A stretch of DNA of 51,037 nt from Alphaproteobacteria bacterium (GCA_002401545.1 NVTJ01000002.1:1-51037), one strand, 5' to 3'. Numbered from the stretch's first letter, positions 1-51,037 are shown. Notes: generated from the sequence alone by a model not told the origin. Translations and numbers: made by a program.

Positions 1-1296
1 CTTGAAGCCTGAGGTTTTAATCATCTCATCCCGGCGACCGACAAAATACAGATAGCCATCCTTATCCCGTTTGACGTTATCTCCCGACCATACGGCAATT
101 TCCGGGTTGGGCAGCCCGGCCAGCTGTCCCGGCGCCGGCCGATATCTCTCCCTTGTTCGCTCCTGGTCATTCCAATAGCCCATACCAACAAGAGCGCCCC
201 GGTGAACAAGCTCCCCCGCCTCGCCCACATCACAAAGTGTGCCATCCGGGCGCACCACCATAATTTCCACATTGGGAATGGCCTTGCCCATGGAGTCAGG
301 GATTCTGTCCACTTGCGCCGGTGGCAGGTAAGTTGACCTGAAAGCCTCGGTCAGGCCATACATAAGGAATATATCACTGTTCGGTAAAATTTTCTGAAAT
401 TTACGGGTCACGGGAACCGGCATCCGCCCGCCCGTAGTTGCAATATAGCGGATGGAATTTACCGCCTCATCCGGCCAGTCCAGATCCACCAGTTGAATCC
501 ACAGCGGCGGGACACAGGTAATGCCGGTAACCTTATGTTTCACAATTTGGCGGATAACATCGCGCGGCAACAGGAAATTCATCAGAATAATAGTTGCCCC
601 GACAGAAAAAGCCGTTGTCAACTGGCTGAGGCCCGCATCGAAGCTCAGGGGTAAAGCACTCAGAATCCTGTCTGAAGGCCTGTTCTCAAGATAACCTGCC
701 ACACTCTGCGCCCCGGCAATCATATTGCGGTGGGACAGGACCACACCCTTGGGGCTGCCGGTACTGCCGGAGGTATAGAGAATAGCCGCCATATCCGCAT
801 CAATGACGTTATGAACAGCTTTGACGCAACCCCGTCCCTGTGCCAGAAAGTCATCATAGCTAATAATTTTCTTGCCAATATCCAGCAGCTTGTCAGATAT
901 TTTTCCTGTGAGAATAATCAGTTCCAGGTCAGCGCAACCCGACAACTCATCTTTCAAAGCCACCAGCCGGTCAGCGCTGGTTACCAGAAACCTGACAGCG
1001 CAGTCTTTCAGAATATAGGCCACCTGACGGTGCTTAAGCCCCGGATTTACCGGCACAAACACACCCCCGGCATGGGCCGGACCAAAAATTGAAACAACAG
1101 TCTCAAATTGTTTGGGCAGATAACTCGCCACCCGGTCATTTTTATCAAGACCAAAGGCCATCAATCCTTTGGCGAACGCCATCACTTCATCACAAAGCAC
1201 AGCGTAAGTCATTTCCTGTTTTTTGAAAATAACGGCAACCTGCTCCGGCGAACGCTTCGCTGAAACTGAAATAAAGTCCGATAAATTATTTATCAT
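1..1296 (-). CDS. Acyl-CoA ligase (AMP-forming), exosortase A system-associated; 3' end outside window
   Basis: Manual translation from ATG 1296 (MINNLSDFISVSAKRSPEQVAV); AMP-binding motif ILYTSGSTGSPKGVVLSH near 725-785; neighbours ACP and hydrolase. Confidence 0.85.
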   Translation of the reverse strand, partial: MINNLSDFISVSAKRSPEQVAVIFKKQEMTYAVLCDEVMAFAKGLMAFGLDKNDRVASYLPKQFETVVSIFGPAHAGGVFVPVNPGLKHRQVAYILKDCAVRFLVTSADRLVALKDELSGCADLELIILTGKISDKLLDIGKKIISYDDFLAQGRGCVKAVHNVIDADMAAILYTSGSTGSPKGVVLSHRNMIAGAQSVAGYLENRPSDRILSALPLSFDAGLSQLTTAFSVGATIILMNFLLPRDVIRQIVKHKVTGITCVPPLWIQLVDLDWPDEAVNSIRYIATTGGRMPVPVTRKFQKILPNSDIFLMYGLTEAFRSTYLPPAQVDRIPDSMGKAIPNVEIMVVRPDGTLCDVGEAGELVHRGALVGMGYWNDQERTRERYRPAPGQLAGLPNPEIAVWSGDNVKRDKDGYLYFVGRRDEMIKTSGFK

Positions 1297-1380
1297 GAAT
1301 ATTTGTTCTGTTTTTTTTAATATATTGCCAGTAAACATATTGGGCAATAGTTATAATAATATGAATACAAATATTTAAAT

Positions 1381-2679
1381 ATGAAAATTCTAGAAAAATA
1401 TATAGCACAATATGCCGCTTCACGCCGTGGCAGCTTTGTTTCCCAGACCACCACCGGTGAAGTGAACGGCAAAACAGTATATATACATATCCCCGAAGCT
1501 GTAATTCCTGTATTTCCGGTTTTATCCTTTGCCTCTCTATTTTCATTTTTTGATACCAAACCGGAAAATGTACTGGATCACAATTATGCCAGAATTCCAG
1601 TCTTTGCCGCCAGATATGCCATTGCCCATGCTTTAAAACAAATGAATATCTCGCCCGGCGACGAGATATTATTACCTGCCTATCATTGCACCGTCATGGT
1701 GGCGCCAATCCTTAAAATGGCCGGAAAGGCGGTTTTTTATAAAATTGCCCCGAATCTGGATGCCGACCTCCTTGACATACGTGAAAAGATCACGCCCAAT
1801 ACCAAAGCCATAATCGCCGTGAATTATTGTGGTTTCATACAAAATATGGCTGAGGTTCATGCCCTGTGCAAAGAAAAGAATATCAAGCTGATTGAAGATT
1901 GCGCCCATAGTTTTTTTGGTCAGAAAAATGGCGTCACTGTGGGCGGGTTTGGCGATTATATTCTGGTCAGCTCCCGAAAATTCTTTCCCGTTGAGGAAGG
2001 CGGTTATCTCCTTGCGCCGCACTTTGGGCAGACCCTTCCTGAGCAAAAGAGCCAGACATTACTTAAATCCACAAAATCCTTTCTCGCCCTCATCGAAAGG
2101 TCGCTCAAATTTGGCAAATTATGGCTGCTGGCCCCGCTGATTGAGCTTCTCAATATATTAATTAAATTTGCCAAAAGACTCAGAAAAAAAAATACGGCGG
2201 CACAAAACCACGCTGATTCTTTTTCCTCCGGGCAGGATATTTGCCAGGAAGGAGAGAATTATTATGATCACAGCCTGATGGATAAAAAACCGGTTTTTGT
2301 GGACAGCCTGCTGCCAACCCTGCTCAATTCCACAAAAATCACTAAATCCCGCCGCAAAAATTATTTATGGCTCAGCGAACAATTCAGAGGGATTAAACAC
2401 TGCAGATTAATAATCGAGGACTTGCCAGAGGGAATCGTACCTTTCATGCTGCCAGTTTATATTGAGAATTTGAAAGAATATTTCCCGGCTTTTGAGACTG
2501 CGGCCATCCCCATGCAACGCTTCGCCCAGTTTTTATGGCCGGATATGAAGGCAGACATCTGTCCTGTGACGGCAGATTATTCAAAAAATGTCATTCTTTT
2601 TCCCTGCCATCAGGAATTGAGCCAACAAGATATGCTGTGGCTGGCATCCACCGTCCGCAATATACTAGAACAGGCCTGA
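1381..2679 (+). CDS. DegT/DnrJ/EryC1/StrS-family PLP-dependent aminotransferase
   Basis: PGDEILLPAY, LIEDCAHSF, SSRKFFP motifs; start uncertain. Confidence 0.85.
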   Translation: MKILEKYIAQYAASRRGSFVSQTTTGEVNGKTVYIHIPEAVIPVFPVLSFASLFSFFDTKPENVLDHNYARIPVFAARYAIAHALKQMNISPGDEILLPAYHCTVMVAPILKMAGKAVFYKIAPNLDADLLDIREKITPNTKAIIAVNYCGFIQNMAEVHALCKEKNIKLIEDCAHSFFGQKNGVTVGGFGDYILVSSRKFFPVEEGGYLLAPHFGQTLPEQKSQTLLKSTKSFLALIERSLKFGKLWLLAPLIELLNILIKFAKRLRKKNTAAQNHADSFSSGQDICQEGENYYDHSLMDKKPVFVDSLLPTLLNSTKITKSRRKNYLWLSEQFRGIKHCRLIIEDLPEGIVPFMLPVYIENLKEYFPAFETAAIPMQRFAQFLWPDMKADICPVTADYSKNVILFPCHQELSQQDMLWLASTVRNILEQA

Positions 2680-2684
2680 ATAAA

Positions 2685-3698
2685 ATGATGTGGAAATTAT
2701 ACCCGGCAAGTGAGTTCCCGAATTTTCAGGATCAATGGCAGAGCCTGAATAAGGACAGAGGAAACAGCCCCCTCCTTGATGTGAAATTTATCCTTCCCCT
2801 GATGGATAAATTTTCCAGTGGCTCCGAAAAAATTGTCCTGCTTGGTGACCCCGAAAAACCGGAAATTATGGCTGTTATCGCCCCCACGGCCAAGGGAGTC
2901 TGGGCCAGTTTTCAACCCTCGAATGCCCCTTTGGGTCTTTGGTTGTCAAGAAAAAAAGCCCTTGATATTCCTGCTGTCAAATCCCTCATCAAACAATTGC
3001 CCGGCATGGCAATTGCTCTGGGAATAACTCAACAGGACCCTCTTTTCATGACCCGGCCTGATACGGAAAAATCTGTGGCCAGTCTGGATTATATCACAAC
3101 GGCCCATATTGATTTTCCAGAAAAATTTGATGATTACTGGGCTTTGCGCAGTAAGAACCTGCGTCATAACATGAAGCGCCAACGAAATTTTCTGACCAAA
3201 AATCATATTGAAACACGGCTTGAGATATATTCCCGTGGTGAACAGATGAAACAGGCGATGATGGACTATGGCAAAATTGAATCCTCGGGCTGGAAGGGAC
3301 AGATTGAAAGTGCCGTCACTCAGGGAGACCGCCAATCCCAATTTTATGAACAAATGCTGAGTGCCTTCAGTAATAGCGGGGAAAGCCTTGTTCTACGTTA
3401 TTATTATAATGAAAATCTTGTGGCAACCGACCTTTGTCTTCTCCGGGACAAGATACTATATATTCTGAAAACAACATATGACGAAACGATCAAGGGAACC
3501 TCCCCCGCACATATCATGCGGTTTGAATATTACCAGACGGCTTTGGCGTCGAAGCTGCTGAAACGGGTGGAATTCTATGGTCCTCTCAAGGATTGGCATA
3601 AAAAATGGACCAATGAGGCAAGAGTAATTTTTCATAGCAACATCTACCGGAACAATTTTATTGCCCTGGCCCATAAAATCACCAAACTAATCGGCTAA
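2685..3698 (+). CDS. GNAT-family (CelD/BcsL-like) acetyltransferase
   Basis: SKNLRHNMKR, IESSGWKG, TTYDE..SPA motifs; start taken at MMWKL just after upstream stop. Confidence 0.75.
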   Translation: MMWKLYPASEFPNFQDQWQSLNKDRGNSPLLDVKFILPLMDKFSSGSEKIVLLGDPEKPEIMAVIAPTAKGVWASFQPSNAPLGLWLSRKKALDIPAVKSLIKQLPGMAIALGITQQDPLFMTRPDTEKSVASLDYITTAHIDFPEKFDDYWALRSKNLRHNMKRQRNFLTKNHIETRLEIYSRGEQMKQAMMDYGKIESSGWKGQIESAVTQGDRQSQFYEQMLSAFSNSGESLVLRYYYNENLVATDLCLLRDKILYILKTTYDETIKGTSPAHIMRFEYYQTALASKLLKRVEFYGPLKDWHKKWTNEARVIFHSNIYRNNFIALAHKITKLIG

Positions 3699-3781
3699 TT
3701 TCCAGCTTTTCTTCGTAAAACTCTTATAGTATAAGCTTGTCTATATATGAATATCCATTGATTTAAACAGGTAAGGCTGCA

Positions 3782-4036
3782 TTGATGACTGTAATTGAAG
3801 ATGTCCGTGAAATATTAAAAACAACCTTACAAATTGGTGAGCGGGCCGATGATATCGAAGCCGATACCCCGCTTTTGGGCAATATTCCCGAACTGGATTC
3901 CATGGCCGTTGCCATGCTCATTACCGCCATTGAAGAACATTTCGATATTTTTGTCGATGATGATGACATCAGCGCTGAAACATTCGAAACTTTCGGCAGC
4001 CTGTGTGAATTCGTCGAAGAAAAACTGGCAGAATAG
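3782..4036 (+). CDS. Acyl carrier protein
   Basis: Small acidic protein with ELDSMAV phosphopantetheine serine motif. Confidence 0.9.
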   Translation: MMTVIEDVREILKTTLQIGERADDIEADTPLLGNIPELDSMAVAMLITAIEEHFDIFVDDDDISAETFETFGSLCEFVEEKLAE

Positions 4037-4045
4037 GGTAAAAGC

Positions 4046-4861
4046 TTGAAACCTTTTTTTATCAAAAGCGTATCCGGCAATATTTTTGCTCTTTATCATT
4101 CGCCGCCAAACCATATACCCCTAAAAAGAAATATCCTTTTTATTCCCCCCTTCGCCGAAGAATTAAACAGATCCCGCCATATGATAAACCGGCAGGCGCG
4201 GGCTTTTGCCAAAGCCGGATACGGCGTGCTTGTCCTTGATCTTTATGGCACCGGGGACAGCGAAGGAAGTTTTGGCGATGCCACCATCAAGATTTGGCAG
4301 AAGGATATTCTTGCCGCCGTTTCCTGGTTAAAGGACACCTGTGGCACTCCCCCCATATTCTGGGCCATGCGCAGCGGCGCACTGGTCGCTGCAGACCTCA
4401 TTAAGCAGTTCCCCGCACTCACCGATCAGATGATTTTATGGTCCCCGGTCAGCAATGGCAAAAAATTCATCACGCAGTATCTGCGTATAAAACTGGCGGC
4501 GGAAGTCACCGGGAAAACCGGCGATTCCAAAACCACTATCAAAGACTTATGGACCCGGCTGGAATCAGGTCACAGCCTTGAGATAGCAGGCTATAGCCTG
4601 TCGCCGGAGCTGGCAAAGGGGTTCGCGGCATTGACGTTAACGGACATCAGCCTGCCACCGGGATTCTCGGTAAAATGGATCGAAACATCCCTCGGCAGCC
4701 CGGCCAAACTGTCTGCCGCTGCCCTCAAAGTTATCGATATATGGCGAAAGAATGATATTGATGTGTCTGCCGTAGCGGTGGATGATATCGCATTCTGGAC
4801 TTTACAGGAACCTGAATGGGCAAACAGATACTGTGATCAGACTCTGGCCCTGATGGCATAA
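4046..4861 (+). CDS. Alpha/beta hydrolase (hydrolase 2, exosortase A system-associated type)
   Basis: PPFAEELNRSR, DLYGTGDSEG, LEIAGY, FW..QE motifs; follows ACP. Confidence 0.8.
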   Translation: MKPFFIKSVSGNIFALYHSPPNHIPLKRNILFIPPFAEELNRSRHMINRQARAFAKAGYGVLVLDLYGTGDSEGSFGDATIKIWQKDILAAVSWLKDTCGTPPIFWAMRSGALVAADLIKQFPALTDQMILWSPVSNGKKFITQYLRIKLAAEVTGKTGDSKTTIKDLWTRLESGHSLEIAGYSLSPELAKGFAALTLTDISLPPGFSVKWIETSLGSPAKLSAAALKVIDIWRKNDIDVSAVAVDDIAFWTLQEPEWANRYCDQTLALMA

Positions 4862-4884
4862 CCTGTAATCGTTCATCATGTTCC

Positions 4885-5811
4885 CTAACCCTTATCTTTC
4901 TTGACAAGATGGCCGCCAAATTGATTGCGGAGTGCGGAAACAACCTGCCCCGTATAACTTGGATTTCCGGTTGAATCTATACGAAACTTCAGGGATGCCT
5001 CAATAACCGGAACCGGAATTTTAATGCTTGTCGTTGCGTTCACACGGCAATCATTTGCCTCTTCAACTGTCCACTGCCCCTCGCCACTATGGGATACTTC
5101 CCCGGAAATGGCCTCTAAATCCACACCTTCTTCCCTGTAAGCCTTCTGAAGCCAGCCTATCAGACGGGATTCAATCACACTGCCATTGTTGTATATTCTC
5201 GTGACTTCCTTAAGGTCCAGGTTAAAGGCGCTTTCTTTCAGGATTTCAAAGCCCTCCCCGATGGCCTGCATCATGCCGTATTCAATGCCGTTATGGATCA
5301 TTTTTACAAAATGCCCCGCACCTGTTTCCCCCATATAGGCATAGCCGCCTTTCACGCTCAGGTCTTTAAACAATTGCTCATATTTATCAAATTTATCCCG
5401 GGTGCCACCGATCATCATACAGGCCCCGTTGCGAGCACCGCCAGGTCCACCGCTGACCCCCACATCCATAAAAACAAGGCCTTTGGCTTTAAGTTCGGCC
5501 CCTCTGCGCATGGTTTCCTTATAATTTGAGTTCCCCCCGTCCATGATAACATCGCCCCGGTTCAGAATAGACCCGAGGTCGGCAAGAACCGTATCAACTA
5601 TCTCATGAGGTACCATAATCCAGATAAATTTTTCGCCGGGAAGTTTGTCTTTAAATCCGTCAAGATTCGCGACCACCTCCGCGCCCGCCGCTGCGGCTTC
5701 TTTTCGCGCGGCTTCATCTGGATCTGTCGCAACAACTTCATGGCCTTTTTCAAGCAGAAGCTTTACCATGCCCATGCCCATTTTCCCCAAACCTATATAA
5801 CCGATTTTCAT
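4885..5811 (-). CDS. gnd: Decarboxylating 6-phosphogluconate dehydrogenase (short type)
   Basis: IGLGKMG, DGGNS, GVSGG, GAGHFVKMIHNGIEYGMMQ, ALRNQFGGH. Confidence 0.93.
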   Translation of the reverse strand: MKIGYIGLGKMGMGMVKLLLEKGHEVVATDPDEAARKEAAAAGAEVVANLDGFKDKLPGEKFIWIMVPHEIVDTVLADLGSILNRGDVIMDGGNSNYKETMRRGAELKAKGLVFMDVGVSGGPGGARNGACMMIGGTRDKFDKYEQLFKDLSVKGGYAYMGETGAGHFVKMIHNGIEYGMMQAIGEGFEILKESAFNLDLKEVTRIYNNGSVIESRLIGWLQKAYREEGVDLEAISGEVSHSGEGQWTVEEANDCRVNATTSIKIPVPVIEASLKFRIDSTGNPSYTGQVVSALRNQFGGHLVKKDKG

Positions 5812-6019
5812 AATTTTATTTGTTTCCTGATCATTACCGTTTCCCTGTTGCCTAATAATAGATTTTCAGGAACTATTCTGAAACAAGATCAATTTTGAGT
5901 CAAACTGAATGTCCCCGTAAACTCAAAGACTGTAAAATATTATCCACCCGCCTTGATGCTGACATGTGATTTTGCTAGTGTGATGACCATAGTGTTTAAT
6001 GATTTTCTGAGGTTTTGAA

Positions 6020-6538
6020 TTGAAAAGTATTTTTTGTGCATTTGCCGGTTGTTTTCTCGGGATTATCTTGATGGCTGACCTTGCCCTGGCGGACAATCGC
6101 CAATTGCTCGGCACCTACCGGGACTGGGATGCTTTCATGCTGAAAAAAAGCAACGGCGAAAAAGTCTGCTACATGATTTCCATTCCAAAATCATCAAAGC
6201 CATCCACTTTGCGTCACGGAAATCCGTTTTTGACGGTTTCCCACAAACCTGCCCGGAAAATAAAGAATGAAGTTAATTTCGTGGTCGGCTATAATTTCAA
6301 GAAGAATTCCCGTGTCACCATGAGAATAGACAAAAAAAGCACGTTTCGCCTGTTTACCGAGGGCGACGGCGCGTGGGGTGATGATATGAAAGCCGATAAT
6401 GCCATGACACAGGCCATGAAGCGGGGCAGCGCCCTCATCATGAGCGGCCAGAGTGGGCGCGGCAACAATACCAGCTACCGTTTTTCACTTTCAGGCTTTA
6501 CGGCGGCCCATAACGCCATTACAAAGGCCTGTCGTTAG
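6020..6538 (+). CDS. Invasion-associated locus B (IalB)-like exported protein
   Basis: Signal peptide, YRDW..CY, AMKRG..FSLSGFTAA..C; usual neighbour of rlmN in alphaproteobacteria. Confidence 0.75.
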   Translation: MKSIFCAFAGCFLGIILMADLALADNRQLLGTYRDWDAFMLKKSNGEKVCYMISIPKSSKPSTLRHGNPFLTVSHKPARKIKNEVNFVVGYNFKKNSRVTMRIDKKSTFRLFTEGDGAWGDDMKADNAMTQAMKRGSALIMSGQSGRGNNTSYRFSLSGFTAAHNAITKACR

Positions 6539-6565
6539 TCTCCTAGAACTGAAATAGGCTAAAAA

Positions 6566-7747
6566 ATGCGAACCTTACCACTTGGAACAGAACCGGTTGT
6601 GACAAACCGTCCCACACTTGATGTGGACAGAAGCATGGTTGGCCTCGACCGCGCGGAAATCGGGATACGCCTTCGGGACATTGGCGTTCCGGAAAAACAG
6701 ATCCGGATGCGAACCACTCAGGTCTGGCACTGGCTGTATTACCGGGGCGTGAAAAGCTTTGATGAGATGGTCAATGTGTCAAAAGACATGCGGGAAAATC
6801 TGGCGAAACATTTTACCATTGGCCGCCCGGAAATCATCGAGGCATTGCTGTCCAGAGACGGTACCCGCAAGTGGCTGATGAAATTTTCCGATGGCAATAT
6901 TGTTGAAACGGTCTTTATCCCCGATGAGGAAAAGGGTCGCGGAACCCTGTGTATCTCGTCCCAGGTGGGCTGCACCCTGACCTGTAAATTCTGCCATACG
7001 GGAACCCAGCGGCTGGTGCGGAACCTGACCCCGGCGGAAATCGTCATGCAATTTCTGGTGGCGCGGGATCACCTGAATGAATGGCCGACACCAACAGAGG
7101 GCCGCATATTATCCAGCGTCGTCATGATGGGCATGGGTGAGCCGCTGTATAATTTTGACAATGTGAAAAAAGCCCTGAAAATTATTATGGATGATCAGGG
7201 AATCGCCCTGTCCCGGCGGCGGATTACCCTGTCCACATCTGGCGTGGTGCCGGAAATGAAACGGTGCGGTGAGGAAATTAATGTTAATCTCGCCATATCC
7301 CTCCATGCGGTGAATAACACTGTTCGCGATGAAATTATGCCCATCAACAAAAAATATCCGCTGGAAGACCTGCTGGCCGCCTGCCGTGATTATCCCGGTG
7401 CCAAGACGTCGCGGCGAATAACCTTTGAATATATCATGCTCAAAGATATTAATGACAGCGATGAAGATGCCCGCAATCTGGTCCGGTTGCTAAAGAAATA
7501 TGACATCCCCGCCAAGGTTAATCTCATTCCCTTCAATCCCTGGCCGGGGTCCGCCTATCAACGTTCGGAGGATAAACAGATAAAAAGATTTTCCGAATAT
7601 ATTTTCGGGGCGGGCATTTCCGCCCCTATTCGCGCCCCCCGGGGAGAAGATATTCTTGCCGCTTGCGGACAGTTAAAATCTGAATCGGAAAAAATGCGCA
7701 AAAGCGTGCTTTTAAAACGACAAAAAACAGCCGGGGAAGCCTCATGA
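6566..7747 (+). CDS. rlmN: 23S rRNA/tRNA adenine C2-methyltransferase RlmN
   Basis: [18 protein letters not shown] radical SAM motif, MGMGEP, AACGQL. Confidence 0.97.
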
Positions 7748-8190
7748 AACTGACATCCTTTACAGATTATTCACTGCGTCTGTTAATGTATGTTGCCGTT
7801 AACAATGACAGGCTTGTGTCCATCAGGGAGGTTGCTGAAGTCTTCGAGATTTCCCGAAACCATTTGATGAAGATTGTCCATGAACTTGGCAAGGGCGGTT
7901 ACCTGAAAACAGTTCGGGGAAAGAACGGTGGTTTTCGTCTGGGAATGCCGGCGAAAAATATTAATCTTGGCAAGTTGATTCGTTATACCGAAGACGACCT
8001 GAATGTTGTCGAATGCTTTAATGATAAAAATCCCAGTTGCAAAATTATTTCCCAATGCATGTTGGCAAATATTTTGCAAATGGCTCTGAATTCATTTCTT
8101 GACGTGCTGGATGGGCATAATCTGGAAGACCTGATAGAAAATCTGCATTTTCCGGAATTTATACCGGATAAGGCTATTGGCAGAGTTTAA
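7744..8190 (+). CDS. nsrR: Rrf2-family regulator, NsrR-like
   Basis: [29 protein letters not shown] and three C-terminal Cys. Confidence 0.75.
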
Positions 8191-9880
8191 AGGTCACGGT
8201 AAATTCCGAACCTTCATTAACAACGCTCTTCACCGTGATATTTCCCCCCATCTGGCGGGCCAGATGTTGAGAAATATGTAAGCCAAGGCCGGTGCCTTCT
8301 TCCTTGCGGGAATAGATATTGTCCGTGGCCTGATGAAATTTCTCAAATACCAGTGTCTGCTGATCTTGTGCAATACCAATGCCGGTATCCCAAATCGTAA
8401 CGGCAACGGTGGTGGCATCTTTGCGAACAACCCTGATTCCAACACTGCCATTTTCCGGGGTAAATTTCACGGCATTACTCAGCAAATTAACAAATATCTG
8501 TACCGCGCGGCGCTCGTCAGCATGGATAAAGAAGTCATCCGTTATTCTGACCTCGCCGATATCGAGATATTTCTGGTTTGCCCTGAGTACAATCAGATTC
8601 AGGGCTTTTTCGACAATTTCCTTCAACGAGACCCTATCCGTATCAAGAATGATTTTGCCACTTTCCAGCACCGCCACGTCAAGCACATCATTGATCAGTT
8701 CCAGAAGATGCTGCCCGGCAGACATAATATCATTGCTATAGGAAACATATTGCGGGTTCAACTCGCCGAACACCTCCAGTTTCATGGCTTCGGCAAAACC
8801 TATGATCGCATTCAGGGGAGTGCGCAATTCGTGGCTCATGGCCGCAAGAAATTCACTTTTAGCGCCAAGGGCGGCTTTGGATTCTGCGGAGGCCATATCC
8901 AGTTGAATATTCTTGTTGGTGAGTTCCTCAAGCGTATGTTCCAGGTTTTTCTGGGCCGACAATGTTTCCAGTCGCGCCCTGTAATTAGGTGTGACATCCA
9001 TTCCGGCACCCCGGTAGCCCATAAAATCACCGGTTAAAGACTCAAAGACCGGCACACCGCTCAAATGAGTATATACCAGTTCCCCTTCAGAATCCGTAAG
9101 CAGAAAAAGCTGGTCGCGGAAAGGTTTCATCTCATCAAGAAAATACGCAGAATTAAGAATTTTACCGTCAACACCGGATTTCAACTCACCAAAACTTTCA
9201 AAACTCTTGCCTTTCATAAATATTCCCGGTTTTCCGGTAATCGCCATCAGGCGGTCCGAAACAAAGGTAATATTATAATCCCGGTCAATTTCCCAATACC
9301 AGTCAGACGTTGCCCGGGCAAAATCCCGGAACCGCTGCTGCATCAGGCTTTCATGGTCAAGTATTTGGACCTTGTCCGTACAGTCCACATAGGTCCCGCC
9401 AACGGCAATCACGCTGCCATTATCATCACACACCGGAAAATGACGGGAACGATATTGCCGCGTGGTCCCCTTCACAATAATAGTTTCTTCAATGGAAACA
9501 TTCCGCCGGGTCAGTTGAACCTCATTCAATATTGCCATAAGACTCGCTGGCAGACGACTGTCATTGGCATGGTCAATGTTTTTACCACCGGCATATTCAC
9601 AATTGGAAACAAGATTCTGATAGCCCTCATTGACATAGACAAGTTCGCCGGACGTGGTTGATATATATAAGGGCACTGTTTTATCAAAGCTCATATGGGA
9701 AATGAGTTTATGGATCTTGTCCACAACAGTCGCCGGGTTATTCTTTGGTTTCCTGTTGGCATTTGCCGAAACCCGCTGAACCAGCTCCAGCGAGATAATT
9801 GTCTGGTGTTTCAATTTTGGCACCAGCCTTTTTCCTGCGCCTTTCACACCAGCCATATATTGATCAGAGCCGCCAAACAT
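8174..9880 (-). CDS. PAS-domain sensor histidine kinase (PleC/DivJ-like)
   Basis: MSHELRTPLNAIIGF H-box, NLLSNAVKFT, DTGIGI, GTGLGL; PAS segments. Confidence 0.9.
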   Translation of the reverse strand: MFGGSDQYMAGVKGAGKRLVPKLKHQTIISLELVQRVSANANRKPKNNPATVVDKIHKLISHMSFDKTVPLYISTTSGELVYVNEGYQNLVSNCEYAGGKNIDHANDSRLPASLMAILNEVQLTRRNVSIEETIIVKGTTRQYRSRHFPVCDDNGSVIAVGGTYVDCTDKVQILDHESLMQQRFRDFARATSDWYWEIDRDYNITFVSDRLMAITGKPGIFMKGKSFESFGELKSGVDGKILNSAYFLDEMKPFRDQLFLLTDSEGELVYTHLSGVPVFESLTGDFMGYRGAGMDVTPNYRARLETLSAQKNLEHTLEELTNKNIQLDMASAESKAALGAKSEFLAAMSHELRTPLNAIIGFAEAMKLEVFGELNPQYVSYSNDIMSAGQHLLELINDVLDVAVLESGKIILDTDRVSLKEIVEKALNLIVLRANQKYLDIGEVRITDDFFIHADERRAVQIFVNLLSNAVKFTPENGSVGIRVVRKDATTVAVTIWDTGIGIAQDQQTLVFEKFHQATDNIYSRKEEGTGLGLHISQHLARQMGGNITVKSVVNEGSEFTVTFKLCQ

Positions 9881-9882
9881 AA

Positions 9883-11028
9883 TTACACTGCATCCCTCAT
9901 AGCCGAAATAGCATCCTGATAGCCAAAATCACGTTGCCAGTGTCTTACAGCTACCTTTGCATTTTCTACCTTTATATCATCATACAACGATAAAATGGAA
10001 TTTACCAGTCTGGTCGTTCTTGCCCTGCCGCCGGAACGGGACTGGGCAATCAATAAAAAAAGCGAGGCAAAACGCTCCCGGTCCACATCAAGTGACTTCA
10101 CGATAATAGCCAGACTTTCACCGGTACGTTCCCGTATGCCCCGCCAGATGATCTTCACATCCAGCCCGGTCATTTCGGACAGCCCGGCAACAAACAAATT
10201 AATTTTTTCCTGCCGCAGACAACGCAGCAGGAAATTAATATTCAACTCACCTTTGGTGGCCAATTCACGGGCAAGGGCCAATGCCGTCCTCATGATGCCG
10301 TCAATGGACTCGTTCTTCTGAAGTGCTGTTTTCGTCGCCATTTCAATGGCATCGTCAAGCTGGGTGCTGTCCAGATCAAATTCCAGAATAATCTTTCGCC
10401 GTAACGCCGCAGATACCCACCAATACATACGGTAAGCCAAAGAGGCGGGGAGATCCTGACGGTTTAAAAGCGGTTCCTGAAACCGGTCAATATTCTTTGA
10501 TTCCGCCACAAGATATTTTATGGAAAGATCTGAAATTTTTGCATTCTCATTACGGACCAGGGTTTCAATAACATCCTCGCTGCCATTTTCAATCAATGCA
10601 CTGCTGACCTCTTCACTCACATGGACGCGAATGGCAATGGCCATGCGATGCGCTTCTGTGCGGTTGCGGATGACCTCTATCAACTGCTCATCTTTCAACA
10701 CCCCGCTTTTGACGAGCATGGGTTCGGCAATATCGATGGTTTCATTGGCCAGCCTTGCCGCCAGTTCAGGAGAAACGTCATCTATCGTGGCCAGCCGTTT
10801 GCTTAATTCCTTCCTGACTGATTTTTCCACTGAATTGATAAGTTTCAGCAAAACATCATTCATCAAGGCGCGTTCATGCTCATTCAACCGCCCGTCAGGA
10901 GATAAAAACAAATCAGAAATATTTTCCACCAACTCATTTCTGGCAGAAACTGACTTCCTCTGGGCCAATATTAACAAGTCTTTAGAGGCTATTTTAGAGC
11001 TCGGCAACCCCATATCTGTCCAATCCAC
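9883..11028 (-). CDS. DUF2336-family protein
   Basis: IAEPML..S.VL.DEQLIE, HRMAIAIR, L.RNENAKIS patterns. Confidence 0.75.
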   Translation of the reverse strand: MDWTDMGLPSSKIASKDLLILAQRKSVSARNELVENISDLFLSPDGRLNEHERALMNDVLLKLINSVEKSVRKELSKRLATIDDVSPELAARLANETIDIAEPMLVKSGVLKDEQLIEVIRNRTEAHRMAIAIRVHVSEEVSSALIENGSEDVIETLVRNENAKISDLSIKYLVAESKNIDRFQEPLLNRQDLPASLAYRMYWWVSAALRRKIILEFDLDSTQLDDAIEMATKTALQKNESIDGIMRTALALARELATKGELNINFLLRCLRQEKINLFVAGLSEMTGLDVKIIWRGIRERTGESLAIIVKSLDVDRERFASLFLLIAQSRSGGRARTTRLVNSILSLYDDIKVENAKVAVRHWQRDFGYQDAISAMRDAV

Positions 11029-11436
11029 CTTTGGTTTTTTTTATTTATTCATTCACCATATGCAAACATATGCTTGTATTTTGCGTTCTCTTATAAACTG
11101 AGTTGGTTAACAAAGGTTAAAAAAATGCCTTAAATTATTGCTCTAAGCCTTGTATATACTGCAACATGACCGATTGTTGCCATACCTCTGAACAGAGGAA
11201 AAACGGATAAAGGGACGTGTCACAGAAATCTGTTGGGGGTCAGATTAAGTGAAACGTCCCTTAAGTTGTTCGAGCAAGCCCGAACAACTAATTATATAAA
11301 GCTTTTTTTAAAATAATCAACCTTTCCTGCAGCAAAAAACAGGAAAATAATCATTTTACGCCCATAAATTGATTAAGCTCAGGCAATAGATCGTAAACGC
11401 ACAGATAAGCCGTAAAAAAAATCTGCAAAAGCAGAG

Positions 11437-11455
11437 TGGTGCGTCTGGCCGGACT
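11437..11455 (-). other. Prophage att core: duplicated 3' end of a tRNA (probably tRNA-Leu)
   Basis: Minus strand AGT-CCGGC-CAGACGC-A-CCA = end of T-loop, T-stem, acceptor strand, discriminator A, CCA; lies at the host/phage gene boundary. Confidence 0.8.
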
Positions 11456-11597
11456 ATTTAAATTTGTTTAAAACAAAAGCCTAATAAACTTATAGCGCAA
11501 AAATTACGCAAATACGATGAAGTGTGCTCAAGTTGAACAGAGGCCCGTCTTTCCCATCTCATTTGTTTTACCGAAGAAAAATAATTTCAAATAAAAC

Positions 11598-11626
11598 TTG
11601 ACTTATACACTGATAGTGTATATATT
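11598..11626 (+). promoter_or_regulatory. Sigma70-type promoter with palindromic operator
   Basis: TTGACT-N17-TATATT; TATACACT-gat-AGTGTATA palindrome at 11604-11622. Confidence 0.7.
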
Positions 11627-11680
11627 AATATTCATAGGCAGAGGGATTAGCCCACTGCATCAGGTAAGGAGACCTTAAAA

Positions 11681-11878
11681 ATGAATACATTTTTCACACA
11701 ATCACAGATCAAAAATGGTTGGACCTCTCATGTCGAATATCGGAATGTATTAACCAAGTCTGGAAAAATATCCCGCCGTAGTAATCCAGTTAAGACCGGA
11801 TTCATGCGCGTGACTCATATTAATGGACATGTTAGAGAATACCAAAATAATGTATTGCAAAATGAGATATACACATGA
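11681..11878 (+). CDS. Small hypothetical protein (moron)
   Basis: RBS AAGGAGA; ATGA overlap with next gene. Confidence 0.65.
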   Translation: MNTFFTQSQIKNGWTSHVEYRNVLTKSGKISRRSNPVKTGFMRVTHINGHVREYQNNVLQNEIYT

Positions 11879-12276
11879 CCCTATTTTCAGCCATACTCAA
11901 ACTATCCGGCCTCTCTATCAGGGAGGCCGCCGATTTTTTATCTGTTCGACCCGATACTGTGAAAAGCTGGTCAGCAGGGCGGAACGGCGTACCTCAAGGA
12001 GCGATGAATCAAATATATGATCTGCTTGAAAAACAAGGAAATGCCGCAGGGGAAGCCGTGAAATTATGGAAAGAGCAAAACGAGCCTGAGCAAATAGAAG
12101 CCGGATATGCCGTGGATAATCATGAGGCACAATCGCTTGGCTGGCCTTCTGTCGGGGCACAAATGGCTATGTATGCAAGGCTATCAGAAATGCTTCACGG
12201 GGAATGTGAAATGATCCTGGTCCCGCGCGGATCGACCATGGGAACAGCAAAGGCAATTGAGGGCCATGAAAAATAA
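11875..12276 (+). CDS. XRE-type HTH protein
   Basis: GLSIREAADFLSVRPDTVKSWSAGR helix-turn-helix. Confidence 0.75.
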   Translation: MTLFSAILKLSGLSIREAADFLSVRPDTVKSWSAGRNGVPQGAMNQIYDLLEKQGNAAGEAVKLWKEQNEPEQIEAGYAVDNHEAQSLGWPSVGAQMAMYARLSEMLHGECEMILVPRGSTMGTAKAIEGHEK

Positions 12277-12294
12277 TACCACCCCGCCCTTAAA

Positions 12295-12594
12295 TCAGAC
12301 GGCAATTTCCTTAAACAATATCCCCTTTTCTGCATGGATATCCTGCCCTGCGTCTGTGACAACATCACATATGACGGCATAGGGAGTATCGGCGGCACCG
12401 CCACCAATCGTGGACCCGACAACACGGCCGGAAAAGGAATCCTGAGTAAAAATCAACCCCGCCGGTACGGAAGACCACACAGCGGTTGTGATATTTTCAT
12501 CCGATTCCATCTGATCGCGAAACTTCAATGATATTGTTTTTTTGCCCCCAACAAAAATATCAGGAAAATTATCACCGTCCTTATAATTAGTCAT
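12295..12594 (-). CDS. Phage fibre adaptor-like small beta protein
   Basis: E.ITTAVW..PAGL..GG....Y...C.V.T..G pattern resembling fibre-tail adaptor proteins. Confidence 0.55.
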   Translation of the reverse strand: MTNYKDGDNFPDIFVGGKKTISLKFRDQMESDENITTAVWSSVPAGLIFTQDSFSGRVVGSTIGGGAADTPYAVICDVVTDAGQDIHAEKGILFKEIAV

Positions 12595-12605
12595 ATTGAT
12601 TTTCC

Positions 12606-14342
12606 TTAAACAAATAAATGGCGGTTTTCATCACCAACATGAAGGTGCCGGGATTCCCGGCCCACATATAAATGGCGGGTTTCCGTGCCAACAAATAGCG
12701 CGCTTTCATCAGGCCAGCGAATTACCGTACCTGGTATCCAGATATTCACCACATCGCTGGACAGGCCATGCCGGGCATTCTGCACGGCAAGCGCATGAAA
12801 CTGGCTCAAGGCGACGATGTCACTGGTGATGCCGTGCCGCCCGTCCGATATAAGTAAAGTTTCCTGTTGCGCTAATATTGGACTATCGCTGGTGACGACG
12901 TGTGAAATATCAGCAATCGTCAGGACCTGCCCCTGAGACAACAAAACCTCATCCGCCGAATGCCCTTGCCCGGCGCTATTGATTGTTAGCGTCTGAAAAT
13001 GGGACAGCATAACAATATCAGATTGAATCGGATGCAGAGAACCATCCACATTCAGGATCATCCCCTGAAACAAAGTTACTGCCCCGGCCATGTGCCCATG
13101 CTGTCCATCATCAACCGACAGATTCTGCAATTGCGAAAGCGACACCTCATCGCTGATCAGGCCATGGGTGGCATCACTGACACTTAAAGACTGCCCTTGT
13201 GATAGGGCAACATTCTCTGCGGTATGCACGTGAACTGCATCACTGATCGATAGGGTATGAACTTGTGAGAGAACCACATTATCAGCAGCATGACCGCTTA
13301 CCGCGCTATTAACCGTGAGTATAATCCCACTACCAACAGCCGCGCCGCCCTGTCCTACCCAGAATGTGCCGGGCGAGGATTGGTTGGCGTATTCAGTTGC
13401 TATCCAGTCAACTGATAATTCGCTATTTATCCAGCGGGCCTCGTCTATTTTACCGTCAAAATAATACTGATTATTCGTTCTGGAATGACCGATTCGCAAG
13501 GTGTTAAAACTGGACAATGGATTCGTAAGAGAACTGGTTTCAGTGCCTGCCGCCGTACCATTAACAAACATTTTTCTGTCCGCAGTCCCTGCGAAAACCG
13601 CAGTACCCGCCATCCACGCCCCTGCTGTGTAGGCCGGTCCCCCATTCGTAAATTTTGTAGACCCAGCTGCACTTCTCTCCAACGCAACGAGATGGTCGCT
13701 GATGTTTCCGGCAAAATATAATGAGAATTGTCCAGAGCCATCGGCTGAATCTAATAGAGATACCGCGCCTTGCAAAGCAGATAAACTATTGCTCGCCCCC
13801 CAGCACTGCAGAGAAACGGGCTGACCTGCCGGAGCCACGATAGATGTGTTTTCAAGATATTGCGTTGTGCCATTAAAATTATAGCCATCCCCTATTTGGC
13901 CTGGGGTCGTGGTTGGTGCGTTGCTGGCGGTTAAATCATAATTGCCCGCCGAATCAACCAAGTCATTTAGATGCCAAACGCCCTCGTAATTAAACCATAC
14001 TGCGCTACGGCCATATGTATCCGTAAAAGCGGGCTGACTCACCTGCGCGGAATCAACCACAAGGTATAGTTTATTCAGAACCGTTCCGAGGCTGGAATAT
14101 AACGTATGAATCTCAAATGTCTCAGCAACACTGTCCCACGAAACAAGTTCCGTTTTCATACGTATCGTAAAAGCAGCATCCAAATAAACCTGAACATCTT
14201 CACCATTTGTAGCCGCCGTGGTAAACCACTCAGCCTTTGTGGATGCCTTCAGACATATCTCGGTGATAAGTGTCGGGTAATCCGTAAGCACAGACGTAAC
14301 ACTTGTATTATTCCGAAATTCCTCGCTATAAATGATTGCCAT
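12606..14342 (-). CDS. Fibre/receptor-binding protein: DUF2341-like + LamG/concanavalin domain + nine 22-aa repeats
   Basis: YEGVWHL, FNGTTQY, FDGKIDEAR..LSVDWIATEYANQ; C-terminal tandem repeats. Confidence 0.75.
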   Translation of the reverse strand: MAIIYSEEFRNNTSVTSVLTDYPTLITEICLKASTKAEWFTTAATNGEDVQVYLDAAFTIRMKTELVSWDSVAETFEIHTLYSSLGTVLNKLYLVVDSAQVSQPAFTDTYGRSAVWFNYEGVWHLNDLVDSAGNYDLTASNAPTTTPGQIGDGYNFNGTTQYLENTSIVAPAGQPVSLQCWGASNSLSALQGAVSLLDSADGSGQFSLYFAGNISDHLVALERSAAGSTKFTNGGPAYTAGAWMAGTAVFAGTADRKMFVNGTAAGTETSSLTNPLSSFNTLRIGHSRTNNQYYFDGKIDEARWINSELSVDWIATEYANQSSPGTFWVGQGGAAVGSGIILTVNSAVSGHAADNVVLSQVHTLSISDAVHVHTAENVALSQGQSLSVSDATHGLISDEVSLSQLQNLSVDDGQHGHMAGAVTLFQGMILNVDGSLHPIQSDIVMLSHFQTLTINSAGQGHSADEVLLSQGQVLTIADISHVVTSDSPILAQQETLLISDGRHGITSDIVALSQFHALAVQNARHGLSSDVVNIWIPGTVIRWPDESALFVGTETRHLYVGRESRHLHVGDENRHLFV

Positions 14343-14356
14343 AAGGCACGCGCCTT

Positions 14357-14623
14357 TTACATATTAGGGACAGGTGGGGCTGATGCCAATAAACCCCCAA
14401 GAGCCTTCATATAATCCAAAAGTTGCTGTGCCTCTGTAACAACACCGGAATCCAACATCCCCGGATTAGCCCCATCCCACACAATAATCGCCGAAAGGTT
14501 TGCAATCCTCCCGGCGGTGTCGCCGCCGAGTTTCTGCATCGTGTCAGACATCTGCTGATAATGGTCCGCAACTTCAGAAGTGATGTTCTTCGCCTTTGTG
14601 AGGGCCAGAGATTTTAAAGCCAT
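14357..14623 (-). CDS. Hypothetical phage protein
   Basis: Co-oriented ORF with RBS in fibre module. Confidence 0.6.
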   Translation of the reverse strand: MALKSLALTKAKNITSEVADHYQQMSDTMQKLGGDTAGRIANLSAIIVWDGANPGMLDSGVVTEAQQLLDYMKALGGLLASAPPVPNM

Positions 14624-14717
14624 AGTCTATTCCTTATAAATATATTTTGCATCATTCAGATGCGAGTTGTAACAATGATAATCTTCCAGAAAAATATCAG
14701 GTCGGGCAAGGAAGAGG

Positions 14718-14957
14718 TTATGCTGCCGTTGCGGACTTGGACATAATCATGTCGCCACTTTTGCCCCATACGGTTTCAGGGTCAAAGCCGAGTTCCGCCA
14801 CCTTGGCCTGGGCCTTATCCGTGGTTTCTTCAAGCCATTTCGTGGCGATAAAATAAGGCGCGTCATTCGCATGAACGTTATACACAACACCTTCGATAAA
14901 CTGGTAACCCCGATGGGTCGCCGTTGTTTTTGCTTTCAAATTCATTTTATTATCCAA
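14718..14957 (-). CDS. Hypothetical phage protein
   Basis: Co-oriented ORF in fibre module. Confidence 0.55.
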   Translation of the reverse strand: MDNKMNLKAKTTATHRGYQFIEGVVYNVHANDAPYFIATKWLEETTDKAQAKVAELGFDPETVWGKSGDMIMSKSATAA

Positions 14958-14981
14958 TCTAATTAAGAGGGTCGTGGCAAA

Positions 14982-15362
14982 TTAAACGGGGTCTGCAATC
15001 TCTGCATCCCACGCGCCGTATGTTAATGAACTGCCTGAGGTCAGACCGAGCGACGTGGCGGTGGTCACATAAAGCAATATACTGTTCACCGTATCCAGCA
15101 GGACCACATGATCCCCTGTGCCGGTATTATCCACATTGACCCCAGACTTACTGGCCACACCAACCTTGCGGCCACTGACATCGCCGTTGGCAAGGGTGAA
15201 ATCACCGCTTGCCATAGCCACATCGGCCAGGAAATTTGCACCGCCTACATTGGCCGCCGCAAAATTAGCCGGCTCGCCAGCGCAGACGGTCATCAGATTA
15301 CATTTTGTCTTGATTTCATTCAGCGCCGCATCCAGCACACTATCGTCAGCTTTTTTTGCCAT
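14982..15362 (-). CDS. Small phage fibre subunit-like structural protein
   Basis: 126 aa, Ala/Gly/Thr-rich beta composition, MAKKADDSVLDAAL...EIADP; RBS GGAG. Confidence 0.65.
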   Translation of the reverse strand: MAKKADDSVLDAALNEIKTKCNLMTVCAGEPANFAAANVGGANFLADVAMASGDFTLANGDVSGRKVGVASKSGVNVDNTGTGDHVVLLDTVNSILLYVTTATSLGLTSGSSLTYGAWDAEIADPV

Positions 15363-15659
15363 TTAATTATCTCCTGTTTTAATGAATTTACTTTTCTTGA
15401 TGTCATATTTTATGCGGCGGCGGACATGTCCGTCCGCGCCCACACGTTCGAATTGAAAATACCGGAAACCATATACCCGGGCCGTATCAAAAATCGCCCT
15501 CAAAATTGAACGGGTCATTCTAAACGTCACGCCCCTGACATGAAGAGTTTCCACCCCGACTCTGTCCATAACAAAAAAATGGCAATATGTGCCGTCAGGG
15601 CCTTCTATGCGACAATCAATGCGACTGACTTCGGCATTAAGAATTAAATCTTCACTCAT
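15363..15659 (-). CDS. Hypothetical phage protein
   Basis: Coupled between o-spanin and 14982 gene. Confidence 0.55.
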   Translation of the reverse strand: MSEDLILNAEVSRIDCRIEGPDGTYCHFFVMDRVGVETLHVRGVTFRMTRSILRAIFDTARVYGFRYFQFERVGADGHVRRRIKYDIKKSKFIKTGDN

Positions 15660-15960
15660 CAGTGCCAGTCACATCGTCGGCATAGAGTTCTTTCAGTTCC
15701 AGGACAGCCTTTTTCACGTCCAACAGCTTGTCCTTGCAATTGATGTGTGCCGCCGCCAGATCCGTGACAAAAACTGCAACATCCTTTTGTGCCGGATCCA
15801 CCGGCACCACGGGACGATCCGCACATTCAAGGATCGTCGGGGATATGTCGGGTATCCGGGTTACCGTCCTGATCAGGGTCACCGGCGCGCATTGTTTTAT
15901 TCCCCCGCTGCAAGCGGCCAAGAGCAAAAAGCACGCTGGCAGCAACAGGACATTCCGCAT
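15652..15960 (-). CDS. o-spanin (Rz1-like lipoprotein)
   Basis: MRNVLLLPACFLLLAAC lipobox, Pro-rich, overlaps 3' end of i-spanin. Confidence 0.75.
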   Translation of the reverse strand: MRNVLLLPACFLLLAACSGGIKQCAPVTLIRTVTRIPDISPTILECADRPVVPVDPAQKDVAVFVTDLAAAHINCKDKLLDVKKAVLELKELYADDVTGTDE

Positions 15961-16267
15961 TTTGAGCGGCGATTTTCTCAATATTGATGTGAGCATCACT
16001 GATTTCCTTTTGACTTGACAATTCACGGGCGGATATTTTCTCCAGACGGGCCACGGCATTGCCCCTTTCCGTTGCCAGATTCCCGATCGTTACCTGATTT
16101 TCCGCATTGACCTTATCCGCTGCGGCAAGTTGGGTCTCATAATCGCTGATGATATCGGTCTTTTCAGCGATAGTGTCTTTCAGCCCGGTATAATGATTCC
16201 AGAACAGAAGAATGCCGATCAGAACCCCGACCGCCCCGGCAAGTTTAATCCCGCTGATAATACCCAT
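15827..16267 (-). CDS. i-spanin (Rz-like)
   Basis: N-terminal TM then coiled coil; follows endolysin. Confidence 0.75.
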   Translation of the reverse strand: MGIISGIKLAGAVGVLIGILLFWNHYTGLKDTIAEKTDIISDYETQLAAADKVNAENQVTIGNLATERGNAVARLEKISARELSSQKEISDAHINIEKIAAQNAECPVAASVLFALGRLQRGNKTMRAGDPDQDGNPDTRHIPDDP

Positions 16268-16269
16268 GA

Positions 16270-16770
16270 TCAGGTGGCCTTTTTATCAGGAGATTGATTA
16301 TCATCCACCGCAACTTCACCCGGTATATCGGTAATGATGATGGTGACCTTGCCCCCGGATTCGAGTACCGCCGTGGGCTTTGGATAAAATCTCTTGTAAG
16401 CATCCGCGCTTGACCGAAGCACATATCCACGCTCACTGTCATGATATTCAGACGATCCCACAAGGATACAGCCCGCCGTATCCTCATGGTCATTACCACA
16501 ATGGATCAGGATATATTTAAAGCCCGGAACATCCTGTAGCTCCAGCATCCCTTTATGCATATCCGGGAACCGTTTTCCGTATCGCTTATGGAACCCGCCT
16601 TCGGTGCGCAGCTTCACATCATAGGTGCCGGCCGGAATTCGGGTCTGGCCCTTGACTTTTTTCTTGCGGAATTGATCTTCCAATGTGAAACATTGCCGGT
16701 GACCTTCAATGGTCATGGTGCCCAGGGTAGATTTATCATCCGCATTCGTGCGGGTCACTTCGAGTTTCAT
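16270..16770 (-). CDS. Putative endolysin, DUF5675-like
   Basis: CFTLED, RIPAGTY, ILIHCGN..DTAGCILVG; upstream of spanins. Confidence 0.7.
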   Translation of the reverse strand: MKLEVTRTNADDKSTLGTMTIEGHRQCFTLEDQFRKKKVKGQTRIPAGTYDVKLRTEGGFHKRYGKRFPDMHKGMLELQDVPGFKYILIHCGNDHEDTAGCILVGSSEYHDSERGYVLRSSADAYKRFYPKPTAVLESGGKVTIIITDIPGEVAVDDNQSPDKKAT

Positions 16771-16785
16771 GGGTATTTCCTTATG

Positions 16786-16935
16786 TTAAGATGTGAATGA
16801 TCCGAGGGACGTAATTATCCCGGACAATGATTTAATTAAAGCGATGGCCACATCTGGATTATTCAATGCCGTAATACCAACAACAGTCACAAGCCCCAGA
16901 ACCAGGGCAACTTTCCAGTTGATCTGAATTTTCAT
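16786..16935 (-). CDS. 49-aa membrane protein, holin candidate
   Basis: Manual translation MKIQINWKVALVLGLVTVVGITALNNPDVAIALIKSLSGIITSLGSFTS; directly upstream of endolysin. Confidence 0.5.
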   Translation of the reverse strand: MKIQINWKVALVLGLVTVVGITALNNPDVAIALIKSLSGIITSLGSFTS

Positions 16936-16953
16936 AATAAATATCCTTTAATA

Positions 16954-17229
16954 TTAAGATTTATCCCACGGGATCAGGCCCATCTTGAAACATATTCCGA
17001 TCAGAAACAGGGTGATCGCCCAACGGGTAAGCCATCCGAGAAAAGCGCGCCAGACTGTTTTTTTGGCGTCGCGGAAACCACTCAGCACGCTGCGCAGTTC
17101 CCGGATATCATCCCCCGCCGCTTCATCATGCAGCCCCACCGCTTCCAAAGCCTTCTTGGCTCCCCGGTGACAGGCACGGGACAACATTTTTTCAAGTTTT
17201 TCCTCTGAAATGGAAATCAAATCAGTCAT
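16954..17229 (-). CDS. DUF6127-like membrane protein (holin candidate)
   Basis: RGAKKALEAVGLHDEAAGDDIRELRSVL plus C-terminal TM. Confidence 0.65.
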   Translation of the reverse strand: MTDLISISEEKLEKMLSRACHRGAKKALEAVGLHDEAAGDDIRELRSVLSGFRDAKKTVWRAFLGWLTRWAITLFLIGICFKMGLIPWDKS

Positions 17230-17253
17230 ATATTCACCCCTGAAAATTTGAGA

Positions 17254-17628
17254 TTAATCTTTAAAAATCTGGGCGTCGCCTTCGCCAGGCTCAATGGATT
17301 TACCGGCATGGTTATCTTCAAAAAAATTCAGGAACCAATTCCAGAACCGCCAGTAAAGTCCTGTATCACCCCGCCGGACATTCTTGCCCACCCGGCTTGA
17401 AAATGTCTCATCCGGATCGCCGCCGTGGTAGACGTTGAATTTCTGGGACCAGCTCAAAAGATTATTCCATGACCACGCCCGCACAATCGGATCAGGCATC
17501 ACCCACCGTTGAATGAAGTGGGCAGGCACATCGATCAGGGCAAGCACCAGATGACAGATGACACATAAAAAAATGACCGGCAAAATCGCTAGCCATGCTA
17601 TGAATTTTATAAAAGACATTTTTTTCAT
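17254..17628 (-). CDS. Hypothetical phage membrane protein
   Basis: N-terminal TM; GGDPDETFSSRVG motif. Confidence 0.65.
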   Translation of the reverse strand: MKKMSFIKFIAWLAILPVIFLCVICHLVLALIDVPAHFIQRWVMPDPIVRAWSWNNLLSWSQKFNVYHGGDPDETFSSRVGKNVRRGDTGLYWRFWNWFLNFFEDNHAGKSIEPGEGDAQIFKD

Positions 17629-17651
17629 GGTAAAAATAACTCCCCAATAAT

Positions 17652-17945
17652 TTAAATAATATTGGTCAAAAAAAGAGCCGCTGAAATTGCGGCTACGATC
17701 AGGTAAATAGTTTGTATCCGATCATGATCGGACAACCAGTTCCCCGGCCAGAAAGCTTTTAACGCCCCGACCTTCCACTGAATAACGGACACCTCACGGG
17801 AATAATATATACAGACCCACACAAGGGCCGCGTCCCACGGCGTTGATGTGATCAAGCTCATGGGCCACATGCCGAGCAATACAATGGCCGCATGGCTCAG
17901 GTGGTGAGCCTTAAGCCATTTAATGATGAATAATATCAACGACAT
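17652..17945 (-). CDS. Hypothetical multi-TM protein
   Basis: Hydrophobic ORF co-oriented in lysis region. Confidence 0.55.
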   Translation of the reverse strand: MSLILFIIKWLKAHHLSHAAIVLLGMWPMSLITSTPWDAALVWVCIYYSREVSVIQWKVGALKAFWPGNWLSDHDRIQTIYLIVAAISAALFLTNII

Positions 17946-17972
17946 ATTATATTCCTACTAAGTAAATTTTTA

Positions 17973-18110
17973 TTATTTACGGTCAGTCTCATTATAACCA
18001 GGTGGGGTTTTATTTTTAGTTGGCTTATGAGATTCAGTAGCCTTCCTGTAAATGAAAACTGTAAAGCCAATGACAGTTATTGCAACTAAAGCTGCACCAA
18101 AATATTCCAT
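17973..18110 (-). CDS. 45-aa single-TM protein
   Basis: Manual translation MEYFGAALVAITVIGFTVFIYRKATESHK...; AAGGA RBS. Confidence 0.45.
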   Translation of the reverse strand: MEYFGAALVAITVIGFTVFIYRKATESHKPTKNKTPPGYNETDRK

Positions 18111-18167
18111 AATAATGTCCTTCAGAGTTACCGCTTAACAAGGCGGGTAACATTACCTTATTGTATT

Positions 18168-21100
18168 TTATTCTGTTGCTATAACGCCAAGTCTTTGTGA
18201 AATAAAGTTAAAGCCATCGTTTGTTCGTGTAGTAAGGATTGCTTTATAAGTTCTATTTGTTGTTACAGTATCAGGGTCCGTATAAGTTAATGAGTCAGCC
18301 ATCGTTTGTGTCCAACGATAATCATCAAGAAAGGGATCAGGATCAAAGGTGTCCGTACTGGAACCTGTCACATTTAAAGTAGTTACCAAAGTATATGCCG
18401 CAGTCCCTAATTTCCGCCAAAGTTCAACCACCGCTGTTGGATTTGGTGTAGGACTAGGATCAGGACTTTCTTGTGAACCTAGCAAATTAAACGTGTAAGA
18501 AAGATTTATTTGTATCGTGCCACCGTTGGAACCAAACTCAGCCGTTTCAACGGTTGTTGGAACTGCGACAGAGGAGCTTTCTATTCCATTAGTGAGCGTT
18601 CCAATTGATAATGAACCTCCGAAAAATGCATCACCGGCTGTTGTTAAATAACTAATTGCGTTAGCCTCGGTCATTAAGTTTTCAGCAATATCCGGCCCGT
18701 ACCATTCAAGAAATTGATTGCTCGAACCAAAACCAAGACCGGTCTTTTTAATATATCCCCCAAGCCGATAATTAATGCGACTGGCCCCGGTCAGTTCGAT
18801 GATTGCCCCGAGGTTGCCGGAAATTAATTTATCGATCGTAATTGATGGAATATATTGCGTTGGTACATCCTGAGAAACCACCCCGCTGGAATCCAGCCCC
18901 GCAGCAGCCCGCCCCGCTGCATCAGCGATGGCCGCTGCAGCAATACCAGCTACTTTAGTCGTATCGATCGCATTACCCAATATGTCCGAAGCAGGCTGCC
19001 CATTTACAATCTTACTACCATCTCTTAATGTTTGAGTGTACTCATTACTGAAATGATGGCCTTTTACAACACCAACTAAATTAACTGCCCCTAATACAGC
19101 CTGCGCGCCAATAGTAACATTCTTAGTCAGGGGAATCGTTGTGATTGAAGCAGCAGATACAACTTTCTCCGGAATTACAGAAATATTGTACCAATTTATT
19201 CCAGTAAAAGTGCCTAATTTAATGTCCAAATATTTCTCTGTAATAGGACTATCAGCAGATACTCTAAATTGAACAAGTCTATTTGGTCCCGATCCTGTAA
19301 AATGAATTGTCGCACTGCTGCCCCAATCAAAATTATATTCAAAAACTAACTCGCCGGGTACATCTTGATTTCCAACACCGGCTATTCTTAAAATTCCAGA
19401 ACCGCGCCCATTGACACCAGTTACTTGTAATATCCTTACCCATATATTATTGTCTGCCGAACCAGGGATAGTTAGTGTAGCGGCAATCCTGTCAAGCGGC
19501 TTGTTGTCGCCGTCGACATCCACCCCCCATGTTGCACCGACCGTGGCACCGGCAGGCGGACCGTTCGCGACATTTCCATAATCAATCACCCCCGTGATGC
19601 CGCTCACCCCCGGTGTGGCGTTCCACGGGCCGATCACATCATCCTGATCATAAGGGCGCACCCAATAGAAATATGTCTGGCCCGCACTACCTATATCATC
19701 CCGGAACTCATCAATGGGAAGTGCAAATGATTTATAGATTGCCGTGGGCTGCACATCGGCGGTGGCCCGGTAAAGATGTGTCCCCTTGGCTGCCAGGGCC
19801 GCGCTGGCATTCCAATTGATCTTTAACGCTTCCGGCAAGGACGTAACCCCAAGGCCGGACAGGGCGGCAATGGCATCCGCTATTCCGTCCAGCAATATGG
19901 TGGCCGATGTGGCCAGCCGTACCGGCAGCTTATTGCCCGCAAGGCTGACCGCAACCACCCGCACTGTGATATCCTCATCCACCGACATCTGGCCGGGCAA
20001 CCGGTAACGATTATCAAGACTGTTACCCAGAAGGGTAAAAACCCCGCCATCATCATCATAAATTTCAAACTGTGCGATAGGAATTCCCACCGGTGCCGTC
20101 CATGTGGCCCAGACTTCCGACTTGGCGACACCCGCCGGGAAGATAATATTTTCTGTCAGTTTCAGATTGGTCACCACCCCCGGCGGGGTGATCTCCTGAT
20201 CCGGGGTTGATGAATTATCAAAGGCCGGGAATGTCTCCGCCTCCACATCATGGATGGCATTGGCCAGATCGACACAAGTTAATTCAAATATATAATCCTT
20301 GCCCAGATGGCGGATGCCGGTGATCAGCACGTCCCGCGTCACTTTGTCTTTCTCGCCAAAAGTCACCAGATCATTCACAGAGGGTGCCATACCGGATACA
20401 ATTGGCGTTGTAAAAGTGAGCAGTTGCTGATCCCCCGCTACAGTATTAATCGCCGCATTGACCACCATATTGCTGTTGCTTGGCCGGCGGATGGACACGG
20501 CATATTCTTTCCCCGCCACCATGGCCGCCACCTCATCGATGGTAATTGAAGTGATGTCACCATTGATATCCGTGGTCAGCGATAATATCCGCCCTGCTGA
20601 CAGCCCATGGCGGGGAATATCGTGATTGATCACCACAAAATCACCAACCTGATTATGCATGGCGTCGACGTAAGTGGTGATCTGCAGGGTCTCCGGACGT
20701 AATTTCAATACCCCCAGAAAATACCGCCCCAAATCATGAACCCGCGCAACATCCACCATGCCCCGCATGGATAATTCCTCAAATTCGGTGGCATTGGTTT
20801 CATCAAAGCCGTCGGCATAGGCAATATAGATTTCTTCCTGACCGCCCTTGGCTTCATTGGCGAATTTAATTTTGATACCATGGACCGGGGTGCCCAGATT
20901 AAATGAGCCGGAAAGATTCTTGCTATTGCGGGCGGTGAACATATTTACCGGCACGGATTGCACCTGGTCCCGCACCACGCCGTACTGGCCATTTGGCGAG
21001 GCAACACGCGCCCTGCCCACCGTGCATATTTCTCTGATTATTTCATTAACCGTGGTCCGGGCAAGTATCAGCGCATCATAAGTATAACGCGGCTCACCAG

Positions 21101-22727
21101 TACGGGAATCATTGGCGGCACCATAATCCCACCATTCCTGTATCGATGTCATATGCAGCCGGTTATCGGGCACATTACGTCTGACCCCGGCCCCCCGGTA
21201 GACATCGCAGTATGCCGCCGCAGGGGTCCGCGATCTGTGCGGGGTCATATCGCCCGCCGCATCGCGGGTTGTTTTCGGCTCAATCCAGTTAGCGCCATCA
21301 TGATAGGCGGACAGTTTCTGGACCACGCAGTTGAAATTGCTGATCTGGGTTGATTTCTGACCCGTCAGGCGAATACGCAAGGCGACCAGACATAACCCGG
21401 AAATTTTTACCGGCGGATTTATTTTGAACGACCGCAGGACAGCCACCTGTACCTTGTCGCGGGTTTGATCATCACCCGCCGCCGTTGTTCTTTTACAGCG
21501 GATTTCATACTGGCCCGGTTCGGGGAAGGTAATTTTCTTGTTACGGATGATGGGCCGGTCGGACTTGGCGCTGAATGAATGCGATAAGGTACCGCCAAAA
21601 GTAACAGGGGTGCCAAAGTCACCGGTATTGCCGGTAAAACCTGAATAGCTACCAAAGCCCGCACCAAAAAACGGGAAAAGAATACGCCCGCCAAACCCGC
21701 CGGCACCAAAGACCGCAGGGATCACATTCCAGATAGTATCGCCGACTTTGCGGAATTCAATATTTACCGCCACCGTCCGGCTGCGGCGCTTGCCTTTGCT
21801 GTCGTAAAGTATCAGACCTTCGGTAAACAGAAAATCAATCTGGGTTTCAATTGAATCCAGCGGCGTCATAAATATCTGATCCACACCTGTCTCAAGAAGA
21901 GTACCAAAACCCTCTTCCGTCACCTCGCGCTGATATAATGTCGGGATCGGGTCATCGTCCCATCCCTGCATGATCTCCAGCGTGACGTCTTCAAATTCAT
22001 CCAGATTTTGTGACCCGATTTTGAGGTCAGACAATTCACAAGGCCCCTGTCCGATCAGGAACAGCGACCGCTGATACCGATCATCGCCAACGCTTTCAAA
22101 AAAATTCTGTGCCGCCATATTGGGATAGATGCGCAACTTACCGTGAACCGTGGGAATGGGTTGGCCAAAAGCCAGACGGTTTGAAAAACCGGTGGAAGAG
22201 GTTGGCGTATCCTGTACCGCCGACACCGGGGACTTGAGAGGGACCAAAGCATTAAGGGCAATAAATCCGATGGCCCCGATGGCACCGGCAACAAGACCCG
22301 TGACAAGACCCGCCGCCAAAGAGCCTTCCACCAAACCAAGTGCACTGGCGGCAAGACCCCCTGTGTAAAAAGCCGCAACCGCCACCACGATTGTCAATAT
22401 GCCGCGCAATATCTTGTTACCGTCACCGCCCATGGGGGTATAGGTAATCTCAATATTCACCCCTGGCAGGGGCTTGATGCATTGCCAATATTCAGGGGAT
22501 AATTCTGTCCGGCCATTGTCCGTTTCCAGCCAGACAACAACCCCCGGCCACATGGATTTTTGCGGGACAGCCAGCCCGACAATCTGATCAATGGTGTGAC
22601 CCGGAATGATGGTGAACCGTTGCTTTTCCCCATCAAAAGATACCGGCCAGAATGACACATAACTGGACGTACTGCGACGCGCCATATCCCTCACGGGCGG
22701 CAGTATTTCACCATGTAATGTTTTCAT
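18168..22727 (-). CDS. Tail tip/host-specificity protein J (gpI-like N-terminus fused)
   Basis: 1519 aa; GQPIPTVHG, GQYEIRCKR, FN3-like PPGVVTNL; follows NlpC/P60. Confidence 0.88.
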   Translation of the reverse strand: MKTLHGEILPPVRDMARRSTSSYVSFWPVSFDGEKQRFTIIPGHTIDQIVGLAVPQKSMWPGVVVWLETDNGRTELSPEYWQCIKPLPGVNIEITYTPMGGDGNKILRGILTIVVAVAAFYTGGLAASALGLVEGSLAAGLVTGLVAGAIGAIGFIALNALVPLKSPVSAVQDTPTSSTGFSNRLAFGQPIPTVHGKLRIYPNMAAQNFFESVGDDRYQRSLFLIGQGPCELSDLKIGSQNLDEFEDVTLEIMQGWDDDPIPTLYQREVTEEGFGTLLETGVDQIFMTPLDSIETQIDFLFTEGLILYDSKGKRRSRTVAVNIEFRKVGDTIWNVIPAVFGAGGFGGRILFPFFGAGFGSYSGFTGNTGDFGTPVTFGGTLSHSFSAKSDRPIIRNKKITFPEPGQYEIRCKRTTAAGDDQTRDKVQVAVLRSFKINPPVKISGLCLVALRIRLTGQKSTQISNFNCVVQKLSAYHDGANWIEPKTTRDAAGDMTPHRSRTPAAAYCDVYRGAGVRRNVPDNRLHMTSIQEWWDYGAANDSRTGEPRYTYDALILARTTVNEIIREICTVGRARVASPNGQYGVVRDQVQSVPVNMFTARNSKNLSGSFNLGTPVHGIKIKFANEAKGGQEEIYIAYADGFDETNATEFEELSMRGMVDVARVHDLGRYFLGVLKLRPETLQITTYVDAMHNQVGDFVVINHDIPRHGLSAGRILSLTTDINGDITSITIDEVAAMVAGKEYAVSIRRPSNSNMVVNAAINTVAGDQQLLTFTTPIVSGMAPSVNDLVTFGEKDKVTRDVLITGIRHLGKDYIFELTCVDLANAIHDVEAETFPAFDNSSTPDQEITPPGVVTNLKLTENIIFPAGVAKSEVWATWTAPVGIPIAQFEIYDDDGGVFTLLGNSLDNRYRLPGQMSVDEDITVRVVAVSLAGNKLPVRLATSATILLDGIADAIAALSGLGVTSLPEALKINWNASAALAAKGTHLYRATADVQPTAIYKSFALPIDEFRDDIGSAGQTYFYWVRPYDQDDVIGPWNATPGVSGITGVIDYGNVANGPPAGATVGATWGVDVDGDNKPLDRIAATLTIPGSADNNIWVRILQVTGVNGRGSGILRIAGVGNQDVPGELVFEYNFDWGSSATIHFTGSGPNRLVQFRVSADSPITEKYLDIKLGTFTGINWYNISVIPEKVVSAASITTIPLTKNVTIGAQAVLGAVNLVGVVKGHHFSNEYTQTLRDGSKIVNGQPASDILGNAIDTTKVAGIAAAAIADAAGRAAAGLDSSGVVSQDVPTQYIPSITIDKLISGNLGAIIELTGASRINYRLGGYIKKTGLGFGSSNQFLEWYGPDIAENLMTEANAISYLTTAGDAFFGGSLSIGTLTNGIESSSVAVPTTVETAEFGSNGGTIQINLSYTFNLLGSQESPDPSPTPNPTAVVELWRKLGTAAYTLVTTLNVTGSSTDTFDPDPFLDDYRWTQTMADSLTYTDPDTVTTNRTYKAILTTRTNDGFNFISQRLGVIATE

Positions 22728-22756
22728 GTTTGTTTTGAAACTCTTTTTTTATTGAA

Positions 22757-22845
22757 GGGGGATACCTCCCCCGCACCGTCGGTGCGCCCCCTCCTCGTAT
22801 TAACTCGGGCGGACGCTTGTCCTTGCCTCACCTTAAAAGGTTCGG
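22757..22845 (-). repeat. Structured dispersed element, type A copy 1
   Basis: Minus strand CCGAA-CCTTttAAGG-TGAGG caa GGACaagcGTCC gc CCGA-GTtaatAC-GAGG ... GGGGGAggtaTCCCCC. Confidence 0.9.
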
Positions 22846-23280
22846 ATTTTCTATAAATTCTTTATGTCTATATATGCCCGCCATCCTGCCAACTGGCCAT
22901 AAAATTGACCCAATTTCAGAAACAATCGCCTCTGTGTCTTTCTGGATATGAAAGAATGATTTACCCCCCAAATAAAGGCCCACATGATAAATCAGTCTGC
23001 CAGCGCGCCATCCGATGACATCACCCGGTAACGCCTTGTCGTCCACCCTTACCCACAAGTCAGATCGACCAGATTCAAACAACGGTCCGACCTCTTGAGG
23101 GCTGGTGATATTATCTGCCGCCCCTGCGAAGGACGGTAAAATAATGTCCATCTTTTCTTTATAGACCAGACAATTCAGGCCCCAACAATCAAAGCCGCGC
23201 CGGTCACGACCATGGGCCAAAAAAGGAATATCCATATATTTCCGCACCTCAAACCTGACCCCGTTCAATAAAGTTATCAT
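22828..23280 (-). CDS. NlpC/P60 tail protein (gpK-like)
   Basis: GRDRRGFDCWGL, PGDVI, HVGLY; start taken at MITLL. Confidence 0.85.
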   Translation of the reverse strand: MITLLNGVRFEVRKYMDIPFLAHGRDRRGFDCWGLNCLVYKEKMDIILPSFAGAADNITSPQEVGPLFESGRSDLWVRVDDKALPGDVIGWRAGRLIYHVGLYLGGKSFFHIQKDTEAIVSEIGSILWPVGRMAGIYRHKEFIENPNLLR

Positions 23281-23291
23281 TACAACAAATC

Positions 23292-23359
23292 CTGAGCAAC
23301 CAGCGAAGCAAGGGCGACCGCCCGCCCGAACCAATGTGAGGAGCGGGGGAGTATCCCCC
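23292..23359 (+). repeat. Structured dispersed element, type A copy 2 (divergent, short)
   Basis: CTGA-GCaaccaGC-GAAG caa GGGCGacCGCCC gc CCGA-ACcaatGT-GAGG agc GGGGGAgtaTCCCCC. Confidence 0.8.
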
Positions 23360-23387
23360 ATTTCTTAAAAAAATAGACCCTCACAAA

Positions 23388-23864
23388 CTATCCCGGTACC
23401 ATGCCGGGCAATGTGGTGTTATCCGCTGTCGGGTAGGGATATTTCTGATCCATGAAATAATTTCCCAAAGTCCCTGTGACAAATCCGCTGTCCCACTTCA
23501 CCTGTTTCAAATCCAGAAACAACGGTCCATAATGGGGATTAACCAAATCGCCTTCCATAAAAATTGTCAAGACCAGTGCCACCTCTTCCTTGCCGTGCAG
23601 GGTCCGTAATTGATCCGTGATTTCACGGTCAACATTTGGCACTTGAATCTGCATTTTTGCCTCTTTGCCCTTTTGTTGTGTGGGCAGGGTAAAACCGAAC
23701 TGACTGGCAATATAGTTATCCCCGTTCAGAACCACATCCACCGTATTATGAACAAGCCTTATCGGGGTCGGCAAATCAGGATGGGTGGCCTCCAGAAAAG
23801 GCAAAAACGGCTTTTCAACCTGTGGCGCATAATTATTTTCCAGACCGGCATCGGTGATCGTCAT
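23388..23864 (-). CDS. Minor tail protein, DUF1833-like
   Basis: HPDLPTPIRLV, NVDREI; position between distal tail and NlpC genes. Confidence 0.75.
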   Translation of the reverse strand: MTITDAGLENNYAPQVEKPFLPFLEATHPDLPTPIRLVHNTVDVVLNGDNYIASQFGFTLPTQQKGKEAKMQIQVPNVDREITDQLRTLHGKEEVALVLTIFMEGDLVNPHYGPLFLDLKQVKWDSGFVTGTLGNYFMDQKYPYPTADNTTLPGMVPG

Positions 23865-24223
23865 AACGGCACCACCTGCAATGTCATGGTCAGCATGAAA
23901 TTTCCGGCACCCACGGCAGACAACTTTTGAGTGCCCGGTTTGATTTTATGGGTCTGGGCGACCAATAACGGGTCTTTGATGCCGGTGAAAGATTTATTAC
24001 CCGGCATTAATGTGCTGTCATAGAATGTCCTGAAGGTTTCGGCCTGCACCCAGGTCAGGCGGTGGCTGTAATTCCATTCCCCCCCGGCGACTGTGAACCG
24101 GGTCCGGTCAATGCTCGGCCCCCCGTCGGGCTGAAAGGACGCCAGGTTATCAGCAAAAGGAACCTCCGCGCCGCTAACAAACGACTTATCAGGCAGGCTG
24201 ACGGGCCAGATTTCCGGCATCAC
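23861..24223 (-). CDS. Distal tail protein (gpM/Dit-like)
   Basis: WPVSLP, GPSIDRTRFT, FRTFY; follows tape measure. Confidence 0.7.
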   Translation of the reverse strand: MMPEIWPVSLPDKSFVSGAEVPFADNLASFQPDGGPSIDRTRFTVAGGEWNYSHRLTWVQAETFRTFYDSTLMPGNKSFTGIKDPLLVAQTHKIKPGTQKLSAVGAGNFMLTMTLQVVPL

Positions 24224-27170
24224 GCACCCCCCGGCACAAGGCCAAATCGGGTTTCAAGGGCATCGGATACGTCACCGCCGTTCAATATATCTGATGCCAC
24301 GGCGCGGGGGATGATCACATCAATATCAACCCCGCCATCGGCGCGGGGTTTCTGGCGGGTCTGGGTGCCGGCGGGGGCATTGATCACAGTGATATTAACC
24401 ACCGTGCCGCCGCCCGAAGCCTTAACGCCCAACTTGCCGTCCCGGCCACGGGATAATGGCATAATGGCCTCTGGTCCGGCCTCGGCAAACAGGCCGGTGC
24501 GTCCGCCATTTAACGGGAATAAATGCGGGGTCGTAAATACACCACCGCCCGCAAAGGGAATAATATTACCCTTTGAAAATGCATTACCCATGGCCGTCGC
24601 AATCGGGGGATTGGATAAATTGGAGAAGGTTCCGCCACCACCGCTGCTGCTCCCCGAACTGAGTGATCCGGGAAGAAAGCTGGCAATACCTGAAAAATAC
24701 TGGTAAAAATACTCTGGATGGGCTTGAGCAGCAAGGCATCGGAGACCATTTTAAGCATGGTGGTACGGAACGAGCGGCCGAGCTGCTGTAAAATGCTTCC
24801 CGACGTTGCCCCGGCCGCAACCAGAGTTTCGGTGAAGGTTGCCGCCGCCGACTTTCCGGCCTGGAATCCGGCGTCCACATCCTGCCGCGCCTGTTCAATG
24901 TCACGGGTGGCCTGTTCATTGATCAGCTTTTTGGCCTGGAACATTTCCTTATCGGTGGCCACGCCGTCCTTTGCCCGTTGCCGCCAGATGGCAATCTGGG
25001 CATCCGCTTCGGCGCGAATGGCCTCGGTCACATTCCCCGTGGCCCGCAGGGCATCAATTTCCATACCGGCCAATGTGGCGGCGATCGACGCCCGTGCCTT
25101 GTCATATTGTTCCACCGTCTGGGACAAGACCTTGACATTCTGAAGTTCACCGGCCTCGGTCAAAGCCGACAGAGCCGCCGCATCACGGGCCGACAGATTG
25201 GGGAAACTCTGAACCGAAACCGGTGATATATTATCGTTGGCAGAATTTCTTTTTTCTGAAAAACTCTCAAAAATTGAAAAAGGTGCTGCGTTGTCCAATT
25301 TCGCGAACCGCCGCCGCGCTTCCAGATCTTCAAATTCAAGTAATAATTTCTCCTGCTTCTTAATCTTTTCTTCTATCCGGCCACCAATACTCAGTTCCGG
25401 AAGCGGCCCATCAAGGAATTTTAAATCTTCCCTTTTTGCTCTCAACTCTGCCAAAGTGGCGGCGGCATCTTGACGGCGCAGAGAAATGGATTTGTCTTTT
25501 TCCAGATTTAGTTCTTTCAGGGTTTTGGTTTCACGATCCAGCTCATCATTCAGTTCTTTCAAAAATTTACGATGATCTTCCGCTGCCTTTTCAGCCTCAG
25601 TTTGCCTTGTGGCCAACAACGCCAACCCACCGGCCACCAATACGGCTAATCCGGCAGGCCCACCAACCAAAGCCAATGCGCCACTTAACAGCTTCGCGGC
25701 ACCCGCTGTAGCAACCATCTGGGCGGCGGCTATAGGTGATACAGCAATCATGGCACGCAATCCGATGATTGCACCAGCATTACCAAGTAAGGCCGTTGAT
25801 AACAACCTAAAACCCGCCGCTGCAGAACGCGCGATCAACAATCCCCCCAGAACCTTAATAACAATCTCGCCATTTTCAACCAATGTCACCAATGCCTTGC
25901 TGGCAAAAACAACCGCAGGGGCAAAACTTTCACCAAGTTCTTTACTGGCCGGTATGGCCGCCTCGGTCAGGGCGCGGACTTCCTTGGTGCTTGTCTTTAA
26001 CTCATCGCTAAACCCCTCGGCAAAACCACGGCTCAGGCTGCTCATGGTATTTGACAGAATTTTACCTTCACTGCCCAAAGTGTCATATGCAGCCGCAGCC
26101 TCTTTATTCAAGGCAGTATTTTTAACAAATTCTTTGCTGGACAGGGCCAGGGCCTCTGACACATCATCCACCCGCTTTGCCATCACCGGCAGGGTCTTCA
26201 GCGTCCGAACTGAACTCAGGCCAAATTTAGCCAGCGTTTCCGATATGCGGCCGCCGGACTGGTCAACCCGGTTTAAGCCAATCAGAAATTTCTCAAAGAC
26301 CGCGACCGCGTTATCGCCAAAAGCCTGTTCCAGATCATCACCTGCGATCCCCGTCAATTCAGACAACAGCCGTAATTTTTCGCCACCCTTGGCAATGGCA
26401 TCATCCATCGCGAGGAATGAACGGGTAATGGTGGACCCGGATAATTCCGCCTGAATACCCATGGCGGCAAAGGCACCGCCCAGGCCCGCCGCCTGTGCGC
26501 TGGTAATATCATACGCCGTGCCAGCCGCCGCTATTTCACGGGCCTGATTAACAATCTCAGACTCAGTGGCGGCCATGTTATTACCTAACGCCACCACTGC
26601 ACTGGACAGATTATCAATATTATCCGTGGCTTCCCCGGTGACATTCAATATCCGGACCAGAGATTTTGACCCCTCCGCGCCGACAAGATCGGTCGCACTT
26701 TCCATTTTTGCCATGGTTTCCGTGAACAGTAAAATATTTTGTACACCCTTGACCCCCAACTGCCCCGCACTCTGGGCAATTCCCAGCAGAGATGCCGCCG
26801 CAACCGGAATCCGCCGCGACAGGGCATCCACGTCATCGCCGAGAAATTTCAATTCCGCACCGACAATATTGGTGGTTTTTCCCACGCCAACCAATCCCTG
26901 TTCAAAGGCCGCAAAGCCGCTGACCGATGAAAACAGGCTGTTGATTGAAACATAAGCCGCCGCAAGGCCGGCCCCTTGACGTAGAATCCTGTTCAATCCC
27001 CCTGCCGCCTTATTCATGATCAGCAATTCAGGCGTAGCAGCACGGGCGGAGTTCTCAATCTTCCGCATACTATTCTGTCCGGCTTTGCCGATACCCTGCA
27101 TATCCGCCTTGAACTTGCGGCCCCCTGAAATTCCAAGGCGCACACCTAAATTTTTTTCATTACGCCTCAT
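24220..27170 (-). pseudogene. Tail tape-measure protein split by a frameshift near 24693-24697
   Basis: ORF 24510-27170 is TMP-like; conserved C-terminal FAGGG...AEAGPEAIMPL.R..DGKLGV lies in another frame (24220-24591) joinable by one extra T in a T5 run. Confidence 0.8.
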
Positions 27171-27945
27171 ATTGTCGTACTGCTTTCCTGTTCTCTTTTT
27201 TTGGCAAGACCGGACAAGGCCCCCAATACCGCATCGGGTAACATTTCCGCCAAGGACGGACCGTCATATCCAAGAGCCGCCCCCATGGTGAGCGCTGATA
27301 AATAGTCAAAACCATCATGCAAAGTTGATTGTAATTTATTTAAAATATCCCAGGTCTCTTGACCCAGACGGGTTGTCAGTTCGTATTTTTGGTAGGGGCA
27401 GACTTCGCCGTCTTCGCCTTTTTCGCCTTTGCTGCACGGCGTGTCTTCGTCCCGGCACCCTTGGCAGTATTTGTCACCCCCGCCGAAGTGCCAGTCGGCG
27501 CGGGCGCAGATGCGTTTTTTTCCAGTAGCCTGTCTTCGTAGGGCTTGATGTATTTATCCTGCAGGCTCTCCGCAAGTGCATATTGATTGGTGAATATCCA
27601 GTCGATATTATCAGGGGTCGGCGGCACATCTTTTCCCGTATCCTGATCTTCAACATTCCATGAAATCAAGCCCTGTGTCGCAAAGGCGATCGTGGTCAGG
27701 GCATCGATCAAATCGCCCCGCACCGTCACATCATCCAGATTACGGAAAGAAGACAGATCATCGCCGGCTTTTTTGGCCTCATCATAAGCCTTCAGAATGG
27801 TAAAATACTGCCGCCGGGCTTCATTTGTCGTCGCCCGGAATGCCGGGGCATCAATGGGCCGCATGACGACCTCTAACCCACCAATAAGGATCAGGGCCAG
27901 ATTCGCCCGAACCTGACCCTTTTTACTCAGATCAACCTTAAACAT
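27167..27945 (-). CDS. Tail assembly chaperone GT (-1 frameshift product)
   Basis: A AAA AAC at 27520-27514; -1 frame KRICARADWHFGGGDKYCQGC... ends at TGA 27167 overlapping the TMP ATG. Confidence 0.75.
27376..27945 (-). CDS. Tail assembly chaperone G
   Basis: Between tail tube and TMP; ISWNVED..G...P.TPDNI, LLEKNA. Confidence 0.8.
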   Translation of the reverse strand: MFKVDLSKKGQVRANLALILIGGLEVVMRPIDAPAFRATTNEARRQYFTILKAYDEAKKAGDDLSSFRNLDDVTVRGDLIDALTTIAFATQGLISWNVEDQDTGKDVPPTPDNIDWIFTNQYALAESLQDKYIKPYEDRLLEKNASAPAPTGTSAGVTNTAKGAGTKTRRAAKAKKAKTAKSAPTKNTN

Positions 27946-27968
27946 ATTTTTCTTTCTTGTATTTTGAT

Positions 27969-28035
27969 GGGGGGAACTACCGTTCGCTACCCGCTTACTA
28001 CTTGAGTTCCCCCGCTCGTCACCTCGCTCCCCCTT
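27969..28035 (-). repeat. Structured dispersed element, type B copy 1
   Basis: Minus strand AAGGGGGA GCGA-GgtgaC-GAGC GGGGGAACT...AGTTCCCCC. Confidence 0.9.
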
Positions 28036-28066
28036 ATTGATGTTCTATCCGGAAAGAACTCAGTAA

Positions 28067-28155
28067 CCGAAGACCATCAGGTCTGAGGCAAGGCCAAAGG
28101 CCGCCCGAGCTAATGCGAGGAGGGGGAGCGGCCACGACGCGGGGGATATTCCCCC
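28067..28155 (+). repeat. Structured dispersed element, type A copy 3
   Basis: CCGAA-GACCatcaGGTC-TGAGG caa GGCCaaaGGCC gc CCGA-GCtaatGC-GAGG ... GGGGGAtatTCCCCC. Confidence 0.9.
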
Positions 28156-28166
28156 ACCAATAAATA

Positions 28167-29114
28167 TCAAACAGTATAATCCGCAATCTGGTTTTTAAGC
28201 TCAATAGTAAAAGATTTACCAAGCCCGCTGTCCTTTTCGCCACTAAAATCATAAGTAACATTAATACCGCCCGGACCACTCACCTCGGTAATTGGTTTGG
28301 GAAGCTTCACCTCATGCACCGTAATGATCAGGGACTGTGTGGCGTTGATCTGATATGAGAATTCAAGTTCGACCGCTGTTCTGGCATCGACAGCGGTTTT
28401 AACCGCACCGGTCTGATACCGAACCTGAAAACGGCCCTTCGCCGACTGTACCCCGTCGTCATATCCATCCACCTTGCCATCGGATCGGATAGTCAAATCC
28501 GGGTCAAGGCCATTGGCGATCGTCAATTCACCGCTTTGCACACTGGCCACTTGGGTGCCATCCATTTTAATAGCCCCCTGGAAACTGGACACCAAAAGCC
28601 GCGCCAGATCAGGCAGGGTGGCGGTAACCTGTGATGCCGCATTAGAATCCTCACCCTGCTGATGCACGACCATATTGATCTGGGGCGTCCCTTCCCTCTG
28701 GAACGGGAAGGACATACTTTCCATCTTGATGCCCAGGTGCCCGACATATTCCGGCATCAGGGGGAATCCGGTTTCGATATAACCATCCACCAAGGCTTTG
28801 CCCGATATAAAGGTATAGGTATAATCGTCCACATTATTAGTCACCACCGGATCGCCGCAAAGCAACCGCAAAAAATAATAGATATTATTCAAATCCACTG
28901 TCGTCGCAATATTACGGTTTTGGCCATCAATCGCCCCGTCCGTGGTGGGTGCCGGTTCGCGGCCATTGCCAATTTCCGGATTTTCATCCAATCCCTGGGA
29001 TGCCCCGAGGGATGTTGACACAAATGGAATTTTACGACATGTCGCCATAATTGCGCCATATGATGGCGGAAAGCCAATCCGCATTTCTGCATTTGATCCA
29101 AACGCCTTACCCAT
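28167..29114 (-). CDS. Tail tube protein
   Basis: IPFVSTSLG, N.LD....IR.DG, GPGGI.V.YD; position. Confidence 0.85.
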   Translation of the reverse strand: MGKAFGSNAEMRIGFPPSYGAIMATCRKIPFVSTSLGASQGLDENPEIGNGREPAPTTDGAIDGQNRNIATTVDLNNIYYFLRLLCGDPVVTNNVDDYTYTFISGKALVDGYIETGFPLMPEYVGHLGIKMESMSFPFQREGTPQINMVVHQQGEDSNAASQVTATLPDLARLLVSSFQGAIKMDGTQVASVQSGELTIANGLDPDLTIRSDGKVDGYDDGVQSAKGRFQVRYQTGAVKTAVDARTAVELEFSYQINATQSLIITVHEVKLPKPITEVSGPGGINVTYDFSGEKDSGLGKSFTIELKNQIADYTV

Positions 29115-29137
29115 AACTTATTCTCCTGTTTTTAAGG

Positions 29138-29578
29138 TCATCCCACAGATGACGAAGTTCCATATTCAAATTCTAAATTTATCACGGCGGCCTTGATATC
29201 CGCGCCACCTTCGACCGGTTCATCCAGCAAATCCAGATTGCGCGGCAGCACAAACTGGACCAGACCACCAAGCGTTTCCAGATTATCCTCCGGAAAGGCC
29301 GCCGCCAAGGTGACCAGCAAATCATCAAGACACTGGTCCCGCACCGCGCTATCCGGCTCCTGGATAAATATCTGCAGGTCCGCAGACCAGGTAATGATGA
29401 AATAGGGCGGCGACATTTCGGACAGCCGGCCCGCCTCTTCCCCGTCATACAGAACCACATCACCAGCAGCCGCTACCCGCGAACGAGGGTTACGGTTCCG
29501 CGCCACATCTTGATCGGGAAAAACCAGTCGCAGCTTTGCCAGTATGGCTTCCAGTGCCTGTTCTCTTATTGTTGCCAT
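29138..29578 (-). CDS. Tail terminator/completion protein
   Basis: TIREQAL, LYDGE, TLGGL, GADIKAA; upstream of tail tube. Confidence 0.7.
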   Translation of the reverse strand: MATIREQALEAILAKLRLVFPDQDVARNRNPRSRVAAAGDVVLYDGEEAGRLSEMSPPYFIITWSADLQIFIQEPDSAVRDQCLDDLLVTLAAAFPEDNLETLGGLVQFVLPRNLDLLDEPVEGGADIKAAVINLEFEYGTSSSVG

Positions 29579-29579
29579 T

Positions 29580-30281
29580 TTAGCTTTTATTCCATTCATC
29601 GATAATTGCCGCAGGCAAGCGCCCCTGCGCGATCTGCGCCCGAACCCGAAAGGTTATCTTCCTTCGCAATTTTGTTTTTTTGACCAGAATGAACATCACC
29701 ACTGATGACTGGTTTTTCAGGCTCGACCGTGCCCCAAGACGTTTACTGGCCTTCAACGCCCGTATGCGGCGGAAACCTGTGGTGCCGCGCCCGTCTTTGC
29801 CCTTACTGCCGGACCCGCGAAAGCCGTCCGCAATCAGCAGTAATTTGCCGCGCTTGGTTCTGAACACCCGCAATTTAAAGCCGAACCGTTCTTCAAATGT
29901 TTTTGGCGACAGGGTCTGTTTCCGCCCGCCCTTCGCAGGACGCTTGCCGCCGCGCAGAGCTTTGGCGGCGGGGGTCGGGATGGCCAGATACTGGCCATTC
30001 TTGGCCGTGATCGTCGACCCTTCTTCAAACCCGGTCATAATGGCGGCGGCTCTGGTCCAGACCTCACCAGCCGCATTGAGTTTTTGGTTCTTATAAAACT
30101 TATGCCGCCACGAATTGGCCAGCCGGTTACCAAGCCCGGCCTGGCGAACTTGCCTGCGCATTTGCAATTTCAACGCAATCACCGTCGCCCGGGTGGCCCG
30201 GACCACAGCCCCCTCCGCCTTTTTCACTTCGCGGGCCATATATTTATTCAGGTCACCCTTAAGGGCGGCGATTATACGCAT
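29580..30281 (-). CDS. Basic tail-completion protein (DUF6441-like)
   Basis: AGLGNRLANSWR, GSTITAKNGQYLAIPT, VVMFILV. Confidence 0.7.
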   Translation of the reverse strand: MRIIAALKGDLNKYMAREVKKAEGAVVRATRATVIALKLQMRRQVRQAGLGNRLANSWRHKFYKNQKLNAAGEVWTRAAAIMTGFEEGSTITAKNGQYLAIPTPAAKALRGGKRPAKGGRKQTLSPKTFEERFGFKLRVFRTKRGKLLLIADGFRGSGSKGKDGRGTTGFRRIRALKASKRLGARSSLKNQSSVVMFILVKKTKLRRKITFRVRAQIAQGRLPAAIIDEWNKS

Positions 30282-30284
30282 TTT

Positions 30285-31211
30285 TTAGTCCAGATGACGA
30301 CCGACGATCTCACTGATCGGGATCAATACGGCTTTCACTTGAGTTTCAATTATGATCGGCTTGTCGGTGGCGCGAACATTGGGCAGGGTTAACATTGCCA
30401 TGGCCCAATCCGTATGCCACAGGGTGCCGCTAAAACAGGCGGTCAGGAATTTATGCCGGACACCGATGGCGAGGTACCCGTCCCATCCGGGCGGATTGAT
30501 CATCATGCCTTTGGGTTTCAGGCGGTCCGCCGCCATGCCGCCGTGTAAACTGTCCAAAATTAAACATCCCACCGTATGATCATCTCGGCTGCTGACACTT
30601 TGGGCCAGTAAATGATCAAGACAGGCCGATCCGTCGAGCATTTCATTGAATGTGGTCGAGGTTACTGTATCCGGCAGATTGCTTCCCTTGCGGATAATCA
30701 ATTCCACAGCGGGCAGGTCATCGACCTGTGGCACCGGTAATTTCTTCATATATTGTCGCGCGGCTTCCTTGCCGTAGATTATCCTCACTTCTTTTTGCCA
30801 CGGGGCATAGGCCTGAACCGCCGCCAGATCATATTCGACAACTTGCCGCAGATGAACTTCTGGGTGATTGGCATTGGCGGGAGCAATATACTGTCCCGTC
30901 TTGCGGATCGCGGGCAGGACCACATGAGCAATCCATTTTTTGAATTTCTTGGCTGATTTGCTCCGACTGGCAAAAGTCAATATATATGCACCCGGCTCAT
31001 TAACCACTTTCATTTTATTTTTTCGGCCCGCGACATCATTTAAAATGATGTCGTCAACTTCATCATCATCCAATCTGGCCAGTGCTTGGCTAACATTTGT
31101 TAATTCCAGACACTGACAAATATCTCTGGCAACAAACCACGGCTCACCATCTTCGCCAATTAATGACCTCACGGCAGTTTCTTCAAAATCAAATATTGCT
31201 AATGCACTCAT
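30285..31211 (-). CDS. BRO-N domain antirepressor
   Basis: GEPWFVARDIC..L, VNEPG.Y..SR..AKKFKKW...VLPAIRKTGQY. Confidence 0.88.
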   Translation of the reverse strand: MSALAIFDFEETAVRSLIGEDGEPWFVARDICQCLELTNVSQALARLDDDEVDDIILNDVAGRKNKMKVVNEPGAYILTFASRSKSAKKFKKWIAHVVLPAIRKTGQYIAPANANHPEVHLRQVVEYDLAAVQAYAPWQKEVRIIYGKEAARQYMKKLPVPQVDDLPAVELIIRKGSNLPDTVTSTTFNEMLDGSACLDHLLAQSVSSRDDHTVGCLILDSLHGGMAADRLKPKGMMINPPGWDGYLAIGVRHKFLTACFSGTLWHTDWAMAMLTLPNVRATDKPIIIETQVKAVLIPISEIVGRHLD

Positions 31212-31726
31212 TTTTCATTCCTTTCAGTTATGGAACCCCCGGCCAACGGGCCGACAAAATCCGACAACGGCGAACCAGACGCTTTCGCATCTACCCGTGT
31301 CCGGGGGAAACTGAGTATATTCTGTGTGTTGTATGATCCCTTGTCGTGGGACTTGTTCTTTTTTATTACCGACATTTTTAATATTTCGTCATATTGCGCC
31401 GGCACATGGTCCGGGCTGTCCAGCCGGGTCATATCCGTCCGCCATACCTCATGTGTCGCACTGGTATATTCCACATCATCCAGTTCGACCCCAATTTTCA
31501 GGGCCAGAAAGTGGCGCATATCACCGGACAGGCGGTGCGATACCGTAAAGGCAAAATCAAACGCCAGCTTTTCCAGAAACACCGGACTGCGGTCACCGCT
31601 GAATATCAGCCTTTCGGTGATTTCATTCAGCGCCATCATCTGATCTTCCAGTTCCGTGATTATATCAAGCACCCGCTGAACTGCGGGGCTGTCATGATTT
31701 AAATCATCAAAGGGTTCTCGCATCAC
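31208..31726 (-). CDS. Hypothetical protein of the c4/antirepressor operon
   Basis: Stop/start overlaps with both neighbours. Confidence 0.6.
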   Translation of the reverse strand: MMREPFDDLNHDSPAVQRVLDIITELEDQMMALNEITERLIFSGDRSPVFLEKLAFDFAFTVSHRLSGDMRHFLALKIGVELDDVEYTSATHEVWRTDMTRLDSPDHVPAQYDEILKMSVIKKNKSHDKGSYNTQNILSFPRTRVDAKASGSPLSDFVGPLAGGSITERNEK

Positions 31727-31977
31727 GCATCCCCCATAAGGTCGCGGAATCCGCCAACCACCCGACCAAGGACATAAACCTCTTTGGTCAAACGGCGACC
31801 GACGGTCAGGACAGTTTGCCAGCGGCCACGTTTATCTTTGCGGCTGAAATACATCAGCCACTTGCCGGGGCCGCGTATCCTGCGGTCCCGATCATCAATG
31901 ATCAAATGGTCGAATTTTTCAACACCCGTGATATTCCCGGTGCCAATGGCGTAATAGCCTGTTCCTGCATATGCCAT
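31723..31977 (-). CDS. First gene downstream of c4 RNA (icd position)
   Basis: ATG 31977 preceded by AACAAAGGA, which is both the RBS and the c4 target. Confidence 0.6.
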   Translation of the reverse strand: MAYAGTGYYAIGTGNITGVEKFDHLIIDDRDRRIRGPGKWLMYFSRKDKRGRWQTVLTVGRRLTKEVYVLGRVVGGFRDLMGDA

Positions 31978-32025
31978 GCGCTTGGTCCTTTGTTCGGTTA
32001 ACCCAGACCAAGGTTCGAATCTTGG

Positions 32026-32100
32026 TGACCGGGAACATACAGGTTCGAACTACCGTAACAAAGGAAACGGCCCGCTTGCGCGGCCCATACGTCCCGGCCA
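32026..32100 (-). ncRNA. c4-type antisense RNA
   Basis: 75-nt three-way junction: closing stem TGGCCGGGACGTATGGG/CCTGTATGTTCCCGGTCA, GCAA hairpin, loop TTCCTTTGTT, junction AGTTCGAAC; flanked by complementary a/b target sites. Confidence 0.8.
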
Positions 32101-32211
32101 TAAAGAAATATGACATAAAAAAACACGCTCATTAATATAATGGCGTGTGTCGGACGCCTCTGTTGTTCGGGGTTCGAATCCCGGCAACCACATGGGGCGG
32201 TTACAAGGCGA

Positions 32212-32240
32212 ATCATATGTCACATGATTCGCCTTGTCAA
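32212..32240 (-). promoter_or_regulatory. Promoter of c4/antirepressor operon
   Basis: TTGACA-N17-TATGAT on minus strand, overlapped by a 14-bp inverted repeat. Confidence 0.75.
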
Positions 32241-32272
32241 ATTTTATTTTCTTGCTGATCAAATATATTCAA

Positions 32273-32578
32273 TCAGTCACAAAGAAGTAGCCCTTTCTTA
32301 ATCAAACTTTTCAACAATGAATAATCCAGATAGTCCCTGCCCATTCTACGGGGCAAGCCATTGACACCTTTTTTATCTAACGAATTAAACAAAGTCATCG
32401 CAGAGCCGTTCAAGGCATATACTGCCCTATTTGTTTTTATTGTTACAAATTTCCTAGCTCCAGATGTAAAACATTGTAAACCACTTACTGAAAAATCATC
32501 TTTTGTTTCATCCGCATTAGCTGACATCGGAACCATCGAACCCAACAGAATCAGCGCTATTAAAATCAAATTTCTCAT
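32273..32578 (-). CDS. Exported moron protein (YebY/DUF2511-like)
   Basis: Signal peptide ending ANA, two Cys, VYALNGSA; AT-rich; own promoter. Confidence 0.6.
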   Translation of the reverse strand: MRNLILIALILLGSMVPMSANADETKDDFSVSGLQCFTSGARKFVTIKTNRAVYALNGSAMTLFNSLDKKGVNGLPRRMGRDYLDYSLLKSLIKKGLLLCD

Positions 32579-32612
32579 AAAACTTCCCCTAGAATCACCA
32601 TTGAAGACTTCA

Positions 32613-32642
32613 ATTCTAGGACGTGGGGCATTCCGGTGTCAA
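32613..32642 (-). promoter_or_regulatory. Moron promoter
   Basis: TTGACA-N18-TAGAAT upstream of 32578. Confidence 0.55.
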
Positions 32643-32650
32643 TCTTTCCC

Positions 32651-32953
32651 TCAGCCACCAAATTCAATCAACCATTCCCAACGAACGGATTCCGGCTCAC
32701 CTTTGACATAATGTTTTTTACCTGTGATCTCAAAAACATCGCCGCCCTGAACAATTGGCAAATCCGCTTTTCTGACCTTTATTCTCTTTCCCCCGCCATC
32801 GAAATCATGGCCCAGAATACTCACATCCTGATCCGTATCCACGTCCAGATACTTAACCGCAACACCGGAACCCGTGCCACCCGCATAATACATCGCATCC
32901 AGCCCGTAGGCCGGATGATTGAAAACCGTATCTGAAAGCAGTGAAAATGGCAT
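32651..32953 (-). CDS. Head-tail joining protein (gpFII-like)
   Basis: Size, position, GDVFEI.G..Y.V.GEP. Confidence 0.65.
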   Translation of the reverse strand: MPFSLLSDTVFNHPAYGLDAMYYAGGTGSGVAVKYLDVDTDQDVSILGHDFDGGGKRIKVRKADLPIVQGGDVFEITGKKHYVKGEPESVRWEWLIEFGG

Positions 32954-32959
32954 AAATTA

Positions 32960-32987
32960 TAAAAGGGCGGCCGCGAAGCCACCCTTC
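32960..32987 (-). terminator. Putative intrinsic terminator after capsid genes
   Basis: AAGGGTGGC-ttcgcg-GCCGCCCTT-TTAT on minus strand. Confidence 0.5.
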
Positions 32988-33006
32988 CTCTTCGCAAATA
33001 ACCAGA

Positions 33007-33339
33007 TTAAGACTGGGTCAGCTTGACACGACCCGTCGCAGACGGATTGGCCGCCACCAATACCGCAAGCCCGATCAGGGTATTTGCCGTGACCACAGTG
33101 GTGCATTTTTTTGCCGTATTGTCCCAATAAATCTTGGCACCGACCGTCCATGCCTGGGCCAACAGTTTCTTCAGGTCAAACACGCCCTCAGTCACCAATT
33201 CCACATCAACACCGCTAAGGGCATCACCGGACGCCACACCAAACAGGCGGCCAATCAACGCACCTGCGCCACTGACCACGTCATATGGTGCCGCCGCCGT
33301 AAGCGTAGCACCCTGTTGAACATAATTTTTCATGTCCAT
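33007..33339 (-). CDS. DUF2190 capsid cement/decoration protein
   Basis: MKNYVQQG, GVF.L.K, G.KIYWD. Confidence 0.85.
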   Translation of the reverse strand: MDMKNYVQQGATLTAAAPYDVVSGAGALIGRLFGVASGDALSGVDVELVTEGVFDLKKLLAQAWTVGAKIYWDNTAKKCTTVVTANTLIGLAVLVAANPSATGRVKLTQS

Positions 33340-33366
33340 TTCTCCTAAGTTTCATTCGTGAAAATT

Positions 33367-33395
33367 AAGGTGATATGGCGAACCCATATCACCTT
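33367..33395. other. Perfect 12-bp hairpin after major capsid gene
   Basis: AAGGTGATATGG-cgaac-CCATATCACCTT. Confidence 0.6.
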
Positions 33396-33402
33396 GTTAA
33401 TA

Positions 33403-35493
33403 TTAATTCGGGTTTTTCTGGAAACCACGGTGATCAATTGGAGCGCCGCCGCGATCAATACGAACCTTGATTTCAACACCATCCACATTAAAACCATGGC
33501 GGGTTTCAGTAAACATACCCTCCTGACCCTCAAGATGCGCCAATTCAATAGTATCAATCTGCATAGGGTCAGCGATGATATACCAAGATGTTTTGCTGAC
33601 TGCATCCAAACGCGGGTCTACCAATAATTCTAACTTACCCTTAAATGGATTTTCATCAGCTGCTTTGGCAGGTACAATGTTTGTTGAAAGAAATTTTTCA
33701 GCGTCGGTTTCAAGAGCCGCAGGAACCAATAGGAATTTCATGATCAAATTTAGTATTTCATCATCAGAAAGCCCGGTTTGCGTCCGCATAGCAGTCCGCA
33801 TTTTTCCAAGACTGGCTACTGATATTAAAGCCCCCGTAGCAAGGTTTTTATGGTCAGAATGAAACAGGGCCGTGCCATCACCCATAACATAGTTACCGGT
33901 GATAAAAGCCATAACCATATCACCTTCAAAATCAGAAGCCTTACGACCAAAAATCTGAGGAATACGATCAAACGCACTCATATCATCATTGATAATAGCC
34001 TGACGAGACAAGGCAATAATGCGGCCATAAGAATCAATTTTATATTTCTCTGATGCTTCACCAAATGACCCGCGTTTGAATTCCCCGTGTTCATTGACTT
34101 TTTCAAAAGCCATATCACCGCCACCTATTTGTGCGCGCTCTATTTGCTTAAAGTCTTTTACACCAATACGTCTGGTAAACCGTTCCCATACACGCGGAGC
34201 TTCGTCGTATGCGCTTCGCAGGGTACGGTTTATCGTATTACCCAGAATGATAGGAAAATCACTGGTACCCATCATTCCACCAGACCGCTGCTCAGTATTT
34301 AGTGCTATACCAACAATTTCCATGGGCGTTAAACCACGAACCTTCCCGCCCCTTTGAACAATGCAGTCACGGGCAATGTCCACAAGAGACATACCCCGAT
34401 ATTCCCTTGCGGCGTCCGTCAATTCATTATTTTGATAATTGGCGCGGTGAGCAATAGCACATTGCATCGCGGCCATACGGGTTTCATCTTCATTCTGACC
34501 ATCATGCGGCATCTCAACCTGAGTCCGAATGACGGTCAGTTCCTGCCGCTTGGCAACTTCATCATGCATACGAACCTTGGACTCATCGACACTAAGGCCC
34601 TGCTCAACAAAGCGCGTGGCAACAGCGTCATCCAGCCCGACAGAACGGCCTGCCGCCTGAATGTCAGTTACCCGTTGACGCTCTGCCGCCCGAATAGCGT
34701 TTTCATCAAGACCGGCAGCTTCCAGAGCAGGGTCTTTCTTCGGTTTACGGTCAAGCCGCGTTTCGGTGGATTCCACATTCTCAGAAACATTCTGAGATTG
34801 TGGAGCATTCTCATTTGACCGGTTCTCTGTTGCGGCGGTCTGTTCCGCATCCTTTTTGATAGCCTTTGGCATATCAATTCCTTTCTGTTGCGGTGGGTCA
34901 GACCTCACCATTTCCAAAATACACGGGTTTAAATTTTGACTGTTCTGGCGGACTCCCGCGTCAGCATCCGCCGGAACAGTTACAAATGAAATTTCAAAAG
35001 GTTGCCATTCCACCGCCCGATATTCGTCGGGCTTGTCTTCGTTTTTGGTAACCTCATATTTTTGAACGCTATATCCAATCGATACATTGCGGATAATCCC
35101 GTCCCTGATATCCTGCCAAATCGGTTCAACATCATCCCGGGATGACAGGCGGATTGTGGCCATTGCCACACCGTCCGCCACCCATGCCCGTTCCACCACG
35201 CCAATCTGACTACTCAGTTGATAGAATGAATGGCTATCAAGACACGGTGCGCCGCCATTAAGACGGGACAGGTCCATATGCTTTGGGTCAAGGGACAGTT
35301 CTTCCACATACCGCCCCCGCATAAAGCTAAACCGCATAACCCGTGCACCGGTGGAAAAAACCACATCGACGGTGCGTTTGTCCTCATTTATCGTATCTGC
35401 CCGGAATTCCGCCATACGATGCTGATTTTCAATGTCCACTGATTTACGGGTATAGCTTTCTGTCTTATCAGTCTTTTGAACTGGCATTTGCAC
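33403..35493 (-). CDS. Prohead protease-major capsid fusion
   Basis: Protease LDSH, NVSIGY, WQPFEISFVTVPAD; capsid TSDFP.IL, EHGEF, RQAIINDD. Confidence 0.92.
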   Translation of the reverse strand: MQMPVQKTDKTESYTRKSVDIENQHRMAEFRADTINEDKRTVDVVFSTGARVMRFSFMRGRYVEELSLDPKHMDLSRLNGGAPCLDSHSFYQLSSQIGVVERAWVADGVAMATIRLSSRDDVEPIWQDIRDGIIRNVSIGYSVQKYEVTKNEDKPDEYRAVEWQPFEISFVTVPADADAGVRQNSQNLNPCILEMVRSDPPQQKGIDMPKAIKKDAEQTAATENRSNENAPQSQNVSENVESTETRLDRKPKKDPALEAAGLDENAIRAAERQRVTDIQAAGRSVGLDDAVATRFVEQGLSVDESKVRMHDEVAKRQELTVIRTQVEMPHDGQNEDETRMAAMQCAIAHRANYQNNELTDAAREYRGMSLVDIARDCIVQRGGKVRGLTPMEIVGIALNTEQRSGGMMGTSDFPIILGNTINRTLRSAYDEAPRVWERFTRRIGVKDFKQIERAQIGGGDMAFEKVNEHGEFKRGSFGEASEKYKIDSYGRIIALSRQAIINDDMSAFDRIPQIFGRKASDFEGDMVMAFITGNYVMGDGTALFHSDHKNLATGALISVASLGKMRTAMRTQTGLSDDEILNLIMKFLLVPAALETDAEKFLSTNIVPAKAADENPFKGKLELLVDPRLDAVSKTSWYIIADPMQIDTIELAHLEGQEGMFTETRHGFNVDGVEIKVRIDRGGAPIDHRGFQKNPN

Positions 35494-36979
35494 TATCCTT
35501 TTTCGCTGGTTTTTTTTCTGTTTTCTGCAATTTCTGGCGGGGGTCCGATGTCAGGATGATTTTCCGATCATCCAGCATCTGGTTCATGGCCGCGATCTCA
35601 TCCAGATGCTGTTCAGGATCTTCACCACGGTCCGATATTGTCCGTTGCAATGTGGTAATGCCGGACTTGATCAGGGCTTCCTGACCTTCCGCATCTTTAC
35701 GGGGATCAATCCATGGCCGGATAGGGGCCGTCCATGTGGCTGGGTTATATCCCGGCTGACGTTGTCCCAGAAATACCGCAACATCATTGACATGATTCCA
35801 GACCCGTTTACATAATTGAGGTACCATCATAAGATGCTGCCAGATATCCAGCACCGCCCAGAATTCCACTTTGCCGCCACGGAGCGATCCATAATTCACA
35901 TCCGCCAGATTTCCCGTTAATTGCTCGTAACTTATTCCGATACCCGCCGCGATGGCATGTTGCTGGACCTTCATATAATCCCCATAACCCGGCACACTGG
36001 CGGGCGATCCAAACTTCACATCCTGATCATGTCCATGACGATAAACCCGACCGGGTGATATGCGCTCGACCAGATCACCTTTGTCGTCTTTTTCCCCAGT
36101 ACCCGCAAAACCACCATGCTTGCCAGGTGAAGAAGTCTGAATAAATGCCACAAAACACGCCTCAATCTTCTTGCGAACAAGTTCCGCAGCGTCATAATCT
36201 TCCACATCACGGGTTTTCAGAGCAACCGGGGCCATCCACGGCACACCGGCCACCTGTCCGGGGCGTAATTTATCAAAGATCGGGATAATTTCACGAGCAT
36301 CAATCCTCTGACTGGCAAATCCCTTGCGGTAATTGACCAGACTATCACCAGGGTGCTGAGGAAACAGCCAATAGGCGACCCTGCGACCATGTCGGTCAAA
36401 TTCACGGCCCAATATGATAATATTGCCATTTTTCAGGGATTCATTTTTGCCATAATCAATAAAATCTGATTCCAGCACTTCCAACTGAACAGGAATATCC
36501 ATCTTCCATGAACTTGGCCGCTTTCGAATCCTGATCAAACATTCCCCGCTTTCAAAAACAGCGCGGATTACCAGCCCCTGCAGCCCGTAGAAATCCATCA
36601 TGCCTTCAGGGTCGCAATTATCAGAAAATCTTTCCCACTGATCCATGATCAGGTTTTTTTCTTGCTTTGTCCCACGCGGTAAATAGGGCGTAATTCCCCG
36701 CCCAACCACATTCGACTGGATGATCCTTACCGCTTTCGCGCCCCATGGGCTGTTCCGTACAAGATCCCGTGACCGATTACGAAGATTGAATATTGCCGGA
36801 CCTATTTCAGCATTAGCCGACGTGCCAAGGGCTGTCCATCCCCCAGTTTGGTTGGTATTCTTGGCCGCATCATAAGCCCGGGTCATTTCTTCGAGAGCAA
36901 AGCGCGCGCCCATGCGGCGGGCCGCCCACTCTGGCGATATCATCGCAAGGCCACGCTCCAAAATGTTTTTACTTGACAT
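35468..36979 (-). CDS. Lambda-family portal protein
   Basis: LRNRSRDLVRN, RPGQ..GVP, NYGSLR, WIDP.KD. Confidence 0.93.
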   Translation of the reverse strand: MSSKNILERGLAMISPEWAARRMGARFALEEMTRAYDAAKNTNQTGGWTALGTSANAEIGPAIFNLRNRSRDLVRNSPWGAKAVRIIQSNVVGRGITPYLPRGTKQEKNLIMDQWERFSDNCDPEGMMDFYGLQGLVIRAVFESGECLIRIRKRPSSWKMDIPVQLEVLESDFIDYGKNESLKNGNIIILGREFDRHGRRVAYWLFPQHPGDSLVNYRKGFASQRIDAREIIPIFDKLRPGQVAGVPWMAPVALKTRDVEDYDAAELVRKKIEACFVAFIQTSSPGKHGGFAGTGEKDDKGDLVERISPGRVYRHGHDQDVKFGSPASVPGYGDYMKVQQHAIAAGIGISYEQLTGNLADVNYGSLRGGKVEFWAVLDIWQHLMMVPQLCKRVWNHVNDVAVFLGQRQPGYNPATWTAPIRPWIDPRKDAEGQEALIKSGITTLQRTISDRGEDPEQHLDEIAAMNQMLDDRKIILTSDPRQKLQKTEKKPAKKDSANASSKD

Positions 36980-36980
36980 T

Positions 36981-37175
36981 TTAATCCCGTTCAAATTTCA
37001 TGATCGTGGATGTAAAACCACTCTGGGCTTGCAATTCCTGTTCAATGGAATTTATCCGATTTTGAAGATCGCGCGCACTTCCGAACTTGACCTTGCGCCC
37101 ATCTTCTTCAATTTCCAGCACGCCCTCAGCATATGCGGCTTTCAGCTTGTCTAATTGTGATAGGGTATAGGCCAT
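36981..37175 (-). CDS. Head-tail adaptor gpW-like
   Basis: 64 aa between terminase and portal; L..AYA.G.....DGRKV. Confidence 0.8.
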   Translation of the reverse strand: MAYTLSQLDKLKAAYAEGVLEIEEDGRKVKFGSARDLQNRINSIEQELQAQSGFTSTIMKFERD

Positions 37176-39163
37176 TAATTGATCCAGTCATCACGAATAT
37201 CAGCCAGCCAATCATCCCCATTACTGGTGGGCTTATCTTCGGTTTCTTTTTCTCTGGTTTCCTGATTTTCAGGCTCTTGAGGCCCATGAACCTTAGATGC
37301 CTGAATGAATAAATCACCCTGATCCTCTGGAACTTCCCTTTTCCGCGCCAACGCCCGCCAATCATCATCGGTCATCAAATTAATACCCAGATGGTCCGCC
37401 ATAGCCATGTTATAAACACGGCAATCCAACCAATGGTTCTCACCTGATTGTTCCCAGGACAAAATTTCACGGCCAACGCTATTGGTTTTTTTCTTAATAT
37501 ATTCGGCAGTAATCTGTTTAAAAAACCGCTTTTCGTGAGCTTCACAGAAATGGCAATAACCCTGCGGGTTGAATTCCTGACCCTCTTTGATGCCTTCTTT
37601 GCGCAAATTGGCATAGAATTCAGATTTCAGGGACCACGTCCCCACATGCCAAAGTTCAACCCCGTTTTTAACCTTCTCACCATCATAATCCACATCTTTC
37701 AAAGATGGCTTGCGGGATATGGCCGGATTATGCCACCCGCCCTGATCACCCATTACAGCCCGCCGCCTCTGCGGATCCTTTCGTACCCAACGGTACACAC
37801 TGTGCGATGACCAACCACTATCACAGGCAAACGCATCTATAGGCCAGGCATGACCAAAACTGTCGGGATATTTACGGCCCGAAACTTCTGATAATTTTAG
37901 CCAGGCCACATCATCAGCCGCCGCAGGATCCCCGGTCAGAAACCCGTAATCCACCGACCAACTGGTGCCGCCATACCCCCACGCCGTGACCTCATAATAA
38001 ATCCCGTCCCCCTGCACGTCCGCAGCCCCGGTCAGAAATAACGCACCAATAGGCAGGGTCTTAAGTTTGTAATCTTCCCGCCGGGAATATAACTTCTTCC
38101 AAGCTGGTGCATCCCCCCGCTCTTCCCATGCCAAACCCAGACGTAAATTATAAAATGCTTTTAATTTTCTGGGATTGCCCTGAGCTTCCAGAAAATCTTT
38201 TACAATATTCCCCCAAGGCACAAATGGACTGATAAATGCATTCAGATGAAACGACGGTTCACGACCCTCATTTGGAAATTCGGCAATCCACCGCCCCGCC
38301 GCGACCATTTTTCGTTTATGATGTTCTTCCACAACACCGCCACAGTCTGGACAGGCAAAATAGGGGTTGTAGGGTGGTGACTTGTCAAAGAAAAACAAGT
38401 CCTTTTCAAAAGCCAGAACAAATTCATGGCCACAATGTGGGCAAGGTAAATGATATCTACGCCGATCACCCGCCTCAAACATTTTGTTAATTCGTGAAAT
38501 TTGCAGAATAACCGGTGTTGAAACTTCCGCCGACTTCCAATCACCAGTCATTTCATAAGATGTATGTCGCGCATCGATCAGGCCATGGGGATCGCCGTCG
38601 CTTCCAACTTCCAGCGGGAACCTGTCAACTTCATCCCGGTAATCATATTTGATGGTTTGAGAACTCAAACCAGTTGGGCTGCCCGCACCCGTTAAAGTCA
38701 GGAAACCCCCGATAAAAGATTTCTCCAAATTAGTAGAGCCACCACCGCCACCACCGATTTTTTGATCTTTAACAGTTTTCCGCAACGCAGAAGACGTATC
38801 AATAATTGGTTGAAATTTCTTCTTGTTAAACTTCTTGATATTATCCCCGTCCGGAAACACAAAAAGCATATTTGCGGGATAATGGATAATGGCAAAATCC
38901 GCAGCGATGATTAACACCAGGGATAACCCGGTTTGCGCCGATTTCATTATCGATGTTCTATTGCAAGGATAAGATGGATCCATACATTCCAGAGGTTCGC
39001 GGGCATAAGGGGTAATATTCACATCATACATCTGCCCGGCATAAGGCCCGTCTGGCACAACAATATTTTCCGCAGCCCAATCGCAGATATCCACATCTTC
39101 AGGCGGCGCAAGGGCAGCGGAGATTGTCATACTGACCACCAATGCCGCTGTTGCAAAACTCAT
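37175..39163 (-). CDS. Terminase large subunit (lambda gpA family)
   Basis: KSAQTG, DEVDR, STP, PCPHCG, ADVQ, DSG, NHWLDC. Confidence 0.95.
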   Translation of the reverse strand: MSFATAALVVSMTISAALAPPEDVDICDWAAENIVVPDGPYAGQMYDVNITPYAREPLECMDPSYPCNRTSIMKSAQTGLSLVLIIAADFAIIHYPANMLFVFPDGDNIKKFNKKKFQPIIDTSSALRKTVKDQKIGGGGGGSTNLEKSFIGGFLTLTGAGSPTGLSSQTIKYDYRDEVDRFPLEVGSDGDPHGLIDARHTSYEMTGDWKSAEVSTPVILQISRINKMFEAGDRRRYHLPCPHCGHEFVLAFEKDLFFFDKSPPYNPYFACPDCGGVVEEHHKRKMVAAGRWIAEFPNEGREPSFHLNAFISPFVPWGNIVKDFLEAQGNPRKLKAFYNLRLGLAWEERGDAPAWKKLYSRREDYKLKTLPIGALFLTGAADVQGDGIYYEVTAWGYGGTSWSVDYGFLTGDPAAADDVAWLKLSEVSGRKYPDSFGHAWPIDAFACDSGWSSHSVYRWVRKDPQRRRAVMGDQGGWHNPAISRKPSLKDVDYDGEKVKNGVELWHVGTWSLKSEFYANLRKEGIKEGQEFNPQGYCHFCEAHEKRFFKQITAEYIKKKTNSVGREILSWEQSGENHWLDCRVYNMAMADHLGINLMTDDDWRALARKREVPEDQGDLFIQASKVHGPQEPENQETREKETEDKPTSNGDDWLADIRDDWIN

Positions 39164-39165
39164 TT

Positions 39166-39741
39166 TTATTTCATATCCGTTTTAATTTTTTCAGAAAGCC
39201 TTTTCAAAAGACACTTGTTTTCTTCCAGCCGGTGCGCCTTGACCTCTTTCGGATCAGACATACTCGCCAGTTCAACACTGGTCCGGGCCGGCTGGGCCAG
39301 AAGCTCATCCCGTATCGTCCGGAACGCTTCAAATATATGTTTTTGAATATCATCCACCCGCACATACTGGCCCTGGCGAATCTGCAAATCCATTTCAGCT
39401 CTGTCAGCCTTTGCAATCTCTACCCTGGTCCGCGCACCATTCAATGCCGAACCCGCCGCAGGCTCTTGGCTATCCACGACTTCCGGCACATGATCATTAC
39501 CCAATGGCAATTCACCAGCCACCCGACCAGCATGATTACCGGACTTGGCCATATTCGTGGCCTGAGCGCGAACAAGATTAAATTTTGTCTTGCTGATCAG
39601 GATTGATCGCCCTTGCTTCCCCTGCACTAAATCAGGGTTGGCCTTCACTATCCTTGTAACGGTTGATTTATTTAATCCTGTGGCATTTGCGACATCGGAC
39701 AAATTCATAATATCCACATTCGTACTTGCCGCCTGTCCCAT
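39166..39741 (-). CDS. Terminase small subunit
   Basis: N-terminal HTH plus coiled coil; directly upstream of large subunit. Confidence 0.75.
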   Translation of the reverse strand: MGQAASTNVDIMNLSDVANATGLNKSTVTRIVKANPDLVQGKQGRSILISKTKFNLVRAQATNMAKSGNHAGRVAGELPLGNDHVPEVVDSQEPAAGSALNGARTRVEIAKADRAEMDLQIRQGQYVRVDDIQKHIFEAFRTIRDELLAQPARTSVELASMSDPKEVKAHRLEENKCLLKRLSEKIKTDMK

Positions 39742-39766
39742 ATAATCCGCCAGAAATTACCTTTAA

Positions 39767-39889
39767 TGTTGTGCCAGTTGCATACCTATGTTGCGTGATT
39801 TTCCTAAGTTGCATCAATAAAAACACCCCCCAATAAAAAAACCTCGATGCTAGAAACCCCCATATAGCGCGAAAGCCCAGAGAGGACCC
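39767..39889 (-). other. Putative cos region
   Basis: GGGTCCT (same as lambda cosQ) at 39889-39883, candidate nick site about 22 nt downstream, repeated GCAAC motifs before terS. Confidence 0.6.
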
Positions 39890-39954
39890 GTGGGCTATTG
39901 TTGATAATCACTATCAGATTTCACTAACACATTGTATTTATTGAGTTATTTTGA

Positions 39955-40020
39955 AAGAGGCACCCCGCCGGTCTGTGTGAACCGGACGGCAGGGTGCAGT
40001 CGTTCAGGGAGGAAACTATA
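39955..40020 (-). ncRNA. Candidate suhB/MmgR-like small RNA
   Basis: TTTCCTCCCT (40015-40006) followed by GCACCCTGCCG/CGGCGGGGTGC stem. Confidence 0.5.
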
Positions 40021-40034
40021 TCAATAATGGCAAT

Positions 40035-40066
40035 AAAAAAGGCCCGCATAGTTTCCTATACGAGCC
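40035..40066 (-). terminator. Intrinsic terminator at the tR'-like position
   Basis: GGCTCGTATAG-gaaa-CTATGCGGGCC-TTTTTT. Confidence 0.8.
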
Positions 40067-40096
40067 TTGGTTGCTTTTATCGCCACAGCCACCATG

Positions 40097-40732
40097 TCAA
40101 TTCTCACCGCCGTCGTCAATGTTTTTTTTCCATGGGTCATGCTGAATACCGAGTGACACCACCTGATAGCCATTTAGTTTCAATGGGTTCGCCTGATAAT
40201 ATTTTTTTAGTCTATCAACCGCATTTACAAACTTTGAATAGATTTCCCGTGCAATTTCGATTTGCTGTGGCGAAATAATGAGTTTCAGTTCGCATAGATA
40301 TGGTCGCTTTGAGTTCCTCATATCTGCATATAACATCTTAGGTCTGCCCCGACGATCCAACACCGGGCCGAGCTTCGGCACAGCACCCGGCATCCAGTTC
40401 GGCAGCACCCCGGTCTGACCATAGTGGATGATCTGCCCCGTCTGAACATAATCAAACATCCTGATATCAACAGCAGATCGGACGAGGTCATGGACTTCCT
40501 CGGCATCAGTATCCAGCGACCCGTGATCAGGGCCATAGTAATCGATCTCTACCCCAAGGATAGCGTTGTCCATGCAGCGGGCGACACCGCACCCGGACAC
40601 AGCCTGGACCACCCGACCATCGGCACGTCGTTCATCAGGCAGCAGTCCCCGGCCCTGATCGACCACGAGGTGAGCCTTCTGTGCGCCGTATGTCCACTGC
40701 AACAGGGCAGCCATGGAGATATCTTTCTTCAT
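40097..40732 (-). CDS. Probable late-gene regulator (Q position)
   Basis: Last early gene before terminator and cos; function inferred from position only. Confidence 0.5.
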   Translation of the reverse strand: MKKDISMAALLQWTYGAQKAHLVVDQGRGLLPDERRADGRVVQAVSGCGVARCMDNAILGVEIDYYGPDHGSLDTDAEEVHDLVRSAVDIRMFDYVQTGQIIHYGQTGVLPNWMPGAVPKLGPVLDRRGRPKMLYADMRNSKRPYLCELKLIISPQQIEIAREIYSKFVNAVDRLKKYYQANPLKLNGYQVVSLGIQHDPWKKNIDDGGEN

Positions 40733-41595
40733 CGGGCCACCCCCATTTCGGCGAGGATGTGACCCGGTACATACGTCCCCACTTGATCAGGCGCACCGCC
40801 CCACTGCCCCATCCACTTGCCCGACGACAGCCATATCCCAACCCGTGTCCGCCACTGGTCCTGCTCCCCCTTGCCGTAATTGGCGTTAGGGTTAGCCTTG
40901 GCATGGGCTTCCAGCACGGCGGCCCGGTAGTATTTCAGCGAACAGGGCGGGCTTTTCCCGGCCAATCGCTTTCGGGTCACGATTGTTTCGATGGCAGGGA
41001 CAGCACAGGACGCCACATCAACCCCCGACGTCCGCCATTCCGCCACAATCCGGGTGGCATCGGTGTGAGTTCGCGGATTGAGGCATTTGGCCAGGTCAAT
41101 TTCCGCAGCGACCATCACCTGTTCCAGATATTCTTTTTCTGAAATCTCACCTCGCGCGCGCAATGGAGTATTCTCTGGAGAGTTAACTGGAGTAATAGTG
41201 TGAACGTCGTTCACCACCTTAACGTCGTGAGGTTCACCACCTTCTGTCGTGAGGTTCACCACCTTATCATCAGTGGGGTAGTGAACCTCGTTCACCACCT
41301 CATCAGGGCCACTTCCTGATTCCGGATAACATATTCTATACTCATTTCGCCGCCACCCCCGCCCACTAAAGCCATGCATGTCGACCTTTAAAAACCCCGC
41401 ATCGACCGCGATCTGAGTGTGATCTATAATCGCACGGTTGGAAAGTGATGCGTCTTGCATCAGGGTTTTAATGGACGGGAACGCCCCGTCACCATGATCA
41501 TTCATATAGGTGGAAATGCAGAATAAAACCAGCTTGGTTGTAGATGGCAGCCTGCTTTTCTGAAAAGCCGATCGCCATGAAAAAAACTCACTCAT
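40729..41595 (-). CDS. Replication initiator (O-like, N-terminal wHTH)
   Basis: KLVLFCI...G.AFPSIKTL..DASLS.R; internal iterons; next to helicase. Confidence 0.8.
   Translation of the reverse strand: MSEFFSWRSAFQKSRLPSTTKLVLFCISTYMNDHGDGAFPSIKTLMQDASLSNRAIIDHTQIAVDAGFLKVDMHGFSGRGWRRNEYRICYPESGSGPDEVVNEVHYPTDDKVVNLTTEGGEPHDVKVVNDVHTITPVNSPENTPLRARGEISEKEYLEQVMVAAEIDLAKCLNPRTHTDATRIVAEWRTSGVDVASCAVPAIETIVTRKRLAGKSPPCSLKYYRAAVLEAHAKANPNANYGKGEQDQWRTRVGIWLSSGKWMGQWGGAPDQVGTYVPGHILAEMGVAR
41209..41300. repeat. Replication-origin iterons
   Basis: GTTCACCACCT at 41209, 41232, 41254, 41290. Confidence 0.75.
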
Positions 41596-42997
41596 ATGCC
41601 CTGTCCCTCATTGCGCTGCTTTCCTTGAAAAAATCGACGCCAACGGTCGCTAGTGGCCCGTTGCGTTGTTTGGCGATGATGATGTCCAACTGGTTCTCTA
41701 CCCGCGCACATCTCGCCATCCATTCTTCCAGCTTGTCCGCCTGTTTCGGCTCCGCCAAAGCCAGATAATATTCTTCCCGGTAAACAAAAATAACGTCATC
41801 CGCGTCCTGTTCGATGGATCCGCTGTCCCGTAGGTCTGACAATATGGGCCGCTTGTTTTCGCGGCTTTCCACCGCCCGCGACAATTGAGACAACAGGATA
41901 ATCGGCACCGACAACTCCTTAGCCAAAACCTTCATGGCCGCCGTGATTTCGCTCACTTCCTGCACCTTGTTTCCCCGGTATCGCTCCCCGGCTGTCATCA
42001 GTTGCAAATAATCAATCACTACCATGGATAATTTCTTATCCTCGCGCTCCAGCCGCCTTTTCAGCCGCATACATTCAATCCGAATGGTCGACGGCGTCAC
42101 GCCACCCTTGTCGGTGATATAGAGCGGTAATTTCGCCGCCTGCTGGCCCGCCCGGGCAAAAATATTATATTCATCCATACTAAGCCCACCCTTGCCGGCA
42201 TGGAAATATGATACTGATTGTTGCGGCGTCCATGTCATATCTGAAATTAACCGTTGCCCCAATTGATAGGATTGCATTTCGAGGCTGAAAAAGGCCGTGC
42301 AAAATCCGTTTTGCGCCGCCGCCCGCGCCAAATTGAGCGCAAGGGCTGTCTTGCCCATACTGGGCCGCCCCGCGACCACAATCAGGCTGCCTTCGCGCCA
42401 GCCGCCGGTAGCCTGATTAAGCTTATACAGCCCCGTATTAACCCCGATGACATCGCCGCCATGCTTCATGGCAAGGTCCACCTGCTCCATAGCGAGGCCC
42501 ACCGCCACCGACATATCTTCCAACCCCGTCCCCGCCACATCATGACGGTCGAGTGCGTGTAATTCCTGTTCGATATTTTCCCGAACCTCCTTCGCCGGAA
42601 TATTATCCGTCATATCCCCCGCCGCAATAAGCCCCGCTCGCGTGACCGTCATCAGTTGCCGTTTCAGGGACAGGTCATGGACGATCTTGCCATATTCGCC
42701 CGTGTGAATAATTGACACCGCCGCCGCCGCCAAGCGGGACAGATAGACGGCCACTGTAAGCCCTTCCGGGGCCGTCGCATGATTTTTCAGGCGCGGGGTC
42801 AGGGTCACTGGATTGATCGTCTGGCACTTTTCAATATCCCCAAAACACTCATAGACCGTGCCGTGAAAGGGATTGATAAAGTCTTCCGGCCTCAGAAATT
42901 CCGCCACCTGCCAATAGGCTTCATTCTGGGCCAGAATAGCCCCGAGCAAAGCCTGTTCCGCTTCCAGATTGTGGGGGATATTGGTAATATCTGACAT
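41588..42997 (-). CDS. dnaB: Replicative helicase DnaB (phage copy)
   Basis: PHNLEAEQALLG, GRPSMGKT, IDYLQL, LSQLSR, SDLRDSGSIEQDAD, KQRNGP. Confidence 0.96.
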   Translation of the reverse strand: MSDITNIPHNLEAEQALLGAILAQNEAYWQVAEFLRPEDFINPFHGTVYECFGDIEKCQTINPVTLTPRLKNHATAPEGLTVAVYLSRLAAAAVSIIHTGEYGKIVHDLSLKRQLMTVTRAGLIAAGDMTDNIPAKEVRENIEQELHALDRHDVAGTGLEDMSVAVGLAMEQVDLAMKHGGDVIGVNTGLYKLNQATGGWREGSLIVVAGRPSMGKTALALNLARAAAQNGFCTAFFSLEMQSYQLGQRLISDMTWTPQQSVSYFHAGKGGLSMDEYNIFARAGQQAAKLPLYITDKGGVTPSTIRIECMRLKRRLEREDKKLSMVVIDYLQLMTAGERYRGNKVQEVSEITAAMKVLAKELSVPIILLSQLSRAVESRENKRPILSDLRDSGSIEQDADDVIFVYREEYYLALAEPKQADKLEEWMARCARVENQLDIIIAKQRNGPLATVGVDFFKESSAMRDRAYE

Positions 42998-43044
42998 AAT
43001 TTGCTTTCTAGAATAGGTTTATTTGTTTGGTCTTTTTGTCTGAT

Positions 43045-43134
43045 GGGGGATACTCCCCCGCGTCGTGGCCGCTCCCCCTCCTCGTATTAACTCGGGCGGA
43101 CACTTGTCCTTGCCTCAGCCTTTTATGGCTTCGG
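43045..43134 (-). repeat. Structured dispersed element, type A copy 4
   Basis: Minus strand CCGAA-GCCataaaaGGC-TGAGG caa GGACaagtGTCC gc CCGA-GTtaatAC-GAGG ... GGGGGAgtaTCCCCC. Confidence 0.9.
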
Positions 43135-43329
43135 GGGAGCTGCGCACCTTTCGCCATAAAATTCTGTTCCAAGGTTTTCCAGAAACTGGCGTTCAAAATC
43201 AGTCAGGCGGTCATCATCCATATGGATAGCCAGAACACCTACTCCATGCCATCCGTCAGCCTTGACCTGTTCTTCGCTGCGGCGAGTGGTGGCAAGCCCC
43301 TGGGTGGAGGTTCGGATCGATATCATCAC
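43123..43329 (-). CDS. Small hypothetical phage protein
   Basis: Start overlaps methylase stop; its own stop lies in repeat A4. Confidence 0.6.
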   Translation of the reverse strand: MMISIRTSTQGLATTRRSEEQVKADGWHGVGVLAIHMDDDRLTDFERQFLENLGTEFYGERCAAPPKP

Positions 43330-44090
43330 CCTACCCCTTCTCTCTCCGAAGAAAGCCCCGGAAGCCCTTCCAGGCCTAAGGAAAACAGGTCCTTTTGACG
43401 GGTGGCATTCTCAACCCGTTCACAGGCCATATCAAAATATTTCTTATCCTTTTCGATGCCGATGAATTGTCGACCTAATATCAGTGCCGCCACACCGGTG
43501 GTGCCCGACCCCATAAACGGATCAAGCACCACGTCGCCAACCTGACTGGAATTTTTGATATATGATTTCATAAGCTCCACAGGCTTCTGGGTTGGGTGGG
43601 GAGCATTAAGAATATTGGGGACGCGAACCAATTGCTGGGAGCCGCAGTCATTTATATATTTCGCTTTTCCCTTAAACAGGAAACAAGTGAACTCGCAATT
43701 CTTCATGTACCAGCGGTTCGGCGTCGCCGTGATTTTGTCCCACACCAGAAGATTGTGAAACCGGAATCCGGACTTGGCCGCAGCCGCCAAAGCCGCTGCC
43801 ACATGGCGGTTGTTACACATAACATAAGCATGGCCGGTTTCCATTGCGCGGAATATGGCGGGCATTATTTCCGGCCAACCTATTGGCGTATCAACGATTG
43901 CACCTTTGTTGTCATAGACGCGCGTGTCGAACTTCCCTGACATTTCTGCGTTTGTCATCCCGCCTTGTTCCAGCAAATAGGGCGGATCAGTAACCACAAG
44001 TGAAACAGGGGACAACGTCGGCAATATATCCAGACAATCGCCGTGGTAGAGCGTGGCGTTGCCTATGACTATTTTTGTCACCTCACCCAT
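43326..44090 (-). CDS. DNA N6A/N4C methyltransferase (beta class), orphan
   Basis: VTDPPY, HPTQKPV, VLDPFMGSGTT. Confidence 0.92.
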   Translation of the reverse strand: MGEVTKIVIGNATLYHGDCLDILPTLSPVSLVVTDPPYLLEQGGMTNAEMSGKFDTRVYDNKGAIVDTPIGWPEIMPAIFRAMETGHAYVMCNNRHVAAALAAAAKSGFRFHNLLVWDKITATPNRWYMKNCEFTCFLFKGKAKYINDCGSQQLVRVPNILNAPHPTQKPVELMKSYIKNSSQVGDVVLDPFMGSGTTGVAALILGRQFIGIEKDKKYFDMACERVENATRQKDLFSLGLEGLPGLSSEREGVG

Positions 44091-44120
44091 AAACCCGACA
44101 CCCGTAACTTAAATAATAAT

Positions 44121-44171
44121 ACATAAATGTGTGAAAAAATCCTTGACATATCACACATTTATGTGTAATAT
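44121..44171 (+). promoter_or_regulatory. hicAB promoter and operator
   Basis: TTGACA(44143)-N17-TAATAT; inverted repeat ACATAAATGTGTGA/TCACACATTTATGT. Confidence 0.7.
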
Positions 44172-44199
44172 TATTCACATAGAGAGAGGAAAATACCAA

Positions 44200-44412
44200 A
44201 TGAACGGCAATGAGTTTTTGAAGAAAGTTAAAAAGATTGGACGCAAAAACGGCGTTGAAATCATTATCAATAGCAAGCAAGGCAAAGGAAGCCACGTCAT
44301 CCTTCATTATGGCACCCGCTTTACAACCCTGAAAGACAGGAGAAAGGAAATCGGCGAAGGACTTTTGAAAGCCATGTGCCAACATCTGGGAATTAAAAAG
44401 ACGGACCTCTAA
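44200..44412 (+). CDS. hicA: HicA toxin
   Basis: GKGSH, EIGEGLLKAMCQHLGI; RBS GAGGA. Confidence 0.88.
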   Translation: MNGNEFLKKVKKIGRKNGVEIIINSKQGKGSHVILHYGTRFTTLKDRRKEIGEGLLKAMCQHLGIKKTDL

Positions 44413-44493
44413 AGGTCCGCAAGCCTCTCTTAAGAATATAAAAACAAGGAAGTAAAAAGAAACTGAACTAAAAATCGCATAAAAGGAAGAAGC

Positions 44494-44919
44494 ATGACAC
44501 ATATATTCTCCGCAGAGATCAAAGCGGACGGAAAGCAATTTTTGATCACATTCCCCGATGTACCCGAAGCCATCACCGGTGCGGATACTATGGAAGAAAC
44601 CAAGCAAGAGGCCCTCGACGCCCTTGTGACCGCTCTGGGCGAATATGCCCGAAGCGGGAAGGCCATGCCCAAAGCATCCCCCACAAAACAGGGGCAGGTC
44701 GGGATCCGCATTCCCGCCCTGATGATCGCCAAACTGGATCTGATGGCTGCTATGAAAAAGCAGGATATATCCGGCGCGCAACTTGCCCGCCGTCTTAAAA
44801 CCACAGATACGACGGTCCGCCGTATTCTCGACTTTAATCATCGGTCTCACATTGATCAGGTGGAAGACGCCCTGTCCGCCATCGGCCATGTGTTGGAAAT
44901 CAGCACCCGCGCGGCTTAA
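44494..44919 (+). CDS. hicB: HicB antitoxin
   Basis: ITFPDVPEAITGADT.EE..A.DAL plus C-terminal HTH. Confidence 0.9.
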   Translation: MTHIFSAEIKADGKQFLITFPDVPEAITGADTMEETKQEALDALVTALGEYARSGKAMPKASPTKQGQVGIRIPALMIAKLDLMAAMKKQDISGAQLARRLKTTDTTVRRILDFNHRSHIDQVEDALSAIGHVLEISTRAA

Positions 44920-44948
44920 ATCATTATCAGGGGTGATGTCGGTTGATG

Positions 44949-45335
44949 TCATCCCTTCCCCCCATAGGGCCGGTGAAGATGTTTGCTCAGCGCCGCCGCC
45001 ACTTCATTGTTCAGATTGAATAAGGCGGGGCCATCAAGAGGAAGCCGAAAAGACTTGCCATCCTCAAAACCCACCTGAAGGCAGGTTTCAATCCCCGGCG
45101 CACTGATTACCGCCACAGTTTTGATTTTCTTATTTTTGGATAAATGGAATTTCCAATTATCAAGGGCTTGATCCAATGCGTCACTTATACGCGCTCTTTC
45201 GGACAGCAGTTGCTTCAATGCCGGGCTGAAGGTTCCACCCTTAAACAACCCACCCTTGGCATCGCTCCCTCGCAATAGTTTCCGGGGCGTCAATCCGGAT
45301 ATTTCCTGCCATCGGCTTTGCAACCACCTAATCAT
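44949..45335 (-). CDS. Hypothetical early protein
   Basis: Start MIRWLQ overlaps upstream stop. Confidence 0.5.
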   Translation of the reverse strand: MIRWLQSRWQEISGLTPRKLLRGSDAKGGLFKGGTFSPALKQLLSERARISDALDQALDNWKFHLSKNKKIKTVAVISAPGIETCLQVGFEDGKSFRLPLDGPALFNLNNEVAAALSKHLHRPYGGKG

Positions 45336-45726
45336 TTTTCCCCTCTCCGATATTTTCGAGAATTTTGGACCCTGCCCCTGAAATGCAATATCCGGCTCCG
45401 GCAAAGTCACCATCATCCGTCATCAATCCCTTGTAAAAATCGGCAAGACCGTTATGGGAAAGCCACCGAACAACAGAACTAACCCGTTGTTTTGACATAC
45501 CTGTTGCCGCCATGATTGGTGCAAAAGAAACGCACCGTTCCCCATTCTCAAGAGTATTGTTGGAAAGGAATTTAAGTATTTTAATACGATCAAGGCCTTT
45601 ATTTTTTGTTTTGATGGGGGAACTATCGTTCGCACCCCTGTCTTTTGAACTTTCCGCCTTGGCGAAGCCAAGGCTTTGGCAACTACTTGAGTTCCCCCGC
45701 TCGTCGCCTCGCTCCCCCTTGATCAT
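45328..45726 (-). CDS. Winged-helix protein with repeat-derived N-terminal insert
   Basis: FAPIMAATGMSKQRVSSVVRWL..GL; ATGA overlap with cII; roughly residues 3-37 encoded by repeat B2. Confidence 0.6.
   Translation of the reverse strand: MIKGERGDERGNSSSCQSLGFAKAESSKDRGANDSSPIKTKNKGLDRIKILKFLSNNTLENGERCVSFAPIMAATGMSKQRVSSVVRWLSHNGLADFYKGLMTDDGDFAGAGYCISGAGSKILENIGEGKND
45616..45720 (-). repeat. Structured dispersed element, type B copy 2 (extra internal hairpin)
   Basis: Same ends as B1/B3; internal GCCTTGGC-ttc-GCCAAGGC. Confidence 0.9.
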
Positions 45727-46193
45727 GTAGCACCCCCCGCCCGCGCTTTGAGCGCGTCATACAGCCCGACAACCACCCGCAGCACGTCTTCCACTTCAGG
45801 CAGGGCCGCCGCCGCTTCTTGAGGATCAATGTCCCCGTCATCGGCCAGACCCTCGCCCATTTTGGCAAAAACATCGGCGACTTCTTTACCGAAATCGGCC
45901 AGATGCTGTCCAAATACACCGCCTTCACTGGGCGTGATTTGTAGCAAAACACAGCCCTGCATTGTGGCCAGGGCGCGGGTCACCGGCATATCCTGGCTAA
46001 AATCCTCAAGGTCCGCAACCACATCAACCGGGGCAAAATGACCCGGCATGTTGATATTGCCGTAATTGGACATGCTGACCTTATTGACGCGGGTAATCTC
46101 CGCCGCCCCTTCTGTACCGCCGCACTGCCCGGTCAGGGTCCGCGTCGCCGCCATCAGCCGCTGATAATCAATTTTCCGAAGTTGTCTGCTCAT
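45723..46193 (-). CDS. Phage CII-like regulator
   Basis: CGG.E.AA..TRV, P.DVV.DLE, LADDG.I...E; downstream of cro. Confidence 0.65.
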   Translation of the reverse strand: MSRQLRKIDYQRLMAATRTLTGQCGGTEGAAEITRVNKVSMSNYGNINMPGHFAPVDVVADLEDFSQDMPVTRALATMQGCVLLQITPSEGGVFGQHLADFGKEVADVFAKMGEGLADDGDIDPQEAAAALPEVEDVLRVVVGLYDALKARAGGAT

Positions 46194-46477
46194 GTGAGAA
46201 TTCCCCCCGACTGCTCAAATGACAAAAACCGCGCTCTGCGCGATAGTTCGGACATAGCCCTGGACCAGAAAAGACTCCGATCCGAAGCCATTAAGGGCTG
46301 AGGCAAGGCCAAGCGGCCGCCCGAATTAATATGAGGAAAGCCTAAGCGCATAGCGCCGGCGATTGAGACAATATGAAAATAAATAAGATCAAACAGACCC
46401 TGAAAAAACTGAATACCCCGTCTGCCCGCAGGCAATTGGGGGAGTTGTGCAGAATGGAGCGACTGGGGAAGCTTCAT
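46190..46477 (-). CDS. Hypothetical ORF between cro and cII containing repeat A5 in antisense
   Basis: ATGA overlaps at both ends. Confidence 0.4.
   Translation of the reverse strand: MKLPQSLHSAQLPQLPAGRRGIQFFQGLFDLIYFHIVSIAGAMRLGFPHINSGGRLALPQPLMASDRSLFWSRAMSELSRRARFLSFEQSGGILT
46282..46336 (+). repeat. Structured dispersed element, type A copy 5 (5' three hairpins, different 3' module)
   Basis: CCGAA-GCCattaagGGC-TGAGG caa GGCCaagcGGCC gc CCGA-ATtaatAT-GAGG. Confidence 0.85.
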
Positions 46478-46701
46478 TCTGCCGCCCCCACACGCACCGA
46501 TTCCTCAAGAATGGCTTCCGCGTACAGATCATCAAAGGTCAAAGCATGATCAGACCACACCACTATGCGCGCGGCCAGCTTAGGCCCAAGTTCGCGCTCA
46601 CCAGCAAGGATTTTATAGAGAAAACTCTGGCTGATTTCCAATTCATCCGCCACCGTTTTAATCGGAATATTTTTGCTTTTTATGTAATTTTGAAATGTCA
46701 T
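46474..46701 (-). CDS. Cro-like repressor
   Basis: VADELEISQSFLYKILAGER HTH; divergent from cI; start at MTFQ assumed. Confidence 0.8.
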   Translation of the reverse strand: MTFQNYIKSKNIPIKTVADELEISQSFLYKILAGERELGPKLAARIVVWSDHALTFDDLYAEAILEESVRVGAAE

Positions 46702-46711
46702 AAGTACACTA

Positions 46712-46786
46712 TTACCCATATTGTACAATAACAGTCAAGCCAAAATTACCCATAATAGTCATTTTTGTTTTACCCAGATAGGGTAA
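46712..46786. promoter_or_regulatory. OR-like operator region: three 17-bp sites
   Basis: TTACCC-N5-half-site at 46712, 46746, 46770; the third is the perfect TTACCC-agata-GGGTAA. Confidence 0.75.
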
Positions 46787-46795
46787 TATGCCGCC

Positions 46796-47365
46796 ATGAA
46801 AAACAGAATTAAAGAACTGAGAAACAAACAAGGGCTGTCCCAGCAACAGCTCGCAGACCTTCTTAACTGCGGGAAATCAACTGTTGTAAAGCTGGAACGC
46901 GGTGAGCGAAGATTAAGCGATGTCTGGGCAGAACGTATGGCAAAAATATTTAATTGCCGCCTTGTAGAAATTTTTGAAGAAATTCTCCCTACCCGTGAAA
47001 TTCCTGTCATCTCATGGGTCCAGGCAGGCGCATTCACCGAAGAAACTCTTCTGAGTGATTTAAGCGACGCAGAGAAAATAATCAGCAATTACAACAAAAC
47101 AACCACCTTTGCCCTGAAGGTGGTTGGGTCAAGTATGAACCGGGTTGCACCGGAAGGCTCTATTATTATTGTGAATTATGATGATCAGGAATTGATTGAC
47201 GGAAAATCTTATATTATTCGTAATAGTGAAGGGGCGAGTTTTAAAAGGTATCGCAGCAACCCCATCCGCTTTGAACCCCAAAGCACCGACGATCACGACA
47301 CTATTTTTCCGCACGATGGCTTGCATATTGTGGGCCGGGTTGTTCAGGTTTTGACAGATTTATAG
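46796..47365 (+). CDS. CI-like repressor (HTH + S24 peptidase)
   Basis: N-terminal XRE HTH; VQAG cleavage site, GSSM catalytic Ser, FKRY Lys. Confidence 0.93.
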   Translation: MKNRIKELRNKQGLSQQQLADLLNCGKSTVVKLERGERRLSDVWAERMAKIFNCRLVEIFEEILPTREIPVISWVQAGAFTEETLLSDLSDAEKIISNYNKTTTFALKVVGSSMNRVAPEGSIIIVNYDDQELIDGKSYIIRNSEGASFKRYRSNPIRFEPQSTDDHDTIFPHDGLHIVGRVVQVLTDL

Positions 47366-47373
47366 ACAGAATA

Positions 47374-48459
47374 TTAATCCTTAGCAGTAACATTCATAAA
47401 CTCAATTTCAGTAATGATTTCAATCCCCAAAGTACGTGCCTCAAAAACATCTTGGTCACCACCCTTACCATGAACTAGAAATTTTAGACCATCATGAACA
47501 AAGTCAAAAAAGTGAAAACCCTTATCTTTACATCTTTTCTTAAACTCAAAGTTATCAATGAAAATCAAGTTACCAGCTACCGCACATGATATATCCCGCC
47601 ATGCACCACTAGATAAATCGTCAAGAAATTCCTGATGATTTACCTCTTTAACATCCGCCACAACATCCTTTGCCTCTAAAACCCCATCGACTTCTTCCTG
47701 TGCAAGAATTCCGTCTGCATAAATCAAATCACTTAGATATTTCAATAGTTTCGGTTGAATAATTTTATTCAGAAAATAGTTTGCTTTATATAGATATTCC
47801 AACGATTCAACAAAATAGCTGTGGTCGGAATAAGTGATTGCTGCATGATTCAGTATTGCCAACAAATCATAGTCATATTCATCCTGCGGGCAAATATCCT
47901 TAATAAATTCACCAATGACTAATAATTCCTTTTCATGAAAATGACCATCACAACGAGCCATATATACCAATACACAAATAGCTTTCCCGCAATGGGTAGT
48001 TATATATCTTTGATGTTTTCCAACCGGTTTTACAGAATGTATTTCCTCCGGCAACATGCCGTCCGCGACCAAGGTTCTTATGAATTCCAAACCTGTCCCA
48101 AATACTTCGCCTGTTCGTAAGTCAACAACCTCTTGCATCCGATCTGATCGAAAATTCCTTGGACCTTCTGCCTCGTGACAATATGCTGTGAACATATAGA
48201 CATCACTACCAACCTTTTGAATATTTTTACAGGTTATCCGGCGACTACTTCTGTCACCGTATTCGTCTTGATACTTGATACCAACGAGTATTCCCGGAAG
48301 ACTTTTTGAAATGCGGGCCCCAACACCATCCACACCATTTTCCGGTTTTTCATCAGGATCATATTGAATTGCAAATGTTGCAGGTTGTGGAATTCTAAAC
48401 CGTTTTCTATTCACAGATTTTTTTACGATATCAAGTGCAGTTTGAATATCAATATTCAT
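47374..48459 (-). CDS. WYL-TerB-BRCT-like multidomain protein
   Basis: Y.D..G..S.R.I..AYCH....RNFRSDRM (WYL); MARCDG.FHEKE / ADGILAQEE (TerB); LVHG....ARTLGIEIITE.EF (BRCT-like). Confidence 0.7.
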   Translation of the reverse strand: MNIDIQTALDIVKKSVNRKRFRIPQPATFAIQYDPDEKPENGVDGVGARISKSLPGILVGIKYQDEYGDRSSRRITCKNIQKVGSDVYMFTAYCHEAEGPRNFRSDRMQEVVDLRTGEVFGTGLEFIRTLVADGMLPEEIHSVKPVGKHQRYITTHCGKAICVLVYMARCDGHFHEKELLVIGEFIKDICPQDEYDYDLLAILNHAAITYSDHSYFVESLEYLYKANYFLNKIIQPKLLKYLSDLIYADGILAQEEVDGVLEAKDVVADVKEVNHQEFLDDLSSGAWRDISCAVAGNLIFIDNFEFKKRCKDKGFHFFDFVHDGLKFLVHGKGGDQDVFEARTLGIEIITEIEFMNVTAKD

Positions 48460-48522
48460 AACGACCTCATCCCTTTTATTTACGCCAAATTTTAATGCTA
48501 CCCCAATTGAAAAAATATTTCT

Positions 48523-48571
48523 TTACCCTTATTGTCCATTTTTTATTTGACTAATTGTACAATATGGGTAA
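48523..48571. promoter_or_regulatory. OL-like operators and early promoter
   Basis: TTACCCTTATTGTCCAT at 48523; TTGTACAATATGGGTAA at 48555 is the exact reverse complement of the 46712 site; TTGACT at 48547. Confidence 0.75.
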
Positions 48572-48607
48572 TTAATAGAGCAATTCAAAACCAAACGGGA
48601 AAAAATC

Positions 48608-49333
48608 ATGATCAACACCCACGGCATTCCGGCGAACCAGCTTCGATCTTTCATTGAGAGCGTAGAGCGACTGGAAGAAGAAAAAAAGTGCATCCAGAAC
48701 GACATCAAAGATGTGAAGTCAGAAGCAAAATCCATGGGTTATGATGTTAAAACCATCAACCAGATTATCAAGGACCGCAGGATCACAGACGATAGACTGG
48801 CCGAACAGGAAGCCTTGCTCGACATCTACCGCGCCGCTCTGGGTATGTTGCATGATACACCGCTTGGTGAAGCCGCCCGCCGCCAGTTAAGTGGTAAATC
48901 CCCGGCAAAAGACCCGACTGACACCACCGAAAAAAAGGAAGACATCAAAGTTTTCGGCGACAAGGACATCACCGTGGACAAGGCGCAGGAAATGGGGTTT
49001 GAAGCCGCCAAAGACGGTGCCAAGGTCATTGACAACCCCTTCATCGCCGGTGACCCCCGCCGCGGCGCATGGGATCAGGGATGGTGCAAGGCCGCCGGAC
49101 ATGACGGGATGGAAATCCCCGACACATGGCGTCGCGCCACGAAAAAACCCGGTGACGGCGATGGTAAGGCCACCAAGGGAACGCTACCCCGGACGAAACC
49201 ACACCCGCCAAGGGGGAGCGAGGCGACGAGCGGGGGAACTCAAGTAGTAAGCGAGGAGCGAACGATAGTTCCCCCACGAAACAAAAGAAGAAAGGCGGTA
49301 AAAAATGACGGCAAAATTTCAACTGCCCCGTAA
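48608..49333 (+). CDS. GapR (DUF2312) domain protein with RMF-like C-terminal motif
   Basis: QLRSFIESVERLEEEK..DIKDV..EAK..GYD; G.EAA.DG....NPF......AW..GW. Confidence 0.8.
   Translation: MINTHGIPANQLRSFIESVERLEEEKKCIQNDIKDVKSEAKSMGYDVKTINQIIKDRRITDDRLAEQEALLDIYRAALGMLHDTPLGEAARRQLSGKSPAKDPTDTTEKKEDIKVFGDKDITVDKAQEMGFEAAKDGAKVIDNPFIAGDPRRGAWDQGWCKAAGHDGMEIPDTWRRATKKPGDGDGKATKGTLPRTKPHPPRGSEATSGGTQVVSEERTIVPPRNKRRKAVKNDGKISTAP
49210..49275 (+). repeat. Structured dispersed element, type B copy 3
   Basis: AAGGGGGA GCGA-GgcgaC-GAGC GGGGGAACT...AGTTCCCCC. Confidence 0.9.
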
Positions 49334-50189
49334 CCTGCAATCATTTTGTGAGGTTCGCCACCCCGCCGATGCCGTGGTCCCTATCCTGATCAGGCCGGTC
49401 CGGGATGCCGTCCATGAATGGATGACGGAAATTAACATGCGCACCGCACTTGAATCAGTGAATATTGAACCCCGCAACACGGCCCTGCTCTATGGTCCAC
49501 CTGGATGCGGCAAGACCACCCTTGCCCACCATTTCGCTGCCCGTCTCGGCATGTCATTGATTTCGGTAAAGATGGACAGCATCGTCAGTAGCTATGTCGG
49601 CAAAACAGAAAACCATATTGGTGAGCTTTTTAGCACAATCAAAAACGCTGAGGTTCCTGCGGTCTTATTCCTTGACGAATTTGACGCCATCGCAACGTCC
49701 CGCACATCAGATGGCAGTAGTGCCGGAAAAGGAAAAGACGCTGTTGTCAATGCCCTTCTGGTGCGGATTGAGGAACATAAAGGCATCTGCATCGCCGCCA
49801 CCAACCGGGGCGATGCCATCGATCCGGCTTTATGGCGGCGGTTTGGGCTTCATCTGGATATTGGATTGCCGGGACAGGAAGAACGCTTTGCCATCCTGAA
49901 TAAATATCTCTTTCCCTATGCACTCCCCGAAAAAGACATTGATACCCTGGCGGAAGAAATGGCCGGTGCTTCCCCTGCTCTGATTAAACAGGTGATGGAA
50001 GGCATCAAACGATCTTTAATTTTAAACCCCTGTCTTAATCGGCCCATTGATGCGAACACAATCCTCGGGCAGGTTCTGGCGTCCGTCAAACCCCACGCGG
50101 CATATGCCACCCCGCCCTTATGGGAGTCGTTAACGGATATCCTGCCTGCCATTTCATGGCCCCCACAACCCTGCCCCAAAGCCGCCTGA
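49305..50189 (+). CDS. AAA+ ATPase
   Basis: GPPGCGKT, FLDEFD, AATN....DPALWRRF. Confidence 0.92.
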   Translation: MTAKFQLPRNLQSFCEVRHPADAVVPILIRPVRDAVHEWMTEINMRTALESVNIEPRNTALLYGPPGCGKTTLAHHFAARLGMSLISVKMDSIVSSYVGKTENHIGELFSTIKNAEVPAVLFLDEFDAIATSRTSDGSSAGKGKDAVVNALLVRIEEHKGICIAATNRGDAIDPALWRRFGLHLDIGLPGQEERFAILNKYLFPYALPEKDIDTLAEEMAGASPALIKQVMEGIKRSLILNPCLNRPIDANTILGQVLASVKPHAAYATPPLWESLTDILPAISWPPQPCPKAA

Positions 50190-50215
50190 AACCATCCCAA
50201 CGAGAGGAAAACAAA

Positions 50216-50899
50216 ATGCCGGAAAAAACATCACTCATCGAAAAAGCCGTTGCTATGGACAGCACCATCGGACAGCGATATCATCCGCCACAACAATCAA
50301 AAAAATCCCCGACAACTCCCACATTTTCCGGTCGTGACCATTATCTTCTGACACCGCTCCCCCGTGACATCAACTGGCGTGACATTGCCGCACATCTGGC
50401 AAAAATCAACCGTTATACTGGGGCCACACCTCTGCCCTATTCTGTGGCCCAGCACTGCGTGATCATGTGTGACCTGTCATTACCGGAACTCAAACCCTAT
50501 GCCCTGCTTCATGATGCTCATGAGGCCTATATCAATGATCTGTCCGCGCCCTTTAAAGCGGCGCTCCAATTGATATGTCCCCAGGCCATCAAGGCCATAA
50601 AACACATCGAATACCTGCAGGACACGGCCATTTATGCCGCCGCGAACCTGACCTATCCTGTGCCGGATTATATCAAACGGCGGATTAAAGAACTGGACCT
50701 TGCCATGGCCAGCGCGGAAATAGAACAATTATTATGCCGCCCGGCCCGCGACAACGTCCCCGCCGCCAAAACCATCATCCGCGTGAAATCATGGGGTGAT
50801 GCCGAAGATCAGTTCATGGCCCGCCTTGAACAATGGGTATTCCCCCACATTCGCATCAATGACCACAACAAGACACCACCCGAAGCCCCAAAAGGCTGA
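50216..50899 (+). CDS. HD-domain phosphohydrolase (YfbR/YfdR-like)
   Basis: DIAAHLAKINRY, YSVAQH, ALLHDAHEAY..D; start at MPEKT after GAGGA. Confidence 0.85.
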   Translation: MPEKTSLIEKAVAMDSTIGQRYHPPQQSKKSPTTPTFSGRDHYLLTPLPRDINWRDIAAHLAKINRYTGATPLPYSVAQHCVIMCDLSLPELKPYALLHDAHEAYINDLSAPFKAALQLICPQAIKAIKHIEYLQDTAIYAAANLTYPVPDYIKRRIKELDLAMASAEIEQLLCRPARDNVPAAKTIIRVKSWGDAEDQFMARLEQWVFPHIRINDHNKTPPEAPKG

Positions 50900-50981
50900 G
50901 GCAAGGCCAAGCGGCCGCCCGAGTTAATACGAGGAGGGGGAGCGTGCCCAGAGACTTAGCGACGCGGGGGAGTTATCCCCC
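50880..50981 (+). repeat. Structured dispersed element, type A copy 6
   Basis: CCGAA-GCCccaaaaGGC-TGAGG caa GGCCaagcGGCC gc CCGA-GTtaatAC-GAGG ... GGGGGAgttaTCCCCC. Confidence 0.9.
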
Positions 50982-51037
50982 ATCAAAAAGAAAGAAATAA
51001 AATGACCCAGATCACCACAGAAAATCTGTCCACTCAG

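Follow-up and report, generated by a model that had tools for sequence, protein, structure and literature searches.

The nine multi-hairpin elements scattered through the prophage are best explained, with a probability of about 0.68, as copies of an undescribed, modular, REP/BIME/MITE-like intergenic mosaic repeat, selfish in nature, that colonises the host chromosome as well as the prophage. The window, i.e., the whole 51,037-nt stretch of DNA that was analysed, belongs to an Emcibacter-like MAG of a marine alphaproteobacterium (74% complete). The family is chromosome-wide, genus-wide, and intergenic, with differences between filled and empty sites and with decay in some lineages. It appears to be new, no Rfam family or paper describing the element having been found.

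Copies in the prophage

The covariance model (CM R1) was built from 17 full copies. According to this model, the window holds six type A copies with E-values from 1e-30 to 4e-12, and three type B copies were located by nhmmer. The initial annotation had listed nine elements, and reading the sequence confirmed the place and strand of all of them. The features are as follows:

22742..22848 (-): A1, type A arm; CM R1 109.3 bits, E 1.2e-28
23289..23374 (+): A2, type A arm, divergent and shortened; CM R1 52.5 bits, E 4e-12
27946..28043 (-): B1, type B arm; nhmmer E 4e-26, type B alignment
28042..28059 (no strand): H0, central palindrome GTTCTATCCGGAAAGAAC; sequence and head-flank conservation
28064..28170 (+): A3, type A arm; CM R1 116.4 bits, E 1e-30
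43030..43137 (-): A4, type A arm, sense; CM R1 110.6 bits
45600..45728 (-): B2, type B arm; nhmmer E 4e-23, type B alignment
46279..46387 (+): A5, type A arm; CM R1 61.5 bits
49204..49294 (+): B3, type B arm, sense; nhmmer E 2e-23
50877..50996 (+): A6, type A arm with longer H4; CM R1 108.8 bits

A1, with the module order H1-H2-H3-GGGGGCG-H4-H5-A tail, lies between the NlpC/P60 tail gene and the gene for tail protein J; its H1 contains the stop of the upstream gene, and its tail ends 14 nt before the J start. A2, which has an H1 of the form CT-GA-GC..GC-GA-AG and no H4, is antisense to the adjoining tail genes and is one of two arms with the head facing a gene start. The tail of A4 is located 32 nt upstream of the start of dnaB (DnaB Pfam match), that of B3 10 nt before the AAA ATPase start, and that of A6 just upstream of the ATG at 51002, with the contig end 41 nt beyond. 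B3 is also crossed by the open frame of a GapR-like gene, in which the GapR domain takes up only residues 9-79 of 241 aa.

B1 and A3, previously counted as separate elements, are two arms of one composite (27946-28170). The left arm, B1, consists of GGGGGAG, a GC-GA-G-GTGA-C-GA-GC mini-hairpin, a 9-bp outer stem GGGGGAACT/AGTTCCCCC enclosing a conserved loop, and an A tail that abuts the start of a 189-aa gene at 27945. The tail of the right arm, A3, overlaps the stop of the tail tube gene, whose protein has a Pfam match to PF18906. The divergent arms have H0 in common, and the same centre is found in composites on host contigs C87, C127, and C165.

As for the remaining two arms, the large loop of B2 nests an extra hairpin of ~50 nt, and in A5 a "C-tail" 3' module (AAGCCTAAGCGC..GCGCCGGCGATTGAGAC) follows H1-H2-H3 where other arms have GGGGGAG-H4-H5. 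On host contigs this variant is found upstream of ffh and MatE and near rpsD (module at C35, C87:3977, and C100), and the module is also present in genomes G003 and G015. A5 is thus the exception among the nine copies, the other 8 ending as annotated in GGGGGA..TCCCCC and an A-rich tail. The H1, H2, and H3 stem variants given in the initial annotation all read as described.

Architecture of the arm

The arm is a unit of ~100-130 nt made of a small module set: an optional half-palindrome H0, H1, H2, H3, a GGGGGAG box, a variable H4, H5 (the GGGGGA..TCCCCC hairpin), and a 12-nt A-rich tail with the consensus ATCAAYAAAAAA. Tandem G.A/A.G mismatches in Y-GA-R context close several of the modules, which are short hairpins, and form on one strand only. 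The C-tail form is an arm with an alternative 3' module, and type B is a 5'-truncated form with an enlarged H5. The module swapping and nested hairpins noticed earlier in type B are present, but type B does not stand as a separate element, since its modules are those of type A. The hairpins of type A are not preceded by GTAG, and this string turns up only in the conserved loop of type B arms. All H5 motifs found in the genome are parts of arms.

Arms are arranged singly, in tandem, or in head-to-head pairs around H0 with tails pointing outward. Such pairs of types A and B around the small palindrome are frequent, and the paired arms may differ in type (A/B or C/A); besides the one in the window, head-to-head composites are found on C20 and C145. 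Composites have inverted termini. A single arm has unlike ends, 5' ..CTCAGTAA-CCGA and 3' CCCCC-ATCAAYAAAAAA. Neither of the MITE hallmarks, a terminal inverted repeat and a target-site duplication, was seen in single arms, although the compared species are too diverged for exact insertion junctions to be defined.

Covariation and folding

Conservation of structure with covarying sequence, as originally proposed, extends far beyond chance in both alignments analysed. In the alignment of 17 copies, 96% of cells are paired and 8 pairs are changed on both sides; none of 500 shuffles attains these values. For 110 distinct copies from ~20 genomes the paired fraction is 96.4%, with compensatory changes in 22 of 25 pairs; again, not one of 500 shuffles equals the alignment in any of the five measures, and with slid partners as controls the paired fraction drops to 33-51%. 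H4 covaries in the type B alignment as well. The G.A dinucleotides are retained in 95-107 of the 110 copies (86-97%). The proposed one-strand specificity of the G.A pairs also holds, the mismatches being conserved and G.T wobbles numbering 41 vs 18 for A.C.

Distribution in the host genome and its relatives

The host genome contains 39 type A CM matches on ~22 contigs and ~10 further type B arms on host contigs. Its arms, numbering at least 43, fall into ~28 intergenic clusters, of which nine are head-to-head composites. The 11.4-kb flank in which no copies had been noticed is indeed free of them (no CM match in 1-11400), but this does not extend to the rest of the genome, where at least 34 more arms adjoin housekeeping genes on other contigs. 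Their neighbours are hisS/prfA, ffh/rpsP, holC/pepA, pepN/MatE, sdhB, rpsD, aroA, a GluRS-like gene, dcd, proC, and ubiE/fpg, which argues against the host-contig copies being mis-binned phage DNA. Contigs of the source samples break at copies, and summed depth spikes there 10-25-fold, in further support of the repeat.

Among 18 sister species, 15 carry the family (1-41 matches each); three species, 93-97% complete, yielded no type A copy. The family is also present in other marine Alphaproteobacteria, among them Emcibacter, Kordiimonadaceae, Sneathiella, and Sphingomonadales records, with weaker matches in other genera and orders. The initial annotation had reasoned that hundreds of copies across the host chromosome, matching a described REP family, would mean host REP colonisation rather than a phage system. 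In substance this is what is observed, with dozens of copies instead of hundreds and with no described family matching.

The state of orthologous sites varies with the species: some are filled, others empty or decayed, and still others hold another repeat family. For instance, 12 species have no hisS-prfA spacer or one of just a few nucleotides; the spacer is an unrelated short one in G004 and G013, holds a single C-tail arm in G015 and G003 and an inverted pair in G000 and G007, and is decayed in G018. The site upstream of ffh is empty in G007, carries decayed remnants in G013 and G010, and elsewhere has different variants or a different repeat family. Taken with the host-wide copies, the 15 of 18 sister species, and the inverted and tandem clusters, these filled and empty sites fit the earlier suggestion of a non-autonomous REP/REPIN-like element mobilised in trans.

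Search for a mobilising enzyme

No cognate enzyme is present in the window, as noted before. The only RAYT-like gene in the genome (C100:10764-11531) scores 73.9 bits for NF047646, below the cutoff of 80, and the element is absent from its flanks, the nearest copy being 2.7 kb off, past an IS30 transposase gene. Across 19 genomes, many of them incomplete, the presence of Y1_Tnp does not track copy number. Genomes without a Y1_Tnp match include G018 (41 repeat matches), G006 (30), G001 (21), and G011 (9; 95% complete), and G008 and G012 have three Y1_Tnp matches each and zero repeat copies. No linkage to a RAYT transposase, which the initial annotation had suggested looking for, was found. The lack of a mobilising enzyme in the RAYT/Y1_Tnp searches counts against the selfish reading, as does the fact that single arms showed no target-site duplication or terminal inverted repeat.

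Comparison with known families

At gathering thresholds, Rfam gives no match in the window. At E <= 1, the sole match on the 7.4-kb ffh contig with four arms is RF01793, a distinct motif in the ffh leader. A search of papers for the diagnostic strings of the element found none.

With the REP/BIME repeats of Enterobacteria the element shares GC-rich imperfect hairpins, strictly intergenic location, dozens to hundreds of copies, mosaics with other short motifs, alternating or tandem clusters, co-transcription with operons, and variation between related genomes. REP, however, is one ~35-nt hairpin with a conserved 5' GTAG, whereas the arm described here has 100-130 nt, 4-5 hairpins, tandem G.A mismatches, and an A-rich tail, with no GTAG-plus-hairpin unit or RAYT linkage found. 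REPIN-RAYT systems (Bertels and Rainey 2011, PMC3116915) have hairpin units paired as inverted doublets, whose mobilisation is presumed to occur in trans, in single-stranded form. The element is likewise extragenic and multi-copy and forms head-to-head doublets; in contrast to those systems, many of its arms are single or tandem, and the RAYT-like gene is sub-cutoff and unflanked by repeats.

BOX (pneumococcus), ERIC/IRU, Correia/NEMIS, MIRU, and RIME are modular intergenic repeats of ~100-150 bp with predicted folding, often oriented with transcription. MIRUs keep one orientation inside operons and overlap stop and start codons, and RIMEs are mosaic repeats of Alphaproteobacteria (rhizobia). 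To our knowledge, the Y-GA-R tandem-mismatch hairpin is not a feature of any of these five. They differ from the element in that no sequence relationship was found (no Rfam match, no paper with the diagnostic strings) and in that neither terminal inverted repeats nor target duplication is seen in its single arms. A mention of RIME is found in PMC2873474.

T7 RNase III sites and lambdoid nut sites are also repeated hairpins between phage genes in sense orientation, but those signals are phage-owned, while the element is mainly chromosomal and occurs in species without the phage. Integron attC sites resemble it in strand-specific single-strand folds, covarying stems, conserved unpaired or mismatched bases, and gene-relative orientation; here, however, there is no integron integrase, cassette array, or R-box consensus, and copies are dispersed next to housekeeping genes.

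Orientation and alternative explanations

Where cluster ends adjoin a gene start, they are tails in 19 of 21 cases and heads in 2 (binomial P = 2e-4), and between co-directional genes arms are sense 14 times and antisense twice. In the divergent intergenic regions of C87 and C120, each arm is sense to its own downstream gene. These biases suit an arm acting as a functional cis-acting RNA module for host and phage, with mobility secondary, in intercistronic processing, stability, or translation. Transcribed within operons and 5' UTRs, it would offer a protein-binding site or guide an RNase through its tandem-G.A hairpins, while H5 and the A-rich tail would prepare the ribosome binding site downstream or insulate it. 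The mismatches conserved on one strand among covarying stems, a design that avoids termination (no U-tract after H5), and the retention of copies at both ffh flanks in ~8 species point in the same direction. A host-beneficial RNA element fits the covariation, the conserved non-canonical pairs, the sense bias, and the ffh-flank retention equally well. We nevertheless consider the RNA module unlikely overall, as neighbouring genes share no common function, many arms lie tail-to-stop between convergent genes with no downstream gene (C20, C145, C165, C7), the antisense strand folds about as well as the sense strand, many species have an empty orthologous site and others a decayed one or an unrelated repeat, and three species have no type A copy.

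The nine arms in the 40-kb prophage amount to ~19 times the genome-wide density (8 prophage clusters observed vs 0.41 expected by length), an enrichment that the selfish-element model alone does not explain. A particular H2 loop variant occurs in 4 of 5 prophage copies and in none of the 16 host copies examined. A doubtful reading is that the arm could be a transcribed module with 3-4 copies of one recognition unit for a protein or RNase, forming a genus-wide portable cassette adopted and spread between species by temperate phage. The unit would be a short hairpin with tandem sheared G.A closure in C-GA-G/C-GA-G context, and the cassette might serve, between cistrons or in 5'-UTRs, in processing, stability, or translation start. 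If so, the private H2-loop variant and the 19-fold density would reflect phage use and not passive colonisation.

Quite improbable is a DNA-level site, bound or structured by a nucleoid-associated or topology protein or extruded as a single-strand initiation signal during replication. REP/BIME sites in E. coli are sites for gyrase and IHF, and the stability of tandem sheared G.A pairs in Y-GA-R context is not limited to RNA but extends to DNA. The BIME-like modular mosaic of GC-rich hairpins, the dyad-symmetric composites, and the GapR-like DNA-binding protein encoded by the prophage agree with such a site, but no protein is linked to the element, the predicted folding as ssDNA exceeds that of shuffled sequences by only a small margin, and the start-codon orientation bias is unexpected for a purely double-stranded DNA site.

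A phage-specific cis signal for RNase processing, antitermination, packaging, or replication, akin to the second possibility raised in the initial annotation (a phage-wide signal for processing, antitermination, or translation control), would match the density of arms in the prophage, the H2 loop variant, and the arms' orientation there (7 of 9 sense to local phage genes, five ending 20-50 nt before a start codon). It has very little probability left, since the spread of the family through the host genome and the genus already contradicts it: the element neither depends on the phage nor is confined to it, the prophage was found in none of the 18 sister species, and 32 candidate viral contigs and the two related G024 prophages yielded no type A copy. 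Intrinsic terminators or attenuators are hardly tenable either, for although H5 is a 6-bp GC-rich hairpin with GGGGG twice upstream of one CCCCC, so that alternative pairings are possible, the tract after it is A-rich and not U-rich, as already pointed out for the sense copies, the T-run precedes the hairpin on the opposite strand, most copies lie within co-directional gene pairs directly before start codons, and a terminator scan of C120 gave one antisense-strand site (at an extra H5 copy with a T-run), no more than shuffled sequence.

Proposed spread and consequences for the host

As a selfish non-autonomous repeat, the element would be copied in trans through a single-stranded intermediate, and the conserved one-strand fold would be the feature recognised by a putative mobilising enzyme. 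Host selection would then filter insertions in such a way that the unstructured A-rich tail, and not the GC-rich head, adjoins downstream start codons and that no terminator arises inside operons. Such filtering would explain why arms tend to be sense and why they lie 20-50 nt before start codons. Most arms should be transcribed together with their neighbours, which makes side effects on the stability or processing of mRNA likely, as far as can be judged from their placement. The prophage may have a sub-lineage of copies to itself, but the element is not dependent on the phage.

Repeat copies in the window and their structure

Rather than a phage regulatory system, the family described here is a repeat spread over the whole chromosome in a marine genus that has been little studied. 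All nine arms (repeat units of about 100–130 nt) that the initial annotation had placed in the prophage are recovered with their strands, the type A arms by R1, a covariance model of type A, and the type B arms by nhmmer:

22757, minus strand: type A arm A1
23292, plus strand: type A arm A2
27969, minus strand: type B arm B1
28067, plus strand: type A arm A3
43045, minus strand: type A arm A4
45616, minus strand: type B arm B2
46282, plus strand: type A arm A5
49210, plus strand: type B arm B3
50880, plus strand: type A arm A6

The direct and inverted repeat families reported by a repeat finder for the window recover the claimed copies as well, and, as described earlier, the first 11.4 kb (the host flank) hold none. 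Read in a common orientation, type A copies have the proposed multi-hairpin architecture, with a GGGGGAG box between H3 and H4:

H1: CC-GA-stem-loop-stem-GA-GG
H2: GC stem of 4–5 bp
H3: CC-GA-GY-TAAT-RC-GA-GG
H4: variable hairpin, 3′ of the GGGGGAG box
H5: GGGGGA-loop-TCCCCC, followed by an A-rich tail

Positional conservation ends about 22 nt 5′ of H1 and 12 nt 3′ of H5, and no target-site duplication is visible at the copies. As to terminal inverted repeats, the other mark of MITEs, composites have inverted ends and single arms do not.

Structural conservation is supported by two alignments. In the first one, which comprises 17 complete copies, all from the source genome, and an explicit five-helix structure, 96% of cells pair and both sides are changed in 8 pairs, values that none of 500 column shuffles attains; once the partners are slid by 1–3 columns, pairing is 42–53%. 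The second alignment contains 110 distinct copies from about 20 genomes, with 96.4% of cells paired, compensatory changes in 22 of 25 pairs, and all 500 shuffles falling short on each of the five measures. Each of the four G.A dinucleotides is retained in 95–107 of the 110 copies, with neighbouring stem pairs varying freely. Thus, the earlier claim that structure is kept while sequence covaries around G.A mismatches stands. Folding energies, with either RNA or DNA parameters, do not separate the sense strand from the antisense strand.

A modular family of arms

Types A and B and the C-tail, an alternative 3′ module, are one modular family. Type B is present across the chromosome of the source genome (contigs C151, C87, C7, C165, C127, C120, C147, and C56) and in 11 of 18 sister species. 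Its 5′ half reads GGGGGAG, GC-GA-G-(GNRA or GGA)-C-GA-GC, and GGGGGA, the middle part being a tandem-G.A mini-hairpin, and the same 5′ unit serves as H4 in many type A copies of the sister species G006. The H4 of type B covaries across species (GTGTCC/GGACAC, GACCGC/GCGGTC, and GTATCC/GGATAC), and its outer stem of 9 bp, GGGGGAACT/AGTTCCCCC, surrounds a nearly invariant loop, CTCAAGTAGT..GCGAACGATAG, which holds an additional T-GA-GC..GC-GA-A unit. Arm A5 has a different 3′ module (AAGCCTAAGCGC..GCGCCGGCGATTGAGRC, the C-tail), which the source genome also carries near rpsD and on the upstream side of ffh and of MatE, and which recurs at prfA in sister species G003 and G015. As for H2, a variant with an insertion of about 20 nt forms the extended hairpin GGCCCAT-TATTAGATT-ATGGGGCC (C101, L010:5915-5975) and recurs in the copies downstream of ffh in G015, G017, and G014. 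Since this variant is common to different genomes, the modules themselves gain nested hairpins, as in B2. The distinctive trait of the family is a recurring Y-GA-R tandem-mismatch hairpin, which is a building block in at least 4 module types.

Arms often form head-to-head pairs centred on a small palindrome (H0, GTTCTATCCGGAAAGAAC), their tails pointing outward. The composite of B1 and A3 in the window (27946-28170) has the same layout as A/B composites on C87, C127, C165, C120, and C7, while A/A composites occur on C20 and C145 and a C/A composite between hisS and prfA; tandem arrays and arms without H1 also exist (C27, C127). The C120 composite takes up nearly the whole divergent intergenic region between ubiE and fpg, so that the promoters of both genes would have to lie within it. 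A promoter scan finds no consensus promoter there, and a weak TTGTAA-N17-TGTAAT, spotted by eye only, is not counted as evidence. The centre of this composite (L272:1800-1870) also carries a duplicated 22-nt unit, CGGATAAGGTTGTAAT.

Distribution in the source genome and its relatives

The source MAG has a size of 2.68 Mb in 176 contigs, 49% GC, and 74% completeness, the window being its contig C38. R1 reports 39 matches on about 22 of these contigs. According to Pfam (30 genes), copies outside the window are flanked by ordinary chromosomal genes, namely hisS and prfA, a class I Glu/Gln-tRNA synthetase, holC and pepA, an M1 peptidase and a MatE pump, sdhB, ffh, rpsD, aroA and dcd, proC, ubiE and fpg, and transporters and channels. 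Among the sister species, 15 of 18 have 1–41 matches, and weaker matches appear in other genera and orders. Members confirmed by the covariance model are also found in records of Kordiimonadaceae, Sneathiella, Sphingomonadales, and Alteriqipengyuania. A pattern scan of the genome collection gives at least 14 confirmed matches in at least 10 records, its core being too loose and returning mostly single chance matches in GC-rich genomes. The only closed genome of the genus, G013:C1, has three copies that score identically with the model (at 530095, 2850239, and 4044184) and may belong to a larger repeated unit. One of the three lies about 3 kb from an IS200-like TnpA; membership of this copy in the TnpA element was rejected, an IS481/IS3-like transposase standing in between.

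Copy numbers in these MAGs are lower bounds, because the repeats break the assembly. Element modules lie within 200 nt of 8 out of 352 contig ends vs 0.8% of random windows (about three times enriched), and the window itself ends 41 nt past A6 (50997-51037), with the next-numbered contig opening with a partial arm (G000:C39:7-68). DNA contigs of the source samples break at copies, where summed depth rises 10–25-fold, and no clean empty allele is seen among them.

Turnover at orthologous sites

Between hisS and prfA, the genes of 12 species abut or overlap with a spacer of at most a few nucleotides, and G004 and G013 have short unrelated spacers. The same site holds one C-tail arm in G015 and G003, a decayed remnant in G018, and an inverted pair in the source genome and G007. 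Upstream of ffh, the site is empty in G007, with the ATG 12 nt past the conserved ffh leader, whereas a C-tail arm is present in the source genome and G015, a full type A arm in G011, G014, and G017, and a different structured repeat at the equivalent place in six species. In the source genome (C87), the leader is recognised as RF01793, the "ffh sRNA" motif (L008:3907-3959, directly upstream of ffh; 45.5 bits, gathering score 35), and the C-tail arm sits between it and the ffh start codon. On the downstream side of ffh, species again differ in state, with decayed remnants in G013 and G010. Such mixed states are typical of repeats that insert into permissive intergenic sites and decay there.

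The other structured repeat, CAGCCTTGAGCNCGTTTCATGGTGTT..AACACCGGAAACAAAAC, is unrelated to the arms, often stands in 2–4 tandem copies, and also has an A-rich tail. It occupies the same ffh-flank sites in G016, G005, G008, G009, G010, and G013 (L175, L177, L178, L182, L184, and L186), species with few or no type A arms, and a pattern search finds none in the source genome.

The prophage and other phages

According to Pfam, the prophage is siphovirus-like, with a tail region encoding tail tube and tape measure proteins, DUF1833, NlpC/P60, and protein J, and an early region encoding DnaB, a replication initiator, an N6 methylase, cI-like and CII-like regulators, a GapR-like protein, a WYL protein, and an AAA ATPase. 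It is enriched in arms: for its 39.6 kb, genome length predicts 0.41 clusters, and it has 8, with 9 arms in total (P about 1.5e-8).

The initial annotation weighed a REP-like element mobilised in trans against a phage-wide cis signal. Host-wide and genus-wide distribution and turnover uphold the former. The latter would agree with the density of arms in the prophage; the prophage tube protein, however, is found in none of the 18 sister species, so the element, present in sister species, is independent of this phage. Searches of IMG/VR with the tube protein and of INPHARED at the DNA level detect no relatives of the prophage. The only related prophages are two in genome G024 (40% tube-protein identity), neither of which carries a copy. 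Three pattern scans of the viral collection give 33 candidate contigs, with type A in none and a type B-like arm in one, IMGVR_UViG_3300027980_000057, directly after a gene stop (L271:10950-11060 region). Directly 3′ of that arm are three tandem copies of a repeat of about 37 nt, AAAACCGCGCTCAGGTAGCCGAYAGGCGATAGCGCAT.

By overall identity the prophage copies do not form a clade: they match one another at 0.77 and host copies at 0.756, and host copies match one another at 0.79. The 5-nt H2 loop AAGYG is present in 4 of 5 prophage copies vs 0 of 16 host copies of the source genome, and occurs in sister species as well (e.g., G001 and G003); the three prophage B copies share a core variant unlike that of host B copies. 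Together these variants hint that the phage may have picked up its copies, or diversified them, in a different host background and that it may carry copies between hosts, which would make it a possible carrier of arms.

Orientation relative to genes

For the orientation count, genes were re-called with a codon-usage score and adjacent arms merged into one cluster. Among cluster ends adjoining a gene start, 19 of 21 are tails (binomial P = 2e-4), the exceptions being A2 and one type B arm on C151, and ends adjoining gene stops show no bias. Within co-directional gene pairs, 14 arms are sense vs 2 antisense, and in the divergent regions on C87 and C120 (ubiE/fpg) each composite arm is sense to its own downstream gene. 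The tail is followed by no U-tract on either strand; therefore, the element is not a terminator, as had been concluded for the sense copies.

The simplest account of this tail-to-start rule is a selection filter on arm orientation, by which an insertion whose structured, GC-rich head abuts a ribosome binding site would be lost, as would insertions terminating an operon. Alternatively, the tail may have a positive role in translation start. Arms also appear to lengthen or end neighbouring reading frames: the stop of the NlpC/P60 gene falls inside H1 of A1. In the GapR-like ORF (48608-49333, plus strand), the domain covers only residues 9–79 of a 241-aa frame running through B3.

Mobilising enzyme and comparison with known repeats

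RAYT transposases are the enzymes usually invoked for REP-like elements. The prophage encodes no HUH, Y1, or other transposase, in agreement with the earlier remark that the window lacks a cognate enzyme. A linked HUH/RAYT transposase was looked for beyond it, and the two Y1_Tnp matches in the source genome are a contig-end fragment and a 255-aa RAYT-like ORF on C100, which scores 73.9 bits for NF047646 vs a cutoff of 80. This ORF lies side by side with an IS30-family transposase gene and lexA (L009:9677-12318) and is not flanked by the repeat, the C-tail arm near rpsD being 2.7 kb off. Across 19 genomes of the genus, Y1_Tnp presence is not associated with the copy number of the repeat: no Y1_Tnp match occurs in the three sister genomes with the most repeat matches (41, 30, and 21), and two genomes without a copy have three Y1_Tnp matches each. 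A RAYT link is thus unsupported, and since several of the 19 genomes are incomplete, it is weakened rather than excluded. We infer selfish spread via a single-stranded intermediate.

The repeat behaves most like the REP/BIME, REPIN, and modular-repeat class (BOX, ERIC, MIRU, and RIME). It differs from REP/RAYT systems in their defining traits: it lacks a short GTAG-hairpin unit, its copies flank no RAYT gene, and it does not co-occur with the transposase. Rfam gives no match in the window at gathering thresholds, and no family matches the repeat at E ≤ 1 on a contig with four copies. No description of the repeat was found in the literature on Emcibacter, on alphaproteobacterial REP and mosaic elements, or on tandem G.A mismatches and REP; its diagnostic strings do not occur in the literature searched by sequence string, and a recent REP survey does not mention the clade. 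We therefore classify the repeat as a new family of an established kind of element.

Significance

The phage-regulatory reading is attractive but wrong, and is corrected here. What replaces it is a well-resolved modular intergenic repeat in which compensatory change across many species preserves a one-strand fold with invariant tandem G.A mismatches. The assembly breaks and the lengthened or truncated predicted ORFs at the elements matter for annotation of these MAGs. Because filled, empty, and decayed sites are clear, the tail-to-start rule is strong, and a RAYT link is unsupported, the family can be used to ask what moves REP-like elements in the absence of RAYT, and whether such elements are concentrated and carried by temperate phages.
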